Shown here: in pieces, positions 1 through 64,000 of the stretch
Numbering within the stretch: the stretch's first letter is position 1
Layout: the number at the start of each line of letters is the position of its first letter
Source of the DNA: Cyanidioschyzon merolae
Taxonomy: Eukaryota
DNA: 64,000 nucleotides
NCBI GenBank assembly: GCA_000091205.1
Contig: AP006496.2
Direction: 5' to 3' (one strand)
Notes under the pieces: generated by a model
Told to the model about the DNA's origin: nothing
Databases searched by the model: none
Seen by the model: the letters and a program-made list of their open reading frames with translations, nothing else
Translations under genes and position numbers: made by a program

Positions 1-1150
1 AGTTCGGCTCCGACACAGAATCCACCAACAGAGGCGAGCGAAAACGCCACATCGACGACAACGATGTCGACATCACGACCGAGCTGGAGACCGAAATGTT
101 CGCAAGCACCTCGCCCGGTTGCACCAAGAACACCCATAGAGTGGCTTTCGTCCACAAATAGACGCAAGTTGCTGTGCCGACGCCTCACCGCAGCAAACTC
201 GTCCAATCGAGCAACCATCCCTGTATTTTGATAAATGCCTTCAACGATGATGAACTGACGATGCAGAAGATTTGATCTGCTTTTCGGCTGTGTTGACTCA
301 ATGGCCACAATTTTGCGTTCCAGATCAGCGGGATCATTGTGGTGGAACCAAACAATCATTGCCCGGCTTAACTGCATGCCGTTCTGGAGAGCATAGTGTA
401 AACATTCATCAGCGAAGATAATGTCGCCCTTTTTCGCAAAGGCATTAACAATACTAGTGGAGGTGGCTGACCCGAAACTGTAAAGAATGGCCTCATGTGT
501 ACCCATGAACTTTGCAATTTCGTACTCGCAGCGTAAATGGACATCCATCGTTCCATAAAAACCGCGAGGCCCGCAAGCACCGCAGCCATACTTGAGTAGT
601 ATGCGTCTGCATGCCTCTTCGATTCGTGGTTCCCTCTGGAAGCCCAAATAATTTGCAGACGCAAAGTTCAGACATCGTTTCAGGCCGTGGTCACCGATCT
701 GGACGACACAGTACCCACCGGGCTCGTAGGCATGAACGGTGGGCGCCTCTAGCAGGTCAGATGTCTCGGTGTCTGCGAGTTCACCGCTGCCAAGGGCAAT
801 GGAAACACTCGTACGAACCAGACTTAGAGTCGCTTCGGTCGACGCGCCGTTACGTGGACTCAAAATTGCGGACTCAGTACTCGGAGGAACCAGCGCCTCG
901 GGCGTCCATTCGTCGCAGAGCGCATCGATTTCCTCTTCCGTGAGATCATCCGCGCGCGATTTCAGAGCGAACCGTGCAGCCGCGCGACTCGGCGTGCCAC
1001 GTTCGCGTCGCTGACCCGGTGCATACGCTTTTTGCAGAAAAAAATAGGCAAGAAGCAATGCAAGGCTAATTTCCAAAGCAACGTGAAAGAGAAGAAAGGA
1101 TGTAACCTTTCCCCTGAGCTCGGAGAGAACCGATGAGAGCCATGTGGGAA
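1..1150 (-). CDS. LCB1: serine palmitoyltransferase subunit LCB1 (class II aminotransferase), partial; the C-terminus runs off the window start
   Basis: Manual minus-strand translation (codon boundaries such that 698-700 is one codon) is uninterrupted from an ATG pair at 1150-1145 to position 1: MMELPTWLSS...LEISLALLLAYFFL (N-terminal TM helix)...LTEEEIDALCDEWTPEALV...QIGDHGLKRCLNFASANYLGF...LLKYGCGACGPRGFYGTMDVHLRCEYEIAKFMGTHEAILYSFGSATS...GDIIFADECLHYALQNGMQLSRA..WFHHNDPADLE..IVEGIYQNTGMVARLDEFAAVRR..LFVDESHSMGVLGATGRGACEHFGL. This is collinear with the LCB1/SPTLC1 family. It is absent from the ORF track because there is no in-window stop. Confidence 0.8.
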
Positions 1151-2689
1151 GCTCCATCATCCAAGAGAGACCGGGCTAACTGAGAGGCTGCCTGAGCCCA
1201 AAAGCCTCGTCGTCGGGGGCCCGCCTGTGCACCGTGAAAGCAGCGCAGTCGTGCCACTAGCACAACCAAAGGCCGACTCGGCAACACGCGTCACGCAAAG
1301 ACGCCACTGAAACTCTGAAGAAATGCCAATGCCTCTTCGCTATTTCTGTTTCCAGTGAAGAAACTAGAACGTTGTGTGCAACGTTGTGCCGCCACTACCA
1401 GTGAGACTCAGAGTTCCCGCCTCGCCATCCGAACCCTGAGACGCATCCAGACGTGTCAAGCCAGAAAACAGCGACGTAGTCATACTTTGTACTGAAAAGT
1501 GTCCTTTGAATCCACGCACCATCACCCGCCGCGTATCGGGTCTGAGCGCTAAAGTCTGACGGTGCTCGGCGCAACGGCAACAGATGCGTGGTCATGGCGC
1601 CGGGAGCGGCACGCCTAGTGGCGAGTCGTGCATCCGCTAATCTTGGTACCGAGCAAATGCCACTTATGAACGGGCGATCGAGTCGGTGACCACTGTAGGC
1701 CGCGCGAGCGCAGTGTTTCGGCAACAGCAGAGATAACCTCAGTTTTCAATCGGGGGATACGTGCCGGACAGGTTTGGTTGGGGTTGATTTGGGCAATTTT
1801 CGCAGAAAAGTTGGCAAGGAACACATTTCATCTGCGTGCGTTGCAGTAAACTGCAGATCGAGACAAGTCCATGCATCAGACGAGCTCTCCGGAAAGGAAA
1901 GCGATTGCAGGTAGAATCTCGTGTAGAACGATTCGCTGTGCATGCTGAGGCCGAGGACCCGCATTCGAGCCTGTGCAGGGTACGGTGCATATCGAGACGA
2001 CGATCCTGTGCGGTGTGCTCCAGGACAAGTCGGTTTCCCGTGAAGACGTACGAGCGTGATACAGTTTTACCACTCACGCACAAGATCCTATTATTGGTTA
2101 CTCCGCGAACAAATCCATACGAGACTCGGCGACCTGATCTCAGAGCCGTTTCTCATAGTGTGCAGGCAGCTAGAAATCGGCCATATATAGCGAGAGCGCA
2201 GCGAAACGGGAAATGGCCCCAGACAGGTACAATGGGTTGAGTATACGAGCTCGCTGCAGCGCAGCGTGGATCAAACGGATCTTGCGAGAAATAATATTCA
2301 TGCCACAAATCGGAAGTACAATCCGTGAATATTAATATTAGACATGGGGCATAGCATGTGCAACAGATGATGCCAAGCGCCCAGAGTTCGGAATGCGCAA
2401 GCACGGCGTTTCGCTGGGTATCCAATGCATCGAAACCTCTGGTAGGATTCGTTTACAGATCGAATTGGCGTCAGGAAGCAGAGCGCTTGCCGCCCATCAG
2501 GCCGATTTGCGAGGCGTACGACGATGGATCTGCGGGTGCTGTGCCTCTCCTGGTTCGGGGCTCCCGTTCTACTCAGAGCAGCGAATTCTGGACAAGTGTA
2601 CCATGATCCCATCTTGTTGTTGTTTGTTTTCTAGCAGGTATTGAACGCCGGCAGTGTAGAGGATTGGCGAGTGACCTGCCCCAGACGAA

Positions 2690-5150
2690 ACGTCTCCAAC
2701 TGACGTGCCGACGCCTCCGCGTCGATTTGGACCGGCCACCCACTACTGCTTTCAACTTCTTCTCATATAGTTCCACTTTGAGCGGTTATCCAACAAAGCC
2801 CTCTCGTGTCAACTCCGGGCGTCTTCGTTCCACCAGCGCATATCGCCTTAGATAGATAGCGGCGTCAAAGTCTCGGTTCACGAATTCCATCCGTTTCTTG
2901 CCATTGATTGCATACGCCAGTGCAAGCAATCCACGAACTTTTGCCCTCCTTTCCATTTGCTCCTCCGTCAGCGCTCGGTACTTTTTTATATTCTCAGGGC
3001 TCCGCTGACACTTTTCCATCTCCACTCTCTGAAGTGCACACCCCGGTTCGTGGTGTGTATACATTGTTCGGAACTCGTCTACAGGCATCGTAACAATACG
3101 CCGTGCGCACTCCTTGCACGCTCTCGTTGTTGGAGCTGGCGTAGTTCCTTTTTTGGACGCCCAGCGCCCTGCCGCATACGCTCCTACGAGCCTCTGACTC
3201 GCGTCCTATTTGAGGGCGCTCAACTCATTGAAAACGTTCGCGAATGCCCGCTGCCTCCCACAGTATAGATTCATTCGCAAACAATCACACCGGGGCTTGG
3301 TATACTCCTCCCACAGCGCATCCCAATGGGCAACATGAACTTCCATGAATTTCCGAAAAGCTCGAAAGTCCGCTCCCCGGCTCATGACCTCGCTCAAGGC
3401 TTCCAGGTGATCCTTCATTCCTGAATTCCAAGTCTCGATTTTCTTCCTTTTATCATTGTACCGGATTCGCGGTAGTATCTCGCTCGCGAGAATCTCAAGA
3501 GACGCATGTCTTTCTTACGTAAGTTACCGTCAGTACCGTCTTCCGCACGTCTGGGTGCAGCAATGGTGATGATATTCGTATTGCCAGGGTCCGCGCCAAC
3601 GACAAAGTCGTTATCCTGCACTTTCTGCGTGGCAGGATCCGCCTCCTTCTTTTCTTTCTCCTTCGTCATGTCAACGACAAGGTCGTTATCCTCCACCTCC
3701 TGCGTCGCAAGACCCGCCTCCTTCTTTTCTTCATGCTTCGTCGTGCCAACGACAAGGTCGTCATCCTGCATTTTCTGTGTCAAAGGATCCGCCTCCTTCT
3801 CATCTTCATCCTTCGCCACGTCAACGACAAAGTCGTTATCCTCCACCTCCTGCATCGCAGGATCCGACTCCTCCTTTTCTCCATCCTTCGTCACGGGCGC
3901 AGCCGAGGGCGGAACTGGCCGATCTTTCTTCAACCGCCGATAGTGTACACACAAGGCTACTCCATCGGTTTCGATCAACCCAGTGAATACCGTTTGCTTG
4001 CTCACTCTCAGACGTTTGAAATCGAAGATATTCTTCCAGTGGGTCTCCCGGTTTTCGCCGGAGAACTCCTCCCTGCTAACATCGAACTCGGGACTGATCT
4101 CTTTCATGCGGCGTCAAGGACTCTGGAGTCGATACTCACAAAATGTGACTTGAGGTTGCACACTGGAACGCCGTTGAAGCGCTTCCCCATTAGGACAGCC
4201 TTCCGTCTCTCCCACTCTTCATTTTTTCGCCTCTCAGCTTCATCTCCGCCTTGCGTTCGAGTTCTAGATCCAAAAACAAGAAATAGCGCAGAATGTGGCG
4301 ATACCATCTTTCCTTATCTTTTTTCAACTCTGATATCTTTTCTATTGGGTTCGCCAACCCCAGAACCGCACGGCGCTCTTGAATAGCCGCGCGGATTATA
4401 GAATCTTCATTCGTGCTCTCTTTTGACACCTTCTTGTCAACGAATTCGACCTCATTTTCACGCTTGCAATCGTTCGTGATGCCACTGATAATCACCCATT
4501 TTCCTTTGCGAGACAGGCCCGTGTAGAGCGCAAACACGGCGCGTATCATAAAACGTTCCAGGGTCATTGTAGAATGGTTCTTCAGATTCTTGAGGTATTT
4601 CATCGCTCCGTGTGTGTAAATATCCCGGTCACCCTTGTATCGAGTACCGTTGAAGCTCTAGAAGGGGTATGTTTTTGTGGAGGGCATGCACTAGCTCATT
4701 TTCCCGCCGCGCTTCCCCTGTACAAAGCGTCAGGCGTCGAATAAAGGTCATGTGGAAAAACCAGTCCGGAACCTCGCCTATTTTGATGTCCGTAACGTCA
4801 TCGTACATCTCCCTCGCCGCATGCATCAGTTCTAAAAAAGCCTTACGAACAGTCCTGGATTACAATTCGACACTGTTTCTGATGGCCTCTTGCAACTTTT
4901 GCCTGCACGGATCCTTGATGTGGCGTAGAAAACAGGCTTTCATCATCCTCTCATCTTACTGGTGTCTCACTTCTAGCTCCTTCTCGCCATGCCATGCCGT
5001 ACTCGTGCATGGAACAAGGCCCCCAGCGATTGTAGACGCTCCGAAAGCAGCATCGCGTGTTTCTAAGCATGTCAAGTTATGGCCTGGATCGCGTTTCCCA
5101 GCAACGGCGAGATGCGCGTTTTGTCCGGTTGTTGCCAGATCTCCAGGCGC
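2690..5150 (-). mobile_element. Fanzor/TnpB-like element copy F1 (degenerate; ORF broken into at least 5 pieces by frameshifts)
   Basis: Minus-strand ORF pieces 2786..3088 (RuvC-III NRDFDAAIY, RGLLAL), 3206..3418, 3415..4107 (Ruv[19 protein letters not shown] preceded by 4 x 25-aa acidic repeats), 4190..4603 and 4629..4826 (N-terminal domain) are collinear with the 750-aa consensus from copies F3/F5. The 3' noncoding tail is truncated relative to other copies. The 5' UTR motif ggatcgcgtttccc..gatctcc lies at 5085-5150. Confidence 0.7.
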
Positions 5151-5383
5151 CAAGAACAAGACACTTCGACGGACAGCGCATCGCAACGACGATTCCGCGC
5201 TCGATGCATCAACGGCGACGAGAACAGCAGCTGCGGCGGCGGCGGAGGCGGCGCGACGGCGACACAGCGCGATCGGCTCAGATGGTTAATACGAGCTGCA
5301 GGATCAATTCTGACAAGTTGAAGGGAACACTCTCTATCACCAATCACAGAGGCAAAACCCATAACAAGATAAAGTCTTAGTCA

Positions 5384-6304
5384 ATGCAATATATATTGAA
5401 AGCACTCCTGTGCATACTCACGGTTATTGCCGTCGTAAGCAGTTGCAGCAACGGATTTCTGATCCCTCGGGCGGCCAGAGACGCAGCGGTGCGGGAGGAC
5501 GGCGCACCACGGCAAGCTGCTTTCGCTGGATATCGCTGGCTCCCCGAAGAGGAGCACAGTCTTCAGCACCTGGTGGAACGTGGACAGGTCTATGTCACGC
5601 AGTCGAAACCCCAAGCCACAAAGACTGTCGAGCCTTTGGTAACACCGAAGGCCACCGCGCTAGCAATAGCTACAAAAAAGGCAACGAAGAAACCAGAAAA
5701 AGTGCAGAAGGTCAAGAAAACAGTCGTCGTGACAGCTCCCCCGAAAGTCATTGTCAAGCCGACCGAGGTCGTCGTGACAGTTACAGCGGTTGCTACGGTC
5801 ACGAAGACACCGACGCCGACTCCCGTGCATGTCACAGTGACGGCTCTCGCAACTGAGGCTGTTACGGTGACCGCGTCCGTAGCAGTCGCAGCAGTATCAG
5901 TGACGCAAACACCCATACCGCAAAAAGTTATCTGCCGTTTTTGGATGAAAAATTGTAATATTCAGGAAATCAATCGGCAGATATGCTTCACGGGCGAGAA
6001 CATTGACCAGTTTACGTGTGAACAGATTGGTTGCTGCTGGCAACCTATCAAGTCGCAGAAGGCGCCCACGTGCTATCGAGCGATCTGGGCTCCGGTCTGC
6101 AATCTCCAATGTAACTTTCAGGCCTATCTTACCGGCGGCCAGGGCGTCTCTGAGACGCCGCTCGTTAAAGCAACGAGCGCGAAGACGGACTCCACGAGCG
6201 ATGCGCCGTCTGGCAGCTCGAATACAACCCAGACCAGCCAGTTGAGCAGTGGGAACGTGTTTTCTGGACTGCAGAATGCACTCAGCGGTCTTCCATCGTC
6301 ATAG
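5384..6304 (+). CDS. secreted Thr/Val/Lys-rich mucin-like protein with C-terminal trefoil (P-type)-like cysteine domain
   Basis: N-terminal signal peptide MQYILKALLCILTVIAVVSSCS. Low-complexity TVTAVATVTKTPTPTP repeats. C-terminal CRFWMKNCNIQEINRQICFTGENIDQFTCEQIGCCWQP matches the trefoil pattern C-x-R-x2-C-(G/F)-x-G-x-(I/T)-x2-Q-C-x3-GCC(W/F)(D/Q). Confidence 0.55.
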   Translation: MQYILKALLCILTVIAVVSSCSNGFLIPRAARDAAVREDGAPRQAAFAGYRWLPEEEHSLQHLVERGQVYVTQSKPQATKTVEPLVTPKATALAIATKKATKKPEKVQKVKKTVVVTAPPKVIVKPTEVVVTVTAVATVTKTPTPTPVHVTVTALATEAVTVTASVAVAAVSVTQTPIPQKVICRFWMKNCNIQEINRQICFTGENIDQFTCEQIGCCWQPIKSQKAPTCYRAIWAPVCNLQCNFQAYLTGGQGVSETPLVKATSAKTDSTSDAPSGSSNTTQTSQLSSGNVFSGLQNALSGLPSS

Positions 6305-6921
6305 AGCATGTGAGGTGGAGCGCCGCCTGCTCGATGGATAGATCAGTGCACACAAGGCAATAGCGGGTAGGGATCCACAGGAGGCGACGGCTGGGCGCCA
6401 CTTGCGGTGTGTTACCCCGGGCACCAGCAGATTGGGTAGTGACCTTTCCGTAAAACCAGCGTTTCGGAACAATCCAACCGACGCATTGGCATAATCTTTG
6501 GCTTTAGGACGTCTCGAATGAGGTTTAAATTTGTGTTTAGCAGTACCTTGGTACGAAATAAGCATGCATCCTCCGCGGACGAGTGCTCTCGTTCACGACT
6601 AGCTTGTTCGTTGAGTGGTATGGACGCATTTTTCGTCCAACTTTATAACTTTGCCTGCATTGCTCTTGAACCTGTCCTGCCTATTGAACTTCATGAAAGC
6701 AAGTTGCGTTACGAGCACAGCAACGCGGCGCTCGCACTGGCCCCGGTTCAGCGTTGCCGCTGGCAATAGAGCCGCACCATTGCGGGCAGGGTACGCGGCG
6801 CTGCGGCCCGCGTCACGATACCCACCGTTCTCCTCCGAAACGAAACACCGTCCAGGGACAGTACACGACGCTTCACGAACGTCTCCGCGAAAAGCGTCCC
6901 TGTGTGTGCAATCTTTCGACG

Positions 6922-8382
6922 ATGAGTGCTCAGATCCTTGCCCGAGTTGCTCGATCGGTGCATGTGCTATCGAAATCAGGTCAATGGTGGTACCTCGAAG
7001 CCCTCGTACCGCAGCGTCACTTTCGGAGGTGCTTTGCTGCAGCGAGCGCAGAGCTTCCGCCTCACATCAAGCTCCGTATGCCGGCTCTATCACCGACGAT
7101 GAAAGAGGGAAACCTGGTAAACTGGGTGAAAAAGGAGGGCGAACAGGTCTCGGCGGGCGACGTTCTTGCCGAAATTGAAACGGACAAGGCTACAGTGGAG
7201 TTTGAGTCTCAGGACGAAGGCATTCTGGCCAAGATTTTGGTGCCTGCTGGAACACAGAACGTTCCAGTGGGAACTCTTATTGCACTGCTGGCGGAAGAAG
7301 AAGCCGACGTTGCAAAACTTAGGGAAGCGCCTATTGAACCTGGAGAGAGCGAAGCGGCTTCTGTGAAGAAGCTGGAAACGCCGGCGCCGGAACAGCAGCC
7401 GGCTGAGGAAACCCCCCGAGCACCCGCAGAGGCGCGTACGGTTACCGCTCACGGGGGTGGCCCAGCTAAGCCTCGCACTGAGGCATCCAGAAACGAGACA
7501 TCGAGTGCTCCCAGTCGAGCCACGCCTGAGCCAGACTCGCGTCGTGCGCAGGTAGACGCGAGTCGGCATGCCGCGGATTCGACGGCGGCTCAGCGGCTCA
7601 AGGCTTCACCGTATGCACGGAAGCTTGCAGAGGAAAGCGGTGTTGATCTGTCCAGGGTGCAGGGATCGGGGCCCGACGGCCGCATTGTGGCTGCTGACCT
7701 CGAAGCCGCGCTCCGAACAGCAACACGACAAACCGTGCAGCAGCTACCCCTGGATCTGTTCGTTGAATCGAAGCGTACGATTCCGCACTACCAACTCGTG
7801 TCTGAAGTTCGACTGGACAGCGCGCAAGCTTGGCTGACTGCGCTCCAGAAGAAGCAAGAGCGTTCCACGGACGATGCTCTCGAACTGGAGGATTTCCTTG
7901 TCAAAGCACTGGCGACGGCTGCGCAACGTGTACCGTCGGTGAATGCGTCCTTTATGGGATCGAGCATCCGCGAGTATGCAAATGTCAATGTGCTGGTGCT
8001 CCCGAGCGACCCGAATTCGATGTACCGCGTGATACCAAATGCGCAAGCGATCGGTCTACGGGAAATTCACCGCATACGAACTGGTGGAGGTTCGGAACAA
8101 ACCCGCGAGAATGATGCCACCGATCTGGGCACCATCGGGTTTTCGCTGAATACCCACGTCTTACAAGAGATGGCAATCATTATCCCCCCGCATGCTGCGA
8201 TAGTGGTCTTCGGGAAACCAGATCAACGTGTGATCGCCGGCTCAAATGGAACGTTCGAAATCGGGACCTTCGCCCTGGTGACGGCTTCTTTTGATCACCG
8301 CGTTGTCGATGGTGCTGTTGGCGCTCAGTTCATGGCGCATCTCGCGGAGTATACGCGAGATCCCCTGTCGATGCTCGAGTAG
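6922..8382 (+). CDS. DLAT: dihydrolipoamide acetyltransferase, E2 of the pyruvate dehydrogenase complex (mitochondrial)
   Basis: Starting from the internal ATG at 6922: a presequence-like MSAQILARVARSVHVLSK, then the lipoyl domain MPALSPTMKEGNLVNWVKKEGEQVSAGDVLAEIETDKATVEFESQDEGILAKILV, an Ala/Pro/Glu linker, the E3-binding domain KASPYARKLAEESGVDLSRVQGSGPDGRIVAADLE, and a catalytic domain ending FDHRVVDGAVGAQFMAHLAEYTRDP. The ORF track extends 56 codons upstream (6754), which is probably untranslated. Confidence 0.8.
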   Translation: MSAQILARVARSVHVLSKSGQWWYLEALVPQRHFRRCFAAASAELPPHIKLRMPALSPTMKEGNLVNWVKKEGEQVSAGDVLAEIETDKATVEFESQDEGILAKILVPAGTQNVPVGTLIALLAEEEADVAKLREAPIEPGESEAASVKKLETPAPEQQPAEETPRAPAEARTVTAHGGGPAKPRTEASRNETSSAPSRATPEPDSRRAQVDASRHAADSTAAQRLKASPYARKLAEESGVDLSRVQGSGPDGRIVAADLEAALRTATRQTVQQLPLDLFVESKRTIPHYQLVSEVRLDSAQAWLTALQKKQERSTDDALELEDFLVKALATAAQRVPSVNASFMGSSIREYANVNVLVLPSDPNSMYRVIPNAQAIGLREIHRIRTGGGSEQTRENDATDLGTIGFSLNTHVLQEMAIIIPPHAAIVVFGKPDQRVIAGSNGTFEIGTFALVTASFDHRVVDGAVGAQFMAHLAEYTRDPLSMLE

Positions 8383-9333
8383 ATCGTGCGGGGACTCGCA
8401 CACGAGGACTACCACCCTCTCCACGGCATTCACAGCGGCGTATTCGCGCCTTGCATGGGTTCAGAGTGCCAGCTGCCGGGGCCGGTGTACATGATCCGAT
8501 CCTAGGCGAAGTACTCGGCCATCGGTACATCACGATGAACCGGTCGAGTGCGAGCTGCGCGGCTATGTCCATCGAAGGCACGGTGGCAAGCAGGTGTTCT
8601 CACGGTGTCGATTCGAGGCGTCAAAAGAGCTGCGCTCGGGTGTGCGAGTGCTGCCTTTACTCACGGAAGGGATGAACGCTATCTCCAATTGTGGCCACGT
8701 TCAAGAAAAAAACTCCACGGCAGTGTTCACGTCATGACTGCAAAAAAGATCGATTCAGCGGGTTTGGGGGTGCTGGTCACGAAGGATCGGCGCTGGGTAC
8801 AGTACGCGCGGGGCATATTGCTGGAGATCTGCTCAAAGGCCGATTGGTATCCAGCCCCAAGAAGATGGTGCATGTGTGCGCATAGCGCGTCCGCTGCGTG
8901 TCGCTACGCGGATTCACGACGGATAGCTGAACAAGCCCAGTGCTACTCTTATATTAGATCTCTATCTCTGGTGGTGTTGGAAGTGTGCATTGAAAGTTCG
9001 ACCCGTCGCCACGCTGATCGATATACCGAGTCTGTAGCTAGAGCTCGCATGCCGAAGGGTCGCCAGATCCCGGAAAATGCCCCGGAAACCGCGGAATCAA
9101 TACAGAATGAGGTAGGCGACCATCAGGCACTGCTGCTTTATCCTGCCGAACACGGACGATGTTCGCGCGAGACGGCATGCTGCAACAAGTAATCTGGTAT
9201 GGTTCGCAGCGTACCGGATTGGATTCTGGATTCATAGCATGAGCGACGCCGGCTGCCGCGGTACTCGGGGGAACAACGCGTACCACGCGGTGCCACAGGT
9301 TCCCAAAGCGCTCATTCATCCGCGAGCATTGAT

Positions 9334-10626
9334 TTACAGTGTGGTATCGAATGCGTGAACGCGGAGGTCTTTTCGACGATCGCGCTGCGCAGCCGCTTCG
9401 ATAAAGGACGCCCAGGTGTCCACCATTCGTAAAGCGTCCTGCAGAACGACGCCCAAAGAATCGGGCGGAAGCACTTTGTCTCCGTGCCCGATAAAACCGG
9501 TAATACAAAGCGCTGTGTCCATGCCCGCTGCTCGCAATTTGGCGTACAAAAGCTCGGCTTCCGATACCGGGACGACTTCGTCAAATTTTCCGTGCACGAG
9601 AACAACTCGACTACAACGCAAATCGTGGACATACTCGACTGGACTCAGGATGCGCATCAGATGCGCGGTCTCCGCCATGACGCGCTCGGCGATGTGCATC
9701 CGGTACGGGACGTCATTCTGGAGGCGCCAGTACGTGGACGCCACCTCTGCATCGACCTGTGCGAGGTATCCGGGGAGCGCCTCGGCAGCAGTGCCCCTTC
9801 GCAAAAAGTGATTGTCATGAATAGCTAAATAGAAAGCATGTTTCAGGGCATCGTTCGGACCCAGAGCGTATTCCACAAAGTTATAGAACATGACGTTGCG
9901 CCCGTAATCGTCCGCATCGGGCGGAAGCTTGAGGATTTCCTCGCTCACCGTGGCGGTGCTCGCGAAACCGCCCACAATGCAGATAGCTTTAATCCTGTCT
10001 CGGATGCTCGGACGCGTCGCAGCAATCAAGGACATGGCACCGCTTATGGACGCGCCAAAGAGACTCAGTCGACCATCGGGGCAGAGTTCACGCTGCCGTG
10101 TCAGGTTCAGAACGAGCTGCTCGATCTGGTCGACTCCCGATGGCTGTACGAGCAGCTGTTCCAATGCCGGAACGTTCGGCATAAACACATCGAAGCCAAT
10201 AGCCGCGAACGCCTTGGCGACGTGTTCCAGACGAGGGTCGAATGCGCCTCGCGGATTAATGCCGTGGACGACAACCAGCGTACCACGCGTGCTTTTCAAG
10301 CGCCGGAACCGTCGGACGAGGCTATTCAGCTGGAGCTTCGTCTCCACGACCTGAGGAAAGCGCTCGAGCGCGAGGCGTGCAAACAGTTCTGCGGATAACA
10401 GACGCGCAGACCAGTCCTGCCAGAGGCGCCTCGTAGCTTGTGGCAACGGCACCAGGCGCGTGCTTGCAGACCTCAGTGATAGTGCGCGAAGACGCGGCGC
10501 TTGTACTGGAGGTCTTTGTGGTTTGCCCGCACACCAAGCGCTCCGGCGCTTTCGGCGTAAATTTGGCACCGCTGGTACAAACATGAAGCTTTTCCCTGCA
10601 GACCAATACCGACAATACCGTCTCAA
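9334..10626 (-). CDS. alpha/beta-hydrolase fold protein (putative serine hydrolase), function unknown
   Basis: 430-aa ORF with VVVHGINPRGAF...GFDVF, a nucleophile elbow GASISG (GxSxG) and a C-terminal VLVHGKFDEVV...GHGD typical of alpha/beta hydrolases. The N-terminal ~80 aa are Arg-rich, so the start is uncertain. Confidence 0.45.
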   Translation of the reverse strand: MRRYCRYWSAGKSFMFVPAVPNLRRKRRSAWCAGKPQRPPVQAPRLRALSLRSASTRLVPLPQATRRLWQDWSARLLSAELFARLALERFPQVVETKLQLNSLVRRFRRLKSTRGTLVVVHGINPRGAFDPRLEHVAKAFAAIGFDVFMPNVPALEQLLVQPSGVDQIEQLVLNLTRQRELCPDGRLSLFGASISGAMSLIAATRPSIRDRIKAICIVGGFASTATVSEEILKLPPDADDYGRNVMFYNFVEYALGPNDALKHAFYLAIHDNHFLRRGTAAEALPGYLAQVDAEVASTYWRLQNDVPYRMHIAERVMAETAHLMRILSPVEYVHDLRCSRVVLVHGKFDEVVPVSEAELLYAKLRAAGMDTALCITGFIGHGDKVLPPDSLGVVLQDALRMVDTWASFIEAAAQRDRRKDLRVHAFDTTL

Positions 10627-11751
10627 ACAACGAAATTAACGTCCAGGGGCATTTGTATACTATAGAGCGTGAATGCCCTATGTGCTGATTGCGCGATCGA
10701 GGGCGCGCGCACGATACGAACGGATTCGGGAGCGCGCCGCATCCGGGCTCGTCCAGTCAGGGATATTCTGTGGCGCAGCGCGTGGGTATATTTTATACAT
10801 ATATGTTCTAATAGGATCATAGAGGCCTACTTGGCGAACTTGGGTGTCCACGCTCAGAACTTGGTCTCTTCGGAATCGTATGCAGTCCAGCTTTTGCAAA
10901 TGCTTCGGCTTCCCCGTGCTCAAAATTCGTTTTTTAAATACGCTGAGCTATTGGTCTAGACCAGTTGTCAATTGTCGAAGGAGGCTACTGGTAACGCTAG
11001 CATCCAGAGTTCGGAACTATCGGCCGCTCGTGAAATACGTGACCAACAACAGCGGGAAGCATCTGAGCCCGGACTTTAGCCCAGCCAACAACATCCTTCG
11101 CCCATTGACAATGAAGGTCGAGAGCAGGCGAAGAATGGCGTGTTCAAAGCCGAGGATAATTGAGAGGGTATGGAAGCAGTCGCAGAAAATGCCCGCAAAG
11201 GCTGGTGTTGATGTATTCTGGGAGCGAGCCAGGCTGCAGGCTTCTCACTCGAGTTACCCATGCATACTCCTTGGATTATAGCCTATCATGGGTGTAACCT
11301 TGCGCACCCGTGCGGCATATCGCGCGTTCCGCCTCGAGCGCAACATTCTATAGAGAAGCACGTCAGCACATGCGCCATGGATGCCAGGTCGCGCAGTGGG
11401 GCGTGCGCGCCCGCCCCTGTGTCGCTCTTGCCGGCCAGCAGCATGTCCCAGGGTGACGCGCTCAGGCAAGCGGGCATCCCTGGAAAGCGACTAGGCACGG
11501 TTATCGCCGAGACATGCAGCTCACACCTCGAGCAGGCAGCACATAGACTAGATTCAGGACTAACCTTTAAAAAATAGTCGTTCCTTCAATATCCTCGCTG
11601 GCAACGAATCTCGAGCTGCAAATCTCCGCCAATAGCCCGATTCTTCTCATCCAATGGTCAAAAGATCCGCCGAGACACAAACCTGGTACTGCTGTGACGA
11701 AGTAAGACATGATCAACATGGAAACTGCCTGGCTGCCGCCAGGCAGCCATC

Positions 11752-13698
11752 TTAGACACTCTTTCCACCCCGCTGGAGCTCCTCGTTGCGGAAACGTACC
11801 AACCAGCCCGGCTGATAATTCTTACCGCGGCCAGTCCAACGCTCGAACCGCGAGAGATGCTTCGGATTGATGCCCTCGCCGCCATACTCATTCAGCCGAC
11901 CACTAATGAGAAGCTCCCACTGTAAATCATACTCGTACAGCGAAAGGTTCGTCGTGTCCGGCAGAAAGACCCAGGTGAACACGGCGCCAAAAACACAGAG
12001 TGCGGCATTCACCCAGAACACTGTCCTGATATCGTTCGTGGTCTTTGTTTTGAACGCTGCAGTCGAGATGAGGGCACCGGCCTTACCGCTGAATGACGAC
12101 ATGCCGTGACACGTGCTGCGAATAACAGTCGGATACAGCTCTGCCGACACAATATAGGTCGTCACGTTTGGGCCCATCTGCGTGAAGAGGCTCGTCATGA
12201 TGTAGCAGAAGAGCAGCGCGCGCGGAGAGTGCTCTTGCATTTGGACGTAGGCACCGGCCGTGATGAAGAAGAACACCGCCTCCCAGAAGAATCCAAAGAT
12301 CTGAAGGCGAACGCGGCCGCACCACTTGCGATCGATGATGAAAGCAGAAATGAAGTATCCAATGAGCGCAACCGTATTCTTCAGCAGGATATAGCCGTTG
12401 ATGACGATGAGATTCTTGTCGGGAACTAACGCGGTGAAAATGGGTCCCGAGTAGAGTCCGTTTCCATAGAAGGAAATATCATTGATGAACCATCCCAAGC
12501 ATGTCGCCAGTAAACGAGACCAATAGAACCTAAAGATGTAGCCGAAATGACGTCTCATGCGTCCAGTTACGGAAAGGCCCTCTGCGCTCTCGTTCGTGTC
12601 ACGCCGCCGCTTGGCACTCAAATAGATCTCGTTTTCACGAAGGATCAGGAAACGATATAGGAGTATGAGCAGAATCAGAAATGCTCCAATCCCGTAGTAT
12701 GATCGCCAAACGTAGCCCAGTGCCTGGGTGGAATACCCCGCGCAGTTGTTCACATTGGTCGCAATCAAGGCCGTATCCGTGTTTGGCGAGGTCTGCTTCG
12801 AGATCGCAAACTCGATCAAAAGGAGCACGCTGCCAAACACGATACCCACGCCCTGCATGGCGAACGCCAGCGCTATCGTTTCTCCGCGACGCGCGGTGCG
12901 GGCTCGCTCGTCAGCACGTGCACGCTGGCGTGCAAGCGCGTCTGTGAAGTAGATCGTTGACTCGCCCTCGCCACCCGTCTCCTGCATGATGCGTGTCGCG
13001 CGCTTCTCCGATGCAACTGACGCGGTCAACGGGTACTCGCCGCCGATGCCGAAGCCAGTAAGCGCGTAGAAAATTGCAAATAGAACGAATATCGTATCCG
13101 CACTCTCCGAAATTGAGAAAGTAATGATGATCGCGCTGATAAAATACGTCGAAACCGTGAACAGCATCGAAAAGCGACGACCGATTCGATCGCCTAGCAG
13201 GCCAAAGAACAGCATACCGACAATTAACCCGGCGAATATTGAATACGTATTTGCCTTTTGGGTTCCTTTCGTGCAGCTAGACGCTGCAAGTCCTTGGCAG
13301 GTCGTCCCTGATATGGGTTTTGTGCCAAAACAGGTCGGATACGCATTCGTCCAGGCTGTCTTCACCTGGCCCGTGTTGACTGTAAAGTATCCCTCGATAA
13401 AGATACCAATGCCTGTGAACAAAGAAGCAGCCAAGTACTGGATAAAACCGGAAATACCGTTCTCCGACCGTGGTGGAATATCTTTCGGGGTCGAGGCGAT
13501 GGGTTTTCCGGTGTCGTCTGTTTCCATGTCAGTGTCGTACGCCAAGATCACGCCGGATCCGAACATGATTGGTGCGTACGCTGCAGACTCGCGGAAACTG
13601 GTACGCACAGCCGTAGCGTACTGCTGCCGCTCCTCCTCAGCCACGCCGTATTCTTCAGCATCAGCCATTTTATCCGCGGTGCACTGCGTTCGGAACAC
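11752..13698 (-). CDS. inorganic phosphate:H+ symporter, PHO84/PHT1 family (MFS)
   Basis: 648-aa ORF with about 12 predicted TM segments and the family signature GIGGEYPLTASVASE. Further motifs collinear with yeast Pho84: RIGRRFSMLFT, GPNVTTYIVSAELYPTVIRSTCHGMSSFSGKAGALI, FYGNGLYSGPIF. Confidence 0.85.
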   Translation of the reverse strand: MFRTQCTADKMADAEEYGVAEEERQQYATAVRTSFRESAAYAPIMFGSGVILAYDTDMETDDTGKPIASTPKDIPPRSENGISGFIQYLAASLFTGIGIFIEGYFTVNTGQVKTAWTNAYPTCFGTKPISGTTCQGLAASSCTKGTQKANTYSIFAGLIVGMLFFGLLGDRIGRRFSMLFTVSTYFISAIIITFSISESADTIFVLFAIFYALTGFGIGGEYPLTASVASEKRATRIMQETGGEGESTIYFTDALARQRARADERARTARRGETIALAFAMQGVGIVFGSVLLLIEFAISKQTSPNTDTALIATNVNNCAGYSTQALGYVWRSYYGIGAFLILLILLYRFLILRENEIYLSAKRRRDTNESAEGLSVTGRMRRHFGYIFRFYWSRLLATCLGWFINDISFYGNGLYSGPIFTALVPDKNLIVINGYILLKNTVALIGYFISAFIIDRKWCGRVRLQIFGFFWEAVFFFITAGAYVQMQEHSPRALLFCYIMTSLFTQMGPNVTTYIVSAELYPTVIRSTCHGMSSFSGKAGALISTAAFKTKTTNDIRTVFWVNAALCVFGAVFTWVFLPDTTNLSLYEYDLQWELLISGRLNEYGGEGINPKHLSRFERWTGRGKNYQPGWLVRFRNEELQRGGKSV

Positions 13699-13920
13699 AC
13701 ACGAGCTAGAGAAACGTGATCCGCCAAGCGTGCAAAGTTAATCGACGCCACGAGCCTGCGCAGCGACGTTGCAAATAAGGCTTTTCGACTAAAAACAAAA
13801 ACAGGAAACGTATTATACAAGATATAGAAAAACAGAAGCCGACGGAGGGTGCACCGTCGACGTACCGAGCTCAAGATTCCAGCGCACGATCGCATCTCGC
13901 GAATCTTGTCACCACCGCCT

Positions 13921-15850
13921 ATCTAAAGACGCGTCGCCGGCGGTGCGCAGTACTGGTGGCGAACGCGCCTTAGACAAATCGTCTCCAACTGACGTGCCGA
14001 CGCCTCCGCGTCTATTTGGACCGGCCACCCACTACTGCTTTCAACTTCTTCTCATATAGTTCCACTTTGAGCGGTTATCCAACAAAGCCCTCTCGTGTCA
14101 ACTCCGGGCGTCTTCGTTCCACCAGCGCATATCGCCTTAGATAGATAGCGGCGTCAAAGTCTCGGTTCACGAATTCCATCCGTCTCTTGCCATTGATTGT
14201 ATACGCCAGTGCAAGCAATCCACGAACTTTTGCCCTCCTTTCCATTTGCTCCTCCGTCAGCGCTCGGTACTTTTTTATATTCTCAGGGCTCCGCTGACAC
14301 TTTTCCATCTCCACTCTCTGAAGTGCACACCCCGGTTCGTGGTGTGTATACATTGTTCGGAACTCGTCTACAGGCATCGTAACAATACGCCGTGCGCACT
14401 CCTTGCACGCTCTCTTTGTTGGAGATGGCGTCATTCCTTTTTTGGACGCCAAGCGCCCTGCCGCATACGCTCCTACGAGCCTCTGACTCGCGTCCTATTT
14501 GAGGGCGCTCAACTCATTGAAAACGTTCGCGAATGCCCGCTGCCTCCCACAGTATAGATTCATTCGCAAACAATCACACCGGGGCTTGGTATACTCCTCC
14601 CACAGCGCATCCCAATGGGCAACATGAACTTCCATGAATTTCCGAAAAGCTCGAAAGTCCGCTCCCCGGCTCATGACCTCGCTCAAGGCTTCCAGGTGAT
14701 CTTTCATTCCTGAATTCCAAGTCTCGATTTTCTTCCTTTTATCATTATACCGGATTCGCGGTAGTATCTCGCTCTCGAGAATCTCAAGAGACGCATGTCT
14801 TTCTTACGTAAGTTACCGTCAGTACCGTCTTCCGCACGTCTGGGTGCAGCAATGGTGATGATCTTCGTATTGCCAGGGTCCGCGCCAACGACAAAGTCGT
14901 TATCCTGCACTTTCTGCGTGGCAGGATCCGCCTCCTTCTTTTCTTCCTCCTTCGTCATGTCAACGACAAGGTCGTTATCCTCCACCTCCTGCGTCGCAAG
15001 ACCCGCCTCCTTCTCATCTTCCTGCTTCGACGCGCCATCGACAAGGTCGTTATGCTGCACTTTCTGTTCTGTGTGGCAGGATCCTCCTCAATGTTTTCTT
15101 CATCCTTCGTCACGGACGCAGCCGAGGGATGGACTGGCCGATCTTTCTTCAACCGCCGATAGTGTATACACAAGGCTACTCCATCGGTTTCGATCAACCC
15201 AGTGAATACCGTTTGCTTGCTCACTCTCAGACGTTTGGAATCGAAGATATTCTTCCAGTGGGTCTCCAGGTTTTCGCCGGTGAAGTCCTCCCTGCTAACA
15301 TCGAACTCGGGACTGATCTCTTTCATGCGGCGTCAAGGACTCTGGAGTCGATACTCACAAAATGTGACTTGAGGTTGCACATTGGAACGCCGTTGAAGCG
15401 CTTCCCCATTAGGAAATCCTTCCGTCTCTCCCACTCTTCATTTGCCTCTTCACTCAGCTTCATTTCTGCCTTGCGTTCGAGCTCTCGGTCCAGAAACGCG
15501 AGGTACCGCAGGACGAGGCGATAGTATCTTTCCTTATCTTCTTTCAACTCTGATATCTTGTCTGTCGAATCCGCCAACCCCAGAACCGCAGGGCGCTCTT
15601 GAATAGCCGCGCGGATTACAGAATCTTCATTCGTGCTCTCGTTTGACGACCTCTTGTCAAAGAATTCAATCTTATCTTCATGCTTACGATGGTTCGTGAT
15701 GCCGTTGATAATCGCCCATAGCCACTTGCAAGAGATACCCTGGGTACAGTGCAAACACGGCACGTATCATAAAACGCTCCAGGTTCACGATCATATGATT
15801 CTTCAGATTCGTGATGTGCGTACTCGGCCTGTCACAATTTACTCTGGCAT
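13921..15850 (-). mobile_element. Fanzor/TnpB-like element copy F2 (5'-truncated, multiple frameshifts)
   Basis: Minus-strand ORF pieces 14075..14452 (CxxC-like region, RGLLAL, NRDFDAAIY), 14495..14707, 14704..15060 ([17 protein letters not shown] with 3 acidic repeats), 14955..15326 and 15323..15763 are collinear with the F3/F5 protein. The conserved 3' tail is at 13921-14074. The N-terminal ~250 codons are missing, and the copy abuts a partial X/R2 repeat at ~15850. Confidence 0.7.
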
Positions 15851-16240
15851 TAAGAGCGGGCGGCCTGCGTCATGGCGTCGCCCTGGTCCTAACAGACTCC
15901 TAGCACGTCGCTTCACGCTGTTGCAGGCAGCAGATCTGGCTGCCCAGTTGTCAGGCTCCCAGAATGATTACGTATTCCGACTCCGTATCAGGTGAAACCT
16001 TCCTCGATACGACGCCCTCAGTGGTATCGCAAAGCCGTTCTGTGTCCGTTCAGCATTGGCATCAGCGCTACAGGCGCTTTCGCTGGAGCTCAAATCAGAC
16101 ACTCGGGGCACAACAGGACGTACAAAACTACCGGTGTATCCAAAATGATGCATTAGTAATGGGCTTTGATGGTAGATGCGTCATGATGGACGCTTTTTCG
16201 ACTACCAATATCCATCTCGCCGGCTGAGATCCCCGGTCAA
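15850..16240 (+). repeat. X(partial)+R2 short interspersed repeat, copy A
   Basis: 15911-16240 aligns by eye with 42313-42650, 54114-54448 and the reverse complement of 60600-60835. Shared strings: ctcccagaatga, cgacgccctcagtggta, gcaaagccgttctgt, gatggacgcttt..ccaatatccatc. Confidence 0.6.
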
Positions 16241-16409
16241 TGTAAACGAATTTCGCCATCGAAAGAGAATCGATCGCAGCGCCCTGCGGATGCCGCCCCC
16301 CTCCCCTGCGAAATAACATCCAGACAAACATTACGTCTTTTCCCTTCAAAGGGAACACTGGTCCAAGATGCCGACCCTATGCTGATCGCAGAGCAAGCGT
16401 CGAAGGTCT

Positions 16410-17351
16410 TTGCATATGACACTCGCGCCGTGGGCTAGTGCGGCGCTTTATACGCTCACTTCTCTGCTAGGAGTGATTGTTAACAAGGCAGTTTTCTCGT
16501 CTTTTGACTTCGCGTACCCACTGGTAATCCTGCTGGCCCAGCTCGTTGTCACGAGCACAGCGTTACTACTCGTGTGGCGCAGATTTCCACCACTACCCGC
16601 AAACTGGGTCCCGTTGCTTCTCGTGGCAGCAACTTTCGTTCTGAACGTCTTCACCGGCCTCGTGGCGCTCGAGACTGCGAACCTGCCCATGTTCAGCGCG
16701 TTCCGTCGCCTCTCCGCTGTGGCAGTCATGATATTCGAGGCCATCTTCTTGGGCCGGCGAGAGACGGCTGCGGTAGAAAAGGCAGTCGCTGTGATGACGG
16801 TTGGGTCGGTGCTGGCGGCGATCGGAGAGATCAACGCCGACTGGCTAGGTTACAGCTACGTGATACTCAACAACTGCGCCACGGCCCTGTACCTGGTGGC
16901 GCTGAAACGTGCAACCCCGCGGCTGGGGCGTCGGCAACTGGACAGTCTGGTGATCACCTTCTACACCAACCTGTTCGCGATTCCAATGGCGCTGGTCGCT
17001 GCCTGGTTTCTGGAGATGCGGCGCACTGCCGATGCACCCAGTGCCCTGGACGCCCTGGCAACACAGCTGGAACGACGCGGTTTGGCGTTCGCCGCTGCAC
17101 TGCTCTTGTCCTCGGCGTCGGCGCTGGCGGTGAACGTTACGACACTCTGGTGCACCGCAACGAATACGCCACTGGTGACAGCGATCGCCGGTCAGACCAA
17201 GAACCTTCTCCAAACCGCATTAGGTTTTATCCTGTGGGAATATCACTTTACGGCTTTGAACGCTTTCGGATTAGCGCTCGCCGCTATCGGTTCCACGATG
17301 TTCGTCCATGCCAAGTTCATGAAAACACCGAAACCTTTCCAGAATACGTAA
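16410..17351 (+). CDS. nucleotide-sugar transporter / triose-phosphate-translocator family (DMT superfamily) membrane protein
   Basis: 313-aa ORF with ~9-10 hydrophobic helices; NST/TPT-like segments LGVIVNKAVFSSFDFAYPLVI, ANLPMFSAFRRLSAVAVMIFE, ALKRATPRLGRRQLDSLVITFYTNLF. Confidence 0.65.
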   Translation: MHMTLAPWASAALYTLTSLLGVIVNKAVFSSFDFAYPLVILLAQLVVTSTALLLVWRRFPPLPANWVPLLLVAATFVLNVFTGLVALETANLPMFSAFRRLSAVAVMIFEAIFLGRRETAAVEKAVAVMTVGSVLAAIGEINADWLGYSYVILNNCATALYLVALKRATPRLGRRQLDSLVITFYTNLFAIPMALVAAWFLEMRRTADAPSALDALATQLERRGLAFAAALLLSSASALAVNVTTLWCTATNTPLVTAIAGQTKNLLQTALGFILWEYHFTALNAFGLALAAIGSTMFVHAKFMKTPKPFQNT

Positions 17352-18630
17352 CGCCGGCCCCACCGAACGCCTTCAAGTGCATATGATACGCCCAATAGCT
17401 GCGCCACATCATTTCAGAGAACGTGTAGCCCTCGTAGGAGCCCTGGTAGACCTCGGCGATACGCTTCAGAACTTGCCTCACTGAGATGCAACCGAGATCA
17501 AGTGCCGATTTCAGGACGAGGCTCAGCTCGGCATGATCCGAGCGCGCTAGACGCTCAGTGACCGATTCGTTGCGCTGTCGCACGATAGCCTGCAGTGTGC
17601 GCGTCGCCTCGGCCTCGCTGGGGCATCGGTGTGTCCCGTGCTCCATACCTGTTCCGATTTGTCGCCAGCTGTCAGCCGCCAGCGCGCAGAGTGCCTCGGG
17701 GCAACTAAGGCGCTCGGGAGCAGGCTCCAGCTTAATGGAGACTTCTTTCCCTGTGCGTCTCTGACGGATGGTGCCCGCTACCGCTAGGAAGGACACGTTG
17801 CGCTTGCCGGCCTGGGCGGAAAGCTCCTGCACCATACCTTCGTCGAGGAGCGTGTTGCCTGCCCAGTAACCCTGGAGAGTCAACGCTAGCTCGTTTGCCT
17901 GTTCGACTGCTTCAACCATCGCTCGCTCGGCAAGGGCCCCGTCCCAGTTGACTGCGTGATTGAAAACGATGCGATCAATCTGGATCTGGAACTCGTTCCG
18001 CAGACGGGAAAGTAACGCCACCAGAGCGGCTCCACCGCCTTCGGGAATGACCAACAATTCGCTGCCTAATGCAACAAGTCTTTCGCGAAGGTCACGCAGC
18101 GCACAACGCGTCTCGCACGAGCGCACACTGCCGGTGTACACCGCAAGCAGCAAACCGCCACGTGCACGGTCCCGAGTCGCTCGCGCGGCTTCCGCTAAAG
18201 CAACGTTATCCGTAACGCGCTGGTCCTGATTCACCCACCAGATAACGCGAGCGTTGCCGGCACCACTGCCGACTTGGGGAAGAGGTGCGAAACTCGGTGG
18301 TGCAACCTGTAGCCAGTCCCGCAGCCGCAGCGCCGGGTCGCCGCCCGTGCGAACACCACTCGTTGTCGCCGTGCAGCCGCTCGACGCTACCAGCTGAAAC
18401 CAGTCTAGCGGCAAACGGCGGCTTACGGCAACGTCCGCACGCCTGCGACCGCCACGAGCCTTGTGCGGCCTGAAGCGAGTGCGTGTCGGGGTGTCGTTCC
18501 CGTGCGCTCCCAAGCAGGGCGTCGTCAGACGCGCCCCAGTGCTTGCACCCACAAAAGTCAGTTGTAGTTTGCTGATTGAGCAAGTAAGAAACATCCTATC
18601 GTGTGTGAAGCCGCCTTGAATTCGTAACAC
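17317..18630 (-). CDS. photolyase/cryptochrome-family N-terminal alpha/beta domain protein (C-terminal FAD domain absent; truncated or pseudogene?)
   Basis: Residues ~125-437 show ARVIWWVNQDQRVTDNVALAEA (cf. photolyase vVWFRrDLRl.DN.AL), RCALRDLRERLVALGSELLV (cf. R..FLlESL.DLr..L), IDRIVFNHAVNWDGALAERAMVEAV, LGCISVRQVL (cf. FGcLSvR), and an end ...EMMWRSYWAY (cf. ELiWRdFf) just before the stop. The first ~125 codons are Arg/Gly-rich and probably not coding. The ORF overlaps the 3' end of the convergent transporter gene by 35 bp. Confidence 0.4.
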   Translation of the reverse strand: MLRIQGGFTHDRMFLTCSISKLQLTFVGASTGARLTTPCLGAHGNDTPTRTRFRPHKARGGRRRADVAVSRRLPLDWFQLVASSGCTATTSGVRTGGDPALRLRDWLQVAPPSFAPLPQVGSGAGNARVIWWVNQDQRVTDNVALAEAARATRDRARGGLLLAVYTGSVRSCETRCALRDLRERLVALGSELLVIPEGGGAALVALLSRLRNEFQIQIDRIVFNHAVNWDGALAERAMVEAVEQANELALTLQGYWAGNTLLDEGMVQELSAQAGKRNVSFLAVAGTIRQRRTGKEVSIKLEPAPERLSCPEALCALAADSWRQIGTGMEHGTHRCPSEAEATRTLQAIVRQRNESVTERLARSDHAELSLVLKSALDLGCISVRQVLKRIAEVYQGSYEGYTFSEMMWRSYWAYHMHLKAFGGAGVTYSGKVSVFS

Positions 18631-19144
18631 CTGTAGACGTCAACACTGAGCACTGCACCGTACTGCACTGCACCGCACCGCACCGGCACAAACGTGTTGC
18701 GAGCGCTGGTCCACGAGAAGCCCAGAGAATGCGAGTCGCCACCACGAGCTCTCCGCCGATGCTGCCCACTGGCGCATGCAGATCAACTGGATCGATCGCC
18801 AAGTGGCGGTGCCTCCAGCAGTGCGGCATGGCTGCGGCGCGATGCGCGCATCGATGCTCCTCAGCGGCGCGCGCACGTACATGTGCGCACCGCAAGCGCT
18901 GGTATCTGGCGCTGGGTGCCTCGCATATACCCCGGGTACGGGGCCGGCGCCGCTGCACAGCACAGTAGCGAGCTGCGGCGGCTGCGGCGGCTGCGGCGGC
19001 TGCCATCGCCGGCGAGCGCTTGCCCCGCCTCCCGCAGTCGGAGCGTGCGCCTCGCGATCCGCCGTAGCGGTAGCGATCGGACTCGTGAGGCACGTTGTTG
19101 TTGTGCAGCTCGTCCAGTGTCTGCAGTGCAGTTGTGCAAGTATC

Positions 19145-19819
19145 ATGTCGTTCGCGCTACCCAGTCTGCTTTATGACTATGCGGCCTTGGAGCCACATAT
19201 TGATGCGTTGACGATGCAGATTCACCACACGAAGCATCATGGCACGTACATCAACAACTTGAACGGAGCTATCCAGGGTGAGCACGGCGGCTCGCTGAAA
19301 GGTCTCTCCCTGGAGGCCATCTGCCGGAACGTGAATTCGGCTCCAGAGGCAGTCCGGACTACGGTCCGTAACAACAGTGGCGGGCACTGGAACCACACCT
19401 TCTTCTGGACTATTATGGCACCAAGCGGCACAGCGGCGTCGGCGCCCAGCGGGGCACTCAAGAACGCCATCGAGTCGCAGTTTGGGAGCGTGGATTCATT
19501 CAAGGATCAGTTCAACAAGGCGGCTGCAGGACGTTTTGGATCCGGATGGGCCTGGCTCTGCATGAACCAGAATAAGCAGTTGTTCATCACGAGCACCCCG
19601 AACCAGGACAACCCGCTCATGAGCGGTATTGCGGAGAAACCCGGCTTGCCTATCCTGGGTCTCGATGTCTGGGAACACGCCTATTACCTCAAGTACCAGA
19701 ACCGTCGACCGGAATACATCGCTGCTTGGTGGAACGTTGTGAACTGGGACACTGTAGCCAAGTACTATGACGAAGCGTCTTCCGGGAAAGCGCCGGTACT
19801 CGATGTGCCTCTGCAGTGA
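19145..19819 (+). CDS. iron/manganese superoxide dismutase
   Basis: From ATG 19145: [40 protein letters not shown]...[10 protein letters not shown]...FGSGWAWL...[22 protein letters not shown], all canonical Fe/Mn-SOD metal-ligand and signature segments, 224 aa. The ORF track extends 123 codons upstream through a GC-rich (GGCGGCTGC)n stretch. Confidence 0.9.
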
Positions 19820-20016
19820 CTAGACAGCGTCACATCTTACCCTATGGCGTTCCGTGGGCGTCTTTAGGTCTGATAAGGAATGTCTTAAAAGGAATGCGTA
19901 TTGGTCGTTTGGTCCATGCGTCTCCAGAAGCAGGTTATTCGCCCGAAGTACCAGCAGCGCTTCGTTTTCAGCGCAGCAGCAGCAGCAGAAGCAGAAGCAG
20001 AAGCAGAAGCACTGCA

Positions 20017-20244
20017 GTGCTGCACATTTGCGCGGCGCCGAAGGATCACCTGCAAACACGCTCGTTTCGTCAAGGCGTTCAGCATCTAGGTACTGCCGCA
20101 GCGACAACGTCATACGAACAGGTGTTTGGTGTGCTGCACATTTGCGCGGCGCCGAAGGATCACCTGCAAACACGCTCGTTTCGTCAAGGCGTTCAGCATC
20201 TAGGTACTGCCGCAGCGACAACGTCATACGAACAGGTGTTTGGT
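20017..20244. repeat. tandem direct duplication, 2 x 114 bp, preceded by a (CAG/AAG)n microsatellite at ~19975-20010
   Basis: tgctgcacatttgcgcggcgccgaaggatcacctgcaaacacgctcgtttcgtcaaggcgttcagcatctaggtactgccgcagcgacaacgtcatacgaacaggtgtttggt occurs twice back to back. The ORF-track peptide VLHICAAPKDHLQTRSFRQGVQHLGTAAATTSYEQVFG is duplicated accordingly. Confidence 0.85.
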
Positions 20245-20557
20245 ATGGTGTCGAGCGCTCGTTGCTCCGAACAGCGCGCGCATCCCGATAGCAGCCACTG
20301 CACGCGCACAACGAGGAAACTGTTGTCTAGGCGCTTCGGATACGCCGCTTACTAGCCGCACTGATACCTCTGCAGTGTCTGACTGAATAGCCGAACCATC
20401 ACCGATACGGATTCGGTGTCTACTGTGCGACGTATGCCAAACAGGCCGTCGCTCATCGGCCCTGAAAAAAAGACGACACAAATCTTTTGCCGAATACTCT
20501 GGGCGGGGAGCAAACACAAGTCCCGCTGCTCGCACTCGGAGACACTACCAGGCCTTC

Positions 20558-23500
20558 TTACAGCCGCGACGGGCCATGTGTCGACGACGCGCTACTGAAC
20601 TGCACATCGGCAACGTCCTCCTCCAGCATCCATGGCTCCGCCTCGGCACGCAAACGCAGGAAAAGGTTCATCGCCTTCATTGCCTGTACATCGTCAACCG
20701 TTCCGAGTCCCAGATGACGCTCACCAACGACAACTGCCAGACACTGCGCCCGAGAGAGCGCCACATTCAAGCGTCGGGCGTCCAGGATGAAGGCAATACC
20801 CTCGTGGCTCGCGCGTGTGCGCATCTCAGCGTCGCCTCCAGATGCCGCGGTGCGATCCTGCTCGGGTGCGCAGAGACTCATTATGACAATGGGACGCTCT
20901 TGGCCCTGAAACTTATCGACGGTACCGATACGCGGTATATTGCTCGAAGCTGCATCTGCGCCCGTCTGTGGAGTGCGCGATGCAGCCCAGAGCGTAAAGG
21001 CAGTTTTCAGGGCATTCACCTGTTCGTTGTAGGGTGCCACAATCAGAATGTCGTCCACGGATACATGGCGCGGTGCCGCTGACTGCTCCGTTGCCGCCTG
21101 CGGACCGAGACGCAGTTCGAAGCGCGTCCCTTGCACCAGCATCGCAACCAGTCGCAGGACTGTAGCGACTTCCCGCTTCCAGCGCGAGCGCACGGTAGCA
21201 CTACCAGGGAACGTCGCTGTCGACGACGACGACGACGACGACACATCTACTGCGAGGAAGCCAAGCCCAGAGCGCGCTCGCCCCAGATGGTGATCCCAGA
21301 CCTGATGCTGCTCGGTACGGGCATGCCAGCGCAGCCGCCCCTGGTAAAAGGTCGTACCGATGAAGCGGCAGAGCTCAGGACAGAGGCGGTGCGTCGTCGG
21401 CAAGAACCAGCCCCAGGCGGGCCCAGCGACCGACGTGTCAGCTCCGAGCAGGTACGTCAGCGAAGACTCGCCACCGACGAGGGGTCGCCCGCTCGGCAGC
21501 AGCGAGTTATTCGCCGATACCGCCGCCAACTGCATCTGATCACCAACCAGCACCGCAGCACGCCGAACGTTCGGCAGCATGGCAACGAAATACGCTCGTG
21601 CCATCTGACCAGCTTCGTCTACGAAGAGGTAGTCGAGCCGCTCCCGCAGGTGCTCGTGTGAGAGCGCGAATGCCGTACCCGCGAGCACACTGAACGGGGG
21701 ATCCGCTTCCGACGACGTCGGCGCCATTCTCGGAACCCGAGTGGTTACGTGAACGGCGCCCGTCGGTAAACTGCACTGCTTGTGCTGGCCAATACGCCAA
21801 ATCAGCGCTGCGGTATGCGTACATCCGCGAATTCGAAGACGTTGCACCAGGGCGCCCAGTGCCTGGTCGATGGCCGCGTGGCTACTCGCACATACGCCAA
21901 TACAAAAGCGATGGCGACCAGTCGGCTGTGGCCCCAGCACCAGTTCCGCGATACACTCGGCGATGGTATGCGTTTTGCCGCAACCAGGCGGTCCCTGTAT
22001 CACCAGAACGCGCCCATCCGTGATCTGACGAAGCGATTCGACAACCTGTGGTACCTGCTCGGCAGTTCGAAAAGGTTCGTCAGACGCCACCAGAGAAGGA
22101 AATGGGCACTCGCGTCGCAAGTAGCGCGCAACCAGCGGTGTCTGTCGCGAGTGCATCGCTGCTGCACAGAGACCCAGAATGGACGACAGACGACGAAAGA
22201 AGGGCGGTCGTCGAACGATGCGCGGCAGACGCGTGCCCGCAGGGAGAAAGCGCTCGGCTGTCGCCCGGTCCACTTGAATGGATGCCGAATCGGGACCTGT
22301 GAACCGCAGACGCGCCAGCGGTACCATGAGGTAGCGCTCACCGATGAGCAAACAAGCCTGCCATTCGCCGGAATCCGAGTAGATTCGCTGCTCAGCGGGG
22401 AAGCATACGCGCAAGTTGACACGATCCGGTCGTGCGGGAGTCTCAGCGGGCGGACCGTTCATCGAAGATGCCTGCAGTTTTTTGCGCTGTGGGCGCGTCG
22501 CTTTCGATGCACTGGAATGCGTCGGCAGATCGGGCCCCTGATCCGCATACTGGACTCGAGGAGCGGCTCCTGGCGACCCAGACAGGTCACTGGATGCCTG
22601 CATCGTCGATATGGAACTGCCTTGGACATGCACGCCGCTCCCAGCCGACCCGTTGTCGTCGTGGTGCATACCCGCGATGCTGTCGACCGAGTCGCCACCC
22701 GCAACCCCCATCGGTTGTTCCAGTCGTGCTGGTGGTGTCAGCGCAGCGGATGGCGCTGTTTGGGATCGGGTTGTACTCGCCAGGCGCTCTGCAGCATCAA
22801 CGTCTCGTCCAGAGACGATAGATGTCTTTTGGGAGCTGGTACGTCGCCGCCGATCGCCAGCAGAGGCGTCGCTCGCGGACAAGGACGTTTCCGGGGACGC
22901 TGCATCCCAGTCAACTACGATCGCGTCCACAATCACATCAGGATGATCGTAGAGGTCGCGATCCAGCGCTACCTGCGGCCGCTGGCGCCATGCCAAATGC
23001 TGCAACTCTATTTTGGACTCTCGAAGGATGTAATCGACCAGATCCCGCATGGGATCATCGACCGGCAGCCGTTGCCGCACGTGCAGGGACAGCAGCATCG
23101 CGTCCCGCTCCGGTATCCCTGCAGCTCGTTCCGTGCGTAGCATCTCTATCATGGTAGCGTACGGTGTACTCGGCGCCACAGCGTGCCGAAATCGCGCAGA
23201 TCCCGAGGCATCCTCGTCGTTGTCCTCGTCGTCAGCATCACTATCACCACCATTACCACCAGCAGTAGCAGCAGCAGCAGCAGCACCAGCACCAGCATCG
23301 CTGCTGTTGACGTTCACGCAACGCCGCGCACCCGATTCCGATGATCCCGCAGCAGCACGCCACTCGCGGTGATCAGCGAGCTCCACATCTGAACCTGTTT
23401 GAACAGATTCGTTCGATAAGGTATCATTCGAATCCTGCGACGCTGCTGCTGCTGCTGATGCTGATGCTGATGCTGCCGATGATGATAAAAGCACTGGTGC

Positions 23501-25873
23501 ACGCATCCCAGCGCACGCAGCGCTGTAGACGTGGTCGTGCGTGCGCAGCCAGCCGGCGAGTGCGTGCAACGATCTGCAGATCGAGCCGCTCAGCGCCAGC
23601 AGGCGATTGCGCACGATACGCGCACGCTCAGCGTTGTTGTATCGACTGGCGATTCGATAGCGCTCATAGAGTTCTGTTGCTTCTGCTTGGGGCGCCATAA
23701 CTATAGTGCTGCAGGCGATAGCGCTACCACGAATGAGACTGTTCAGTGATCGCAAGTTGTACGGGTCGTGGTCACCGATGAGGAAGCTGGCCCGTACAAC
23801 CTGCCGCAAGTCGACTAGCGGTAACTGATCCACGGTTGCCTGCACGCCGGCATCGTGCGTCGCGAGCGCTACCTCCATCAGGGCGTGCCGATCCAGTTCG
23901 CCAAAGTGGTAGACGTGCAGCTGGGGATCCTCAAATAGCGCCGCGCGAACGTGGACCAGGAAACGCCGGAGGATGGATGTGGCTTCTTCTGGTGTGTATG
24001 CCCAGAAGGAGGTCGGCCGCGCGTACTGCCCCGGGCACCATATTCCGAGCAGAAAATACGAACCATCGTATGAAGTCATGTAGGCGATGTACATATCGTA
24101 AGGCGAAGCTGGTGGCAACAGTCGAGCAGGCTCGGCGTTCGCATGCGGCCGTGGCTCATAGGGCAGTCGGCTCGCATCGCCATGGCGATAACGCTGCAGT
24201 AAAAGGCGCGCTTGCAGCATGTACTCCGAAAGTCGCCATGGGGGAATGTCGGCAAGCTGGAGCTGCTCTGCGGCAGGCAGGCTCGCCAGCTGCTCGAGGT
24301 TGCGGAACCCTCTTTCCCATAACTGGCGCATGTCATGCAGGCGCATCTCGGTAACGAGCAACGGGCTCTGATGATAGCGCTCCAGGGCGCATGCTGCGTA
24401 GGCGTTCTGTGTGAGTCGGCGGCGGCACTCACGCATGGCAATGAGCATGTCCAAGCTGGAAGCGCTTTCCGCAATGCGCAGCGAAAGCTCCGCGAGGTTG
24501 GTCTTCAGTAGACGTGCGCCCTCACGACGAACCACGGACAGTAACTCCTCCAGTTTCGCTTCAAAGTAAAACGAGCAATCCGCTGTACGCCAACACTGAA
24601 CCTGCGCAACAACCGCATCCGATTCGCTGTCCAGACACAGATAGAAACGAGGCCAGTAGCCAAGGGTCTGCTCCTGACGTCGCTCCAAAGCCCGAACGAT
24701 CCACAGATACGCCATCGCCTGCATTGTAAACTGCGGCTGTGCTTTGCGAGCTAGTTTGCATTCAGCGACAGTGTAGCGGTACAGACGATATCGATCCCAC
24801 TGCGCCGCAGGTACGGAGGCAATCCAGCGCGCTTCAGGTGGTAGTGCAGTTGAGGGCAAACTGGCTTCTTCCCACGGATTCCACGGCGAGTCCGCAGGAC
24901 AGATTCCGCGCTGGTCGCCGAGCTGGACCCATTCTCGAACCAGCAAGTCACTGCGACCATGCAAGGTTCCGTGTTCAAGGGGCGCTTGCGCGATGATCGC
25001 AACCCCAGCTTCCATTGCTCGCAGCGTTTCCGCCACCGAGTGACAGCAGACAACCTCATGACCATGTTGTCGCAGCGCCTCAAGGAGCGTTTGCTCAAAC
25101 TCACGCCCACCCGCAATAAGGCCTTTCAAAATGGGCGCTCGGGGGCGTAAGCTCGACAAGCACGGCACCGACGCCTGCTGCGTCGAGTCCGACGGCGTGC
25201 CCCGCTGGAGGCGGCTTTGCAGGTACGCAGAGAGGCGAATCGCTCGATCCCAAGCGATGTCGCTGGGGTGCGCATTCGGCTCTTGCAAGACGAGACGTCT
25301 TGCATGGCGACGCTTGTATCCAAAACGAAAATTCATTACTCGATCTACGAGCATCATATGGAACTCGAAAGACGATTCGGTGAATCTGGCAAGCATCGTT
25401 GGTGGTAATGGCAGCAGCTGCTGCCACACGTCCGTGGACTCATCTCGCTGAATAGCTGGCGCGCCTGGCACGTCCGGAGGTGCTTCCGCTGCTGGAAGCG
25501 GCTCCTCTGGCGCCGACGCTTCCAGGCTAGCCACCAGTCGTATGCAGGACCCAGTAGCAGCACCTTTCCTACGTACAGATCGCACGAGCGATAAACTGGA
25601 CTTCTCAGGCGCCCTGTCCAGGCACTGCCTCCAAAGAAGCAGAACCGAATCGTTCCTACGGCGACGACACAGAGTGGCGTGACACCTGCCGCTGCTGTCG
25701 GAGGTGCCAAGTGTGCAGAAGATGAAGCCGCTCTGGCGGCTTGCAGACGAACTGCGGGGCGGAGCTCCGCTTCCGCGCACAGGCGCGACTGCTAGCAGCG
25801 GGATCCATCCGTCGTCTTTGCCTCCGAAAGACTCGATTAGAGACGAGTGAAGGGAGGAGGTCGCCATGGTCAA
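20558..25873 (-). CDS. large superfamily-1 DNA/RNA helicase, Upf1/Sen1/DNA2-like (AAA_11/AAA_12 type), with ~1200-aa uncharacterised N-terminal region
   Basis: 1771-aa uninterrupted ORF. The C-terminal third carries motif I VLVIQGPPGCGKTHTI, motif II YLFVDEAGQ, VLVGDQMQLAAV, motif V GTVDKFQGQERPIVIMSL and motif VI ARRLNVALSRAQCLAVVVGE. The N-terminal region has acidic/Ala/Ser low-complexity inserts encoded by trinucleotide repeats at ~21222-21242 and ~23221-23300. Confidence 0.8.
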   Translation of the reverse strand: MTMATSSLHSSLIESFGGKDDGWIPLLAVAPVRGSGAPPRSSSASRQSGFIFCTLGTSDSSGRCHATLCRRRRNDSVLLLWRQCLDRAPEKSSLSLVRSVRRKGAATGSCIRLVASLEASAPEEPLPAAEAPPDVPGAPAIQRDESTDVWQQLLPLPPTMLARFTESSFEFHMMLVDRVMNFRFGYKRRHARRLVLQEPNAHPSDIAWDRAIRLSAYLQSRLQRGTPSDSTQQASVPCLSSLRPRAPILKGLIAGGREFEQTLLEALRQHGHEVVCCHSVAETLRAMEAGVAIIAQAPLEHGTLHGRSDLLVREWVQLGDQRGICPADSPWNPWEEASLPSTALPPEARWIASVPAAQWDRYRLYRYTVAECKLARKAQPQFTMQAMAYLWIVRALERRQEQTLGYWPRFYLCLDSESDAVVAQVQCWRTADCSFYFEAKLEELLSVVRREGARLLKTNLAELSLRIAESASSLDMLIAMRECRRRLTQNAYAACALERYHQSPLLVTEMRLHDMRQLWERGFRNLEQLASLPAAEQLQLADIPPWRLSEYMLQARLLLQRYRHGDASRLPYEPRPHANAEPARLLPPASPYDMYIAYMTSYDGSYFLLGIWCPGQYARPTSFWAYTPEEATSILRRFLVHVRAALFEDPQLHVYHFGELDRHALMEVALATHDAGVQATVDQLPLVDLRQVVRASFLIGDHDPYNLRSLNSLIRGSAIACSTIVMAPQAEATELYERYRIASRYNNAERARIVRNRLLALSGSICRSLHALAGWLRTHDHVYSAACAGMRAPVLLSSSAASASASAAAAASQDSNDTLSNESVQTGSDVELADHREWRAAAGSSESGARRCVNVNSSDAGAGAAAAAATAGGNGGDSDADDEDNDEDASGSARFRHAVAPSTPYATMIEMLRTERAAGIPERDAMLLSLHVRQRLPVDDPMRDLVDYILRESKIELQHLAWRQRPQVALDRDLYDHPDVIVDAIVVDWDAASPETSLSASDASAGDRRRRTSSQKTSIVSGRDVDAAERLASTTRSQTAPSAALTPPARLEQPMGVAGGDSVDSIAGMHHDDNGSAGSGVHVQGSSISTMQASSDLSGSPGAAPRVQYADQGPDLPTHSSASKATRPQRKKLQASSMNGPPAETPARPDRVNLRVCFPAEQRIYSDSGEWQACLLIGERYLMVPLARLRFTGPDSASIQVDRATAERFLPAGTRLPRIVRRPPFFRRLSSILGLCAAAMHSRQTPLVARYLRRECPFPSLVASDEPFRTAEQVPQVVESLRQITDGRVLVIQGPPGCGKTHTIAECIAELVLGPQPTGRHRFCIGVCASSHAAIDQALGALVQRLRIRGCTHTAALIWRIGQHKQCSLPTGAVHVTTRVPRMAPTSSEADPPFSVLAGTAFALSHEHLRERLDYLFVDEAGQMARAYFVAMLPNVRRAAVLVGDQMQLAAVSANNSLLPSGRPLVGGESSLTYLLGADTSVAGPAWGWFLPTTHRLCPELCRFIGTTFYQGRLRWHARTEQHQVWDHHLGRARSGLGFLAVDVSSSSSSSTATFPGSATVRSRWKREVATVLRLVAMLVQGTRFELRLGPQAATEQSAAPRHVSVDDILIVAPYNEQVNALKTAFTLWAASRTPQTGADAASSNIPRIGTVDKFQGQERPIVIMSLCAPEQDRTAASGGDAEMRTRASHEGIAFILDARRLNVALSRAQCLAVVVGERHLGLGTVDDVQAMKAMNLFLRLRAEAEPWMLEEDVADVQFSSASSTHGPSRL

Positions 25874-25907
25874 ACGCGTGCCCGCTTGAGACGACCCGCA
25901 CCATCAA

Positions 25908-26000
25908 CGCCGCTCGAAAGTCGAACGGCGCCAACGGTGTACAGTAGTGGCGGCAACCGCGCCCTAGACGAGACGTCTCCAACGGGCGTGCAGACGCCTC
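25908..26000 (-). ncRNA. candidate omega-RNA (fRNA) scaffold region of copy F3: the conserved 3' end of the ORF plus the noncoding tail
   Basis: Sense sequence after the stop, ...ctagggcgcggttgccgccactactgtacaccgttggcgccgttcgactttcgagcggcg, is conserved with copies F2, F4 and F5 and then diverges exactly at the element end. No structure or expression evidence is available. Confidence 0.25.
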
Positions 26001-28318
26001 CCAGTTTGTTTGAACCGGAAACCCACTACTGCTTCCAACTTCTTCTCATATTGTCCCACTTTAAGAGGTTGTCCAAGAAAATTCTCTCGTGTCCACTCTG
26101 GAGGTCTTTTCTCCAGGACCGCACATTTCCTTGTATTGATGGCGGCATTCAAATCTCGGTTCACAAACTCCATCCGTTTCTTCCCATTGGTAGTTGTACT
26201 TCCTAGTGCACCTAGTCCTCGCACTTTCACTCTCCTTTCCATTTGCTCTTCCGTCAGCGGTCCGTACTTTTTCATATCCTCAGGGCTCCGTTGGCACGTT
26301 TCCATCTCGACCCTCTGAAGTATACACCCCAGTTCATGGTATGTATAGGACGTTCGGAACTCACCTACAGGTAGTGTAACAAACCGGTGTGCGCACTCCT
26401 TGTACGTTCTTGTCGTTGGAGCTGGTGTACACAATTTTTGGGTCTTCCATCGCCCCGCCCCATACGCTGCTACGAGCCTCTGACTTTCATCCTCCTTCAG
26501 GGCGCTCAACTGATTGAAAAAGTTGGCAAACGCCCGCTGCTTCCCACAATACAAATTCATTCGGAAACGAGCCCACCGGGGCTTGGTATACTCCTCCCAC
26601 GGCGCATCCCAATGGGCAACATGAACTTTCATGAATTTCCGAAAAGCTTCAAAGTCCGCTCCTCGGCTCGCCACCTCGCTCAAAGCTTCTAGGTCATCCT
26701 TCATTCCTGAATTCCGGCTCTCGATTTTCTCCCTCGCATTCATTATACCCGATTCTCGATTGTATCTCGCTATCGAGAACCTCAATAGACGCATGTCTTT
26801 CCGACGTAAACTACCGTCAGTACCATCTTCCGCACACTTCGGTGCTGCGATGGTGATGATATTTGTGTTTCCGGGGTCCGCGCCAACGACAAAGTCGTTA
26901 TCGTGCACTTTCTACGTCACAGGGCCCGCCTCCTTCTTTTCTTCATGCATCACCGCGTCAACGACAAGCACGTTATCCTCCACCTCCTGCGTCTCAGGAC
27001 CCGCCTGCTTCTTTTCTTCATGCATCGCCGCGTTAACGACAAGGTCGTTATGTTGCACTTTCTGTGTGGCAGGATCCGCCTCCTCCTTTTCTTTATCCAT
27101 TGTCACGGGCACACCCGAGGGCGGGACTAAACGATCTGCCTTCAAACGCCGATTGTGTACTCACGTGGCTACTCCATCAGTTTCGATCAACCCAGTAAAT
27201 ACCGTTTGCTTGCTCACTCTCAGACGTTTGAAATCGAAGATATTCTTCCAGTACGTCTCCCGGTTTTCGCCGGAGAGTTCCTCACTGTTGAAATTAAACT
27301 CGGGACTGATCTCCTTCATGATGCCGTAAAGGACGCCTGAATCGATACTCACCAAATGTGACTTGAGGTTGCACATTGGAACACCGTTGAAGCGCTTCCC
27401 CATTAGGAAAGCCTTCCGTCTCCCCCACTCTTCAGTGTTTTCCTCACTCAGCTTTATCTCCGCCTTGCGTCCAAGTTCTAGATCCAGAAACAAGAAATAG
27501 CGAAGAATGAGGCGATAGTGTCTTTCCTTATCTTTTTTCAACTCTGATATCTTTTCTGCTGGACTCGGCAGCCCCAGTACCCCACGGCGCTCTTGAATAG
27601 CCGCACGGATGACAGAAGTTTTACACCTTCTCCTGCGTGACGCCTTCTCTCCGACGAATTCGATCTCATCTTCATGCTTGTGATCGTTCGTGATGCCATT
27701 GATAATCGACCATACTCCTTTGCGAGACAGGCCCGGGTACAGCGCAAACACGGCGCGTATCATGAAACGTTCGAGGTTCATCGTCAAATGGTTCCTCAGG
27801 TTCGTGAGGTAATTCATTGCCCCGTGTTCGTAAATATCCCGGTTACCAATGTATCGAGTGCCCTCGAAGCGGAATTCCGCGAAGTTTTCGTGGAGGGCGT
27901 GTACCCGCTCATTTTCCCTCCGCGTTTCCCTTGCGCCGAGCATCAAGTGACGAACAAAGATATTGTCGAAAAACTCGTCTGGAATCTCGACTGTTTCCAT
28001 GTGCGTCACATCGCGATACATCTCCCTCGCCATACGCATCAGTCCTGAAGACGCCCTGACAATACTCTTGGAGTACGAATCGAGACGTTTTTTGATAGCG
28101 TCTCGCAACTTTTCCCTGTACGGATCCTTGATATGTTCAAGAAGACCGGCTTTCACCACCATATCGTCGTACAGTTGTCTTTCTTTCCGCCTTCGACGTA
28201 GGGCCTCTCCCCTTTGCTTCTTCTTCTCTTCCTTTTCTACTCGACTCGGCACTGTTTTTTGTTTTTTTCTAGCAGCCGGCGACCCTGGGCCTCCAGGATC
28301 GTCGACTTGCTTTTTCAT
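25964..28318 (-). pseudogene. Fanzor1-like TnpB-family RuvC nuclease gene of copy F3 (about 750 codons, 2 frameshifts)
   Basis: N-terminus is basic (KKQKTVPSRVEKEEKKKQRGEALRRRRKERQ). RuvC-I is [17 protein letters not shown] (D at 26878-26876). The Zn-finger-like region is YKECAHRFVTLPVGEFRTSYTYHELGCILQRVEMETCQRSPE. RGLGAL follows. RuvC-III is FVNRDLNAAINTRKC (D at 26155-26153). Confidence 0.7.
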
Positions 28319-28572
28319 AGGTTTCCTTTTTTTTTAGTTTTTTGAAAAAGAACGCTCTTTGAACCCTTATGTAATATACTGCGAACAAACACTTGACTAG
28401 ACTTATTTGAGGGTGAAACACAAATGAACTCAAAAACTGTACTTTGCTACGACTTTAACGCAAATAAAACTTGTACAGTAGAGCAGTGCGCTCCTGATCA
28501 GGATCGCGTTTCCCTTCAATGGCGACATGCGCGTCGTGTCAGGTGACTGCCTGATCTCCCGGGTGCGCTCAC

Positions 28573-29150
28573 CGAGCGCGATTTTTAGAATGGACAAAAC
28601 GTTTCCTTGTGCCAGCGTTCTCCGATTGTGCGCATTTTTCTTTTCTTTCTCTCTTTTTGTGTTTTTTTCAGTGCGCGGTGAGGTATCCATCAACCCCCTA
28701 CCTCCATGTTACATTACCGATACTTCATCGCGGATATTCTGGTCGTTTCATACGTCCTATGATGTGTGCCTAGTACCTGCCGTGCCGTACCCGCCTTTGG
28801 ACCTTAACAGCTGGGGCAGATAGTTCATAGAGACAGAACGGCTTTTCCATACCACAGAGGGCGCCGGCTCGAGGCGTGGTTTACCCGACGTAGAATTGGG
28901 TGTCGCCGTCAGTTTGTGCTCAGACAGTCTGCGGATGCAGGTTTGTCTTCGCTGCACGAAACGCTGGAGACACTTGGCTGTTAGGATATATCGTGGGAGC
29001 CGCCTCTCTCTTTCGTGATCATGCATGGAATGCGTTGTTGTCGGTTGGCAATGTGGCTTCGTGCTTGACACCCACCCACCACTGTGGGTAGGCGCAGAAA
29101 GCACTGGGCCCGTGTGCGCATCCGATTCGCTAGACCTTCCGCCTAGAAGG
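28573..29150 (+). repeat. R3 interspersed repeat (~590 bp), copy 1
   Basis: Near-identical by eye to 48990-49575. The first ~150 bp (gccagcgttctccgattgtgcgc..polypyrimidine..cagtgcgcggtgaggtatccatcaaccccctacc) are also at 60420-60600. Confidence 0.7.
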
Positions 29151-30386
29151 TAGCATGTGAGTTTCTTCGCCACTAATGAGCGCTGAGGCTCGGTTAGCGG
29201 ACCATAAGTTGCCAGTGCTACACTCAGAGTGAGTGTCCGGTCTTCGACTATCACGATGATGCCCAGCTGCTGGTGTCCTCCAAGGAGCTCGCTGCGCTCC
29301 TGCTTCCAGCGCGGGCACTGTAAGCCTAAATATGTCAGCGTCTCGGGGATCTCGTCTCGACAGCAGGGACAGTGTGATTCCCAGTGCGATTCCAGTGTTC
29401 CTATACGGCTTAGAGACGGTGCTGGTAGCCAGAAGCCACCAACGCGGATTTTGGCGAGCCACTGGGTACCTCGAGCAAGTCCCGGGAATTCCAGCGCCTC
29501 CTACCAGTGCCTGCATGTGTATGCTAGGTTGTAGTTCCGGTATAGAGTCAAGCCGGCGTTAAGGGCGCGACTGGTACCGTGTCTACGTTCCCATATTGTT
29601 GTTTGGACCGTTCGCTTCAGGCGGTGGGAGCCTTCTACATTTCTGGGGAACGATTCGAGCGCATTTTCGCCTAAGAGGCGCTTCAACCAAATATGCGTCC
29701 ATTTCATCCTTCTTGCGACGCACCTACCGGTACCGAGTACGTCTCGAGCCTCGTACGCGCTACCGCGGCATATGCCGACCTGCCTCTCTCTCTTCAGTGC
29801 AGAGCGGAGGACTCGACGCTGGACCTCTTAACGACACCGAAAGGCGCTGCTGTTGCTTCTGGGGAAGCACCCGCGACTATCCGTCCAACGGTCCGTACCA
29901 GAGACGTTTGGCACTAGCCCCTAGCGCACTGACAGCTTCGTGCTGCTTGCCGGGTTCGTTATTCGGGCTGCCGAGCGTTTCGGGACGGTAGTCACAGCGA
30001 GCGCCTCCGCTGAGGCAGTTTCACGCTCTTGGGGAAGGGGCGCGCACTTTGCAGGTCGCCAACGTGTCCAGCGTCAAGCCCAACGACTGAACTGCCGTCG
30101 ACTGAGTCGCACACGTACACATGCTCACTGGGACATCAGCGCCTTTCGCCGCTTTGGACTGAGGCTTTGGCGGCGTTTACTACCCGAGTCGGAGAAAAGT
30201 GCGGCGGGTCCGTGAATACTGGGCGGTTTATTGCAGCACTTGACCAGGGAGAAGGGTTGCAGTGAACAGCAGCACGCTACGACTACTGCGCAAAGCTGTT
30301 CGCGCGCGTCTGGTAGCGCTTCCAAGTTGTGTCGAGCGCAGCATAGGCACGAAGCAACGACCCCAAAACGGACGCCCTGAACCTGC

Positions 30387-30701
30387 ATGGAGTCTGAAGA
30401 CGAGCTTCTGCCGAGCGTCCCCGCGGTACTGGTGGACGAGTCGAGCCCCGGCGCGTTCGCGGAACTGGCGAACGAGAAGGCGCGCCTCGAGTCTCGGAGA
30501 GCGCTGCTTCAGCGAGAACTGGAACGACTACAGGCGCCTGTCCTTCAACAAAGCCCCTACTACAGAGAACGTAGAGCTTGTTGCTTGAGAATGCTGGAGA
30601 TCATTGACGTGAGCATCGCACAACTGGATTCTGGGATGCACGCGCCAGCAGCGTTGAATGCTGAACTGGAGACCCTGTTTCAGAGCTTGCATATCGACTG
30701 A
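30387..30701 (+). CDS. hypothetical small coiled-coil protein (104 aa), speculative
   Basis: ORF with heptad-like LLQRELERLQAPVL..LETLFQSL. No family recognised. Confidence 0.15.
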   Translation: MESEDELLPSVPAVLVDESSPGAFAELANEKARLESRRALLQRELERLQAPVLQQSPYYRERRACCLRMLEIIDVSIAQLDSGMHAPAALNAELETLFQSLHID

Positions 30702-31435
30702 GCGTTGCGGGCTCGTGCCAGCACACGCCACCTACTCGATAGCGCAGTGAGATGCGCACTTTATCCGGGGTCGCAGTCCTGGAGGCGTCATGCGCGCACA
30801 CACACAACCACACAACACCGGGATACTGTGTGTAGCAGCTACAACCCGTGATCAAAGTCTAGAATACCTGGCATACGGTCATGCCAGAGTATCCATGCGC
30901 TCCAAGTCGGGTTCGTATGGAGCCAGACGCGGCGTCGCTCGCCCTGCAGACAGTGAACGACCAGTATACTGGCTGGAAACGCTGCAAGTCCACGTCGACG
31001 CCGCCGGTGTTCGCCGCACTCGGCACATCGCTGCAGCACCAGAAGGGATTCGCTTTGGTGCGTCCGACGGGGATAGCGCACACGGCGCTCTGGTCTCGAT
31101 CCTGTATCCCTTGGATCAAGGGCAAAAAACGCGGTATGACGTTATCGAGCAGCGCTAGGAGAGCAGCCATGGCGAGTGCGAGCCCCCAGCCGCCCGCAGC
31201 CCGTGAACCTGCCCTGTTGGATCGGGTACGCAAGCACCGCGAGGAGACGGCTTGCCGAGAGCCCCCGCTGCAACATGCTCGATGATCGCGCTACAGAGAG
31301 TGAGCACACACACCTCGTCGATGTGGATGTGCATCGAGCGACGCTCGTACTGTCGTCCGCGCTTCCACGTACATGCGGCTGCCTCGTATCCGGACGATGA
31401 ACGGCGAGCGGTAGGCTTCCCGATCCCCTATCAAC

Positions 31436-34400
31436 CTAAACTGCATCGCTTGGCATTTGTTCTAGGGCGAGTCGCGCACACTCTGGTCGACAGTGCGTGG
31501 TTACAAACTTGACGGTATCGATAGATGATCCGCAGTGCTGGTGCAGGCTTCGGAACGCCAAGCGCAGGGGATGCGTAACCTCCGGACACGGATCCAGAGG
31601 CGGAATCTGGGCACAGCGCAGCTCGGCGTGCTCAACGGAGTAATCAAGGATGAACTGTTCCTCGACATCTGCTGCGTCGTCTGGGTGAAGATTGCGCTCT
31701 GCGTGACGCGCCTGCACCCGGCTATTCGGCGGCGCTGATGCCGGTCCAAGTTGCGCCTCCACGACGAGGCAGCAGGCCAGGATGGTGTCCAGTAACTTGA
31801 CCCAAAGCGCAGGGCGAGCGTCCGCCGTCATAATCATCGCGCAGCATATTGTCTTCCCCATGAGCGGATCACAGAGCACTGGGCTCCGCTCTGGGGCGGC
31901 GAGTTCCGGAACCCAGACCTGCTCGAGGAAATGTTCAAGCAGCGCTGGCTGCAGGGCATCTGCGGCGCGTAAAATCTTCGCAGCACCAAGCCGGACGATA
32001 AATCTGGCCATGAATGGGAGCAGGTGGCGCACGAACTTGGGTGTGCGAGCGTTCTGCAACCGAAGGAAGAGCACTTGCAAGATGGCACCAAGATAAGCAT
32101 CGAGACGGTCACCGGAAGCACAGGCATCAACGATCGCACTCAGCAGCCGCAGACCATCATGGTCGTGAGCGCGGAAAGCAACCAGCCTTTGGAAGACGCC
32201 AAGCACGCGAGGCAGGTGCTCTGCATCGCAGAGCAGATCAGGGCTGGTGCGTAGGAAACAAACCAACAACGACACCATGCTGGGGATGTAGCTGTGTCGA
32301 TCCCAGAGAGGCGGCGCCAGGAGCGGCGGCACCAATCGCTGGTAGGCGGGCGTCAGACCTTCGTCGCGCCAGAGAACCATTTGACCCAGCGTCTGGAATA
32401 CGTACGGCGCTAACTCGACGATGTCCTGCTGAAGGATCCTTTCGAAGACTGGAAAGAGCAGCGATTCTATCGCCGACACGCCTGCATGACGCAGCAGCAG
32501 CACCAGAGTCTCGAAGAGGTTGTGGGCGTACAGCGCATTCGCGTAGCCCCCGAGATGCTGTTCTAGATCCATGACCAGCAACTGCGCAACTGCCGGACCC
32601 TCTTTGACGGGTACAAAAGCCGCCAGCTGAAGCAACAGTTTCATGAGGTATTCATTTTCGGGGTCCCGAACCATCTGTCGAGCAATCGCCTCGATACAGG
32701 GCTTGATCTGGCTGCTGTCCATCTTCAGCTGCTGCATTTGCGGCTCCTGATGAGCGCTGGCTAGCACTCGTTCCAGGAAACGGGCCGCATAGCTGTGCAC
32801 GACCGGATCCGCGTCATCCAAGAGGCGGACGAGGTAGGGCTCCAGACCCTTCAAATCCGCAGCCGTCAGTCGCGTACGAAACATGAGCAGGAACTTCAAC
32901 GCCTCTGCAGTGAGGAGCGGTGGCGAACGTTGGCGCTTCGTCTGTGATACAACCTGGGTGATCTCGGGAAGTATATGTGTCTTGGTGAAGCTTGCCACAT
33001 CGATGAATTCGCTGGTGTTGACCGCACCGGATGTACGGGTGCCTGCTCGCCAGCTCAAAGCCGCTACAATCAATATGGCATTCACCTTTTGTCGCCAGTT
33101 GTGCCTGGGGTCCGATTCACATGCCTCCAGCATGCTGCGCACGTACCCCGAGAACACGTGTACGATGCGCTCCTCGAAACGCTCGAGCAGGGCCCGCAGA
33201 AGCTCACCGGCCGCCCGTCGCCGATTGGACACGTCACTTCCGTCGAGCTCTAGGCGGATAAAGTCTCGCGGCATCTCTGAGAAGAGATCGAGATCAGCCT
33301 GTCGAAGCTGCATGTTCGGTGCTACGACGCGTTCACAAACATAGTGGAGTAAACTCGTTCCACTGGCACTCTCTGAAGCCTCAATCAACGTATGCAGCAG
33401 CAGCAGATGATCCACGCCCCGCGCGATCGTTGTCAAGAACCGAATGCCCGCAATCACAACGCTGTCGTAGCGACTGCGCAAACCGCGATGAACCAGCAAG
33501 ACACAGATCGTCGTGAGAAAGTTGGGCAACAAAGAGCGAAACTCTTCTTCATACTTTTCAGCATAAAGAATCAGACATTCGATGATGCGGGCCTGGAGCG
33601 TGTCCAGCGGTGCTGGCTCCGCCTCGTCGTCGCTGTCGAGGTTGTAGGCGGCACCAGCAGCGCTTGACGCTGCCGGCGCTGACAATCCTGCGGTCGTAGG
33701 TGCGTCGCTCAGTGCCTGATCGGCCTGAAGAATCCACCCGAATTCACTCATCCATTCCGCCATGTGATCTTCGAAAAATTCCGGCAAATCCTGGTAGTTC
33801 AATGAATAGAATATCTCGGTAATGTGCTGCATCGCGGAGAGCACCAGCGTCGCCGTTGCGGTCTCCAATGGATTCGAGCCGCTGCGCCAAAACATACACA
33901 AGCGCTGGAAAAGACGTAGCAGGAGCGACTGCGTTGCCTGCAGAACGAGCAGAATTTCCTGGAAAAGCGGATCGCTGCGTGTCTCGTGTCGATACCGCTC
34001 AACCAGCGCCTCCAGCGTCTCGAGTGAACCAAGCAGAAGAGCGCTATCCCAGTGTTCGAAAGGCTGTTCCACACAGCGCTCCAGGCCGCCGCTAACGAAC
34101 GGCAATAGCTCTGGCCAGTTGTGCGGAAAGTCTTGCGCCGCGATGACAGCCACTGCTTCGATCAGCTGACGACGCACTGCCGCTTGACGCACTGTTGTGA
34201 GCGGCAGTATCATAGCGCGTAGCGCTGCCCGATCAGTCGGAGACTCGTCCTCCCAGCGTCTCTTCACCACATTTTTAAAGTATATCGCAGCTGCCTGGCG
34301 TACAGCCACTGCTGAGCCCGCTTGTGTCGCGGCAACTGGATCGGCCTCCGCAGAAGCGATCAGTTGCAGGAGCTGTGCCAGGAAGCCCGGTTTGCTAGAC

Positions 34401-34486
34401 GCCGACTCTAGCACCGCCTCCGCGCCACGTCTCGTTTCCGTTACAGGAGAGAGCGTAGCAAGCACATAACTGTACAGATCATCCAT
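31436..34486 (-). CDS. importin-beta family nuclear transport receptor (importin-7/8/Nmd5-like)
   Basis: From the internal ATG at 34486: MDDLYSYVLATLSPVTETRRGAEAVLESASSKPGFLAQLLQLI...AGSAVAVRQAAAIYFKNVVKRRWED is a canonical importin N-terminal (IBN_N) domain, followed by ~1000 aa of HEAT-like helical repeats. The 73 codons upstream in the ORF track run through a (CA)n microsatellite and are probably 5' UTR. Confidence 0.8.
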   Translation of the reverse strand: MDDLYSYVLATLSPVTETRRGAEAVLESASSKPGFLAQLLQLIASAEADPVAATQAGSAVAVRQAAAIYFKNVVKRRWEDESPTDRAALRAMILPLTTVRQAAVRRQLIEAVAVIAAQDFPHNWPELLPFVSGGLERCVEQPFEHWDSALLLGSLETLEALVERYRHETRSDPLFQEILLVLQATQSLLLRLFQRLCMFWRSGSNPLETATATLVLSAMQHITEIFYSLNYQDLPEFFEDHMAEWMSEFGWILQADQALSDAPTTAGLSAPAASSAAGAAYNLDSDDEAEPAPLDTLQARIIECLILYAEKYEEEFRSLLPNFLTTICVLLVHRGLRSRYDSVVIAGIRFLTTIARGVDHLLLLHTLIEASESASGTSLLHYVCERVVAPNMQLRQADLDLFSEMPRDFIRLELDGSDVSNRRRAAGELLRALLERFEERIVHVFSGYVRSMLEACESDPRHNWRQKVNAILIVAALSWRAGTRTSGAVNTSEFIDVASFTKTHILPEITQVVSQTKRQRSPPLLTAEALKFLLMFRTRLTAADLKGLEPYLVRLLDDADPVVHSYAARFLERVLASAHQEPQMQQLKMDSSQIKPCIEAIARQMVRDPENEYLMKLLLQLAAFVPVKEGPAVAQLLVMDLEQHLGGYANALYAHNLFETLVLLLRHAGVSAIESLLFPVFERILQQDIVELAPYVFQTLGQMVLWRDEGLTPAYQRLVPPLLAPPLWDRHSYIPSMVSLLVCFLRTSPDLLCDAEHLPRVLGVFQRLVAFRAHDHDGLRLLSAIVDACASGDRLDAYLGAILQVLFLRLQNARTPKFVRHLLPFMARFIVRLGAAKILRAADALQPALLEHFLEQVWVPELAAPERSPVLCDPLMGKTICCAMIMTADARPALWVKLLDTILACCLVVEAQLGPASAPPNSRVQARHAERNLHPDDAADVEEQFILDYSVEHAELRCAQIPPLDPCPEVTHPLRLAFRSLHQHCGSSIDTVKFVTTHCRPECARLALEQMPSDAV

Positions 34487-34602
34487 GCTCACGGTGTAAC
34501 GTACTCGGAACTGGCAGTCCAAAGACTTGTCGGGTCGCACACTGGCGGTACGCCGTAGACACGGCAGGCGCCGCGCGCGCAGCGCCACACGGCGGGACAG
34601 GA

Positions 34603-34636
34603 CACACACACACACACACAGAGCGAGAGCGAGAGA
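34603..34636. repeat. (CA)n followed by (GAGC/GA)n microsatellite in the importin 5' region
   Basis: gacacacacacacacacacacagagcgagagcgagag seen directly. Confidence 0.9.
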
Positions 34637-36370
34637 AACACAGCAGTGCGGCAGTGGGTCTAGTTGACGCCTTGCCAACTTTAACCAGGAGATGCTATGC
34701 GTCACCGGGAGCAGCTGGTGTGCTCGACACTCAAACGAGCGTATGAACGAGGCAAAGGCATGTCTGGTCTGTGGATCGGAGAACTTGAGAGGTTTTGCAT
34801 GGAATATGGAGAATGCCTCCGCAGACGCCGATACGCATCGCGCACTCCAGGATGCCCTGTATATTGGTCAATCCTAAATCCTAGATAGAAAATAGATAAT
34901 CGTCAGGGATGAATTTATCGTTTAGATCATCGAGTGAGCGCTCTCCCACGTGCGATGGTTCGGCATATTTTAATGGGTAGGCGCATTGAGGACACGACTA
35001 CTTTCGGATACACTGGCTGGAACGATCCATGGCTAACACTGGTGACGTTATCTTAACCATTGGACTCTAGCGTAACGTGAAAATGAGCTGAAACTGGTGT
35101 GTGTTTCTCAATGTATCGAGACTCGACGCGAACTAGATGCATGACTGATGCATCGACTGTAATAAAAAAGGCTTGACTGCTGGCGGCAGCAAGTGCTAAC
35201 CGCTCCATGCTGAACGTCTCTGGGATCTACTCGGTTGAGTGCAGTCGTTCCGAAGAGCGCTTTCTTTGCAAAACTTGCACCTGCATATCGGTACACGCGC
35301 ACCTGTGAGCAGGTTTTCTGTGCTGCAAGTATTGACGTTCGTGGTGGCGCTCGGGCCCCAGGCAGCGTTCCAAGGCAGGACAAAGCACTGACAACAGACA
35401 AGGTTGCTTGGCTGGACAGAGTATTCGGAACGCGTGTCTAAGCTATTCCTCCGCTCGAGCCGGGTCCCTGGGCTTGAGAGCGTTCGTTTCGCTTTCGTGA
35501 ACGCTGCACTGCCGCCGTTGTTGGTGACTGCTCTGAACCCTGTTCCAGTGTCGTTTTGCAGCGTTAGAACAGCTGTGCGCGTTCCAAAGGTCCAGCTGAC
35601 GGGGGGCTCCTCTCACAGACGACTGTGAGCAGATCAGTGCTGGTTTCAGGAAACCCAGTTGGACGCTGGGCGGTATCCTACGATGGGCGAGGAGTCTGCC
35701 GGGCGAACGCAAGCAGTCTCTCACGGTGTCTGAAGGGAGCGCTCGCGCCGCTTGCTATGCGGGACGGCGCCGGCAAGCCAGCGAAACCCTCCGAACTGGG
35801 CGGCGGTAGTCGCACTCGCTGCTGGGGATATGTGGACATCGGGCGTGAGCTATGCGGCTCAACGCCCAAGGCAGGCAGAGGGAACGCGTCGACACGCAGC
35901 GCAGTGTTTGTGATCGAAAATGCAAGGTGCACGAGGGACTAGTCTCGCGGGCCGGATTGCCACATAAACATTGAAGGAAGGTAAGCGGGATTTCGGGTGC
36001 CATTTTTTCACCGAATTTTCCGGAGAAACGGAATAGACTCTATCGCCTTTTTTTTGTGACGCTGGCGGCGAAGCATTGGACCAGACCTGCAGCGACTGCA
36101 CGGCAGTCTGGTTTCCGGTCGGCCAGCAGCGCGCACCGCGTCCTCATTCAGAGCATGCGTCGGGACAGAGGCCTTCGACCAGAGAGCCGCCTGGAGCCTT
36201 GGGTGTCTATGAGCGCGTCATGCTTGCGCTGCGAAGGCTGCTTGGCACGCAACCCTGGAATCCAGTGGCCATGTACACGACGCTGCGCTCTGCAAGAGAC
36301 AAGCAGCACACCTGTGATCACCGTGCAGTCGTTCTGCAGCTTGTCGCGTACGGATGCAAGTTAGTTATTA

Positions 36371-37882
36371 TCATTTCCGATGAGGCACGGAGGTTTCAGA
36401 GGGCTTCCCGAGACCTCGCCATTCGAAGCGCTGCAGTTGATCGAGAGCGCCGAACGGACCTCGAACTGGCCGCAGGAAACGCTGCAAATCCGATTCGGGA
36501 ATATCAGCTATGTACGGGTCAAGCTCTGTGCGTGTCCACTGTTTCTTGAGACCAAAGAGCATTGCGAGGCGCGTTTCTGGTTTCTGTGGCAAAGCATCGG
36601 CTTCCAAGAGCTGCACGCGCATGGATGCACTCGGGCATGATGGTAGAAGTGTTGCGGGGTCAGATAACAGCGAGCTCTGCTCTGACGAAACCAAGTGCTC
36701 AGGTGCAGGCGACGATTTGCTAGAGTTGCGGAAGCGCTCCAGCGATGGGAGCATGATTGCCACCCCATGGAGCGACTGCAGCGCATGCTCGGTGTCAAAA
36801 GATGTATCGGATGGTAGTCGTCGCTGGATCTGCTCCATGAGTTCTTTCAGATCCATTGAGGCGTTGCGTTGTCGTCGCAGCAAACATGGGACCAAGTCGC
36901 GAACGACATCCGAAATGTGCAGGTCGAGCATATCTGGTGTCTGTGGATTCGGGCGGAACCATCTGGCGATTGCAAAGGCCGCGAGATTTCCGTCAATAAT
37001 GTCCATTTCGAGGAGAGCCGTCTCCAACAACGGTCTTGAAACATTCGTGACCGGCAAACGGTGCACGAGGATTGTGTCAAGAAGATGCTCTAGAAGACGC
37101 TCGCGGCCCCGGGGGTCGAGGATCCAATACTTGGACGAAACGGGATCGAAGATGATGCCTATCTCTGACATGCTGGCACGCAGTTCGCTTTCGGAGGCAT
37201 GACTCAAACACAGGAGCGTTTCCCAGGAGACTCCTTCGAGATCCATTTCGTACACCGCGAAAGTCTTCATGAACTTGATTAGGGTACGAAATCGCGGTAC
37301 CATGCGTTGGCATTGCAAGACGCTGTGAAGCGCAGCGCGCAGGCGCAAGCAACGCGACTGCTTGGCGCCCGACGCCGACTCGCAAGGCTCAAAGACCAAC
37401 AACGAGTTGGAGGTTTCTTGTCGCCAGAGCGAAAAGACCGCATTTTTGCTGCAAAGCACAGACCGGCGCTCCTCGTCGTCCACGGTGAAACCTGTGTCCG
37501 AAGATATGGTATCTGGGGCGGTTGGACCGTCACAGTTACCGCGGCCTCGGCTGGTCGCGCCCATATCGTGCCTCATCCGCTCGACCAGAAACGACACCTC
37601 GTCCGGCAGCAAACCATCGAACACGAGTCCTTCGCCCGCACTGAAAGCGCCGTGAACAAAGTTTGCGAGAGGATCTTCCGAGTTCGCTGTATCGCCGGGC
37701 GGTGTGTCGGTTTTCAGAAGCATATCGAGGCTCAGGAGCAGGTACTCATTCTCTGCCACATTGCCGTCAAGAAAAAGCGGGAGAGCGTTACAGCGCGCTT
37801 CGGGTAAACTGCCCATAGTACTCGTCTGCGCTGAAGCGACAGTGAGCTGCAGCACCGCCAGAAAGCGAGTCGCGCGCGCCAA
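36371..37882 (-). CDS. conserved hypothetical protein; C-terminus weakly reminiscent of sister-chromatid-cohesion protein DCC1
   Basis: 503-aa uninterrupted ORF in a region where other frames are closed. The C-terminal LAMLFGLKKQWTRTELDPYIADIPESDLQRFL resembles the DCC1 C-terminal winged-helix region. Assigned from memory only. Confidence 0.35.
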   Translation of the reverse strand: MARATRFLAVLQLTVASAQTSTMGSLPEARCNALPLFLDGNVAENEYLLLSLDMLLKTDTPPGDTANSEDPLANFVHGAFSAGEGLVFDGLLPDEVSFLVERMRHDMGATSRGRGNCDGPTAPDTISSDTGFTVDDEERRSVLCSKNAVFSLWRQETSNSLLVFEPCESASGAKQSRCLRLRAALHSVLQCQRMVPRFRTLIKFMKTFAVYEMDLEGVSWETLLCLSHASESELRASMSEIGIIFDPVSSKYWILDPRGRERLLEHLLDTILVHRLPVTNVSRPLLETALLEMDIIDGNLAAFAIARWFRPNPQTPDMLDLHISDVVRDLVPCLLRRQRNASMDLKELMEQIQRRLPSDTSFDTEHALQSLHGVAIMLPSLERFRNSSKSSPAPEHLVSSEQSSLLSDPATLLPSCPSASMRVQLLEADALPQKPETRLAMLFGLKKQWTRTELDPYIADIPESDLQRFLRPVRGPFGALDQLQRFEWRGLGKPSETSVPHRK

Positions 37883-40800
37883 TGTAAGATAATTCGGAGC
37901 AGGCGTGAAGTGGCCCTGGTCGAGCCTGATACTCCTTCAGGTGCGTGCCTCGAAGAACGGAGTTTATATTAGAACTTGCGGATCGGTGCGAAGAGTCGGT
38001 TGCAAGAGCGTACACGACTCGAGCGCCACAAACGAGCGCGGCGCACCCGAGTGCCTGCACCTGCACTACCGCGACCCGCGCCAGCGAAGTTTTTATGCTG
38101 TAGAATTATTGAGGAGAATCGTAGAAGTAAGCGTGCCTGCACCCGTGATGTTTTTGATGCGATAGGCTCGTTGAAGAGAGTCTGAGGCGTGCAGCTGCCC
38201 TCCGCTCACAAGAATCGAGCGGTATTCCACGAGCGCCTCTGTCGATGGCGCGCGATGTTGCCGCCCATGCGGGCACATCAACGACCTCAGGCTCGATTTG
38301 GCGTGCGCGCGCGCTCGTAGCGCCAGCGGGGCGTCTATGCGCAATGCTATCGACTGAAGGAACACTTTGATGGTCTACCACTTGTACTGGAATACTTCTC
38401 CGACTCTATCTATAGATATATGCGGTGCTTGATGTTCTATGGAGTGTTGAGGGCACCATGAACGTGCCTGGATCCGGACGGAATACTATGCAATGCATAT
38501 TGGGCACTGATTTTTCCAACGAGAGTTTGGAGCGTTGCAGCGCAGCGTCTGCATCAGTAAGAGTCGCTTCCCTGGCAAGCTCGCTCGACGTAAAGCCGGT
38601 GGACGATCTGGAAGCACGAGATATTGCCTGAGGTTGATCGAGGGGTTCAAGTCTCGATGCAGTATGGACGGGTATGTGTGTGTACTTGCTGCTGGCGTCA
38701 CGACGCAGCGAGCCTCACGCCTTTGATTGCCGCTGCATCTCATGGTCGAGCGGCTTACCGTACGCCATCTCGTGCGTCTGTCTCTGTTTCGCTCTCTGAT
38801 TCTCTACCGGATTCGGCACGCGCCCGTGCTCATGACACGTGTATGCCGTCCTGAACACATCGGCGGGCATCGTGCAGCGCGCATTTCTGTATTTACTTCT
38901 GTATTTCGGCATGCTCATTGCATGAGCAGGCGTCCAGCATTTCTGCGTTATAGCGCGCCCTGCTCCATGGGTTACCTATCAAAGAAAACTGAGCAGCTTC
39001 ATCTGCTTCGCACTGAGGCCTTCGGCTCCGTCCCCGCGCTCTAGACGCACAGCGAAGGCCATGGCGCTATCTGACCTGGGAATCACGCGCACAGCGAAGC
39101 CTTTCCCCGCATCTAGCTTGAACAGTTGGAAATGCGTCGCGCTGCCCGAAAGGATACTTTTCGGCACCTGCGCTGTCGAGGTCCCGTTCAAGGACGTGGT
39201 GCGTCGACCTTTCAAGGTATTCTGCGGGCTGTAGGTGCGAGTCTCTGACCCGACGCTCAGGCCGTGTTGCGGGTTTTGTTCCGGGCTTCATTCACGCTGT
39301 CCCTCGGGGAGGGTTCAGCCATAAAAAGCGCAGAGCAATGTGGACAGCTGGCAGCCCTGCGCCCGCAACACGTACGCATTGTTGGTGAACGAGCTGCGTC
39401 ACAGCGCGCGAAACTGAGAGAGTCCTCATCGAGTGCGAAGCAACGCGACGCCATTTGGCGACCTGTATCTCGCTTTACTGAATATTCTCCCTGCTAATGT
39501 GTCTTTGCAGGGAGGCGTCGAGAGTGGTTCCGGCGTCATGCGCCCGATCCGTGAGCTTTTCCTTCCTGTCCCTGCACATCCTCTTCGTCTGAGGGATCCT
39601 CCTGCTCGTGGCGGAGCGGCCTCTTCGCCTTTGCGTCCGCTCGGCTGCGCGCGCCTTGAGCGCTTTCGAGTAAGGGGGCGCATCGTACCCAACGATCAAC
39701 CCAGAAGAATGCGTGATAGAGACGCAACGGAGCGCTTCGACGGAGTATGAGGTGCTGAACGAAGCCGTCTGCTTGGCGATCACTAGGTGGCTCGGCAATG
39801 AAGTCGCCTCTGGGCCTGATGGTGTCGGAATGCTCGCTTATTTGTGCTTTGGGATCCGTCGTTCGCGCCTCGTTGGGTACCCTTGTGCGGGTCCACCATC
39901 GCTCCCGAACAAGTCCCTTTGCGGCGTTATACGGAAATCGAGCACCTCATGTGAGAATCATTGGCGCCGCAGTGCGAAATCGATAAATTGTGTCGTTCAG
40001 CACGAAACAGTCTCCCATACAAGTGCATTCCCTTCTGTATCCGTCTGTGTCTCTTCGGAGCAGCTCGTACCGACGGTACGGCATCATCACAGTCGATGAC
40101 TGCTTCCGTGGAATTCCGTATCGAAGAAATGGAGTGGCATAAATTGACGAGGAGACACACTGATCAACACAGGGTTTGGTACCGTCCGCATTGAGTGCGA
40201 ATCGTTCATCATGCAGAATACGAGTGGGTAGCTGCATCCAGCCGCTGACCCTGGACTGGCTGACTTGTACAAATCATGTCGCCTTTGGTACACCAGCACT
40301 GACACCATAGAAACTTTACGCCAACTCTCTCCAATCGATAGGCTCCATTCTCTTTGTCTTAGGCATGCGACAACCATGGATAAAGACGAAACCTGACCTG
40401 CTGGTACAGTTGGTACAAAATTCGCTGCTCGGATTATATCGATGATGCGCTGTGTGCCGAGGACAAGGTGCGCGGACATTACCGGCTGCCGCTGTGGTCA
40501 CTGCAAGCACCCGCTCATAGCTATGCACCCGCTCGAGTCAAGCATGTGTGGTTCACGCGTCATCGCTTAGGAACGAATATTTCATCGTCGCTGCATTATA
40601 TCGCAGGAGATCGATATCACGATGCAACTGACCGTATAGATCGTAGACGAATTGACTCCAGGATATATTCTTTACTGAATAGTTCAAGGAGGATTGCGTC
40701 CCTTTTTCAGATCAGTCATGCCATAGGACGCAGATGATTGAGGAACACTGTAAGGAACCAGTATATGCGATCTGCGTCAAAAACCGATATTTTTAAAGAC

Positions 40801-41399
40801 TGCTTGCCGTTTATGCTAGAAAACTTCCGATTGATCAAACTACGGAAAGCAAAACTGACGATCAGAGCCATCCCGGGCGTCACTGTTTCTCAACAGATCA
40901 ATTGTATGGTCCTGGAAACAGTAGGATAGTCTCAAGAGTCATAATTCACGCACGGCCATCTTCCATGGAGATCGCAATGTCGACGTTCCTCGAACGTCGC
41001 GATCTTCATCAAGCAGAGTGACGTCAGTCTGTTTTTCAGTTGATGCGACATCCTCCGGACGAAAAGGTTGGAGTATACATGAGTATTCGTGGAGCTGGGA
41101 ACCCGTTGTATGTACGATCGAACTCGAAGAGAACGAGGACGTCATCCATTCTTGCTGCAATCGATCCATTTGGCTGTCTCAGATTCGCTTGTGGAGAAGG
41201 CTGAAAGAAAAGCACCTGCTTCGTCTACTACTTGGAAACTTTTCTCCTGACATCTGGTGACGCCATCCTATTGGACAGTGTCGAATTTCGCCATCCGCTT
41301 TCCGTTCGAGCATTTGCCGATTCTATCGGGGAACGAGCTGTCTTTCATTCCTCAGTGTGCTGCGTGGTTCATCCCCATCAGAGGAATGTTTTTGATCAT

Positions 41400-42010
41400 G
41401 AAACGCAGTGATCGCTCCACTGGGTGAATCGCTGAAGCGTTCAGCACACGCTGGCACAACGGAGCACATAAAATCTTCCTTCTGCATGTGCGTCTGTCTC
41501 TGGGAAGGTCAGCACCTAAGGGCATAAACAAGGGCGTTCGTTTGAATACATTAAAAAATCCAGGGAAAGTTATGGACTCGGAAGTCCGAGATGTTTGAGG
41601 CCCGGTGTTGCCAGCTGCCGGATAAAAAACGGAAAGAATCCTTTTCTCGACAAACATCAAGCGAACAAGAGTATGTGACGAAGAAGAAAAAGAAAAGAGG
41701 GGACACAGCACAGCAAAGATGTTTGGCCGACGGGATAGTGACGATCCTGTTATGTCACAGAGGACACGAGTTCGAGGAATCCTTGCTTTGGTGAGTTCCA
41801 CCAGCGGCAATAAACGCATGAAGTTCGTGAACCGAGAATTCAACGTCACCATCAGGATCAGACGATCTGCGGTGCTAAACACGGGGACCGAGGACCCCGG
41901 GCGATTTAACTTCATGGGGCAGCCTCTCAGACTCGACTTGTACCCAGATAATTCGAAATCGATAGCAGACGGCCGGTCCAGGAAAAGCTGGGAGACGTCG
42001 GTGTAAGTTT
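41400..42010 (+). pseudogene. Fanzor/TnpB-like fragment F7 (C-terminal RuvC-III region only, truncated on both sides)
   Basis: ORF 41719..42006 encodes RVRGILALVSSTSGNKRMKFVNREFNVTIRIRR...GQPLRLDLY, a degenerate RGLLAL and NRDxNAAINI region. There is no conserved 3' tail. X/R2 repeat copy B starts at 42030. Confidence 0.5.
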
Positions 42011-42029
42011 CTCCTTGATTCATTGAGAG

Positions 42030-42650
42030 GAACAGAAACTAACCATTCACTATCAACTCGATAACAATTTCTTCCCTGCTCTACCGTACACGTTTACAAG
42101 GGGAAAAGATTTCCGTATTTTCGAAAGCTTTCCTTCTAAGCGGAAGGTCCCGCGAGCCGGACGAGTCTGATGGGCTCGTGCTCCGTGCACCTCTGAAGTG
42201 CCCGGTGCTATAGTGAGGCCTGAACAGCTCCTCCGCAACGCACTATATTCTGGGACCAGGAGCAGGTAGGATGCATCCAGGTGTCGCCATAATCACAGAG
42301 GTCTCCGGGAATATCGCTTCGCGCTGTCGCAGGAAGTAGGCCTGTCTGCGCAGTTTGCAGACCCCCAGAATGCTGACAAGTCTGAATTCCGTATCGGATG
42401 AACCAAGCATCAAACCGACGCCCTGAGTGGTATGGCAAAGCCGTTCTGTCTCCGTGCAGCATCTGCTTCAACGGCATACGCGCGATTGCGGATGCAGCAA
42501 GACAGGTACCCGGCGCACGATCGAGCGTACATAACGACCGGTACATCCGAGAGGAACTATGGATCAGGGAACTTGCAAGTAGGTTGCAGCATGAAGGATG
42601 CTTTCTCGGTAACCAATATCCATCCCACAATCTGCGATCCATGGTCCAAG
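42030..42650 (+). repeat. X + R2 composite short repeat, copy B
   Basis: 42030-42312 (X: aacagaaactaaccatt...cccgcgagccggacgagt...) matches 53815-54113. 42313-42650 (R2) matches copies A, C and D. Confidence 0.65.
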
Positions 42651-44915
42651 GGATCATTCTACCGAATAACAACAAAATCGTGCGCAGGTCGCCGACGGCG
42701 CCCGCGCCTCTACCAGCCACAGACGTATGCGCTTTGCGTAGGCTCTTTGCTGGAGGCCTGTCGCTCAACACTGCACGTGCTGCTTTTCCCTCTGTGTGTG
42801 ATGCGGAAACGACGCAGCAGTTTAGGTTTCGTTGAGAATGTCTGCCTTGTGTCGGGCGTCGGGAGCGTCACGCGCTGGAGCGCTCGCGCTTCATCCCAGC
42901 GTGCCACCTCGGAAGCGCTGGTGTTTCGTCAGCCACGTGTTAGGGTTACTCGGCAACCGTCGAGGCGCTTGCGGCACCCTTTGGATGGCACTGGTGCGGG
43001 ACTGCGGGGCGCACAGCACATGCACTGTGTTTCAAGGCTCACGGAGCGGTCCCTGGCTGTGATTCATCCAGGGAGCGCTCTGCAGACAGTGCGCCAAGTG
43101 CTCACGACGCTCCTGGTCGCGTGCAGCTCGGACGCTGCTGTTGTCACCGCTGCAATAGTTTGTCTCTCCGTGTACTTGTCGTTGCACGTTAACCAAGCAC
43201 GCCGGGCCGAAATCGCGCAGAACAGGCCAACCGACGGCCACGCTCAACGGCATGCACCTGGACTCTCAGATAAAGCGACCGCTAGACTAGTAGCAATAGA
43301 GATAGGACGTTCGAGCCGAACACTCTATGTTGACAAGGGCCCGCTGGATACAACAGCCTCAGAGCGATTGCTGCTGGCTATATCGGACGCAAGCTCCTTT
43401 CGCGCACGCGGAAGAAATGTATGGCGCGCTCTCGTGGGGTCGCTCTTGCCGGAGGGATTCGGCGACAAGACACGCTTCCCGCCCGTTGTTTCAGATGACT
43501 ACCTGCCGTATACCGTCCTTCACTTTATGCAGAACCTCGTCCACGCTGCAGCGTCAGTCATTGCGACGCAGTCGATGCTGATTGCCATCGGCGTCGCCAA
43601 GCAGGCCACCATCGGCGTCTCCGCTGCAGTGCAGTGGGTTCTCAAGGACGGGCTTGGGCGCATCGCTGCGATCATCTTCGGTTCGCTTCTGGGGAACCGC
43701 TACGACGCCGATCCGAAGCGTTGGCGAATGCGCGGCGATATGTTGTACACGCTGGGTGTGGGCACGGAGATCGCCACGCGCCTGGTACCGCAGTACTTTC
43801 TGCTGGTAGGCACCATGGCAAATGCCATCAAGTCCGTATCCTATATGATGCGATTGCCAACAGCTGCCGCCATTCGGAGGCATTTCTCCTTACGGGAAAA
43901 CTTTGGTGATCTATCTGCAAAGGCGAATTCGCAGGAGGTTCTCAGCATGTTGCTGGGTACTTTTGTAGGCATCGGCCTATCCTACATGATCGACAATAGT
44001 CTGAAGGCTCTCTTTGCATTCTACATCATTTATGTACAGATGTTCATTCTTTTTAACTACTGGTCACTTCGCGTTTTGCGGATGCGGACGCTGAACTTGC
44101 AGCGAACGCTCATTGTCATGAGGCGCTACTGGAACTCGGGTGGCGTTGAAACCTGCTCAGTGGCGATGGCGAACCAGGCGGAGAACTTTCTACTGCCATC
44201 GCGTTTGGGGCCCGCCCGCAGAGTGCGTTTCGGGTGTCGGCTGGGGGAAGCATTTCGAACGGTAGGCGAATTCGAAGAAGCGATTGCCAGGCAGCGATTA
44301 TGGCGAGGACAGTACCTCCAACAAACAGATGTCAGCAAGCGAAACGGCAATGCAGATGCTGACTTCACCAGTGTACCGGATGATGTACTCGATGAGCGCT
44401 ATTTGCTCGGCGTAGATGCAAAGCGTGGCCGAGTCTTCGTTGTCCTGCACCGGGACGCCAAAGTTGCAGATGAGCTGCAAGCGCTCATGCATGCGACCTA
44501 CTTGGTGCGTGCTGACTGGGGCCCGCCTCCCGACATGTCCATAGACAGGGTACGTGACGGCTACTTGCTGGCATGTGCAGAGACACCAGTCCTGGTTCAG
44601 CGCATGCGAGCAGTCGGTTGGAATGTGGACGAATTTGTGCACGCAGGCGGAGAGCGGGCAAGAGCCATCTGGGGAACGGAAATCGAACAGCTCGGCACAG
44701 CCGCTGCCGACGTCGAGCACCCGACGTCTGCGCTGACGCGCCTGCTTCATCCGGCAGTCACGAAGCAACCCTCATCGGTAGGTTCGTACGAGCTTCTCAC
44801 GACCGTTCAGGAATCAGCAGAGGCGACGGCAGCGGAGGAGTCGCTTGCCATGTCGCCATGGGGCCCTACGTTCCCCGAAGTGTCCTTCGGGTCCGAACTG
44901 GATATCGTATCTTGA
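42432..44915 (+). CDS. RUS family protein (DUF647; root-UVB-sensitive-like); the true start is probably well downstream of 42432
   Basis: The conserved block LPEGFGDKTRFPPVVSDDYLPYTVLHFMQNLVHAAASVIATQSMLIAIGVAKQATIGVSAAVQWVLKDGLGRIAAIIFGSLLGNRYDADPKRWRMRGDMLYTLGVGTEIATRLVPQYFLLVGTMANAIKSVSYMM matches DUF647 from memory. The first ~70 codons of the ORF lie inside R2 repeat copy B. Confidence 0.6.
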   Translation: MAKPFCLRAASASTAYARLRMQQDRYPAHDRAYITTGTSERNYGSGNLQVGCSMKDAFSVTNIHPTICDPWSKGSFYRITTKSCAGRRRRPRLYQPQTYALCVGSLLEACRSTLHVLLFPLCVMRKRRSSLGFVENVCLVSGVGSVTRWSARASSQRATSEALVFRQPRVRVTRQPSRRLRHPLDGTGAGLRGAQHMHCVSRLTERSLAVIHPGSALQTVRQVLTTLLVACSSDAAVVTAAIVCLSVYLSLHVNQARRAEIAQNRPTDGHAQRHAPGLSDKATARLVAIEIGRSSRTLYVDKGPLDTTASERLLLAISDASSFRARGRNVWRALVGSLLPEGFGDKTRFPPVVSDDYLPYTVLHFMQNLVHAAASVIATQSMLIAIGVAKQATIGVSAAVQWVLKDGLGRIAAIIFGSLLGNRYDADPKRWRMRGDMLYTLGVGTEIATRLVPQYFLLVGTMANAIKSVSYMMRLPTAAAIRRHFSLRENFGDLSAKANSQEVLSMLLGTFVGIGLSYMIDNSLKALFAFYIIYVQMFILFNYWSLRVLRMRTLNLQRTLIVMRRYWNSGGVETCSVAMANQAENFLLPSRLGPARRVRFGCRLGEAFRTVGEFEEAIARQRLWRGQYLQQTDVSKRNGNADADFTSVPDDVLDERYLLGVDAKRGRVFVVLHRDAKVADELQALMHATYLVRADWGPPPDMSIDRVRDGYLLACAETPVLVQRMRAVGWNVDEFVHAGGERARAIWGTEIEQLGTAAADVEHPTSALTRLLHPAVTKQPSSVGSYELLTTVQESAEATAAEESLAMSPWGPTFPEVSFGSELDIVS

Positions 44916-45556
44916 GGTCCGCTGAATAAAAGCCAGGATCTTGACGAGCGTGGCCGCAGGAACGCTTGGTGGTACGTTACGGCATCAGTCACGAATGCGG
45001 TTCACGAGGGCCGCGAAGAGCCTCCGCGGCAACCGAAAGACGCACGTGCTTTCGCAGCGGTTTACGGATACGAGCGCGTCGTACCAAGTGCACCTTTGCG
45101 GGGGATTTTGTGGGTAAGCACCGCTACCACCACCACCCCCACGATTTCCGTTGCGCAGCGAAACGAGGAGCAGTCCCTCCAGAAGCCGCGATCATTTGCA
45201 AGGCCAGAGGCTTTACGACACAGTAGAGCGGAATCATCGCAGATCCAAGGGAGAGTTGCACAATCGCAGGTAAGAGTTGGACCCAGTACGTCCAGAATCG
45301 ACCAAGCACCAACGCCTCTGCAGTGGCGGTGCGGTCCGTCGAGACGTTCCCGAGACAGCGTGCCCGTGCCAACCCAGCGAGGCGCCCTTTCTAGTTGTGA
45401 TATGTGTGACCGGCGATTCTCGAGGCGTCTAGGATGCACTGATCAACGAACGGTTTTCGATCGAAGCGATACGACTCCAGCGTAAACTGGCTCGCGCTCA
45501 CGTGCAACGGAATGGTAGGCATGAAGGTCGTTTCCCATCCCGCGCGCTTGCGTCCG

Positions 45557-46219
45557 TCACGTAGGGAAATAGCGCACCATCTGGAGACCTTTCCGCTCCA
45601 GACCGAGTTTCGCATAAAAGGCCTCGTTTTCTTCGACGCAGTCCAGGGTAACCTTGTAGCACTTGAACTGGTCCCGCGCTCGTGCACACAGCTCTCGAAC
45701 GAGGCGTGAGCCCAGGTTCCGCCGTCGATGCGCTGCGTCAACCACAACGTCCTCAATGTGACCGGCTTGCCCGCAGCTTCGCGTGAATTTGTACTCGATA
45801 AGCAGCGTTGCTGTCGCTGTTACGCGCTTTGTGGCGCTTTCGACGGCCACCAGCGTCACGTACGTGCCCGGCAGCTGCTGGCGAAGGCGGTAGCGTTCGC
45901 GCCAAAAGGACAACGGCAGCGTACCCGTCTGTGTAAGCTGGGCAAGCAACTCTGGAAACCCGTGCTCAAGATCTGTTTCGCATAGTTCACGTACTTCGTA
46001 TGAAGCAGTCTCGTCCATGCGCTGCTTCAACGTAGTGCGCTCGAGCAAGGTACGCAGCGCATGCCGCTTGGCATGCCGCAGCGCCAGCACCAACTGCAGT
46101 CGAGTGCGAGCGCATCCGCCTTGCAAGCGTAACGTCCTTAGGTCCGACTGTCCGCTCAGCGACTCGAGTGCTGCTATGCTGGTGCGCTTTATGGATTGTA
46201 CGCTTGTCATTGAGTACAC
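45557..46219 (-). CDS. GNA1: glucosamine-6-phosphate N-acetyltransferase (GNAT family)
   Basis: YEVRELCETDLEHGFPELLAQLTQTGTLP...YVTLVAVESATKRVTATATLLIEYKFTRSCGQAGHIEDVVVDAAHRRRNLGSRLV...FKCYKVTLDCVEENEAFYAKLGLERKGLQMVRYF is collinear with GNA1. The probable true start is the internal ATG near 46018 (MDETASYEV). Confidence 0.8.
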   Translation of the reverse strand: MYSMTSVQSIKRTSIAALESLSGQSDLRTLRLQGGCARTRLQLVLALRHAKRHALRTLLERTTLKQRMDETASYEVRELCETDLEHGFPELLAQLTQTGTLPLSFWRERYRLRQQLPGTYVTLVAVESATKRVTATATLLIEYKFTRSCGQAGHIEDVVVDAAHRRRNLGSRLVRELCARARDQFKCYKVTLDCVEENEAFYAKLGLERKGLQMVRYFPT

Positions 46220-46231
46220 TGAGCTGGGCTA

Positions 46232-47401
46232 ATGGCATCCGAGCAGCCTGCGGGCGTCGAAGACCCCGCGCAAGCGCACGACGCGGCAACCTTCAACCAG
46301 TCGGAGGAGCGACCAGTCAGCGCCCTAGCTTCGCAGCAGCGCTTACCATGGCAGCTACGCTGGCAACGAACCTTCAACGCACTGGGCGGCGTCGTGTCCA
46401 GGGCTCACGGCGGTATTACCGAGCAGTTTCGGGCTCTCTTTGCGCGCCGGATGGCCGCTGCCACTCCAGTGCTGCTATTTCTGGGTGACTCGCTGACACG
46501 TCGCGGCCTCGATATCAACGAATACGCTGGATACACCTCCGTTGGCTGGGGTCTGCGACTCGTTCACGCATACAACGGTGCGGCGGACTGCATCTTTCGT
46601 GGTCTGTCGGGTTATAACACGCGGTGGGCGCTGCCAGTGGTCCGGCATCACCTGTCGGATGTGGCACAGGAGCGTCTGCTGCTCGTTGGGATCTGGTTTG
46701 GAGCGAATGATGCCGCAGCACCCGGTACTGCACAGTGCATTCCACTGGATGAATACGCAAGCAATCTTTACGAGATGCTTCGGCTCATACTGGAGCGCTC
46801 GCACGACGCATCCCTGACCCTGACCAGCGAGAGGCATCCGCGGCGGCAGCAGCACGGTCGAACGCCACCGTCGCTCGCAGCGGCACCGGCACCTGATGCA
46901 TCGGAGGCGAATGAGATAGAGTCTGTTCGATACCCTCGTGTTCTGCTGATGACGCCACCGTGGGTAGACGAGGAAGCTCGGCGGCGCCATATCCAAAGCA
47001 GTCTCGCAGCGGAGCGCGCTGCGCCCGACGCCCACCAGCCATCGGACTCAGGTCAACGAACTGAGTCTGATCGTATGTGTGCACGAACTAGACAGTACGC
47101 GGCTGCTTGTCGCCGTGTTGCTGCGCAGATTCGACCCCGAGATCGAGTCTTGCTCCTAGATCTCTTTACGCAAATCGAGCAGCTGCCTCCAGCGGAACGT
47201 TCCGGCCTCTTCATCGATGGACTTCACCTGAGTGATCGAGGTCAGCGCTTCGTTTACGATGCCATTTTGGAGCTCATCGCCCGCGAGGCACCGGAGCTGT
47301 CACCGTCGAGCCTGGGTCAGTTTGCGATCCCGTGGTGCGATATAAATCCAGTTCGCCCACAGGAGCAACTGGCTGTGTATGACCAGCAGCGATGGTGGTA
47401 G
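46232..47401 (+). CDS. IAH1: SGNH/GDSL hydrolase, isoamyl-acetate-hydrolysing esterase IAH1-like
   Basis: Block I LLFLGDSLT, GWG..L, block II RGLSGYNTRWAL, block III WFGANDAA, and block V DGLHLSDRGQRFV together give the SGNH signature with catalytic Ser, Gly, Asn and Asp-x-x-His. Confidence 0.8.
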   Translation: MASEQPAGVEDPAQAHDAATFNQSEERPVSALASQQRLPWQLRWQRTFNALGGVVSRAHGGITEQFRALFARRMAAATPVLLFLGDSLTRRGLDINEYAGYTSVGWGLRLVHAYNGAADCIFRGLSGYNTRWALPVVRHHLSDVAQERLLLVGIWFGANDAAAPGTAQCIPLDEYASNLYEMLRLILERSHDASLTLTSERHPRRQQHGRTPPSLAAAPAPDASEANEIESVRYPRVLLMTPPWVDEEARRRHIQSSLAAERAAPDAHQPSDSGQRTESDRMCARTRQYAAACRRVAAQIRPRDRVLLLDLFTQIEQLPPAERSGLFIDGLHLSDRGQRFVYDAILELIAREAPELSPSSLGQFAIPWCDINPVRPQEQLAVYDQQRWW

Positions 47402-48285
47402 CGCTACCCTGCATGAGTGCCGCTGACGGGCTCCGAGCCCGAACGGAAGCCGAGGAAGGTGCACGCGCATCTACACTGCCGATTGATGCATGGTAGGACA
47501 AGAAGCACGCTGTTCTCAGTATGAATAGGAAACGAGTCTCGAATGTGGATACGTGCGACAAATAGGAAGCAGGCGCACCTGACAAAGCATTTGAAGTATC
47601 CGGGGTAAATCCAGACACCAAAATTTGACGCAGCATCCGAAGGTTTCATTCTGAGCGCGCACTACGGCGATGTGGTAGCACGCTGTGCCGTCTGCGTGCA
47701 GTGTACCGCACATCGTTCCCGTTGATATAGTCGATGACGCCTTTTCTTGGTCTCAGACTGGTGTCGAATGTATCCAGGAGACTGCGTGAGCGACGCTTGA
47801 GCGCACGTACGCGCACATGTATCCATGCATACATACGTCTAGGCACTGGCCAGTGATTACGACGCCTTGCGCAGTATGTCAGTTGCCGCGAGACCGGTGA
47901 GCGGGCGTTCACCAGCGAGCCATACCCGTGCACTCATGAACGTTTCGTGGCCAGGTGCGGCTCGCGCTGCCGTGTCCACCCTTGTGGCTCCAGCTGTTCC
48001 ACAGACGGGGAGCTTTCTGCGTTCGCGCGCTTCGGTATACGTGGTCGACACGCGCTCCCTCGTGAGTGGCAACTGCGGTCCACTTGGGCGATGCAGCGCC
48101 CTGGACCTGGCATTCTTACGGTCTCGGGAGCTTCATAGCATGAGTCGACGTTCGCAGCAGCCATCAAAGCATATGGAATGCTGCATGAATGACGTACGAG
48201 CGAATCCCGCCATGCATTGAAGCTGCGGGGCTGACGTTTTGCATCCTACACCTCCGAGGCCGCCAGCATACGTCCACGGTCCGCG

Positions 48286-48711
48286 CTAGAGTCGGAACGG
48301 CGCCATCGCGAGACCCTTTCCGCGCAACGCCTGTCGATAGACGACTTCGAAGAGGTCCACCAGCTGCTGCACGCTCGGCACCGGACGGGTCAGACGCGCC
48401 GTGTCTCCAGTACCACAGTCCACCTTGATGAGGCGCTTTCGATAATAGAACTGGAGCGACAGGGGTCGCCACGCCTCAACGCCGAAGCGCCGCGCAGCCT
48501 GCGGAACCTGCCGCAAGTCCACACCGTACACCACTGCGAACCTCCGCACGCGCGCTGCTGATCTTGCGAGGATTTCGTCCATGAAGACACAATCTACAGC
48601 TGCTGGATCGCTACTAAAGCGCAGGGCAACCAGACGCTCGGTTTCCTCAGCCAGTGCTTGTTGAATCGCCGCCATGGAGCCCAGTACCGGCACCAACGGT
48701 GCACTGTCCAT
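48286..48711 (-). CDS. Dim1/Dim2 (TXNL4A/TXNL4B) thioredoxin-like U5 snRNP family protein
   Basis: EETERLVALRFSSDPAAVDCVFMDEILARSAARVRRFAVVYGVDLRQVPQAARRFGVEAW..LSLQFYYRKRLIKVDCGTGDTARLT...QQLVDLFEVVYRQALRGKGLAMAPF is collinear with Dim1/DLP. Confidence 0.8.
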   Translation of the reverse strand: MDSAPLVPVLGSMAAIQQALAEETERLVALRFSSDPAAVDCVFMDEILARSAARVRRFAVVYGVDLRQVPQAARRFGVEAWRPLSLQFYYRKRLIKVDCGTGDTARLTRPVPSVQQLVDLFEVVYRQALRGKGLAMAPFRL

Positions 48712-48989
48712 ACCATCGGAGGTGTATGCAACCCCAACAAACAGCTATCGTTCACTGCAAGTCCATCGGCTGACGTTTGGCGTCACACGAGCGCTCGAGT
48801 CTGACGCTCGTGATACCACACGCGCATACGCAAGTCCGCACGCCCAGCCTTTCCTCTTCAATGGACAGCGTCCGCACAGGCGCACGTTTTCTGCCGCCTG
48901 CGCTGGCGCAGTTGCGCGCACGCAATCTGAAACGGTATGCACCTCTCCATTTACGCACCATCATGAATCTATAGTACTATGAATATACA

Positions 48990-49575
48990 TAAATATATCA
49001 TTAGGTATCTATATGCCACCACAGCAGCACGTTCGGATTTTTTCGCTGACAAAACGTTTACTTCGGCCAGCGTTCTCCGATTAAGCGCATTTGTTTCTTA
49101 CTTTTTTTGTGGTTTTTTTCAGTGGGCGGTAAGGTGTCCATCAAACCCCCGACCTCCAAGTTACATTGCCGATACCTCTTCTCGGATATTCCGGTCGTTT
49201 CATACGTCCCATCGGGTGTGCCTAGTGCCTGCCGTTCCGTATCCGCCTTTGGACCTTAAATGCTAGAGCAGATAGTTCATAGAGCTAGAACAGCTTTTCT
49301 ATACCCGAGAGGACGTCGGCTCGAGGCGTGCTTCACCCAACGTAGAATCGGGTCTCGTCGTCAGTTTGTGCTCGGACAGTCTGCGGATGCAGGCTTGCCT
49401 TCGCTGCACGACACGCTGGAGAAACTTGGCTGTTAGGATGAATGCTGGGAGCCGCCTCTCTCCTTCGTGATCATGCATGGAATGCGTTGTTGTCGGTTGG
49501 CAATGCGGGTTTGTGCTTGACACCCACCACAGTGGGTAGGCGCAGAAAGCGCACTGGCCCCGTATGCGTATCCGA
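48990..49575 (+). repeat. R3 interspersed repeat, copy 2 (no adjacent Fanzor gene)
   Basis: Aligns along its full length with 28573-29150. It lies ~280 bp upstream of the start of the minus-strand Dim1-like gene. Confidence 0.7.
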
Positions 49576-49905
49576 TTCGCTGGACCTTGCGCCCAGAAGG
49601 TACCCTTGATGCCGATGCGCGTCGCGCACATTAGCATAAGCGCATAACCTGGACAATCCGACACCATCCACCATGCAAGCTGCGGAAGGCAGTTTGGTGG
49701 CGCCATTCGTGCCAGAGGCGCTGCTGCGCTTTCGGTTGCGCGCGCTGGCCATCGAGGTAGCGCGAATGCTCGCCAAAGTGCGCGCACAGCTCGCGCAACG
49801 GAATCCTGTGTGGGGTGTAGCGAATTCTCCCCCCCAGGTACCGCTACGCTGCTGCACTGAGGTCGACTCCAAAAGGGTGCCTGTTGGAGGCGTGAACCGC
49901 CATCA

Positions 49906-50541
49906 ATGCTGGTATCACTTGCTTCTAGTCCTTCTTTGGGTCTGAATTATTTGCGTTACCCAGCCAAAGCAGTGCGGGTAACGCGCTGTGAACGGCTTCG
50001 CCTCGCAAACGCGCGCCGGGGTGCAGGTCCCGCCAAGCTTGACGCGTGTGCACCTCGACCGGCCGGGGGCGACACGCTTCGCTGGCGTGATACTGTTGCG
50101 CTTTATGCACAGCTTTCCGCTGAACAAACTGTGGAGCACTTGCTCGAAGGTCTCTCGCGTCGACAGGCACTCACCACCGCGCAGGAGTGTGATGAGGGTA
50201 TTGAAGCGTTGTATGCCTTTGCGAACTTTGACGTCTGGTCGATCAAGAATGAGTTCTTCGGAAAGCGAATTGATTTGGGTCAGTTTGAACGCTTTAAGCG
50301 CATCATGATGGCGAGGCCGTATTCCGCGCTGCTCCGTCACAAGTGTCGATGCGTGCTTAGCTCAATGCGAGTCACCCCATACCTCTACCACTGCCGTATC
50401 CAGGTTCTCTCGAGCGTGGACGACGTTGCCGTTTTCAGGTTTTGCCTCAGCCGCCGAGCGTTGCCAGGCGCTCCACGTGCACCACGCCGTCCGCGTTTGT
50501 ACTGGATGGTTGACCAAATTCTCCATGAGCAAGTTTCATGA
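49906..50541 (+). CDS. hypothetical protein (211 aa), speculative
   Basis: ORF in otherwise closed surroundings. No recognisable family. Confidence 0.15.
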   Translation: MLVSLASSPSLGLNYLRYPAKAVRVTRCERLRLANARRGAGPAKLDACAPRPAGGDTLRWRDTVALYAQLSAEQTVEHLLEGLSRRQALTTAQECDEGIEALYAFANFDVWSIKNEFFGKRIDLGQFERFKRIMMARPYSALLRHKCRCVLSSMRVTPYLYHCRIQVLSSVDDVAVFRFCLSRRALPGAPRAPRRPRLYWMVDQILHEQVS

Positions 50542-51285
50542 TGTCACTTCTTTGCACAGTCACATAAAGGCCGCCAATGGTGCCCCTTCATGTTTATGAT
50601 GTAGAAGGCTTGCTGTGCGCCATGCAGCGCAGGAGGCTGCTTCGTTCCGCTGCGCACTCTGGTGCGTGCTCGCTACCGAACGCTTGCATGCATCTCCATA
50701 GCGGGGCGCAGTCGCACGTCTCCACAGAGCCATTCCGGACATGATCGTCTTGAATGGTTTGTGTGTTGGAATACAACCCGTGGTGAAGCGTGATGCCGGC
50801 GAGGGTGACGCTTACCACGAAAACACCTCCTGCGACCAGTCGTCTTGCGGGCAGCTCCAGCCAGCGCTTTCCTGACAGTAACTGTCTTCCGAGCAAACTC
50901 GCGTACGTCATATAATTCTGCAGACACGTCCCCGTTTCACGGAAGGGAAAATCTCGAGGAGCAAAGCGGAGCCGCCCGCACGCCCACACACACACATCTA
51001 TGATAGGGACGAGAACGGATCACCCAGCACTTGTGTGACGAACAGTGCTCCGTGTCGCGTTCTGTTTCCGTGCACGAAAGGCTTGCTTTCAGCGCTACTT
51101 GTCGTAATTAAGGACCGGCCAGACCGTTGGAGCAGTGTCCGGTGCAGTAGACCGCGTACCTGAAAGCCACAAAAGGCGCACAGGGCAGAGCGCCGTACTG
51201 CGTCCAGCTCGCGAAACCGGTCGCTTCTTTCGGGCGATGGGCGCGGTCGCCTGCTGCTGGTCCGTGGTATCGCCGACACAAGGAG

Positions 51286-51400
51286 CGCCTTAAAAGTCGA
51301 ACGTCGCCGGCGGCCGTGTACAGTAGTGGCGAGAAACCCGCCCTAGATAAAACGTCTTCAGCTGACGTGCAGACGCCTCCCAGCTTTTTTGGACAGGCTA
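51286..51400 (-). ncRNA. candidate omega-RNA scaffold region of copy F4
   Basis: Sense tail after the stop, agacgttttatctagggcgggtttctcgccactactgtacacggccgccggcgacgttcgacttttaaggcg, is conserved with F2, F3 and F5 up to the last base and then diverges. Confidence 0.25.
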
Positions 51401-53790
51401 CCTACTACTGCCTCCAACTTTTTCTCATACAGCTCCACTTTGAATGATTGCGCAACAAAGTTCTCTCGTGTCAACTCTGGAGGTCTTCTTTCCACCACGG
51501 CACATCTCCTTATATTGATAGCGGCGTTAAAGTCACGATTCACAAACTCCATACGTTTCTTGCCATCTTTGTTTGTACACAGTAATGCGAGTAGTCCACG
51601 AGCTTTCGCCCTGCTTTCCATTTGCTCCTCCGTCAACGCTCCGTACTTTTTTACATCCTCAGGGCTTCACTGGTACTTTTCCATCTCCACTCTCTGAAGC
51701 GTACAACCCACTTCATGGTGTGTATACGACGTCCGGAACTCATCTACAGGTATCGTAACGAGATGCCTTTCACACACCTTGTGCGTTCTTGTAGCTGGAG
51801 CTAGCCTAGTCCCTTTTTCCCACGCCTACCGCCCTGCCCAATACGCTTCTACTAGCCTCTGACTGTCGCTCTCCTTCAAGGCGCTCAACTCATTGAAAAA
51901 ACTCGTGAACGCACGCTGCCTCCCACCGTGTAGATTCATACACAACCGAGCCCACCGGGGCTTTGTATACTCCTCCTACAGCGCCTCGCAATGAGCAACA
52001 CGAACTTCCATAAACTCCCGGAAAGCGTGAAAGTCCGCTCCCCGGCCCGTCACCTGGCTGATCGCTTCCAGGTGCTCTTTCAATCCTGCGTTCCACGCCC
52101 CACTTTTCTTCCTTTATTCATTACACTGAATTCTCGGTAATATCTCGTTCTTGAAAGCTTTAAAACACGCATGTGTTTTTGACGTAGGTTGCCGTCGATG
52201 CCATCATCCCCGCAATTGCGTGTTGTGATGGTCATGATATTCGTGTTCCCAGGGCCCGCGCCAACGACAAAGTGGTTCTCATGCACCTCCTGCTTCGTGG
52301 GGCTAGCCTCTTTGTTTTCTTCACGCTTTGCCAGCGACGGCAACGAAGACAGAACTGGACGATCCGCCTTCAAGCGCCGATAATGTACACGCATGGCTAT
52401 CGCATCACTTTCGATCATCCCAGTAAAGTCCTTTTTCTTGCTCGTTCTGAGACGTTTGGAATCGAAGATATTCTTCTTCCAGTACGTCTCCTGGTTTTCA
52501 CCGGTGAACTCCTTGTTGCTTACATCGAACACTGGACAGATCTCCGTAATGATGCCGTAAGGGATTTCGGAGTCGATACTCACAAAATGTGACTTGATGT
52601 TGCACAACGGAACGACGTTGAAGCGCTTCTCCAGAAGCGCAGCTTTCCGTTTCTCCGTCACTGCATTTGCTTCAACACCCTGCTCCATATCGGTCTTGCA
52701 TTTCAGTTGTCGGTTCAGGAATATGGTATAGCGCAAGATGAGGCGATCGTATCTTTCCGAATCTTTTTTCAACTCTGATATCTTTTCTGCTGGACTCGCC
52801 AGCCCCAAGACCACACGATGCTCTTTAATAGCTGCACGGATTACAGAATCCTCATTTGCTCTCCTGCGTGATGTCTTCTCGTGAACAAATTCGATCTACT
52901 GTTCATTCTTACTATCGTTTGTGATGCCATCGATGATGGTCCATATCCCTTTGCGAGAGGGGCCCGGGTAGCGCGTACAGACGGCGCGTATCATGAAACG
53001 TTCCAGGTTCATGGTCAAATAGTTCTTCAGGTTCGTGAGGTGCTTCATAACCCCGACGGTGTAAATACGCGAGTCACCCCTGTCTCGAGTACCGTTGAAG
53101 CGGAATTCGGCGTAATTTTCGTGGAGGGCATGCACCCGCTCATTTCTCCTCGACGTTTCCCCTGTACCAAGCATCAGGTGACGAATAAAGGTTTTGCCGA
53201 AAAATTCTTCCAGAACCTCGACTGTTTTGATGCCCGTTGCGTCGTCGCGCATCTCCTTCACCAAATGCATTATACCTGCAGAAGCCATCATAACACTCAT
53301 GGAGTCTGACTCGATACGGTTTCTGATGGCCTCTCGCAGCTTTCGCCGGGACGGATCCTTGATATGTGCGAGAAGACAGGTTTTCACCACCATCTGGTCG
53401 TACTGTCGTGTTTCGTTCAGCTTCTGACCTCGGGCCTCCCTCTTTTGCTCCATCGTCTTCTCATGTTCCTTTTAGCTCCGCCATGTTTTTCCTTAGTCTC
53501 CGGCAGTCGACGACACCAGATGTCCAGGATCCTCCAGTTTCTTTTCCACAACTTTTTCATTATTTTTGAAGAAGAAGAAGGCTCTTTCAACGCTTCTGAT
53601 ATGAATCGCTAAAATTGATTTGAATACACTAACTTGAGGTTTGAAACACAATTGCATTAAACAACTTTAATTTGTTACGACTTTAACGCAAATACAACTT
53701 GTACGGTAGAACAATAAGAAAACGGATTTTCACAATTTCGCGTTTCCTTTCAACGGCGACACGTGCGTCTTGTCTCGTACGACCTGATCT
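51286..53790 (-). mobile_element. Fanzor/TnpB-like element copy F4 (full length, frameshifted)
   Basis: Minus-strand ORF pieces 51358..51636 (RGLLAL..FVNRDFNAAINIRRCAVVE), 52080..52814 ([14 protein letters not shown] with a single acidic repeat unit) and 52896..53453 (N-terminal domain, starting MEQKREARGQK...). The conserved 3' tail is 51286-51357. The 5' UTR (gactttaacgcaaatacaacttgtac, cgcgtttcctttcaacggcgacacgtgcg...ctgatctccccggcgcgc) ends at ~53790, where repeat X begins. Confidence 0.75.
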
Positions 53791-53814
53791 CCCCGGCGCG
53801 CTAACCGACCGCAG

Positions 53815-54448
53815 CATACAGAGCAAAGAACAGAGACTAACCATTAACTAGCAACGATATACCAATTTATCTTCCCTGCACGATAAACGATAAAAAGGAA
53901 ACACGATTCCCGTTTTGTCGAAAGTTGAATTTCTCGACGGAAAAACCCGCGAGCCAGACGAGTACCCCAGGCACGTGCTTCGTGCTCGCCTCCCAGTGGC
54001 GGGTGCTGCACTGAAATCTGAGCAATTCGTCTGCAGCACTGTTTATTCTGGTACTAGCGGCAGTTAAACTGCATCTGGGCGTCGATCCGGTCGCGGTGGA
54101 GTCCTAGTATAGAGCTTCACGCTATCGCAGGCAGTGTGTCTGTCTGCGGAGCTTGCTGGCTCCCAGAATGATCCTATACTCCAACTCTGTGTCAGGTGGA
54201 GCATTCCTCGATCCGACGCCCTCAGTAGTACGGCAACGCTGCTCTGTATCTGTGATGCATCGGCATCAGCGGATTAGACGCTAAGGCGGGTGCATCAACG
54301 CATGCACCCGGCGAATGACAGGAAGCACGAGACGAGTAGTACATCTGAAAGGAAGTATACGTAATGGAATCTGGAGTTAGAATGCAGCATGATGGACGCT
54401 TTCGCTGAATCCGATACCCATTTATAGCACAATCTGGGATCCATTGTC
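53815..54448 (+). repeat. X + R2 composite repeat, copy C, lying between the head-to-head Fanzor copies F4 and F5
   Basis: 53815-54113 matches 42030-42312. 54114-54448 matches R2 copies A, B and D. Confidence 0.65.
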
Positions 54449-54802
54449 AATATAAGTGTTTTTCCATCGGAAAAATGAAGCGTGTAGCTCTAACGTACAA
54501 ATTGTAACGATGTTCAAGTCGTAGAAAAATACATTGTTTGTCCTCAATCGTGTTTCAACCTTCACTCTAGTGTATTCAAGTGCTTTTTCGTGCGTAATAG
54601 CTGTCCCATCCAAAGTGGTTTCGGTTTTTATATTGAAAAAGGAAAGTTACGGAAGTGGAAGTGTAGGATCCTGGGCGTCAATGTCGCCGGCAGCCCGAAA
54701 AAACGAAGAACAGTGCCAAGTGCAAAGGAACAGGATAAGAAGAAGAAGTAAAAGTGGAAGGCCCTACGTCAAAGGCTACACAAAAGACGACGGTACGACG
54801 AG

Positions 54803-56838
54803 ATGGCGGTGAAAGCCTGTCTTCTTCAACATACCAAGGATCCGTACAGGGAAAACGTTCGAGAGGCAATATGGAACCGTGTCGAGCCGAACTCCAGCGG
54901 TGTTCGTGATGCTTCTCAAGGAATGTTGCATTTCCTAAGAAAATGGTATCATGACGTTACGGACATCAAAACAGTCGATATTCTGGGTGAATTTTTCAAC
55001 AAAACCTTTATTCATCACTTTATGCTTGGCACCGGGGAAACGTCTAGGTGAAATGAGCGAGTTCATGCCCTCCACAAAATTTACGCCGAGTTCCGCTTCG
55101 ACGGTACTCGATACAGGGGGGATTGGGATATTTACATCTACGGGGCGATGAAGTACCTCACCAGTCTAAAGAACCATTTAACAATGAACCTCAAAAGCTT
55201 CATGATACGCTCCATCTTTGCACTCTACCCCGGTCTCACTCGTCAGGGGATATGGGCGATTGTCAATGGCAACACGAACGATCGCAAGCATGAAGATGAG
55301 ATTGAATTCATCGACGAGAAGAAATCACTCAGGAGCATGAATGAGGATTCCGTCATCCGAGCGGCTATACAAGAGCATCGTACGGTACTGGGGTTGGCGA
55401 ACCGAGCAGCAAAGATATCAGAGTTGAAAAAAGATAACGAAAGATACTATCGCCTCGTCCTGCGTTACTTTGTGTTTCTGGGCCGTGAGCTCGAACGCAA
55501 GGCAGAGATGAAGCTGAGTGAGGAAAAAATGAAGAGCGGGGGAAACGAAAGGCTGCGCTTCTGGGTAAGCGCTTCAACGTCGTTCCGTTGTCCAACATCA
55601 AGTCACGTTTTGTGACTATCGATTCCAGAATCCTTTACGGCATCATGAAAGACTTCAGCCCCGAGTTTAATGTCAGCAGGAAGGAGAGTACCGGTGAAAA
55701 CCGGGAGACGTACTGGAAGAATATGTTTGATTTCACACGTCTGAAAGTGGGCAAACAAAAGGTATTCACAGGGGTGATCGAAACCGATGGAGTAGCCATG
55801 TGTATTCACTATCGGCGCTTGAAGGCGGATCGTCCAGTTCCGTCTTCGATAGTGTCCGTGACGAAGCATGAAGATGAGAAGGAGGCGGATTGTGCCACAC
55901 AGAAAGTGCAGGATAACAACTTTGTCGTTGGCGCGGACCCTGGGATTACGAATATCGTAACCATCGCTGCTCCCAAGCGTGCGGAAGATGGTAACGACGG
56001 TAACACACGTCAGAAAGGCATGCGTCTGTTGAGGTTCTCGAGAGCGAGATACCACCGAGGATCCGGCGTAATGAATGCAAGGAAGAAAATCATTACATGG
56101 AATTCAGGAATGAAAGAGCACCTGGAAGCTTTGAGCGAGGTGACGAGCCGAGGAGCGGACTTTAACGCTTTTCGGGAGATTATGGAAGTTCGCGTTGCTC
56201 ATTGGGATTCGCTGTGGGAGGAGTATACAAAGCCTCGACGGGCTCGTCTGCTTATGAACCTGTATTGTGGGAAGCGGCTTGCATTCGCCAACTTTTTCAG
56301 TCAGTTGAGCGCCTTGAAGGAGGATGAAAGTCAGAGGCTCGTAGTAGCATACCGAGCAGGGCGCTGGGCGTCGAAAAAAGGAACTACGCCAACTCCAACG
56401 ACAAGAACGTACAAGGAGTGCGCACGGCGCTTCGCTACGATACCTGTAGATGAGTTCCGAACATCCTATACAAACCATGAACTGGGGTGCACGCCTCAGA
56501 CGGTCGAGATGGAGAAGTGTCAGCGAAGCCCTGAGGATATACAAAAGTACGGACCGCTGACGGAAGAGCATATGGGAAGGAGGGCGAAAGTTCGAGGGCT
56601 ACTTGCACTAATGAGTACAACCAATGATAGTAAGAAACGTATGGAGTTTGTGAATCATGACTTAAATGCCGCGATCAATATCAAGAGATGTGCGGTGCTG
56701 GAGAAGAGACCTCCAAACTGGACAAGAATGAACTTTATTGGACAACCTCTCAAAGTCAAACTATATGAGAAGAAGTTGGAAGCAGTAGTAGGCGGCCGGT
56801 CCAAGAAAACTGCGAGGCGTCTGTACGTAAGTTGGTGA
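54803..56838 (+). pseudogene. Fanzor1-like TnpB-family RuvC nuclease gene of copy F5
   Basis: RuvC-I is [18 protein letters not shown] (D at 55936-55938). The Cys-containing region is YKECARRFATIPVDEFRTSYTNHELGCTPQTVEMEKCQRSPE. RGLLAL follows. RuvC-III is FVNHDLNAAINIKRCAVLEKR (D at 56659-56661). Confidence 0.7.
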
Positions 56839-56907
56839 TGTCTAGTCTGGGGCGCGGCGATCGCCACTACTGTACCACTGGCGACAGCGTTTTTCTTTTG
56901 AAAGGCG
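56740..56907 (+). ncRNA. candidate omega-RNA scaffold region of copy F5
   Basis: After the stop at 56836-56838: tgtctagtctggggcgcggcgatcgccactactgtaccactggcgacagcgtttttcttttgaaaggcg. This is conserved with the other copies and diverges at 56908. Confidence 0.25.
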
Positions 56908-56944
56908 TTGGTTTCCAGGGGCGCGCGCTACAGCAACGCCTCTG

Positions 56945-57517
56945 GTGCGCCTGCTGGGTATGACGGCAGACGCAGCTTGGCCAGCGCTCGTGGTTAGCTT
57001 TCTCCTGGGGCTTTTCGCAGGGCGCCGCAGCAAGCACCAACGAACTGGTGCCAGCGGGCTGGACACGAGTGCATCGGGCGCGCCTGCTGGGTCAGTGATC
57101 GACAGCACGCCCGCTGATGCACCGTTCGCCTCGCTGGTGCCGCTCGCGTCGGCGCCGTCAGGGACCACCGCTGACGTTAAACTGATGCTCATCGTACGTC
57201 GTGACCTGAAGATGAGCCCTGGCAAAATTGCCGCTCAATGCGGGCATGCCTCTGTCGGTGCTTTTAGAGGGTGTACGGATCGCGCGCTGCTGGCTGCTTG
57301 GGATCGAAACGGCCAGCCGAAAATTGCGCTGCGCTGCAGCTCACTGAAAGAGCTGTTGGCGATCGAACGGGCGGCCCGGCAGCTTCGTATACCGACTTTT
57401 GCCGTACGCGACGCGGGGAGAACGCAGGTCGTGGCGGGCACGATTACGGTGCTGGCTGTTGGGCCTGCCGAGAGTGCCAAACTCCAGAGAATCACCGGCC
57501 ATTTGAAGCTACTTTAA
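56945..57517 (+). CDS. PTH2: peptidyl-tRNA hydrolase 2 (PTH2 family) with N-terminal membrane anchor
   Basis: The N-terminal TM helix is AAWPALVVSFLLGLFAG. The domain VKLMLIVRRDLKMSPGKIAAQCGHASVGAF...GQPKIALRCSSLKELLAIERAARQLRIPTFAVRDAGRTQVVAGTITVLAVGPAESAKLQRITGHLKLL is collinear with PTH2. Confidence 0.85.
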   Translation: MRLLGMTADAAWPALVVSFLLGLFAGRRSKHQRTGASGLDTSASGAPAGSVIDSTPADAPFASLVPLASAPSGTTADVKLMLIVRRDLKMSPGKIAAQCGHASVGAFRGCTDRALLAAWDRNGQPKIALRCSSLKELLAIERAARQLRIPTFAVRDAGRTQVVAGTITVLAVGPAESAKLQRITGHLKLL

Positions 57518-58141
57518 AAACATCGAAGTGCTGCGAGTATAAAGACGACACCCAGGGGCCAGAACACGTGCGCTGATGCTAGCGTCCAGTGTTGAGACGC
57601 CAAGGAGCCGCTGCTGAGAAGCCGGCAGCGCGAGACGCGGCTCGCAGTATCGCGCTGCACACCAGGATTCGAGTTCGCGAATCAGTGCAGTCGGCAGTTT
57701 ACGAGAACGGGCGGCAGGCTGCATCTGAGTGCATGTCGATGCACTCTCCGTGCTGCAGCGCGTCGTCACGCAAGGCTATCGCCATCATAGCGGAGCGCGG
57801 TGCTGGCCGTGCCTTTGTGCCGCATGCCATAGCCTAGCACTTGCCCGGTATTTTGGTTGGTCAAGTGCCGCGCTGACGCGTATTCACGCGAGTTGCGTTC
57901 TACATAAAAACACTAGATACAGCAGCTGAGCCTGTATCCACTCCTTTGCCCGTTAGCAGCCACACTTGGCGCTATGCTTTACGTTGCTGTGAAAGCGTGC
58001 AGCTTCAGCAGCAAGGCTTGCCTCCATGCGCGCACTCGTCTACACGCGATCCAATCAGCTCCCTCATTGTCGATAACGAGCGCGTTTCTAAAGATGCCCA
58101 TTCATGCCTAGCATGGTATCGCCAGGTTTCCAATCGCATCC

Positions 58142-60403
58142 CTACTCCATGCGATTCAGGAATCGTAAAAGAGCAGCGAGAACGCTGTCCACCCGGGGCG
58201 TCGATGCATCCGGCAACGCCGTTTCAAGACGCGCTTCCGCAATCTGATTTGCACCCAACGATTGGAGCAGGGATCCAAACCCCGTTTCAAGCAGGAGCGC
58301 CCCCATATTCTCTAGGAGGCTCGCAAGAAGCCCTGTCGATCGTGGACGCACCTCCATGAAACGCAGCGGTCGATCTGCGGCTAGTTCAAGACGTTCCCGA
58401 CACAGCTCGACAGCGCGATCAAAGCCGCCGAGTGCATCGACGAGCCCCACGGCGAGCGCTTGCGTACCCGACCAGACACGTCCTTGTGCGTAGCGATCGA
58501 ACTCGTGATGTTGGCGACCACGGCTCTCCGCTGCCTTGCGCACAAACGACTCGTAGACTCGCTCCGTACTCCGCGTGAAATAGGCATCCTCTTCGGGTGT
58601 GAAGGGCCGAAAATCCACATCGAGCTCCGCATAGCGCCCCCTACTCAAAACCTCTCGACGAAATCCAATGCGCTCAAAGAGTTGTTGCAGAGACGGTTTG
58701 GCAGTTACAACGCCGATGCTGCCTGTTAGGGTGAGAGGTTCCGCCACGATCGCCTGGCATCCCATGCTGATGTAGTAACCACCGCTACCGGCAACGTCGC
58801 CCATACTCGCAATGACCGGCTTGCGCTTGGCCAGCTCGCGGATGGAGTTCCAGATCAGGTCCGATGCTAGCGCGGAGCCTCCGGGCGAATCAACACGAAG
58901 TATCACAGCTGCGAGGCTTCGATCGTTTTTCGCTCGCTCCAACTGCTCCACAAGCGTGTCCGAGCCTATGCTGGGACTGAATAACGGGTTCGACGAGCTG
59001 CGTCCCGTTTGGATAGCGCCCAACGCCCGAATCACCCCAATTTTCGTGACACCTCGGCGACGCCCTTCGGGCAGGCCTAACACAGACGGACGCACCCGCC
59101 GATAGCGCTTAGCGGCCACTGCTCGCAATGGACGCACCAACAATCGTCGCAGGCGACGGTCTGCACTGCTCGAGCTGCTCTCCTTTTCGCTGGTTTCGGA
59201 TAGACCCCAGGCTTTGCCGACAAACCGCATTTTGAGCTTGTCTAGAAGATCATTCTCATAGGAGATACCATCTACGAATCCGAGCGCTTTCCATTCGGCT
59301 ACCGTCATGGGCGGATCGTCCAGGATGCGATGCACGACGGCTGCAGGGTCTGGCTCTGAACCCACTCGTGTGCTCAGCTCGCTGCACAGATGTTCATACT
59401 GTTGCTCCAGAAGCGATGTGAGGACTTCACGTTGGGCGTCGCTCATCGTGCGTCTGGCAAGCTGATCGCCTGCTGATTTATAGGCGCCAATGCGCTTCAC
59501 TTGCGGCTCAATGCCGATCTTGTCAAGGACGCCGCGTAGAAAGCTCGCGGAGACTTTCATGCCCCGAAGCGACAGGATACCCTCCGGAGGCATGTAGATC
59601 TCATCTGCGCCGAGCGCCAGATAGTACTCTCGTTCGGAAGCTACCGCCATGTAAACGATCACCGGTTTGCCTGATTGTCGGAAGTAGTCGAGATAGCGGC
59701 GCGCTTCCTGCAAACGAGCGTAGCCGCATGCCAGTGGACCTATCTTGACGTACATGGCGCAGATTCGCGGATCATGCGCTCCATTCCGGCATATTCGCTT
59801 CCAGTCTTCCAGCGAGATGCTGCTGGCGGCGGGGAAGGTAGCCGCGTGGCTGTCGGGAAACGGGCCCTCGAGATCGACGGTTATTGTCGTATAGCGACGA
59901 AGGCGGACGCGCACGAACACGAGCTTCCATGCAAGCCATACCCGCCATAGCCAACCCGTCTGTGGCTTGAACTCCAAACGATGTGCCTCCAGCGCACCCG
60001 GCACGCGCACATGGTTCACCGCGGACGGCTCAGGGAAGTTCACCGTGCCAGCGGCCTCGCCGAGTTCGCTGACGACGCTGTTTGGCGGGTCGCGCGAAGC
60101 TCCAGCCTCGTGAAGACTCGCGGACAGCGGGAGCCGTGGAGCACGCCCGCGTCGCGTTCTTGCCAAACGAGGAGCACGGGAAGTGCTCTCTCTGTGGCGC
60201 TGCACGCCGCTCCTGTTCGAGCGCTGACGGAGACGCGAAGCGCTGCCGGCCGGCGCCGCTACGAACGCCGCCGCTGACACGAGCATCGCGGGCTCCGTTC
60301 CAAACACGTTGGCAGACTGCGAAAACCTTCGTTCCAGCGAACAAACGACAAGCGGAAAGCGGTGGAATTCGCAACTGCGTCCACAACGCAGCTGTCGTTG
60401 CAC
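58142..60403 (-). CDS. sppA: signal peptide peptidase A / protease IV (MEROPS S49, ClpP/crotonase fold), two-domain form
   Basis: 753-aa ORF. The C-terminal domain has KPVIASMGDVAGSGGYYISMGCQAIVAEPLTLTGSIGVV with the catalytic Ser in the GSGGY context and a Lys dyad partner. The N-terminal domain has GKPVIVYMAVASEREYYLA. Confidence 0.8.
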   Translation of the reverse strand: MQRQLRCGRSCEFHRFPLVVCSLERRFSQSANVFGTEPAMLVSAAAFVAAPAGSASRLRQRSNRSGVQRHRESTSRAPRLARTRRGRAPRLPLSASLHEAGASRDPPNSVVSELGEAAGTVNFPEPSAVNHVRVPGALEAHRLEFKPQTGWLWRVWLAWKLVFVRVRLRRYTTITVDLEGPFPDSHAATFPAASSISLEDWKRICRNGAHDPRICAMYVKIGPLACGYARLQEARRYLDYFRQSGKPVIVYMAVASEREYYLALGADEIYMPPEGILSLRGMKVSASFLRGVLDKIGIEPQVKRIGAYKSAGDQLARRTMSDAQREVLTSLLEQQYEHLCSELSTRVGSEPDPAAVVHRILDDPPMTVAEWKALGFVDGISYENDLLDKLKMRFVGKAWGLSETSEKESSSSSADRRLRRLLVRPLRAVAAKRYRRVRPSVLGLPEGRRRGVTKIGVIRALGAIQTGRSSSNPLFSPSIGSDTLVEQLERAKNDRSLAAVILRVDSPGGSALASDLIWNSIRELAKRKPVIASMGDVAGSGGYYISMGCQAIVAEPLTLTGSIGVVTAKPSLQQLFERIGFRREVLSRGRYAELDVDFRPFTPEEDAYFTRSTERVYESFVRKAAESRGRQHHEFDRYAQGRVWSGTQALAVGLVDALGGFDRAVELCRERLELAADRPLRFMEVRPRSTGLLASLLENMGALLLETGFGSLLQSLGANQIAEARLETALPDASTPRVDSVLAALLRFLNRME

Positions 60404-60419
60404 GTTTCACCAAGACGCG

Positions 60420-60835
60420 CAACGAAAGATGCTGCAAATTTTTTCCCATTGCCAAGACGCGTACCAAGGCCAGCGTCCTCCGATTGTGCGCTTTTGCTTT
60501 TTTCTTTTTCTTTTCATTTTTTTTCAGCGCGCGGTTAAGCATCCATCAAACCCCCTACTTCCAAACTCCGTAACCCATACTACTCCTCGGATACACTGAT
60601 CGCTTCATAGGCTGTATCGTTCGCTGAGCGCATGCCGCAAGCGTCCCTTGTGGAGCTTGTACCGTTGGCACGAATGCATCTCAATGACAGAACGGCTTTG
60701 CCGTACTAATGAGGACGCCGCCTCGGTGCTTGGTTTATCCAACATGGAATCGGGATTCACTATCATTACGAGAGCCTGCAAGCTGCGCAGACAGACCTAC
60801 TGCCTGCAACAGCGCGAAGAGATTTACCAGGATAA
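60420..60835. repeat. R3 5' fragment (plus orientation, 60420-60600) abutting R2 copy D (minus orientation, 60600-60835) in the SppA promoter region
   Basis: 60455-60600 matches the first ~150 bp of R3. The reverse complement of 60600-60835 matches R2 (cttcgcgctgttgcaggcag...ctcgtaatgatag...ggcaaagccgttctgt). Confidence 0.6.
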
Positions 60836-61089
60836 TCCTGCGAACACGGGCGACTCCTAGACGCAGCGCACCAGCTCCTAGTCCCGAACTGAACTGCGTT
60901 GCGGGCGAGCTGCTCAAGTCTCGCCATTGCACCCACCACTTGGTGGAGCATGAAGTTTCAGCGCGGCGGAGTCGTCTGGCTCGCGGGACGCCCCGACTAA
61001 AAGGTGAACTTTCGACCATGCGAAACAATTTTGCCAGCTTCAACACGTACCGTCGAGGCAAATATTCGTATATCGTTGCTAGGTAGCGT

Positions 61090-62000
61090 TCGTTTCCGTG
61101 ATTATTTTCTACAGCGCAGTCGATACGCACACCATCATATTTGGGAGATGACATTGACGGCAGCCTGCGCCACAATGAGATGCGTCTTTTGAAGTTCTCG
61201 AGAGCTGCATATTGCCGACAGTCGGAGATAATGAAGCCCAAGAAATACTGCACCCTGCAACGCTGAACAGAAGGAGTACCTGGACGCGATGAGCAAAGTC
61301 GCGTCGCGCGGAGCGGACTTTCGAGCTTTTCTCGAATTCACGGAAACTCAAGCTGCTCATGCCGAGGAGCTGTGGAAAGAGAGTATCCAAAGCCCCGGTG
61401 GGCTCGTCAGCGCATGAACCTTCGCAGAGGGAAGAAGCGGGTACGCGGCATGTTCATGAATCAGTTGAGCGCCCTCAAGCAGGACAAGAGTCAAAGGCTC
61501 GTAATTGGATACGCAGCAGGGCGCCGGGTGTCCAAAAAGCTAGCGTACCAGCTCCATCGACAAGAGCGCGCAAGGAGTGCACACACCGTTTCATCGCAAT
61601 ACCGACAGATGAGTTCTGAACGTCCTACGTGCACCAGGGGCTGTGGTATACGCTTCTGGAGGTCGAGATGGAAAAGTGCCAGCGGAGGGCTGAGCATATA
61701 CAAAAGTGCGGAGACCTGACGGTGCAGGAAATGGCACGAAGGGCGCGAGTTCGAGTACTCCTCGCTCTAGTGGGTTCAAGCAGCGGCAACAAACACATGC
61801 AGATCGTGAATCGAGACTTTAACGCCGCTTTCAATATCAGGTGATGTGCGGTACTGGAGAAGAGATTCGAGGGGTTGACACGATCCAATTTTGTGCCACA
61901 AACTCTCCGAGTCCAACTGTAAAACGAGAACTTGAAACCAATAACAGGCGGCCGGTCGATAGAGACGGAGCGGCGTCAGCACGTCGGTACATAGGTACCC
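61090..62000 (+). pseudogene. Fanzor/TnpB-like fragment F6 (5'-truncated, degenerate C-terminal half)
   Basis: Plus-strand frames encode ..MRLLKFSRAAY.., ..YPKPRWARQRMNL..GKKRVRGMFMNQLSALKQDKSQRLVIGYAAGRR.., RFIAIPTDEF.., and LLEVEMEKCQRRAEHIQKCGDLTVQEMARRARVRVLLALVGSSSGNKHMQIVNRDFNAAFNIR, the last two being the Cys region and RuvC-III. Confidence 0.6.
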
Positions 62001-62347
62001 GCGCGATCATCGTACCGTATTCAAACGCGATCCCCAGAAGCAGCGCGCAATCGCAACCGCAGCTGTGCACTGCATCGGTGCGCGCGGAGGCGGCGGCGCG
62101 ATGCGTGAATCTGCTGCGGGCGTACGCTCGTCTGCCGGAGGCATCCAGCGCCTCCAGGTGACACTTCAGGGCTGGTAACGTCTTCGAAAAGCCAGAGCAA
62201 GGGATAGCTGTGTGTACCGAAGCACCGCCATAGATTGCTAAAGTCTTTTGCGGTACTTGTTTTTAGCACCTGGCTCGAGTCCCGGGCGCTCGTCGGGGCC
62301 ACTGTAGTTCGTGCGCGCGCGCGTTTCCGGAGTAACCAGTACTGCGG

Positions 62348-62366
62348 TGTGTGTGTGTGTGTGTGG
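62348..62366. repeat. (GT)n microsatellite
   Basis: gtgtgtgtgtgtgtgtgtg seen directly. Confidence 0.9.
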
Positions 62367-62401
62367 AAAGCGAGCCTCTGACCGCCTTCAACAGATTCCC
62401 A

Positions 62402-64000
62402 TGACGCAAGGAGTGAGCGTTGTCGGAGAGCGTGTTGCGATGGAGCCGCCAGCAACCGAGGCTGAGTTGCGGCTCCTCCCGGAGCTACTTGCAGTTCTCA
62501 AGGGCGCACCCAGTGAAGTTCTTCGGCATGAAGGAGAAACGTCTTTCTTTCAGGTCGCAAACTTGAGCCACGCAATTGATGACTCTGTCGTACACTTGGT
62601 GCGGTCGGTTGCCGAGGCTGGTTGGCTGTATGCTCACCGAATCCGGCCGTTTGTGCAGCCGCATCCACTCCCGGGATCGATGAAAGAGCGCTGGCGTGTC
62701 TGCAAGGATTCAACCCCTGCGCAAGAGAGTCGAACGCGAGCTGCTCTACGAAGTGCGCTCGTTGCAGAGCTCCAGCCCTACCATTTGACTTTGGATCAAG
62801 CGGAACGCATGCTTCTCCAGAATCGACTCTGTCTCCAGCAACTGGCAATGCTCATTGAGCCTCATCGTTGTACGCTGCTGCGTTGGTTAGCCATGATCGC
62901 TGAAGCTGCCGCTGAGGCAGCAAATACCGCAAACGATGCAGTTTCCATTCTGAACCTCGTGGGGAGGTTGCAGAACCATGGCGACCCCGCGGTCATTCAC
63001 ACCATGGGTCGAATCTTTTCCGAAGTTGTTCAGCCCTTACAAAGAATGGTGATTTCCTGGGTCGCGTACGGCGATCTCAAGGATGCGGGCTTCGAGTTTT
63101 TCATCCAGCTTGATGACCGAAAATTCCCTGCTTTGCACCCCGAATGCGTACCATATTGGATACCAAAACCGCTTGTAGAGCGTTTGTTCCACGCGGGACT
63201 CTCGCGGTTTCTCTGGGACAAATGGGCACAGTGCGCAACTTTCCAGAACGATGCGGTGCTTCTTGATTCGCAATACAGTCCGCCCGCAACGCTTGCCCGT
63301 ACCTCATCGTTCCTTGCATGGCTCGGATCGTTGTGCGCATCGGATGGACCTGGCAGCGGAGTCCCGGTTCGCTCGCTCTTTCTGGACCAATATCATCTCG
63401 TGCACCATCTGAGTATCCATCGCCATTTCGTGTTGCTCGAAGACGGCGATTTCGCCCTGCATTTGACAGAAAAGTTGGAGCCTGTCATGCTGCGTGCAAC
63501 CGCGAGTGTTGAACGCAGTGCCCTTCTGCAGGCACTGGTTGAAGCGCTGACGCACACTGGGCTGCATCGCGCGGGGCGAGCTGCCACAGAGCACCTGCTC
63601 GACCGCCTCGATGTGTATCTCGCGCGTCCCCAGACTCGCGATCAGGACTGTATCGCCAATGCGTTTACGCTTACCTATCTATTTCCGGATCCGATTGATT
63701 ACCTTATTCGGCAATGCCCCCATTTTGGAGAGTACAAGCGCCTCTACGGCGTTTTTTGGAAACTACGCCTTACCCAGTACCAGCTTGCTGTAGCGGCGCA
63801 CGAGCACAGCCGCCTCTATCAGGACCTCAAGCGCTGGGCGGCCCCAGGTCGTCGAATGCCGGCCCCAGCAGCGCATGACCGTGCCGGAAGCGCCGCCATT
63901 CGAACGCCGCTGGCGAACTGTGCACTCTTTCGTGCACATCTTCATCAATGCCTGCAAGCTGTTATCCAGTGTTTCTACCGGGATGTCGTGGACCCAGCCT
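62402..64000 (+). CDS. gamma-tubulin complex component (GCP/Spc97-Spc98 family), partial; continues beyond the window end
   Basis: Manual translation from ATG 62402 is open to the window end (533 codons). Segments: ..ILNLVGRLQNHGDPAVIHTMGRIFSEVVQPLQRMVISWVAYGDLKDAGFEFFIQLDD (cf. GRIP motif ..W..eG.L.DpygEFFv), HLSIHRHFVLLEDGDFALHLTEKLEP (cf. YfLLgqGDF..hl.d.l), YKRLYGVFWKLRLTQYQLAVAA. Not in the ORF track because there is no stop. Confidence 0.65.

Follow-up and report, generated by a model that had tools for sequence, protein, structure and literature searches.

The window, a stretch of 64,000 nucleotides, lies on Cyanidioschyzon merolae chromosome 14, and seven of its host ORFs are identical to the strain 10D proteins BAM81162-BAM81177. 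Its repeats include five copies (F1-F5) of one element of ~2.5-3.2 kb; F6 has diverged further and has an internal deletion, and F7 and F8 are fragments of greater age. These repeats are real but not new, because the family was published in 2013 as the Fanzor1 transposon family CMe-1A (Bao and Jurka, 2013, Mobile DNA 4:12, PMC3627910). That study reported about 150 copies of ~3.2 kb in the 16.5 Mb C. merolae genome, ~80% identical to a Repbase-style consensus of 3169 bp that encodes a protein of 734 aa, and stated that elsewhere some copies remain intact. The published consensus was set as a refuting test, and F1-F5 aligned with it at 83-88% identity, with F4 covering it end to end (83%) and F1, F2, F3 and F5 matching at 84-88%. 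Judged by their sequence, the window copies are old, broken members of CMe-1A. They share its organism, protein, 5' TE-N2_CMe module, lack of TIRs and ~80% consensus identity, and nothing essential sets them apart.

Copies of the element in the window

A preliminary description had listed seven loci encoding collinear pieces of one protein, with coordinates that self-BLAST and tblastn essentially reproduced. All seven are real, but the count missed an eighth copy, F8. We set copy boundaries with the published consensus and a model of the 3' tail. F4 (51275-54469, minus strand; consensus 1-3169, 83.0% identity) is a pseudogene and the window's only full-length CMe-1A element, with its 5' TE-N2 module at 53828-54469. 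F5 (54479-56918, plus strand), which lacks consensus 1-734, stands head-to-head with it, 9 bp away, and both carry several frameshifts and several stops. The best-preserved copy is F3 (25897-28590, minus strand; consensus 638 to the 3' end), a single frame of 785 codons (28318-25964) with only two in-frame stops, whose 3' end is followed 30 bp downstream by the start codon (ATG) of a host gene (25867-20561). A repeat module adjoins its 5' end (28593-29152) and is 86.5% identical to a solo relative at 49048-49602, which also holds a TE-N2-like segment. In the F3-side module this segment runs opposite to its direction in the consensus, consensus 84-271 corresponding to 28697-28889 on the opposite strand. 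The 5' module is found in either orientation, and there are also other 5' modules, which adds to the published account of the family.

F1 (2635-5147, minus strand; consensus 671-726 and 1044-3145, ~86% identity) is a pseudogene with five frameshifts and five stops. F2 (13905-16261, minus strand), with four frameshifts and three stops, joins consensus 1-423 to 1414-3156, and F6, a CMe-1A-like copy (60537-61988, plus strand; ~75% identity), joins 65-666 to 2243-3092. Both keep the two element ends and have lost the inner part, and we therefore rejected their earlier description as plain truncations after comparison with the published consensus. F7 (plus strand) is a remnant with a large internal deletion that retains consensus 869-968, 2849-2959 and the C-terminal 80 codons; it spans 41530-41988, less than the 41400-42010 first assigned to it. 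A solo TE-N2_CMe-like module (42030-42646, minus strand; consensus 22-633, 81% identity) abuts its 3' end. F8 (38540-39594, minus strand) is a strongly decayed copy from a divergent lineage; tblastn found its N- and C-terminal pieces, which are collinear, at 30-40% amino acid identity.

A coding minisatellite of 75 bp (25 aa) lies just N-terminal of the RuvC-I strand. TRF located it in F3 at 26878-27100 (minus strand), where it has three units; F1 has four (3597-3893), F2 2.4 (14883-15060), and F4 and F5 one each. The published protein has one unit, to which our data add a range from one to at least five, the upper figure coming from metagenome relatives.

Fanzor1 homology of the encoded protein

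From a gene without introns, an intact element would encode one protein of about 735-785 aa. The motifs noted at the outset (GADPGxTNIxTIA, C-x22-C-x9-C, RGLLAL, N(R/H)D(L/F)NAAIN and a Lys/Arg-rich N-terminus) are all present. The preliminary description had also held that failure to match TnpB/Fanzor profiles would refute the assignment, and a single-sequence search of Pfam indeed returned no significant match, with PF07282 reaching only E = 0.9 on the consensus. Such a test is too weak here, given the positive results of profile-to-PDB and fold searches. A family profile of 55 sequences matched only the three solved Fanzor1 proteins, PpFz1 (9CF0, E = 1.9e-20), SpuFz1 (8GKH, 1.6e-13) and GtFz1 (9CER, 1.5e-4). 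The sequence behind all protein tests was the 416-aa ORF in F5 (55588-56838), and in its AF2 model (pLDDT 80, pTM 0.72) the 25-aa repeat region is disordered (pLDDT < 50, residues 83-101). The best Foldseek matches of the model were SpuFz, PpFz and GtFz (E = 1e-11 to 1e-7), followed by ISDra2 TnpB (2.8e-4) and, after it, Cas12f and further Cas12 proteins. D117, E289 and D358, within the GADPG, VDEFRTS and NRDLNAA motifs, are invariant across the 55 relatives. The canonical RuvC-II position is Gly and the Glu sits within VDEFRTS, which is the rearrangement that has been described for Fanzors (PMC10530073). By profile, predicted fold and invariant D-E-D triad, the CMe-1A protein is a Fanzor1-type TnpB homologue, as first proposed.

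The likeness to SpuFz1, PpFz1 and GtFz1 extends to aligned DPG, DEFRTS and NRD motifs, the relocated glutamate, a basic N-terminus and a eukaryotic nuclear transposon-borne gene. However, structural alignment with them gives only 14-18% identity, the CxxC...CxxC zinc ribbon expected in TnpB/Fanzor proteins is degenerate in the CMe-1A clade, with its cysteines lost, a disordered 25-aa tandem repeat precedes RuvC-I, and the window copies are pseudogenes. TnpB (ISDra2, 8H1J) and Cas12f share the RNase-H-like RuvC fold and the D-E-D triad (fold search E = 3e-4 to 1e-3), but the CMe-1A protein has a much larger N-terminal half and a relocated glutamate, and no sequence-level match to bacterial IS200/IS605 TnpB or Cas12f was found. 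Unlike IS200/IS605 TnpB, CMe-1A resides in a eukaryotic host and lacks TnpA. By homology, an intact element would produce one Fanzor1 nuclease with a single RuvC site, guided to double-stranded DNA by an element-derived omega RNA and cleaving it there.

Transposase remnants beside F7 and F8

The window had been described as free of transposase genes. No intact one is present, but tblastn with transposases that lie beside related intact Fanzors revealed two decayed Tc1/mariner-type (DDE_3) genes. One is a pseudogene (40654-41460, plus) that immediately precedes F7 in the same orientation. It gives a collinear match to aa 10-273 that runs through three frames and contains stops (E = 7e-10 against the window and 3.9e-18 against the sub-region), and it keeps remnants of motifs (SVDATS, LLDSV, IPIRGMF); its translation matched Pfam DDE_3 at E = 1.8e-5 and 25.1 bits, just missing the curated cut-off of 28.6. 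The other lies directly upstream of F8, again on the same strand (39640-40363, minus; E about 5e-8 and 1.5e-5). In the nearest relatives that are intact (40-43% amino acid identity), a DDE_3 transposase likewise precedes Fanzor on one strand, with TIRs in one locus (L081).

F7 and F8 thus keep, as pseudogenes, the transposase-Fanzor layout of Tc1/mariner elements with Fanzor1 (PUl-1 and PGv-1, Bao and Jurka, 2013; Fanzor1c, Jiang et al., 2023). In contrast, CMe-1A proper has no recognisable TIRs, TA duplications or transposase, and it is bordered by T-rich sequence (TTTTT / element / TTTGTT), so the Tc1/mariner link rests on F7 and the relatives. The position of F7 and F8 behind DDE remnants, together with the same layout in intact relatives, makes it probable that the CMe-1A lineage descends from a Tc1/mariner-plus-Fanzor composite. 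F7 and F8 are the oldest copies, still behind transposase remnants, and CMe-1A would be a later derivative that has no transposase and carries a TE-N2 module at its 5' end.

Age of the copies and the 3' tail

Every copy has lesions that break its ORF, as the preliminary description had reported. Read from these lesions, all copies in the window are pseudogenes, none of which could now make the nuclease. No intact copy was found among the eight window copies and 79 metagenome copies; two of the latter are near-intact and both are damaged. The description also took the family to have amplified recently on the strength of very similar DNA. Such a family might still be active, with an intact master copy nearby, and this reading can draw on the local density (eight copies in 64 kb vs about 150 reported in 16.5 Mb), on the two stops of F3, on the intact copies published from elsewhere and on a 1.1-kb tract in which F2 (13972-15114) and F1 (2683-3820), ~11 kb apart, are 96.6% identical. 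However, outside that tract the copies are only 75-81% identical to one another and 82-89% to the consensus (dS about 0.4-0.5). The F3 insertion is also present in an orthologous metagenome locus (L041, 98.6% identity) and F5 has an orthologue in L002/L003 (98.8%), in a strain about 1.3% diverged from 10D that holds both insertions. F1 and F2 have inactivating frameshifts and stops in common, and the tract therefore reflects duplication or conversion of a copy already dead. We consequently reject recent amplification as very unlikely; as dated by divergence between copies, the amplification of CMe-1A is not recent. The same tract, lesions and proximity could instead suggest that segmental duplication of the chromosome region multiplied the copies, but similarity stops sharply at element ends, the flanks are unrelated host genes, orientations differ, 409 related metagenome stretches have different flanks, and F2 and F6 keep both ends around an internal deletion, as is typical of DNA transposons. 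We regard this origin as extremely improbable.

We are highly confident that the window as a whole holds the remains of CMe-1A, a DNA transposon family that carries Fanzor1, plus older relatives. The family was active long ago through several sublineages, its protein under purifying selection while it spread, as shown by a median pairwise dN/dS of 0.40 (40 copies) compared with 0.75 for the post-mortem F1/F2 pair. Stops, frameshifts, internal deletions and the one local F1/F2 duplication or conversion followed.

The ~90-nt tail that follows the stop of the ORF is able to fold into hairpins and represents a candidate scaffold for an omega RNA. Its best example, in F3 (25897-25991, minus strand), runs from a small GGCG...CGCC hairpin through a ACUACUGUA linker to a long terminal hairpin, CACCGUUGGCGCCGUUCGA-CUU-UCGAGCGGCGUUGAUGGUG. 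Covariance model R1 places equivalent tails at 56823-56918 (plus), 51275-51370, 13905-13997 and 2635-2708 (all minus), the last, in F1, with its terminal hairpin cut short. The tail could instead act as DNA, as a transposase-recognised right end or a terminator. It lies exactly at the element boundary, and conservation across 53 copies ends 75-90 nt past the stop codon. Its diversity (pi 0.21-0.46 vs 0.245 at third codon positions) is no lower than at synonymous sites, and strand-specific ssDNA transposition also has G:T-tolerant hairpins. Over the final 60 codons third-position diversity stays undiminished, so a long structured RNA overlapping the ORF appears absent. However, characterised Fanzor/TnpB systems have their guide RNA in the interval from the 3' end of the ORF to the right end, and it is normally transcribed from the element's 3' end. 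Folding also favours the sense strand: G:U pairs make its structure more stable than that of the antisense strand in 53 of 66 copies (p = 4.6e-8). The hairpin survives a G:C to U:A change between two tail sub-types. Covariation is modest by pair counts, with RNAalifold recovering only three pairs. A purely DNA-level role is a real possibility, if not the one we favour, and the two roles can coexist. The 3' end of the element probably lies ~10-15 nt beyond the published one.

Relics of a published Fanzor1 family

The window family is already known, as CMe-1A, which was published in 2013 and is the sole Fanzor1 family listed for Cyanidioschyzon merolae (Bao & Jurka, 2013; PMC3627910). CMe-1A is described as having a 3169-bp consensus, a 734-aa protein, ~150 copies each ~80% identical to the consensus (part of them still intact), no terminal inverted repeats (TIRs), target-site duplications (TSDs) listed as undetermined, and 95% identity between its 5' 635 bp and the element TE-N2_CMe (PMC3627910). 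Of the window copies, here numbered F1 to F8, F4 (54469–51286) aligned to the whole published consensus (1–3169) at 83.0% identity, F5 to positions 735–3169 at 84.7%, F3 to 638–3145 at 85–88%, and F1 to 671–726 and 1044–3145 at ~86%; F2 joins 1–423 to 1414–3156 (~86%) and F6 joins 65–666 to 2243–3092 (~75%). Given these alignments, our finding is a re-discovery of a published family. The 5' module of ~635 bp corresponding to TE-N2_CMe is seen in F4 (53828–54469), partially in F2, and in F6; F1, F3, and F5 either lack it or have something else in its place. The host also agrees. The base composition and the long ORFs pointed to a eukaryote poor in introns, and seven host ORFs in the window, read from the first ATG, are identical to C. 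merolae 10D proteins (BAM81162–BAM81177), and the window lies on chromosome 14 (852,727 bp; locus tags such as CMN029C).

By self-BLAST and tblastn, we recovered the seven loci of the preliminary description at essentially the positions it proposed, found in the copies all of the protein motifs it quoted, and added an eighth, heavily decayed copy, F8 (38540–39594, minus strand). F3 can be read through in a single frame of 785 codons interrupted by just two stops, indicating that the gene is intronless and that a change of frame in any other copy is a genuine lesion. The description of every window copy as broken stands, and the copies are inert relics, pseudogenes. Inter-copy identity is 75–81%, the exception being a 1.1-kb tract of 96.6% identity between F1 (2683–3820) and F2 (13972–15114), copies 11 kb apart whose adjoining part is only 86% identical. 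F1 and F2 have the same frameshifts and stop codons, so that this likeness looks like the outcome of a local duplication or of gene conversion that took place once the sequence had been inactivated.

A 5'-truncated structure was considered for F2, F6, and F7, and alignment to the published consensus instead revealed F2 and F6 as internal deletions with both ends kept. On these internal deletions we dropped a retroposition-like or Helitron-like mechanism, which had been considered on account of the conserved 3' hairpin and variable 5' modules. At 54469–54479, F4 and F5 stand head-to-head, with only 9 bp between the 5' terminus of the former and the truncated 5' end of the latter. The 734 bp missing from F5 do not reappear beyond F4, which rules out a simple nested insertion, and the module at 53828–54469, considered as part of F5, was assigned to F4. 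Directly ahead of the RuvC-I strand, the copies also carry a coding minisatellite with a 75-bp (25-aa) unit (3597–3893, 14883–15060, and 26878–27100), with one to four units among window copies and five or more in metagenome relatives; this region is disordered in the AlphaFold2 model.

Fanzor1 features of the encoded protein

The preliminary description had proposed a Fanzor1-like protein and a search with the OrfB_IS605 and OrfB_Zn_ribbon profiles. That search gave no support: Pfam returned nothing significant for the 416-aa C-terminal ORF of F5, its homologues, or the rebuilt consensus, the best result being PF07282 below cut-off (E = 0.07–0.9), and single-sequence phmmer against the PDB found no match. 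Family-level searches with profile and fold were positive, and the assignment proved correct. An exhaustive HMMER search collected 989 relatives, many of them intact at 600–700 aa and 33–45% identity, and hmmsearch of PDB sequences with the family profile, built from 55 sequences, matched exactly three proteins, all Fanzor1: PpFz1 of Parasitella parasitica (E = 1.9e-20), SpuFz1 of Spizellomyces punctatus (E = 1.6e-13), and GtFz1 of Guillardia theta (E = 1.5e-4). The AlphaFold2 model (pLDDT 80, pTM 0.72) has the RNase-H-like RuvC fold of TnpB and Cas12; Foldseek placed SpuFz, PpFz, and GtFz first (E = 1e-11 to 1e-7, the top seven all being Fanzor1 structures), followed by the bacterial counterpart ISDra2 TnpB (2.8e-4) and then Cas12f and other Cas12 proteins.

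In the 55-sequence alignment behind this profile, D117 (GADPG), E289 (VDEFRTS), and D358 (NRDLNAA) are invariant, which at sequence level gives the Asp, relocated Glu, and Asp of Fanzor1. Compared with the solved Fanzor1s, DPG of the window family pairs with DPG or DPN, DEFRT with DEFRTS or DEYKTS, and NRDLNAA with NRDQAAV or NRDMLST. The strand VVAYG pairs with VVMGD, so that the canonical RuvC-II site holds a Gly (AYG) in place of Glu, the functional Glu lying ~35 residues downstream in the alignments. Fanzor1 proteins are recognized by a Glu about 35–45 residues after an inert Gly or Pro at this site, a rearrangement described for Fanzors (PMC10530073). An origin as IS200/IS605 TnpB would call for a prokaryotic element with a canonical RuvC-II Glu, an OrfB Pfam match, and often TnpA; the window family, in contrast, occupies a eukaryotic nuclear locus, lacks a Pfam match, and has the Glu relocated. 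We assign the protein to Fanzor1, and by homology it would be expected to perform RNA-guided cleavage of dsDNA, the window copies themselves being pseudogenes.

One Fanzor1 hallmark appears to differ. The motif of Bao & Jurka, like Pfam PF07282, places a C4 zinc finger between a [TS][TS] motif and RD, and SpuFz and PpFz have a CxxC...CxxC zinc ribbon, whereas this ribbon is unconserved in the CMe-1A clade, in which the region retains only C-x22-C-x9-C and the consensus has no CxxC pairs. Judged from these alignments, the zinc-ribbon cysteines have apparently been lost in the CMe-1A clade.

Age, termini, and transposase remnants

Our data contradict the recent amplification first proposed. Alongside the inter-copy divergence, a scan of metagenomes from hot-spring samples yielded 79 loci, among which L002/L003 are orthologous to the F5 locus (98.8% identity) and L041 to the F3 locus (98.6%), each with the same insertion; the F3 and F5 insertions are thus older than that strain split. 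Only orthologous filled sites, and no empty sites, were found in the metagenome loci. Among 40 non-redundant copies, median dN was 0.16 and median dS 0.40, with a dN/dS of 0.40 (range 0.32–0.48), and the F1/F2 pair gave 0.75. The value of 0.40 indicates that purifying selection was acting on the protein as much of the divergence built up, which is also the argument of Bao & Jurka (PMC3627910). The majority consensus reads as an ORF of 785 codons with one stop, and near-full ORFs occur in only 2 of the 79 metagenome copies, both damaged.

The Fanzor unit proper starts at CGCTCGGTGAGCGCACC (28578 in F3, 53812 in F4), and depending on the copy, what lies 5' of it is TE-N2 in consensus orientation, TE-N2 inverted, or another module, of which there are at least two kinds. 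In the metagenome loci, the unit follows any of four or more different 5' modules. The window also contains a pair of ~560-bp repeats with a TE-N2-like core (28593–29152 and 49048–49602, 86.5% identical), one abutting F3 and the other solo. Flanks at full-length junctions are T-rich (TTTTT before and TTTGTT after the element); beyond these flanks, the seven full-length junctions show neither TSDs nor the TA duplication characteristic of Tc1/mariner elements, and nothing convincing as a TIR was seen in TE-N2, around F7/F8, or at the CMe-1A ends.

The statement that the window lacks a transposase holds only for intact genes. The two closest intact relatives that could be placed in context, P0252 (40% aa identity) and P0226 (43%), both have a same-strand Tc1/mariner-type transposase (HTH_Tnp_Tc3_2 + DDE_3) directly 5' of them; of their loci, L081 has ~31-nt imperfect TIRs. 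With the transposases adjoining P0252 and P0226 as tblastn queries, we detected two decayed remnants in the window. One is collinear and frame-shifted (40654–41460, plus strand; tblastn E = 7e-10; Pfam DDE_3 E = 1.8e-5, 25.1 bits, just under the curated cut-off of 28.6) and lies immediately 5' of the F7 pieces at 41530–41635 (consensus 869–968) and 41752–41988; the other (40363–39640, minus strand) lies immediately 5' of F8. The transposase–Fanzor layout kept by F7 and F8, the oldest copies, is already known from other Fanzor1 lineages, and no remnant was found beside the CMe-1A copies F1–F6. Together with the intact transposase–Fanzor relatives, the remnants offer a first superfamily clue for CMe-1A, which is listed as unclassified. 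Further decayed DDE_3 Tc1/mariner remnants, none intact, occur near CMe-1A copies on metagenome contigs from related algae (L016 6101–6933 and the locus ends of L032, L039, L040, and L046).

The 3' tail and the host locus

Conservation ends 75–90 nt after the stop codon in 53 copies, defining a tail that consists of a small hairpin (GGCG-loop-CGCC), a linker with the conserved sequence ACTACTGTA, and a long hairpin at the terminus. The terminal hairpin has a stem of 19 bp in F3, and pairing is preserved in both of its sub-types (TCG...CGA and TTT...AAA). RNAalifold found only a 3-bp helix in the tail alignment, and we therefore tested the hand-named structure and a covariance model instead. 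In the raw alignment, ~82% (81.5%) of cells were paired against 35–54% for slid controls, with covariation barely above shuffles; in a covariance-model alignment of 66 distinct copies, which leans towards the tested structure, all five measures lay above nearly all shuffles (2–13 of 500). In 53 of the 66 copies, folding was more stable for the sense strand than for its antisense counterpart (p = 4.6e-8; mean z-score –1.3). The tail was not more conserved than third codon positions, synonymous diversity did not drop at the ORF 3' end (a test for an overlapping RNA), and Rfam at gathering thresholds gave no matches in the window. With its conserved ~90-nt hairpin structure, modest covariation, and no excess conservation, the tail is a plausible candidate for an omega-RNA scaffold and/or a right-end cis element.

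A wider reading seems to us doubtful as a whole: that CMe-1A would be a transposase-less descendant of a Tc1/mariner-plus-Fanzor1 composite with F7 and F8 as relics, that its ~90-nt tail would be the omega-RNA scaffold, and that the Fanzor1 of this acid hot-spring alga, rebuilt from its nearly intact 785-aa consensus, could serve as a heat-tolerant editor that has no zinc ribbon. The biochemistry of Fanzor1 was established in 2023–2024. The discovery value here is small, the family, its copy number, age, and Fanzor1 nature having been published in 2013, and the value is that of a positive control, in which a reader of raw sequence recognized a TnpB-like RuvC nuclease family missed by Pfam single-sequence searches. 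For transposon specialists, the additions are a defined 3' hairpin tail, past purifying selection (dN/dS 0.4), a 25-aa repeat of variable copy number beside the active site, and the apparent loss of zinc-ribbon cysteines.

The other large window ORFs are ordinary host genes, encoding CSE1 exportin, Dcc1, pyruvate dehydrogenase E2, a phosphate transporter, SppA, a photolyase-like protein, Fe/Mn superoxide dismutase, a GNAT acetyltransferase, and a gamma-tubulin complex protein, among others. A 1770-aa helicase-like ORF adjoining F3 was considered as a Helitron helicase and rejected, being a single-copy host gene that is UPF1-like (AAA_11/AAA_12) and has no Rep domain. Only 30 bp (25867–25897) separate the F3 3' end from the ATG of the host gene at 25867–20561 on the same strand, a junction also found in the metagenome orthologue L041; were the F3 tail to give rise to a guide RNA, the 5' leader of this host gene would serve as the guide. 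With eight Fanzor-derived copies in 64 kb, the window has about ten-fold the density expected for the genome on average from ~150 copies in its 16.5 Mb. Gene numbers are low here (CMN02x–CMN03x), which suggests a position near a chromosome end, and Fanzor copies may thus gather near the telomere. Unrelated to the Fanzor elements, a 114-bp unit is perfectly (100%) duplicated in tandem at 20017–20244, flanked by the superoxide dismutase ORF on one side and by the 3' end of the 1770-aa helicase-like gene on the other. Directly 3' of F6 is a (GT)n microsatellite (62340–62365), and a 307-aa ORF beside F1 (5381–6301) matches the Trefoil (P-type) domain (E = 2.8e-7), which is unusual in a red alga.

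What the first reader, a model, noticed from the sequence alone, without database searches (positions are those of the whole stretch)
3590..3900. In-frame 75-bp (25-aa) acidic VNTR just N-terminal of the RuvC-I motif, varying from 1 to 4 units between copies
The unit reads roughly [15 protein letters not shown][10 protein letters not shown]. The unit count is 4 in F1 (3415..4107 ORF), 3 in F2 (14704..15060), 3-4 with frame slips in F3 (26909-27160), and 1 in F4 and F5.

A tandem coding repeat of variable number inside a nuclease is unusual. It may be a flexible linker between the N-terminal domain and the RuvC core, and it is the site of the frameshifts in F3.
Basis: seen in the sequence. Interest (0 to 1): 0.5.

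Follow-up and report, generated by a model that had tools for sequence, protein, structure and literature searches.

The report
Variable acidic repeat in Fanzor1 linker
A 75-base (25-amino-acid) acidic coding repeat, present in one to six head-to-tail copies, expands a floppy linker just before the nuclease active site of an already known Fanzor1 transposon family of the red alga Cyanidioschyzon merolae; it is real and apparently undescribed, but it looks like a tolerated, weakly constrained expansion rather than a new mechanism.

Summary
The repeat is real. Twelve unit cores lie exactly 75 nt apart in five element copies: 4 (F1), 3 (F2), 3 (F3), 1 (F4) and 1 (F5). All are on the coding strand, and the last unit abuts the GADPG RuvC-I motif.

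One detail is wrong. F3 has no frame slip, only an in-frame TAG in its last unit. The frameshift sits in unit 1 of F2.

The window is Cyanidioschyzon merolae 10D, and the elements fit the published CMe-1A Fanzor1 family. Fanzor1 identity rests on a profile hit to PpFz1 (E=5.5e-16), a fold match to SpuFz1 (TM 0.70) and an invariant D/E/D triad.

In 64 non-identical arrays from hot-spring metagenomes and this window, unit number runs from 1 to 6. The three fully open ORFs carry 3-4 units.

The array is predicted to be disordered (pLDDT about 30). It sits at a linker whose length varies in all Fanzor1 relatives. It also lacks the third-codon-position excess of diversity seen in the adjacent RuvC region.

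Best reading: a coding minisatellite that expands a tolerant WED-RuvC linker by slippage or unequal recombination. A regulatory role for its strong negative charge is not excluded.

The parts
3598..3897 (-). F1 array: 4 units of 75 nt (u4 3897-3823, u3 3822-3748, u2 3747-3673, u1 3672-3598). It is open in frame and encodes 100 aa with net charge -20.
3583..3597 (-). F1 RuvC-I motif G-A-D-P-G (catalytic Asp), directly after the last unit
   Evidence: the Asp is invariant in alignment A4
14887..15113 (-). F2 array: 3 units. Unit 1 (15037-15113) is 77 nt, with a 5-nt ACAGA duplication and a 3-nt deletion, which gives a +2 frameshift.
26885..27109 (-). F3 array: 3 units in one frame, with an in-frame TAG (CAG>TAG) at 26912-26914 in the last unit
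52263..52337 (-). F4 single unit. The following RuvC-I motif reads GAGPG, so the catalytic Asp is lost.
55855..55929 (+). F5 single unit, followed by GADPGIT
2646..4967 (-). F1 element copy (CMe-1A-like Fanzor1 pseudogene). It is 5'-truncated and changes frame several times.
13910..15819 (-). F2 element copy, 5'-truncated. It is 96-100% identical to F1 on both sides of the array.
25902..28579 (-). F3 element copy. The whole gene is in one frame, interrupted by two stop codons.
51293..53812 (-). F4 element copy, with frame changes
54487..56912 (+). F5 element copy, inverted relative to F4. A 438-aa ORF (55522-56835) covers the WED-side strands, the single unit and the whole RuvC part.

Best explanation
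The feature is a coding minisatellite inside the Fanzor1 gene of the CMe-1A transposon family of Cyanidioschyzon merolae.

Origin (inferred). The ancestral protein had one copy of the segment ([10 protein letters not shown] + [14 protein letters not shown]) linking the last WED-side beta hairpin (..[15 protein letters not shown]..) to the first RuvC strand (..DFVVGADPG). A 75-nt duplication copied this segment, including the lead-in of RuvC strand beta-1. Replication slippage or unequal homologous recombination between units has since raised and lowered the count, from 1 to at least 6. Because 75 is a multiple of 3, each gain or loss keeps the reading frame.

In the protein (model-based). Only the last unit feeds into the RuvC fold. 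The earlier units form an acidic, disordered loop (about -4 to -5 charge per unit) on the surface between the two lobes. This site tolerates length changes throughout Fanzor1.

Consequence. The array is largely a tolerated, weakly constrained expansion and is not required for catalysis.

What is shown: the anatomy, the unit counts, the Fanzor1 fold, the predicted disorder, the relaxed constraint and the open multi-unit ORFs. What is inferred: the mutational mechanism and the lack of a specific function.
For: Anatomy and counts.

Family-wide quantisation. The distance between flanking anchors is 27/31, 52/56, 81, 102/106, 130/131 or 156 aa in 64 homologous proteins. It is 66/78, 141/153, 216/228, 291/303, 375/378 or 453 nt in 79 DNA arrays. 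Among 64 non-identical arrays the unit counts are 1:20, 2:12, 3:17, 4:9, 5:4 and 6:2. Both sub-lineages, which are marked by a 12-nt indel just upstream, span several unit counts.

Fanzor1 identity. D484, E656 and D725 are invariant in alignment A4. The A4 profile hits Parasitella Fanzor1 9cf0 at E=5.5e-16. Foldseek matches SpuFz 9ceu at E=3.7e-16 with TM 0.70.

Disorder. In the model of P0007 (4 units), residues 374-471 have pLDDT below 50 and no secondary structure. The strand at 479-484 is DFIVGA, leading into D484.

Tolerant site. The TDG-to-DPG distance in 67 distant relatives has a median of about 40 aa (32-55), with outliers of 73-121 aa and unrelated sequence.

Relaxed constraint. Diversity at codon positions 1/2/3 is 0.22/0.20/0.21 in last units and 0.26/0.20/0.24 in other units. 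In the next 300 nt of RuvC it is 0.138/0.111/0.247.

Compatible with open genes. The three loci where one ORF spans both the N- and C-terminal anchors have 4, 4 and 3 units.

Turnover. F1 and F2 are 96-100% identical on both sides of the array but differ by one unit and in the 5' units. A few adjacent units are 91-100% identical, against a median of 79%. Two of 17 orthologous locus groups differ in unit number.
Against: Internal units keep a recognisable motif ([11 protein letters not shown]-x-E-x-x-K-E-A) and a uniform negative charge. That could reflect function rather than recent common origin.

The only fully open full-length ORFs found have 3-4 units, not 1 (n=3, and two of these are the same locus).

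The disorder call rests on one AF2 model with a 17-sequence alignment (pTM 0.67).

The codon-position test mixes paralogous units and many pseudogenes.

The two cases of orthologous loci with different counts involve near-identical units. They could be collapse errors in short-read assembly.

No experiment shows that any CMe-1A Fanzor1 is active.
Confidence: 0.7

Rival explanations
1. The acidic array is a functional, tunable module. In this reading it is a disordered polyanionic tether next to the nucleic-acid channel and the RuvC site. It would act as an intramolecular DNA/RNA mimic that damps non-specific binding or nuclease toxicity, or it would recruit a basic partner such as histones or importins. 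Unit number would set the strength of the effect.
For: The net charge is -20 over 100 aa in F1. In P0007 the array is -15 against +33 for the rest of the protein. The acidic pattern and the QxVxDNDxVV motif are kept in internal units. The fully open ORFs carry 3-4 units. Linkers at this position in many distant relatives are instead Lys-rich, so the charge has been inverted in this lineage.
Against: Diversity shows no third-position excess in the units, unlike the adjacent RuvC region. One-unit copies are the commonest class. Unit number varies freely in both sub-lineages. Motif retention is expected simply from the age of the duplications, since units are about 79% identical, much like whole copies to each other.
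Confidence: 0.12
2. The units form a structured repeat, for example beta-hairpins stacking onto the WED or RuvC sheet, or alternative beta-1 strands that can swap into the RuvC fold. In this reading they are not a disordered loop.
For: Each unit ends in the hydrophobic strand-like D-N-D-F/L-V-V. This is the sequence that forms RuvC beta-1 in the last unit, and it is conserved as N-D-x-V-V-G-x-D-P-G in distant relatives.
Against: The AF2 model gives pLDDT of 25-35 and no strands for all but the last core. The composition is 33% D+E and 13% K. Internal units lack the G-x-D-P-G that follows the strand. Constraint on the units is relaxed.
Confidence: 0.05
3. The repeat matters at the DNA or RNA level rather than in the protein. 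It could be an internal regulatory or binding-site array, or a recombination hotspot that drives gene conversion among copies. Its coding sense would then be incidental.
For: Within the tract where F1 and F2 are 96-100% identical, the differences between them are concentrated in the array. Unit 1 of F2 resembles the first unit of F3 more than those of F1, which suggests exchange between copies.
Against: The array is always in frame with the flanking coding sequence and on the coding strand in 76 of 79 arrays. No independent copies of the unit exist outside Fanzor genes in the window. In solved Fanzor1 systems the guide RNA maps to the 3' end of the element (PMC10432273, from reading the paper).
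Confidence: 0.03
4. The variation in unit number is an artefact of assembly.
For: Short-read assemblers collapse near-identical tandem units (general point, PMC6868369). The two orthologous-locus differences, L014 vs L031 and L017 vs L018, involve near-identical units.
Against: The window matches the C. merolae 10D chromosome record, and its arrays of 4, 3, 3, 1 and 1 units are built from units that are only 74-87% identical to each other. Such units cannot collapse. Most metagenome arrays also have diverged units, with a median identity of 79%.
Confidence: 0.02

Closest known systems
CMe-1A Fanzor1 element of Cyanidioschyzon merolae (Bao & Jurka 2013, PMC3627910)
   Same: The organism is the same. 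The protein is a Fanzor1. The element is about 2.7-3 kb with a single ORF. Copies are old and 75-86% identical to each other, most are degenerate and some are open. A separate repeated module lies 5' of the gene.
   Different: The main text of the paper does not mention an internal coding tandem repeat or variation in unit number. I could not compare with the Repbase consensus sequence itself.
Solved Fanzor1 nucleases SpuFz1, PpFz1 and GtFz1 (8GKH, 9CEU-9CF3)
   Same: The overall fold matches (TM 0.70 to SpuFz). A profile built from the family hits them. The D/E/D RuvC triad is shared (SpuFz1 D383/E541/D606). All have a non-conserved linker between the last WED-side strands and RuvC beta-1.
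   Different: Their linkers are single-copy and about 35-50 aa. The C. merolae family reaches about 177 aa through 25-aa tandem units and is acidic. The lineage-specific insertion in PpFz1 (the FRI domain, about 100 aa, which binds cyclophilin; PMC11423790) lies inside RuvC and is folded, so it is not a repeat in this linker.
Intragenic coding minisatellites (for example yeast FLO/adhesin repeats and other protein tandem repeats with variable unit number; from general knowledge and PMC3995336 and PMC6868369)
   Same: The units are head-to-tail and in frame, tens of bases long. Unit number changes by slippage or recombination without breaking the frame. Such repeats are often found in disordered regions.
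   Different: Here the repeat sits in a transposon-encoded RNA-guided nuclease directly before a catalytic motif. It varies mainly among paralogous copies of a repeat family rather than among alleles of one gene.
Bacterial TnpB / Cas12f
   Same: The RuvC core is the same, the motif order is the same (x-x-V-V-G-I-D-x-G, then D-E-x-x-T-S, then N-x-D-x-N-A-A-x-N-I), and both have a WED-RuvC junction. There are weak hits to the Cas12f1-like TNB model PF07282 and to Cas12 structures.
   Different: No Pfam hit is significant for the C. merolae proteins themselves. The prokaryotic proteins are compact and have short junctions.

Membership tests
Fanzor1 (eukaryotic TnpB-like nuclease) | RuvC-I Asp, RuvC-II Glu and RuvC-III Asp in the conserved motif contexts | tested here: met
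   D484 (G-x-D-P-G), E656 (D-E-F-R-T) and D725 (N-R-D-x-N-A-A-x-N-I) are invariant in the 17-sequence alignment A4. F1, F2, F3 and F5 keep GADPG, while F4 has GAGPG.
Fanzor1 (eukaryotic TnpB-like nuclease) | Sequence-profile similarity to an experimentally characterised Fanzor1 | tested here: met
   The A4 profile hits Parasitella parasitica Fanzor1 (9cf0) at E=5.5e-16 and Guillardia theta Fanzor1 (9cer) at E=0.003. Single-sequence searches found nothing.
Fanzor1 (eukaryotic TnpB-like nuclease) | Fold of WED/REC/RuvC/TNB as in solved Fanzor1 | tested here: met
   The AF2 model of P0007 (pLDDT 75, pTM 0.67) matches SpuFz 9ceu at E=3.7e-16 with TM (target) 0.70, and also PpFz and GtFz. The next best hits are Cas12 proteins at E of 1.8e-3 or weaker.
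Fanzor1 (eukaryotic TnpB-like nuclease) | Zinc-finger / TNB domain between RuvC-II and RuvC-III | tested here: inconclusive
   There are only sub-threshold PF07282 hits: E=0.23 in P0007 and E of about 0.002 in two distant relatives. The Cys/His pattern was not examined in detail.
Fanzor1 (eukaryotic TnpB-like nuclease) | omega-RNA encoded at the 3' end of the element, and RNA-guided DNA cleavage | not testable with these tools
   A conserved tail of about 60-90 nt follows the stop codon in all five copies. No RNA or activity data were available.
CMe-1A element family (Bao & Jurka 2013) | Found in C. merolae; about 3 kb; many old copies about 80% identical; encodes Fanzor1; has a 5' module shared with another repeat (TE-N2_CMe) | tested here: met
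   The host gene in the window is identical to C. merolae 10D BAM81162.1. Copies are 75-86% identical over 2.3-2.7 kb. Separate repeated segments lie 5' of the gene. The published description was read. There was no direct comparison with the consensus sequence, which is not held here.
Coding minisatellite / VNTR | Head-to-tail units of 10-100 nt, with a length that is a multiple of 3, in frame with the ORF | tested here: met
   The 75-nt units are spaced exactly 75 nt apart.
Coding minisatellite / VNTR | Unit number differs between copies | tested here: met
   The window has 4, 3, 3, 1 and 1 units. Across 64 non-identical arrays the count runs from 1 to 6.
Coding minisatellite / VNTR | Unit number is polymorphic at one orthologous locus between individuals or strains | tested here: inconclusive
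   Two of 17 orthologous groups (flanks at least 98.7% identical) differ, 3 vs 5 units and 2 vs 3 units. The extra units are near-identical, and short-read assembly collapse cannot be excluded.
Intrinsically disordered inter-domain linker | Predicted lack of structure, length variation at the homologous position, and relaxed sequence constraint | tested here: met
   pLDDT is below 50 and the region is coil at residues 374-471. The linker is 32-121 aa in distant relatives. Diversity is even across codon positions. All of this is computational.

The most novel reading that the evidence does not exclude
The 25-aa acidic units form a copy-number-tunable autoinhibitory tether. In this reading a polyanionic, disordered nucleic-acid mimic sits at the mouth of the RuvC and heteroduplex channel and sets how readily this Fanzor1 loads or cleaves DNA. 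Repeat gain and loss would then act as a fast evolutionary 'rheostat' of transposon nuclease activity or toxicity in a tiny, recombination-proficient genome.
Probability: 0.08. Interest if true: 0.65.

Novelty: new variant of a known kind. Interest (0 to 1): 0.3.

Why it matters
It adds a natural length series to Fanzor biology. The WED-RuvC junction of a Fanzor1 carries 25 to about 150 extra residues while some of the genes stay fully open. That is useful to know for engineering, because it marks a permissive site for insertions, tags or fused domains in compact Fanzor/TnpB editors. The series of 1-6 units is also a ready-made way to test whether a charged tether next to the active site modulates activity. 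The unit count and unit types give a convenient marker for tracing sub-lineages, gene conversion and turnover of the roughly 150 CMe-1A copies in Cyanidioschyzon genomes and hot-spring populations. If the array proves functionally neutral, as I think most likely, it is a tidy but ordinary example of a coding minisatellite in a disordered loop.

Tried and rejected
Searches and models that gave nothing:
- Single-sequence Pfam, NCBIfam and PDB searches with the window ORFs and with P0007 gave no significant hit. The precomputed 'PF26935 DUF8286 (weak)' label is uninformative. Only a profile built from distant relatives reached solved Fanzor1.
- An AF2 model of the window's own 438-aa F5 ORF with the shallow family-only alignment A1 failed (pLDDT 32.7) and was not used.
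- Literature searches for Fanzor plus tandem repeat, disordered or linker found nothing about such repeats.

Explanations rejected:
- A chance or low-complexity artefact, because of the 12 exact-register hits against 0 in shuffles.
- A frameshift hotspot in F3, because F3 lies in one frame.
- The long ORFs on the opposite strand across the array (3506-3943 and 3733-4386), which are by-products of the repeat.
- A strict 150-nt higher-order period. TRF scores period 150 slightly better (85% vs 79%) and E-type and K-type cores alternate in F1, but unit-to-unit identities (u4-u2 84%, u3-u1 83%, u2-u1 84%, u4-u1 83%) do not clearly favour it.

Test not pursued: comparing stop-codon density inside and outside the arrays, because it would not discriminate between the hypotheses.
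Full report
**1. What is in the sequence**

Tandem Repeats Finder reports a period-75 array at 3597-3893 (4.0 copies, 79% matches, no indels, score 391). It reports shorter arrays of the same unit at 14883-15060 and 26878-27100. A degenerate 30-mer for the unit core (CAGRARGTGSAGGATAACGACYTTGTCGTT, up to 3 mismatches) hits exactly 12 times, against none in 100 dinucleotide-preserving shuffles. The hits are:
- 3598, 3673, 3748 and 3823 on the minus strand;
- 14887, 14962 and 15037 on the minus strand;
- 26885, 26960 and 27035 on the minus strand;
- 52263 on the minus strand;
- 55900 on the plus strand.

Spacing within each array is exactly 75 nt. Identity at lag 75 is 0.79 in 3598-3897, against 0.264 +/- 0.048 for the whole window.

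**2. The five element copies**

Self-comparison of the window shows five copies of a 2.3-2.7 kb element:
- F1, about 2646-4967
- F2, about 13910-15819
- F3, about 25902-28579
- F4, about 51293-53812
- F5, 54487-56912, inverted relative to the others

Copies are 75-86% identical, apart from a near-identical tract shared by F1 and F2. There is also a diverged 5'-truncated sixth copy at 61120-61988 that lacks the array region. The gene is on the minus strand in F1-F4 and on the plus strand in F5.

**3. Units in register**

Cutting back in 75-nt steps from the first codon of G-A-D-P-G gives clean units.
- F1 has four units (3897-3598): [25 protein letters not shown] / [25 protein letters not shown] / [25 protein letters not shown] / [25 protein letters not shown], followed by GADPGNT.
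- F2 has three units (15113-14887).
- F3 has three units (27109-26885).
- F4 has one unit (52337-52263).
- F5 has one unit (55855-55929).

The counts 4/3/3/1/1 and the position 'just N-terminal of RuvC-I' are correct.

One detail in the finding is wrong. F3 has no frame slip. The whole F3 gene aligns to a 752-aa homologue in a single frame, and its array carries only a CAG>TAG change at 26912-26914. The frameshift inside the repeat is in F2 unit 1, where a 5-nt ACAGA duplication plus a 3-nt deletion give a net +2.

None of the five copies is intact:
- F1 and F2 are 5'-truncated and change frame.
- F3 has two stop codons.
- F4 changes frame and has RuvC-I Asp>Gly.
- F5 changes frame in the N-terminal half.

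**4. Which organism and which element**

The neighbouring ORF 6922-8379 is identical to dihydrolipoamide acetyltransferase BAM81162.1 / XP_005537198.1 of Cyanidioschyzon merolae 10D, on an 852,727-bp record.

Bao & Jurka (2013, PMC3627910) described one Fanzor1 family in this alga, CMe-1A. It has about 150 copies that are about 80% identical to the consensus. The element is about 3 kb, with no TIRs and no identifiable TSDs. Some copies are still open, and the 5' 635 bp is shared with another repeat, TE-N2_CMe. The copies in the window fit this description. The main text of that paper does not mention an internal coding repeat.

**5. Is it really a Fanzor1?**

Single-sequence searches of Pfam, NCBIfam and the PDB gave nothing significant.

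A profile of the family searched against 1.84 billion representative proteins found 1,494 relatives at E<=0.001. These include many 600-700-aa proteins at 28-40% identity. In the joint alignment the only invariant acidic residues in motif context are:
- D484 in G-x-D-P-G;
- E656 in D-E-F-R-T;
- D725 in N-R-D-x-N-A-A-x-N-I.

A profile of that alignment hits Parasitella parasitica Fanzor1 (9cf0, E=5.5e-16) and Guillardia theta Fanzor1 (9cer, E=0.003).

An AF2 model of the open 752-aa homologue P0007 (4 units; pLDDT 75, pTM 0.67) matches solved Fanzor1 structures. These are SpuFz (9ceu, E=3.7e-16, TM 0.70 normalised to the target), PpFz and GtFz. Cas12 proteins follow far behind. Membership in Fanzor1 is therefore supported by motifs, profile and fold. 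The omega-RNA and the activity could not be tested.

**6. Where the array sits in the protein**

In the model, the hairpin E350-358/E362-370 (..[17 protein letters not shown]..) is followed by residues 374-471, which have pLDDT of 25-35 and no secondary structure. Then comes strand 479-484 (DFIVGA), leading into D484. The array occupies 383-481. So every unit except the last ten or so residues of the last unit is predicted to be a disordered loop between the WED-side sheet and RuvC beta-1.

Each unit contains a copy of the beta-1 lead-in (D-N-D-F/L-V-V). This motif is conserved as N-D-x-V-V-G-x-D-P-G even in distant relatives. The duplication unit therefore spans the end of the linker plus the start of the RuvC fold.

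**7. Equivalent linkers in other taxa**

In 67 distant representatives the distance from T-D-G to D-P-G has a median of about 40 aa (32-55). A few outliers reach 73-121 aa, with unrelated and often low-complexity sequence. Many of these linkers are Lys-rich, and one has a SAP-like motif.

The one-unit C. merolae form is 52 aa and the six-unit form is about 177 aa. So the position is a general hot spot for length variation in Fanzor1. The C. merolae family is the extreme case, and the only one seen here that is built from tandem units.

**8. Family-wide census**

Among 64 homologous metagenome proteins that span both flanks, the inter-anchor distance falls in classes 25 aa apart, corresponding to 1-6 units.

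Eighty metagenome loci were fetched with their DNA. Of these, 72 span the array. With two further loci fetched earlier and the five window copies, this gives 79 arrays. Their inter-anchor lengths are 66/78, 141/153, 216/228, 291/303, 375/378 or 453 nt.

Counting each distinct array once gives 64 arrays: 20 with 1 unit, 12 with 2, 17 with 3, 9 with 4, 4 with 5 and 2 with 6. Two sub-lineages, distinguished by a 12-nt indel just upstream, each span several unit counts. Gains and losses have therefore occurred repeatedly.

Only F2 and one metagenome locus (L080/L084) are out of frame within the array. Six distinct arrays carry a stop codon.

For intactness, one ORF spans both an N-terminal and a C-terminal anchor in only three loci. 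These are L002 and L010 (the same locus, 4 units) and L024 (3 units). All other loci are broken somewhere, whatever their unit number. Multi-unit arrays are thus compatible with fully open genes.

**9. Dynamics**

Units at the same position are orthologous between copies: F1_u1 and F2_u1 are 99% identical, F1_u2 and F2_u2 93%, and F1_u2 and F3_u2 87%. Units within one array are only 74-87% identical. The family-wide median for adjacent units is 79%, with a few recent duplications at 91-100%. Most arrays are therefore old and not homogenised, with sporadic recent gain or loss.

F1 and F2 are 96-100% identical from about 4224 down to 2680 on both sides of the array. They differ by one unit and strongly in the 5' units. 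The first unit of F2 resembles that of F3. This suggests recombination or conversion within the array.

Among 17 groups of orthologous loci (3' flanks at least 98.7% identical), two differ in unit number: 3 vs 5 and 2 vs 3. In both cases the extra units are near-identical. Collapse in short-read assembly cannot be excluded, so I treat true allelic polymorphism as likely but unproven.

**10. Constraint**

Nucleotide diversity by codon position is:

| Region | Position 1 | Position 2 | Position 3 |
|---|---|---|---|
| First 300 nt of the RuvC region | 0.138 | 0.111 | 0.247 |
| Last units | 0.22 | 0.20 | 0.21 |
| Other units | 0.26 | 0.20 | 0.24 |

The RuvC region shows the expected signature of purifying selection. 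The units show no third-position excess. This argues that the peptide sequence of the array is weakly constrained. What is retained is composition: 33% D+E, 13% K, a net charge of about -4 to -5 per unit, -20 for F1, and -15 in P0007 against +33 for the rest of the protein.

**11. Interpretation**

The best-supported explanation is a coding minisatellite that expands a tolerant, disordered WED-RuvC linker. Unit number would change by slippage or unequal recombination between 75-nt units, and the frame is preserved automatically because 75 is a multiple of 3.

The main rival is that the polyanionic loop is functional, acting as an autoinhibitory nucleic-acid mimic or a partner-binding module tuned by unit number. 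The charge pattern is suggestive, and so is the fact that the few open ORFs have 3-4 units. The codon-position data and the abundance of one-unit copies speak against strong selection.

Readings as a structured repeat, as a function at the DNA level, or as an artefact are less likely; the evidence is given under each rival.

**12. Novelty and verdict**

The element and its Fanzor1 protein are already known. The variable 25-aa tandem array in the linker appears not to have been reported in the literature I could search. It is a new variant of a known kind, of modest interest. It marks a natural permissive insertion site and provides a natural length series next to the RuvC active site. It does not indicate a new mechanism.

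Noticed in passing
window 52248-52262 (minus strand), F4: The RuvC-I motif of F4 reads G-A-G-P-G instead of G-A-D-P-G, so this copy has lost the catalytic Asp in addition to its frame changes.
   Followed up: partly
window 2680-4224 (F1) versus about 13972-15440 (F2): F1 and F2 share a tract of about 1.5 kb at 96-100% identity. It is flanked upstream by only 74-91% identity. Inside the tract, the only strongly different stretch is the 5' part of the repeat array. This looks like a recent conversion or duplication with a rearranged array.
   Followed up: partly
window 28593-29152 and 49048-49602; 15908-16238, 42121-42646, 53917-54402 and 60674-61016: Other repeated segments (66-87% identical) lie just 5' of the Fanzor genes and also occur alone. 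They may be the TE-N2_CMe-like 5' module that Bao & Jurka describe for CMe-1A.
   Followed up: partly
window 38570-38975 (minus) and 41752-41919 (plus): There are further short Fanzor-like relics. One is 31-36% identical to the C-terminal RuvC part of P0007, so it probably comes from a more distant lineage. The other is 54% identical over 57 aa.
   Followed up: no
window 51293-53812 (minus) and 54487-56912 (plus): F4 and F5 form a head-to-head inverted pair. Their 5' ends face each other across about 675 bp.
   Followed up: no
window 20017-20244: A perfect 114-bp tandem duplication (2.0 copies, 100% identical) lies just downstream of a superoxide-dismutase-like ORF (18776-19819). It is preceded by a (GCAGAA)n run at 19973-20011.
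   Followed up: no
L039 (metagenome contig Ga0080006_1193548) versus window F3: A JGI metagenome contig carries the same locus as F3. It has 97.8% identity over the element, 99.8% in the flank, and the same TAG in the last unit. Genomes very close to C. merolae 10D are therefore present in those samples.
   Followed up: partly
proteins P0227, P0163, P0155, P0240 and others (distant Fanzor1 relatives): The WED-RuvC linker of other lineages carries unrelated insertions. These include a 121-aa stretch with a SAP-like motif (Pfam SAP, E=0.002), an acidic Asn/Glu-rich stretch and a Pro/Ala/Ser-rich stretch. Many ordinary linkers are Lys-rich, the opposite charge to the C. merolae units.
   Followed up: partly
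window 2646-2790, 13910-14078, 25902-25967, 51293-51361 and 56835-56912: A conserved non-coding tail of about 60-90 nt follows the stop codon in all five copies and ends abruptly at the element boundary. This is where a Fanzor omega-RNA would be expected. It was not analysed.
   Followed up: no

What the first reader, a model, noticed from the sequence alone, without database searches (positions are those of the whole stretch)
25871..25963. Fanzor copy F3 ends about 35 bp upstream of the start codon of the 1771-aa SF1 helicase gene
The F3 3' boundary is at ~25908 and the helicase ATG is at 25873-25871 on the same (minus) strand. The whole 2.7-kb element therefore sits in what must have been the helicase promoter, and the element's 3' tail and read-through transcription point into the helicase gene.

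The helicase either uses an element-derived promoter or a TSS inside the element, or it is transcriptionally compromised.
Basis: partly seen in the sequence, partly recalled or inferred. Interest (0 to 1): 0.5.

Follow-up and report, generated by a model that had tools for sequence, protein, structure and literature searches.

The report
Fanzor transposon tail abuts helicase start
A dead copy of a known red-alga transposon (a Fanzor1 element) ends 28-38 bases before the start codon of a still-functional helicase gene. In a sample of 34 other insertion sites of the same family, most copies sit in the same position and orientation in front of host genes, which suggests the host genes depend on transcription coming from the element.

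Summary
The window is Cyanidioschyzon merolae 10D chromosome 14.

**The junction**
- F3 is a roughly 3.26-kb copy (25896-29152, minus strand) of the known "WSV repeat"/CMe-1A Fanzor1 element.
- Its reading frame carries two in-frame stops, so it is a pseudogene.
- Its conserved 3' end is GGCGTT (25906), followed by a subfamily extension to 25896.
- Positions 25873-25871 are TTG, not ATG. The first ATG is at 25867-25865 and matches the annotated 1769-aa protein BAM81168.
- The unique spacer is therefore 28-38 nt.

**Position of the insertion**
- Synteny with Cyanidiococcus shows an ancestral divergent intergenic region of about 550 bp.
- F3 lies between that region and the ATG.

**State of the helicase**
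- The helicase, including its N-terminal extension, evolves 4-5 times more slowly than F3. It is therefore not a decaying gene.

**New result**
- Among 34 independent insertion sites of this family, the next host gene downstream is co-oriented in 28 (p=2e-4).
- In 17 of the 34, that gene's first ATG lies within 65 nt of the element end.

**Interpretation**
- The element's 3' tail folds into two hairpins, like the scaffold of a Fanzor guide RNA (ωRNA).
- The tail probably supplies or passes on the transcription that the downstream gene needs.
- No transcript data were available, and the tail shows no extra conservation after insertion.

The parts
25896..29152 (-). Full F3 copy of the C. merolae Fanzor1 element ('WSV repeat' / CMe-1A), about 3.26 kb
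   Evidence: The 3' end is defined by a 36-copy alignment and an identity drop from 0.74 to 0.29. Homology to other copies on the 5' side reaches at least 28930 in 24-37 loci. The 5' module 28593-29152 is 86.5% identical to a solo copy at 49048-49602. Size and lack of terminal inverted repeats match PMC3627910 and PMC1955436.
25964..28318 (-). Fanzor1 pseudogene: one frame of 785 codons broken by TGA (27163-27161, Cys in other copies) and TAG (26914-26912, Gln in other copies). RuvC motifs GADPG, EFRTS and NRDLNAAIN are present.
   Evidence: Both stops are shared by the orthologous copy in L005. A family profile hits solved Fanzor1 structures 9cf0, 8gkh and 9cer.
25906..25963 (-). Non-coding 3' tail of the element. 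Hairpin 1 spans the stop codon (25966-25945). The single-stranded conserved block CGCCACTACTGTACAC lies at 25952-25937. A terminal 11-bp hairpin lies at 25931-25907. The tail ends in GGCGTT. It resembles an ωRNA scaffold.
   Evidence: F3 tail folds at -26.9 kcal/mol, z=-2.2. About 30 of 36 copies form the terminal hairpin, through two different stem sequences. The conserved block is found only in element copies. The layout parallels the SpuFz1 ωRNA described in PMC10432273.
25896..25905 (-). Subfamily-specific terminal extension GATGGTGCGG. The true 3' end of F3-type copies is probably 25896.
   Evidence: Shared with L080, L012, L057, L009 and L030-type copies whose flanks otherwise differ.
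25868..25895 (-). Unique 28-nt spacer, the host 5' leader (GTCGTCTCAAGCGGGCACGCGTTTGACC). By analogy with SpuFz1, its first 14-21 nt would be the guide portion of an ωRNA read out of F3.
   Evidence: No homology to other copies. There are 0 differences in 28 nt against L005 and L001. Across orthologous pairs, spacers differ at 2/274 sites against 55/1348 for the tails.
20558..25867 (-). Host gene BAM81168.1: a 1769-aa protein with a RecB-like nuclease region and an SF1 helicase region (AAA_11/AAA_12). The start codon is ATG 25867-25865.
   Evidence: Pfam hits. Orthologues and bacterial TM0106-family homologues. Annotated length 1769 aa. Substitution rate 0.4% against 2.0% in F3.
25400..25867 (-). 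Poorly conserved N-terminal extension of the helicase (codons 1-156), rich in Ser, Arg and Ala. It may be a targeting peptide.
   Evidence: The frame is open in three species. There is conserved coding sequence just upstream of M157. It has 3/468 substitutions. GC content is flat across codon positions, which is a point against coding.
30387..30701 (+). Small conserved gene (104 aa) transcribed divergently from the helicase. It marks the far side of the ancestral shared promoter region.
   Evidence: tblastx to the L002 109-aa gene and to L003. The exact protein P0225 occurs on 70 contigs but carries no NCBI accession.

Best explanation
The interval is the junction between the non-coding 3' tail of a long-dead Fanzor1 transposon copy and the 5' leader of a functional host gene.

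Shown:
- F3 belongs to the known roughly 3.2-kb C. merolae repeat family. Its nuclease gene is inactivated.
- Its tail keeps the family's two-hairpin terminus.
- It was inserted between the helicase start codon and the ancestral divergent promoter region of about 550 bp, leaving 28-38 nt of host leader.
- The helicase remains under purifying selection.
- The same geometry recurs at most of the sampled independent insertion sites of the family: the 3' end points into a co-oriented host gene, often only 5-65 nt from its ATG.

Inferred:
- The original promoter is now at least 3.2 kb away.
- Antisense insertions at such positions are rare.
- The downstream gene therefore most likely depends on transcription that starts in, or runs through, the element's 3' end. 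In an active element this is the same outward transcription that would produce the ωRNA, whose guide is the flanking host sequence.
- Insertions that do not supply this transcription would have been removed by selection. That would account for the orientation bias.
- A preference for integrating into the 5' leaders of genes would account for the position bias.
For: - Identity of the element: the window is C. merolae 10D chromosome 14. The repeat family is described in PMC1955436 and PMC3627910. The family profile hits Fanzor1 structures at E=3.6e-19, 1.5e-12 and 1.1e-6.
- Pseudogene status.
- Sharp 3' boundary.
- Tail hairpins in about 30 of 36 copies, with two alternative stems.
- Ancestral divergent intergenic region of 552 bp, against 4519 bp in the window.
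- Helicase constrained: 16/3892 substitutions against 47/2355 in F3, p=3e-9.
- M1 is the start codon.
- Family pattern: 28 of 34 sites co-oriented (p=2e-4), and 17 of 34 with the ATG within 65 nt (p<=1.7e-11 for uniform insertion into 930-bp intergenic regions).; the intergenic size comes from PMC9812998.
- The downstream ORFs are real genes. They include E2 (domain begins at aa 12, ATG 18 nt from GGCGTT), CysRS (29 nt), PTH2 in the window behind F5 (51 nt), ATP synthase beta, PGM and others.
- Nozaki et al. report that the repeats are transcribed.
Against: - No transcript, TSS or small-RNA data could be examined, so the central step is inference.
- In nine orthologous pairs, the last 150 nt of the element are not more conserved than the body (4.1% against 3.6%, or 1.4% without two recombinant pairs). 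The host spacer is conserved (0.7%). A tail acting as a promoter for essential genes might be expected to show constraint. Metagenome assembly at repeat edges may also inflate tail divergence.
- About half of the repeats carry the repressive mark H3K27me3 and are poorly expressed (PMC5405695). This argues against strong read-through from the element's own promoter.
- F3 is full of stops, so a read-through mRNA would carry a leader of about 3 kb with many upstream ORFs.
- The sample is 34 sites from metagenomes of related strains, not the full 253 copies of the 10D genome.
- Distances use the first ATG of the ORF. This was verified by domain position for only a few genes.
Confidence: 0.55

Rival explanations
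1. The element is only tolerated at this position. Transcription of the helicase, and of the other downstream genes, starts in the short conserved host spacer or at the very start of the coding region. It would be driven by open chromatin or downstream elements, not by element sequence. The position bias would reflect integration into nucleosome-free 5' ends of genes.
For: Spacers are as conserved as coding sequence (2/274) while the tails are not (55/1348, p=0.003). The 28-nt F3 spacer is identical in three strains. H3K27me3-marked genes are reported not to lie near repeats, so silencing does not appear to spread.
Against: In some cases only about 5-15 nt separate the element end from a verified start codon (E2 in L079, CysRS in L072). 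That leaves no room for upstream core-promoter sequence outside the element. This model also does not explain the 28:6 orientation bias, because an antisense element at the same site would be equally tolerated.
Confidence: 0.25
2. The true helicase start is the conserved Met157 (25399). The 468 nt between F3 and that codon would then hold a normal promoter and leader.
For: Strong similarity to orthologues and bacterial homologues begins near residue 147. GC content by codon position is flat in codons 1-156, as in non-coding DNA. A prokaryotic gene caller started P0003 at the equivalent Met.
Against: Ten residues upstream of M157 are conserved in three species with synonymous codon differences. 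The frame is open for 150-200 codons upstream in all three. The extension has 3/468 substitutions against 59/2736 in F3 (p=0.03). The curated annotation uses M1. This model cannot explain the E2 or CysRS cases.
Confidence: 0.07
3. The insertion has silenced or crippled the helicase, which is on its way to becoming a pseudogene.
For: The original promoter region is displaced by at least 3.2 kb. Half of the repeats carry a repressive mark.
Against: An intact frame of 1769 codons. A substitution rate 4-5 times lower than the adjacent pseudogene over the same period. dN/dS of about 0.4 on few changes. The insertion predates the split of three strains. Essential genes such as ATP synthase beta and CysRS share this arrangement.
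Confidence: 0.05
4. The element is removed from the host pre-mRNA as an intron in the 5' leader. The displaced upstream promoter would then still serve the gene.
For: One subfamily ends in TGTTTCCAG|GGG, which looks like a splice acceptor (F5, L006, L046, L083).
Against: F3-type ends (GATGGTGCGG) have no terminal AG. No conserved donor was seen at the variable 5' ends. C. merolae has very few introns (0.5% of genes).
Confidence: 0.03

Closest known systems
C. merolae 'novel interspersed repetitive element' (WSV486-like; Nozaki 2007), also called the CMe-1A Fanzor1 element (Bao & Jurka 2013)
   Same: Same organism and same family. Size about 3-3.2 kb, no terminal inverted repeats, no recognisable target duplication, copies about 75-85% identical, a 5' module that also exists alone (TE-N2_CMe-like), and a mostly broken ORF.
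   Different: The published descriptions say the copies are distributed randomly. They do not mention orientation or proximity to host start codons. Here 28 of 34 sites are co-oriented with the next gene, and half lie within 65 nt of its ATG.
Spizellomyces punctatus Fanzor1 (SpuFz1) locus and its ωRNA
   Same: Homologous protein (8gkh, E=1.5e-12 with the family profile). [quoted passage not shown]
   Different: SpuFz1 elements have 30-nt inverted repeats, and the ωRNA has been sequenced. Here there are no inverted repeats, the RNA has not been observed, the F3 protein is dead, and no Rfam family matches.
Transposons that donate outward promoters or 5' leaders to neighbouring genes (bacterial IS elements with outward promoters; eukaryotic LTR- or TE-derived promoters)
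   Same: A mobile element sits directly upstream of, and in the same direction as, a host gene that remains functional although its own promoter has been displaced.
   Different: No TSS has been mapped. The tail shows no conservation after insertion. Promoter activity has never been reported for a Fanzor element. This comparison rests on general knowledge, not on a test.
Transposons that target 5' ends of genes (P element, Tf1, Mu, mPing-type MITEs)
   Same: Strong enrichment of insertions in the first tens of bases upstream of coding regions.
   Different: To my knowledge those elements generally show little orientation bias, and their transposases are known. Here the transposase is unknown and the orientation bias is 28:6.
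IS200/IS605 and Helitron ends (subterminal hairpins, no inverted repeats, no target duplication, strand-specific integration)
   Same: A 10-11-bp hairpin ends 0-2 nt before the conserved terminus. There are no inverted repeats or target duplications. The element encodes a TnpB-type nuclease.
   Different: No Y1 or HUH transposase or Rep/helicase was found in the element. The hairpin may act in RNA (ωRNA) rather than in DNA. This was not tested.

Membership tests
Fanzor1 (eukaryotic TnpB-like RNA-guided nuclease) | Sequence homology to experimentally characterised Fanzor1 proteins | tested here: met
   A profile of 45 family members (including P0020, 69% identical to F3) hits Parasitella Fz1 9cf0 (E=3.6e-19), SpuFz1 8gkh (1.5e-12) and Guillardia Fz1 9cer (1.1e-6). 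Single-sequence searches with F3 found nothing.
Fanzor1 (eukaryotic TnpB-like RNA-guided nuclease) | Split RuvC motifs with catalytic Asp, Glu and Asp | tested here: met
   F3 has [15 protein letters not shown] and NRDLNAAIN. The corresponding columns D484, E656 and D725 are invariant in alignment A6.
Fanzor1 (eukaryotic TnpB-like RNA-guided nuclease) | Zinc-finger / TNB domain after the Glu motif | tested here: inconclusive
   8 of 45 family members hit Pfam PF07282 (best E=2e-8), but P0020 does not. The C. merolae copies keep only two Cys in this region, judged by eye.
Fanzor1 (eukaryotic TnpB-like RNA-guided nuclease) | Intact ORF capable of encoding the nuclease | tested here: not met
   There are two in-frame stops in F3, shared with the L005 orthologue. 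All five window copies are broken. F3 is a pseudogene of the family, not a working member.
Fanzor1 (eukaryotic TnpB-like RNA-guided nuclease) | ωRNA encoded at the 3' end, with a conserved scaffold followed by a flank-derived guide | tested here: inconclusive
   A conserved two-hairpin tail ends exactly where homology stops. RNAalifold on the MAFFT alignment gave no consensus structure because the two stem variants are in different register. No RNA data were available.
Fanzor1 (eukaryotic TnpB-like RNA-guided nuclease) | RNA-guided DNA cleavage | not testable with these tools
   This needs biochemistry.
C. merolae WSV repeat / CMe-1A element | About 3-3.2 kb, many diverged copies (about 80% identical), no terminal inverted repeats, 5' module shared with a separate short element | tested here: met
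   compared with PMC3627910 and PMC1955436. The organism was confirmed by exact protein matches.
TE-derived promoter / 5' leader of a host gene | Host transcripts that start within the element, or that require it | not testable with these tools
   The only contigs reached (look-up for the PTH2 gene behind F5) were metagenome DNA assemblies, not transcripts. The evidence is indirect: promoter displacement, constraint on the gene and orientation bias.
RecB-like nuclease + SF1 helicase (bacterial TM0106-family relatives), for the host gene | C-terminal AAA_11/AAA_12 helicase core, plus N-terminal similarity to TM0106-type proteins | tested here: met
   Pfam AAA_12 at 7.6e-26 and AAA_11 at 2.2e-17. 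Bacterial homologues named TM0106-family RecB-like nuclease at E down to 1e-42.

The most novel reading that the evidence does not exclude
Fanzor1 elements of Cyanidioschyzon may be integrated into, or retained in, the 5' leaders of host genes in the sense orientation as a rule. Each copy's flank-derived ωRNA guide would then correspond to the leader and start-codon region of a host gene, often an essential one.

Two consequences would follow. First, the element acts as a mobile supplier of transcription for the gene behind it. Second, an active nuclease loaded with such a guide would cut element-free alleles at an essential gene's start, which favours repair from the occupied allele. That is a homing-drive logic not yet described for a eukaryotic TnpB relative.

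A mechanistic variant is strand-specific integration into single-stranded DNA exposed at promoter-proximal transcription bubbles. This would fit the hairpin ends and would explain position and orientation together.
Probability: 0.2. Interest if true: 0.85.

Novelty: new variant of a known kind. Interest (0 to 1): 0.55.

Why it matters
How Fanzor elements live in eukaryotic genomes is largely unknown. Their transposition mechanism, the way the ωRNA is transcribed, and their effect on host genes are all open questions.

If most copies in a well-studied, transformable model alga sit just upstream of co-oriented host genes, three questions become directly testable in C. merolae:
- whether the right end of a Fanzor element drives outward transcription;
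- whether host genes have come to depend on it;
- whether guide sequences are systematically host 5' leaders.

It would also revise the published statement that these repeats, about 5-13% of the genome, are randomly distributed.

For this locus alone the consequence is modest: one conserved helicase gene whose promoter was displaced by an old insertion, yet which is still maintained.

Tried and rejected
- **Single-sequence searches.** F3 ORFs against Pfam and PDB gave nothing. A profile of close relatives against PDB also gave nothing. Only the wider profile from the 1.84-billion-protein search worked.
- **AlphaFold model.** The model of P0020 built from a shallow alignment was unusable (pLDDT 33), so no fold search was run.
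- **RNA family and structure searches.** RNAalifold on the 36-copy tail alignment predicted no pairs. Rfam found nothing in the window.
- **Bacterial promoter/terminator scan.** It is irrelevant for a eukaryote, and it was empty.
- **Exact look-ups.** Look-ups of the helicase and SOD failed, although the helicase is in the collection as P0289.
- **Transcript-derived contigs.** A look-up for the PTH2 gene behind F5 found only metagenome DNA.
- **Orientation of genes at the 5' end of elements.** Too few loci had enough flank.
- **Exact 5' boundary and target duplication.** The 5' ends fall into at least two classes, and no duplication was seen.
- **Intron hypothesis.** Considered and judged unlikely.
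- **L001 as an insertion-free comparator.** It carries the same junction. Its different 5' half and upstream gene indicate recombination between copies or a chimeric contig.
- **Post-insertion constraint on the tail.** Tested as support for promoter function. No such constraint was found.
Full report
**Source of the window.** Eight ORF products of the window are exact matches to proteins of Cyanidioschyzon merolae strain 10D on a record of 852,727 bp (BAM81161/CMN016C through BAM81175/CMN035C and BAM81176). The window is therefore part of chromosome 14 of this finished red-alga genome. The helicase is BAM81168.1/XP_005537204.1, annotated as a 1769-aa 'hypothetical protein, conserved'.

**The observation.** On the minus strand the sequence reads ...GTCTAGGGCGCGGTTGCCGCCACTACTGTACACCGTTGGCGCCGTTCGACTTTCGAGCGGCGTTGATGGTGCGGGTCGTCTCAAGCGGGCACGCGTTTGACCATGGCG....
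- Positions 25873-25871 are TTG. The first ATG is 25867-25865.
- The ORF listing reports a TTG start only because it accepts bacterial alternative starts.
- Translation shows an in-frame TGA at 25906-25904, so the helicase frame opens inside the element's terminus.

**The repeat copies in the window.**
- The window holds five large copies of one repeat. F1 is at about 2640-5300, F2 at about 13910-16000, F3, and F4 at about 51293-54000, all on the minus strand. F5 is at about 54300-56925 on the plus strand. There are also fragments.
- With 80 further loci from hot-spring metagenomes, I collected 36 distinct insertion sites that carry the canonical 3' terminus.
- All share ...TTCGACTTTCGAxCGGCGTT, which ends at 25906 in F3.
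- F3 and related copies share ten more bases (GATGGTGCGG, to 25896). Other subfamilies carry different short extensions, such as TGTTTCCAGGGG or CGCTAGCAGCGG.
- Mean pairwise identity is 0.74-0.84 inside the element and 0.29 in the following 50 nt.

**What the element is.**
- F3 has one reading frame of 785 codons (28318-25964). It is interrupted by TGA and TAG at positions where other copies have Cys and Gln. All five window copies are broken.
- Single-sequence searches gave no family.
- A profile search of 1.84 billion representative proteins found 2470 relatives of about 600-700 aa.
- A profile of 45 of these hits the solved Fanzor1 proteins of Parasitella (E=3.6e-19), Spizellomyces (1.5e-12) and Guillardia (1.1e-6). 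Eight members match the Cas12f1-like TNB domain.
- The RuvC Asp, Glu and Asp columns are invariant and present in F3.
- The literature already knows this family. Nozaki et al. 2007 describe 253 copies of a 3.2-kb interspersed element with a WSV486-like truncated ORF, 'distributed randomly' and transcribed. Bao and Jurka 2013 name it CMe-1A, a Fanzor1 element of about 3 kb without inverted repeats, whose 5' 635 bp also exist as a separate element.
- Consistent with that, homology on the 5' side of F3 reaches at least 28930 in most copies. The block 28593-29152 recurs alone at 49048-49602. F3 therefore spans about 25896-29152.

**The tail.**
- Between the stop codon (TAG, 25966-25964) and the end lie about 60-70 nt. 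In about 30 of 36 copies these fold into a hairpin at the stop codon and a terminal hairpin of 8-11 bp that ends 0-2 nt before GGCGTT.
- Two different stem sequences (GCGTCGTTCGA/TCGAACGGCGT and AACGTTTTTC/GAAAGRCGTT) give the same hairpin in a shifted register.
- A MAFFT-based consensus fold finds nothing for that reason. Rfam has no match.
- By that analogy, the guide of an ωRNA read from F3 would be the first part of the 28-nt spacer, which is the helicase leader. This is an analogy. No RNA was observed.

**Where F3 was inserted.**
- Gene order Cse1, small gene, helicase, SOD, photolyase is conserved in Cyanidiococcus yangmingshanensis (L002) and another relative (L003/L004).
- In those relatives the helicase and a small gene of about 105 aa are divergent neighbours separated by about 530-550 bp.
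- The same small gene is at window 30387-30701. The two start codons are now 4519 bp apart, and F3 fills the 3.26 kb next to the helicase.
- Cho et al. 2023 report that mean intergenic length is 930 bp in Cyanidiococcus and 1890 bp in C. merolae, because of repeat expansion.
- The ancestral promoter region is therefore displaced by at least 3.2 kb.

**Is M1 the real start?**
- Strong similarity to orthologues begins near residue 147, and a Met at 157 is conserved.
- There is no Met between 1 and 157.
- The ten residues before M157 (W-x-Q-L-L-P-L-x-P-T) are conserved in three species with synonymous codon differences.
- The frame is open 150-200 codons upstream in all three.
- The extension differs from a close strain at 3/468 sites, against 59/2736 for F3 (p=0.03).
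- GC content by codon position is flat in the extension. This is a point against coding, but it is also expected for a peptide rich in Ser, Arg and Ala.
- I conclude that M1 is the start, as annotated.

**Is the helicase still in use?**
- L005, an independent assembly, is collinear with window 30909-21976 at 98.7% identity.
- Substitution rates between L005 and the window are shown below.

| Region | Substitution rate |
|---|---|
| F3 ORF | 2.0% |
| F3 5' region | 3.1% |
| Upstream flank | 1.0% |
| Helicase N-terminal extension | 0.6% |
| Rest of helicase | 0.4% |
| 28-nt spacer | 0/28 |

- Helicase against F3 ORF gives p=3e-9.
- The L005 copy shares both F3 stop codons. The element was therefore already dead when these strains split, while the helicase has been maintained since.
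- L001 has the identical junction, but a different 5' half of the element and a different upstream gene. This indicates recombination between copies or a chimeric contig.

**The family-wide pattern.**
- For 34 distinct sites with at least 1 kb of flank, I took the nearest non-nested ORF of at least 120 aa downstream of the 3' end. It is co-oriented with the element in 28 sites and opposite in 6 (p=2e-4).
- In 17 sites the first ATG lies 15-65 nt after GGCGTT.
- With uniform insertion into 930-bp intergenic regions, about 3.5-7% would be expected (p<=1.7e-11).
- Pfam confirms that the ORFs are real genes: PTH2, carboxyltransferase, phosphoglucomutase, cysteinyl-tRNA synthetase, Rpr2, a methyltransferase, ATP synthase beta, an AP endonuclease, a ubiquitin-conjugating enzyme and a transporter.
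- For the E2 enzyme the domain starts at residue 12, and the ATG is 18 nt from GGCGTT. That is only 5 nt after a 12-nt extension shared with another copy.
- For CysRS the domain starts at residue 27, and the ATG is 29 nt away.
- In the window itself, F5 ends 51 nt before PTH2 (56960) and F2 ends 246 nt before the phosphate transporter gene. F4 faces the 3' end of a gene.
- The F3-helicase geometry is thus typical of the sampled insertion sites. This contrasts with the published description of a random distribution.

**Mechanism.**
- Start codons sit a few to a few tens of bases from the element, and the old promoter lies kilobases away. Essential genes must therefore be transcribed from within or through the element, or from the tiny spacer.
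- The orientation bias is what selection would produce if only sense insertions deliver transcription to the gene behind them.
- The position bias suggests integration into 5' leaders.
- I therefore favour element-dependent transcription, either a TSS in the tail or read-through. In an active copy this would be the same outward transcription that makes the ωRNA.
- Three observations weigh against this. In nine orthologous pairs the last 150 nt of the element are no better conserved than its body (4.1% against 3.6%, or 1.4% without two recombinant pairs), whereas spacers are conserved (0.7%). About half of the repeats carry H3K27me3 and are weakly expressed. A read-through RNA from F3 would have a long leader full of stop codons.
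- The main rival is initiation in the conserved spacer, with the element merely tolerated. That rival does not explain the orientation bias or the 5-15-nt spacers.
- No transcript data were reachable. The only contigs found, in a look-up for the PTH2 gene behind F5, were DNA assemblies.

**Verdict.**
Promoter displacement is shown, 'compromised' is unlikely, and an element-derived TSS is plausible but untested.
- The element and the gene are both known. The new result is the recurrent position of this Fanzor1 family directly upstream of host genes, in the same orientation. It deserves a genome-wide count and 5'-end mapping.

Noticed in passing
window 30387-30701 (+): A 104-aa ORF is conserved in Cyanidiococcus (annotated there as a 109-aa gene) and in L003. 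It occurs as an exact protein on 70 metagenome or Logan contigs but carries no NCBI accession for C. merolae 10D. It is probably an unannotated small gene.
   Followed up: partly
window 51293-56925: F4 (minus strand) and F5 (plus strand) lie head to head. Their 5' ends are about 300 bp apart and their 3' ends point outward. F5 points into PTH2 and F4 points toward the 3' end of CMN035C.
   Followed up: partly
window 2640-4150 and 13930-15370: F1 and F2 are 93-98% identical over their 3' 1.1-1.5 kb, whereas other copy pairs are 70-85% identical. Their constant spacing is 11,289 bp. This suggests a recent duplication or gene conversion. F1 has lost the canonical 3' terminus.
   Followed up: no
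window 26915-27100 (also 3590-3900, 14880-15110): A 75-nt unit just upstream of the RuvC-I motif (…EKKEAxPATQKVxDNDxVV…) is tandemly repeated, with a different copy number in different copies. The L001/F3 homology breakpoint (about 27096) falls in it.
   Followed up: partly
window 20017-20244: A perfect tandem duplication of 114 bp lies in the convergent intergenic region between the SOD gene and the 3' end of the helicase.
   Followed up: no
window 49048-49602; also 60469-60754, 42394-42583, 54181-54380: There are solo copies or fragments of the element's 5' module (TE-N2_CMe-like). The first is 86.5% identical to 28593-29152. The 5' ends of the family fall into at least two sequence classes.
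   Followed up: partly
L001 1-5386 versus window: Metagenome contig L001 has the F3-helicase junction. Its element 5' half is only 80% identical to F3, and a cupin gene plus another Fanzor copy lie upstream. This indicates either ectopic recombination between copies or an assembly chimera. L005 supports the window arrangement.
   Followed up: yes
L038 versus L065 (orthologous copies), last 150 nt of the element: There are 14 differences in the 150-nt tail but none in the preceding 750 nt, clustered around the first hairpin. Several other orthologous pairs also show faster change in the tail than in the body. The cause may be gene conversion, local hypermutation or an assembly artefact at repeat edges.
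   Followed up: no
window 25964-25966: The F3 stop codon TAG is TTG in L001 and L005. This extends the dead ORF to the TGA at 25906-25904, which lies inside the terminal hairpin region.
   Followed up: yes
homologues P0020-P0041; L086-L088: The precomputed Pfam hit on these proteins is PF26935 (DUF8286). That family of unknown function therefore corresponds to part of a Fanzor1 protein.
   Followed up: partly
window 20558-25867 (-): Outside the Cyanidiales, the closest relatives of the host protein are bacterial TM0106-family RecB-like nucleases fused to an SF1 helicase (about 1100 aa, 30% identity). The algal proteins add an N-terminal extension of about 150 aa and long low-complexity inserts. 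This may reflect a bacterial origin and organelle targeting.
   Followed up: no
whole window: Fanzor-element sequence makes up roughly a quarter of this 64-kb window. Published genome-wide repeat figures are about 5% for these elements and 12.7% for all repeats. No tRNA or other Rfam family reaches threshold in the window.
   Followed up: no

Follow-up and report, generated by a model that had tools for sequence, protein, structure and literature searches.

The window and its CMe-1A copies

The stretch of DNA analysed here (the window) comprises 64 kb of the Cyanidioschyzon merolae contig AP006496.2, and its Cse1 ORF was found to be identical to XP_005537205.1 from C. merolae 10D (1016/1016). 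A trypanosomatid host was considered as well, but it was rendered doubtful by the genes of the window lying on alternating strands and was dropped in view of Cse1 matches in cyanidialean algae. Scans of the whole 64-kb window for tRNAs and Rfam families gave no matches. Stop-codon reassignment was considered and rejected, because all three stop codons, TAA, TAG and TGA, are used to terminate host genes in this stretch.

By blastn and pairwise alignment five elements, F1 to F5, were identified as copies of CMe-1A, with 83-88% identity to the published consensus (3169 bp), which was taken from the supplement of Bao and Jurka 2013 (PMC3627910). CMe-1A is a Fanzor1 element family published by these authors in 2013 (Mob DNA 4:12; PMC3627910), whose Fanzor1 set includes CMe-1. 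The CMe-1 family was described to comprise about 150 copies of about 80% identity to the consensus and to be devoid of TIRs, whereby some copies still keep their coding capacity despite this level of identity and intact copies were reported to exist (PMC3627910). The copies in the window, as delineated by alignment to the consensus, are:

2646..4977, minus strand: F1, 5'-truncated copy with 4 frameshifts and 5 stops
13916..15832, minus strand: F2, copy with an internal deletion
25908..28590, minus strand: F3, copy covering consensus 638-3169 (blastn and pairwise alignment)
51286..54469, minus strand: F4, full-length copy (consensus 1-3169) with 1 frameshift and 7 stops
54479..56907, plus strand: F5, copy covering consensus 735-3169 (blastn and pairwise alignment)

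Consensus 1-423 of F2 lies at 15835-16261, and F4 and F5 are arranged head-to-head, 9 bp apart. Identity to the consensus amounts to 83% for F4 over 1-3169, to 85% for F5 over 735-3169 and to 85-88% for F3 over 638-3145, the first, TE-N2_CMe-like 637 nt of the consensus being absent from F3. A repeat search revealed no inverted repeat linking the two ends of F3, nor are the ends of the CMe-1A consensus complementary to each other. Among 52 copies surveyed no intact one was found; F3 is the least damaged of them. A RIP-like bias was not evident among the stop-creating changes.

Reading frame and lesions of F3

F3 contains one frame with the following features:

25964..28318, minus strand: F3 Fanzor1 pseudogene, one 785-codon frame from ATG to TAG (one-frame translation)
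27161..27163, minus strand: lesion 1, codon 386, TGT (Cys in the consensus) changed to TGA (translation and consensus alignment)
26912..26914, minus strand: lesion 2, codon 469, CAG (Gln in the consensus) changed to TAG (translation)
about 26876-27102, minus strand: three tandem acidic units of 25 codons (75 bp) each (TRF, repeat search and unit translations)
26876..26878, minus strand: RuvC-I Asp codon, D481, in the GADPG motif, intact (translation)
26360..26362, minus strand: RuvC-II Glu codon, E653, in the GEFRTS motif, intact (translation)
26153..26155, minus strand: RuvC-III Asp codon, D722, in the NRDLNAAIN motif, intact (translation)

An earlier, sequence-only reading of this DNA had described a 385-aa N-terminal ORF (27161-28318, minus strand) and a 314-aa C-terminal ORF (25964-26908, minus strand), separated by two frame changes confined to a 75-bp tandem repeat. 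Both ORFs are present and the repeat was found, with three units; the frame changes were not, as the 385-aa ORF, a 77-aa ORF (26912-27145) and the 314-aa ORF share one frame. F3 hence possesses two internal nonsense codons and zero frameshifts, and in the alignment to the consensus its sole indels are two in-frame insertions of 75 bp. Likewise the breaks are not confined to the repeat: the TGA sits outside of it, at a distance of 59 nt (58 intervening bases), and only the TAG falls within the last unit, 12 codons ahead of the RuvC-I Asp, with zero in-frame ATG codons between the two. When projected by alignment onto the AlphaFold model of the homologue P0001 (see below), the TGA would fall into a WED beta-strand. 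In sum, F3 has kept one open frame and its three catalytic codons and is cut by two nonsense substitutions.

The 75-bp units of F3 are 79-83% identical to each other and free of indels, and the last one ends at the RuvC-I catalytic Asp. The consensus has one such unit as compared to three in F3, and across copies and strains 1, 3, 5 and 7 units were counted, each expansion seen being in frame. In the P0001 model the equivalent region shows a pLDDT below 50. The repeat may encode a disordered acidic linker directly ahead of the RuvC-I strand, which would tolerate in-frame changes in copy number and would have had no role in inactivation.

Lesions of F5

Alignment to the consensus and, for the in-frame TGA, translation revealed the following lesions in F5:

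54649..54651, plus strand: start codon lost, ATG changed to ACG
54664-54666, plus strand: TAG stop
near 54675 and near 54698, plus strand: 1-bp deletions
54749-54751, plus strand: TAA stop
55049..55051, plus strand: in-frame TGA, AGA in the consensus (codon 135)
55518..55530, plus strand: frameshift at about 55524, the A-run having 6 A as compared to 7 in the consensus
56836-56838, plus strand: early end, TGA 4 codons short

F5 has hence lost its start and carries 3 frameshifts and at least 3 premature stops, which amounts to at least 7 lesions, while the RuvC catalytic codons (the equivalents of D481, E653 and D722) are intact. The in-frame TGA at 55049-55051 had been noted before, correctly. 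A frame change had been noted as well and exists, in the form of the 1-bp deletion in the A-run near 55524; the position given for it, 55570-55600, merely marks where the ORFs overlap. That F5 is only two lesions away from a full-length gene does not hold true, as this count had begun at 54803, an internal ATG that corresponds to codon 52 of the consensus; ahead of it the true ATG is lost, and two further 1-bp deletions and two further stops are located there.

Orthologous loci in other strains

Independent confirmation of the lesions, proposed as a check by the sequence-only reading, was obtained at orthologous loci of other strains, i.e., syntenic loci in independent metagenome assemblies (L008 and L009 for F3; L086, L087 and L088 for F5). 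In the unique DNA flanking the copies, these strains deviate from the window by 0.2-1.2%, while identity to the window amounts to about 97.7% for L008 and L009. The orthologous TE copies show a 3-6-fold excess of divergence, for which gene conversion or chimeric short-read assembly may account. The TGA and the TAG of F3 are found identically in L008 and L009, next to a private deletion of 1 bp (ORF position 226) that these two have in common; L008 has another private 1-bp deletion at ORF position 111 and L009 a new private stop. The repeat has 5 units in L008 and 7 in L009, and in both of them the TAG-bearing unit itself was duplicated. As for F5, the TGA at 55049-55051 is common to L086 and L087 and the A-run deletion to L086, L087 and L088. 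L086 and L087 also have the TAA and both N-terminal deletions, the TAG at 54664-54666 recurs in L086 only, and all three loci carry further private indels. The lesions are fixed in the species lineage and arose before the sampled strains diverged, and decay is continuing in the orthologues.

Past selection on the frame

Towards the consensus F3 shows 288 substitutions and only 1 stop in the aligned part, as compared to 10.9 +/- 3.2 stops expected from a neutral simulation, in which 0 of 2000 runs gave one stop or fewer. Pooled over F3, F4 and F5, 7 indels were counted in 6615 nt of ORF versus 22 in 1521 nt of non-coding element (Fisher p = 3e-11), and pairwise dN/dS between paralogues ranged from 0.32 to 0.63, being about 0.4. 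This deficit of stops and indels, together with dN/dS, shows that the death of F3 was recent relative to its overall divergence, in line with the recent inactivation which had been considered before. Most of the divergence of F3 built up under purifying selection, and F3 is therefore a copy that died recently and belongs to a lineage which had long been active. Between orthologues pN/pS rises to 0.53-0.76 (0.67-0.76 for F3), versus 0.07-0.13 for Cse1; these values are based on few counts (8-22 synonymous changes) and on the Nei-Gojobori method, which underestimates the ratio when transitions dominate. Since these values are below 1, with small counts and the bias named, a weak residual constraint may still be present.

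Fanzor1 membership and predicted function

Searching PDB sequences with F3 by phmmer and with a narrow family profile gave no match, and matches appeared only after the profile had been widened. The profile of the wider family (A2) then matched only three distinct sequences in the PDB, all of them solved Fanzor1 proteins (PpFz, E-value 9.5e-23; SpuFz, 1.1e-15; GtFz, 5.7e-11). The fold evidence comes from the homologue P0001, which is 69% identical to F3 and stands in for it: its AlphaFold model (pLDDT 84.3, pTM 0.81) was compared with the PDB by Foldseek, whereby the top 7 matches were all Fanzor1 (E 2.6e-16 to 1.7e-13, TM up to 0.73), followed by weaker fold matches to Cas12 and Fanzor2. Within alignment A2 the DPG, E and RDxNAAxNI motifs hardly vary over 74 family members, 15 of which match Pfam PF07282 (Cas12f1-like TNB domain); no significant Pfam match was obtained for the ORFs of F3 and F5 or for the CMe-1 homologues P0001, P0002 and P0023. 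Fanzor1 membership, and with it the earlier assignment of the copies to Fanzor-type nucleases, is hence supported, the support consisting of the profile hits and the predicted-fold matches to solved Fanzor1 structures.

TnpB and Fanzor proteins commonly possess a zinc ribbon (CxxC...CxxC) located between RuvC-II and RuvC-III; whether it defines the group is debatable. In this region the CMe-1 consensus has only HHELGC-x9-C and F3 YHELGC-x9-C, and no conserved Cys pairs were found in the wider-family consensus. As the clade is devoid of the CxxC zinc ribbon, nuclease activity is putative even for a CMe-1 protein that is intact. Such a protein would be an element-borne, TnpB/Cas12-like, omega-RNA-guided RuvC endonuclease, with a C-terminal nuclease-lobe insert in addition to its WED, REC and RuvC domains. 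By analogy to SpuFz1, GtFz1 and PpFz1 it may have cut DNA guided by an RNA from the 3' end of the element.

The 3' end of the element

Alignment of 3' ends and MFE folds identified the following feature of F3:

25908..25963, minus strand: 3' non-coding end with the terminal hairpin CGCCGTTCGA-CTT-TCGAGCGGCG

This hairpin is a candidate for the terminal stem of the right end or of an omega RNA. The 3' terminus of the element, at ...GGCG, is sharply defined and common to 33 distinct copies, the hairpin is kept in two register-shifted versions, and the first flank bases beyond the terminus are almost always TT. Support from folding is weak: RNAalifold on 26 of the 3' ends gave -5.8 kcal/mol with no covariation term, z-scores of the hairpin folding energy ranged from -1.8 to +0.55, and a hand-drawn two-hairpin structure for the 3' ends received weak statistical support. 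No conservation peak was found at the 3' end in a profile along the element, and these analyses delimited no omega RNA.

Interpretation

Considering these data, F3 and F5 are with high confidence non-functional pseudogene copies of CMe-1A, the Fanzor1-encoding element family of C. merolae. The sequence-only reading had discussed that the stops and the frameshift may be sequencing or assembly errors in a repeat, which would render F3 and F5 functional Fanzor genes, and the low number of F3 lesions, one of them within the tandem repeat, fits this idea. However, its probability is negligible: the TGA and TAG of F3 recur in two independent assemblies of other strains and the F5 TGA and A-run deletion in two to three, each time at the orthologous locus, the F3 lesions are base substitutions whereas repeat errors would be expected as indels or as a collapse, and F5 also has no start codon. 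In addition, the 10D genome is reportedly a finished Sanger assembly (Nozaki et al. 2007). The lesions being real and no assembly errors, neither copy is a functional Fanzor gene. Replication slippage within the 75-bp VNTR was likewise named as a possible cause of the broken F3 frame, and the copy number of the repeat is truly variable (1, 3, 5 or 7 units). Yet F3 has no frame change, both of its lesions are single-base substitutions, the TGA lies beyond the repeat, and with 75 bp corresponding to 25 codons the repeat changes its length by in-frame steps only, which leaves slippage with hardly any probability at all. The same lesions in the orthologues, next to private ones, therefore exclude both assembly error and repeat slippage.

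It is very improbable that F3 still makes protein, be it by stop-codon readthrough or recoding or as two separate pieces, an N-terminal one of 385 aa and a C-terminal one, whose function would be domesticated or split. The otherwise fully open frame with its intact catalytic codons, the kept ATG of the 385-aa ORF and an orthologue pN/pS of 0.67-0.76 rather than 1 would be in line with it. On the other hand, the L008 and L009 orthologues carry frameshifts within the N-terminal ORF and an extra stop. The full frame is therefore not conserved between strains, and the same holds true for the 385-aa ORF. Furthermore, no in-frame ATG is available from the TAG to the RuvC-I Asp, TGA and TAG both end conserved host genes in the window, and a pN/pS derived from 8 versus 19 changes is indistinguishable from neutrality. 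Less remote, though still unlikely, is the idea that the intact 3' ends of dead copies supply omega RNAs or transposition signals in trans to a Fanzor protein made elsewhere. The sharp terminus common to 33 copies, the hairpin in its two registers, the TT in the flank and the long-lasting coding capacity of the family noted by Bao and Jurka (PMC3627910) point in this direction; against it, conservation of the 3' end does not exceed that of the remaining element, covariation and folding z-scores are weak, and an intact protein source was not found among the 52 copies surveyed. Such a function in trans is compatible with the pseudogene explanation, as the two do not exclude each other.

Going beyond the pseudogene assignment, a tentative and rather doubtful scenario assumes F3 to be a fossil that could be reverted by two codons (TGA to TGT, TAG to CAG) to an active omega-RNA-guided nuclease. 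The zinc-ribbon-less Fanzor1 lineage from which F3 derives would then have stayed active in this thermoacidophilic alga, with its minimal genome, almost up to the strain split, and an intact master copy would exist in C. merolae now or would have existed until very recently. The significance of the findings is mostly small, the family being known since 2013 and both copies being demonstrably dead. They correct the description of F3, which is interrupted by nonsense codons instead of frameshifts, and provide a clean example of strain-shared lesions being used to exclude assembly error; moreover, F3 is the best-preserved template among the 52 copies for resurrecting a thermoacidophile Fanzor1.

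Comparison with known systems

The closest known system is CMe-1A itself as described by Bao and Jurka in 2013, with which host genome, organisation of the 734-aa ORF and absence of TIRs all agree. From its consensus F3 differs in nothing categorical: it is a pseudogene, has two additional 25-codon repeat units and is devoid of the TE-N2_CMe-like 637 nt at the 5' end. That the family exists, that it belongs to Fanzor1 and that old copies oddly retain coding capacity has been known since 2013; new as compared to that work are the precise lesions, the finding that strains share them and the variation in repeat number. SpuFz1, PpFz1 and GtFz1 (PDB 8GKH, 9CEU-9CF3; Saito et al. 2023, PMC10432273; PMC11423790) gave the significant profile matches and the best whole-length structural matches, and share with CMe-1 the RuvC triad and the order FTGxIxTDG (WED), DPG, E-x-x-TS and RD-x-NAA-x-N. 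However, identity between them and the CMe-1 clade is only 13-14%, and unlike them the clade has no CxxC...CxxC zinc ribbon but a probably disordered acidic repeat linker before RuvC-I. Bacterial TnpB (IS200/IS605, IS607) and Cas12 effectors possess a split RuvC domain as CMe-1 does, whereas CMe-1 is distinguished from them by its eukaryotic host, a much longer N-terminal half and an element without a TnpA partner.

CMe-1A copies in the window

CMe-1A was described by Bao & Jurka (2013, PMC3627910) as a Fanzor1 family of the C. merolae genome. They reported some 150 copies that share about 80% identity with a consensus roughly 3 kb long, without TIRs and without a determined TSD, and with some copies still encoding an intact protein; as both CMe-1A itself and the persistence of coding capacity in it were published before, little is new in this respect. 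The supplement of that work supplied a consensus of 3169 bp and a protein of 734 aa, and the five copies of the window (F1-F5) are 83-88% identical to this consensus. The host is documented by the Cse1 ORF neighbouring F3, all residues of which match XP_005537205.1 from Cyanidioschyzon merolae 10D (1016/1016).

Table. CMe-1A copies and related elements in the window
4977..2646, minus strand: F1, consensus 1034-3145
15832..13916, minus strand: F2, consensus 1399-3169
28590..25908, minus strand: F3, consensus 638-3169
54469..51286, minus strand: F4, consensus 1-3169
54479..56907, plus strand: F5, consensus 735-3169
28591-29160, 49048-49602, 60469-60754, 42030-42646: TE-N2_CMe-like copies or fragments apart from the Fanzor ORFs
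61143-61988, 41530-41876, 38549-38969: fragments with higher divergence, from this or a related Fanzor element

F4 and F5 are arranged head to head (51286-56907) with 9 bp separating their 5' ends at 54469 and 54479, a layout also found in the strain contig L086, and one TE-N2_CMe-like copy is inverted and directly adjoins the F3 5' end. The diverged fragments are 40-49% identical at the protein level or about 75% at the nucleotide level. Together with the fragments, at least five copies account for about 20% of the 64 kb, whereas some 150 copies, each about 3 kb long, would make up roughly 3% of the 16.5-Mb genome.

Reading frames and lesions of F3 and F5

Table. ORFs and lesions
27161-28318, minus strand: F3, 385-aa ORF
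26912-27145, minus strand: F3, 77-aa ORF between the 385-aa and 314-aa ORFs
25964-26908, minus strand: F3, 314-aa ORF
27161-27163, minus strand: F3 stop 1, TGA, codon 386; consensus TGT; context GVAT*VHN
26912-26914, minus strand: F3 stop 2, TAG, in the repeat; consensus CAG; context GPVT*KVH
54649-54651, plus strand: F5 start codon, ATG to ACG
54664-54666, plus strand: F5 TAG
near 54675 and 54698, plus strand: F5 1-bp deletions
54749-54751, plus strand: F5 TAA
55049-55051, plus strand: F5 TGA
near 55524, plus strand: F5 1-bp deletion in an A-run

The sequence-only reading had described F3 as a 385-aa and a 314-aa ORF, separated by two frame changes that are confined to the 75-bp repeat block. 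Both ORFs and the number of lesions were confirmed, but not the type of the lesions: the starts of all three F3 ORFs are congruent modulo 3, and translation from 28318 to 25964 in one frame yields 785 codons with exactly two internal stops, hence the lesions are two nonsense substitutions. Compared with the consensus, F3 possesses zero frameshifts and two in-frame 75-bp insertions, which are additional repeat units. Nor do both breaks reside within the repeat, as only the TAG locates to its last unit, while the TGA lies 59 nt outside. For F5, the in-frame TGA at 55049-55051 was found as described and a frameshift does exist, which is however the A-run deletion near 55524 and not a change near 55570-55600. 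The count of two lesions was too low, since it began at an internal ATG (54803) and so overlooked the N-terminal damage; a further TGA precedes the normal stop by four codons. Relative to the consensus, F4 carries 1 frameshift and 7 stops and F1 4 frameshifts and 5 stops.

The 75-bp tandem repeat of F3 is real and consists of three indel-free units (26878-27102; as codon units, 26876-27100) that are 79-83% identical; each unit corresponds to 25 codons, and the RuvC-I catalytic Asp closes the last one. Across copies and strains (F1, F2, F3, the F3 orthologues L008 and L009, and the homologue P0001) 1 to 7 of these acidic units precede RuvC-I, each being a duplicate of the strand leading into the catalytic Asp (DFVVGAD vs DLVVNAA, VLVVDAV). 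In the AlphaFold model of P0001 the equivalent region is predicted to be a disordered linker.

Lesions in related strains

Exact-protein look-ups of neighbouring genes led to syntenic contigs of related strains in independent metagenome assemblies, and both F3 lesions and most of those of F5 were found again at the orthologous loci. L008 and L009 cover Cse1, the F3 orthologue and the helicase with about 97.7% identity to the window across F3, and both carry the TGA and the TAG identically. Likewise, the F5 TGA is present in L086 and L087, the A-run deletion is common to L086, L087 and L088, and the N-terminal deletions are shared with orthologues. Assembly or sequencing error, which would have left functional Fanzor genes behind apparent lesions, is therefore excluded. 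Slippage within the repeat had been suggested as a cause, and the TAG-bearing unit was itself duplicated in both L008 and L009 (5 and 7 units, respectively); the F3 frame is nevertheless unbroken and its lesions are substitutions found identically in both orthologues, so that slippage is excluded as well. Reassignment of a stop codon was ruled out, because TAA, TAG and TGA all terminate host genes of the window. The F3 and F5 lesions are thus older than the divergence of the sampled strains, and decay is ongoing: L008 and L009 share an extra 1-bp deletion at ORF position 226 that is absent from the window F3, L008 has a second one at position 111, L009 an additional stop, and among the F5 orthologues one further private 1-bp insertion was identified.

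Orthologous element copies were found to be 3-6x more diverged between strains than flanking unique DNA, with 2.2-3.6% for F3 (L008, L009) vs 0.6-1.2% at intergenic 29161-31435, and 3.4-3.5% for F5 (L086, L087) vs 0-0.6% at 57518-58141. Gene conversion among the about 150 paralogues, chimeric short-read repeat assembly or TE-targeted mutation are possible reasons.

Past selection and time of inactivation

F3 differs from the consensus at 288/2202 ORF sites, yet its aligned part contains 1 stop, while neutral simulation gave an expectation of 10.9 +/- 3.2 stops and at most one stop in 0/2000 runs. Indels pooled over F3, F4 and F5 amount to 7 per 6615 nt of ORF vs 22 per 1521 nt of non-coding element (p = 3e-11). 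For paralogue pairs dN/dS is 0.32-0.63, and for orthologue pairs pN/pS rises to 0.53-0.76 (Cse1, 0.07-0.13). Taken together, the deficit of stops and indels and these ratios show that the bulk of the divergence arose in lineages in which protein function was still selected, and that F3 was inactivated late. Among 52 near-full-length copies, coming from the window and 71 metagenome loci, F3 is the least damaged, and none is lesion-free (0/52).

The copy encoding P0001, a homologue 69% identical to F3 (L001 6001-8259, L015; cluster of 22 members), is second least damaged and possesses the longest uninterrupted ORF surveyed, an 819-codon open frame over consensus residues 11-699. The called protein has no ATG start and is about 35 residues short at its end, with every RuvC motif kept; its 752-aa long ORF recurs in several metagenome contigs.

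Element ends

A comparison of 33 distinct 3' ends (25908, 13916, 51286 and 56907 of the window plus 29 further loci, among them L051, L057 and L082) revealed that they stop sharply at ...GAAAGGCG or ...GAACGGCG (...GGCG terminus), the first two flanking bases being almost always TT, often TTNG. This terminus and its flank could bear on the target site or TSD of CMe-1A. Two versions of a terminal hairpin occur, shifted in register relative to each other in connection with a 3-nt deletion. An RNA structure here, such as that of an omega RNA, received no strong support from RNAalifold, from counts of covariation, from energy z-scores or from a profile of conservation along the element. The 5' ends are heterogeneous, with the TE-N2_CMe-like module (first 635 nt of the consensus) present in a minority, about 10 of the roughly 55 Fanzor copies in the survey, while the others switch to different 5' sequence at consensus positions of about 638-690.

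Comparison with characterised Fanzor1 proteins

Pfam returned nothing significant for F3, F5 or three homologues of CMe-1 that a database search had turned up. This search identified 25 relatives, all JGI metagenome-derived, and an exhaustive profile search 2414 cluster representatives in the wider family, which is precomputed as Pfam DUF8286 with a consensus lacking the CxxC zinc ribbon. The gene of the distant member P0025 (L002-L005; 32% identity) lies directly downstream of one that encodes a DDE_3 (Tc1/mariner-type) transposase. In a 74-sequence alignment DPG, E and RDxNAAxNI are nearly invariant, and the Cas12f1-like TNB domain of Pfam is matched by 15/74 sequences. The profile of this alignment matched just three distinct PDB sequences, all Fanzor1 (PpFz, E = 9.5e-23; SpuFz, 1.1e-15; GtFz, 5.7e-11), and the predicted P0001 structure (pLDDT 84.3, pTM 0.81) likewise had only Fanzor1 proteins as its top seven PDB matches (E 2.6e-16 to 1.7e-13, TM at most 0.73). 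All three catalytic codons are intact in F3 and F5. The initial identification of these copies as Fanzors was correct. Solved Fanzor1 proteins possess a CxxC zinc ribbon, whereas the CMe-1 clade does not. For characterised Fanzors, the omega RNA was reported to be transcribed from the transposon end, with its 3' flank serving as guide and the TAM located 5' of the target (Saito et al. 2023, PMC10432273); by analogy, CMe-1 would use the same omega-RNA-guided mechanism.
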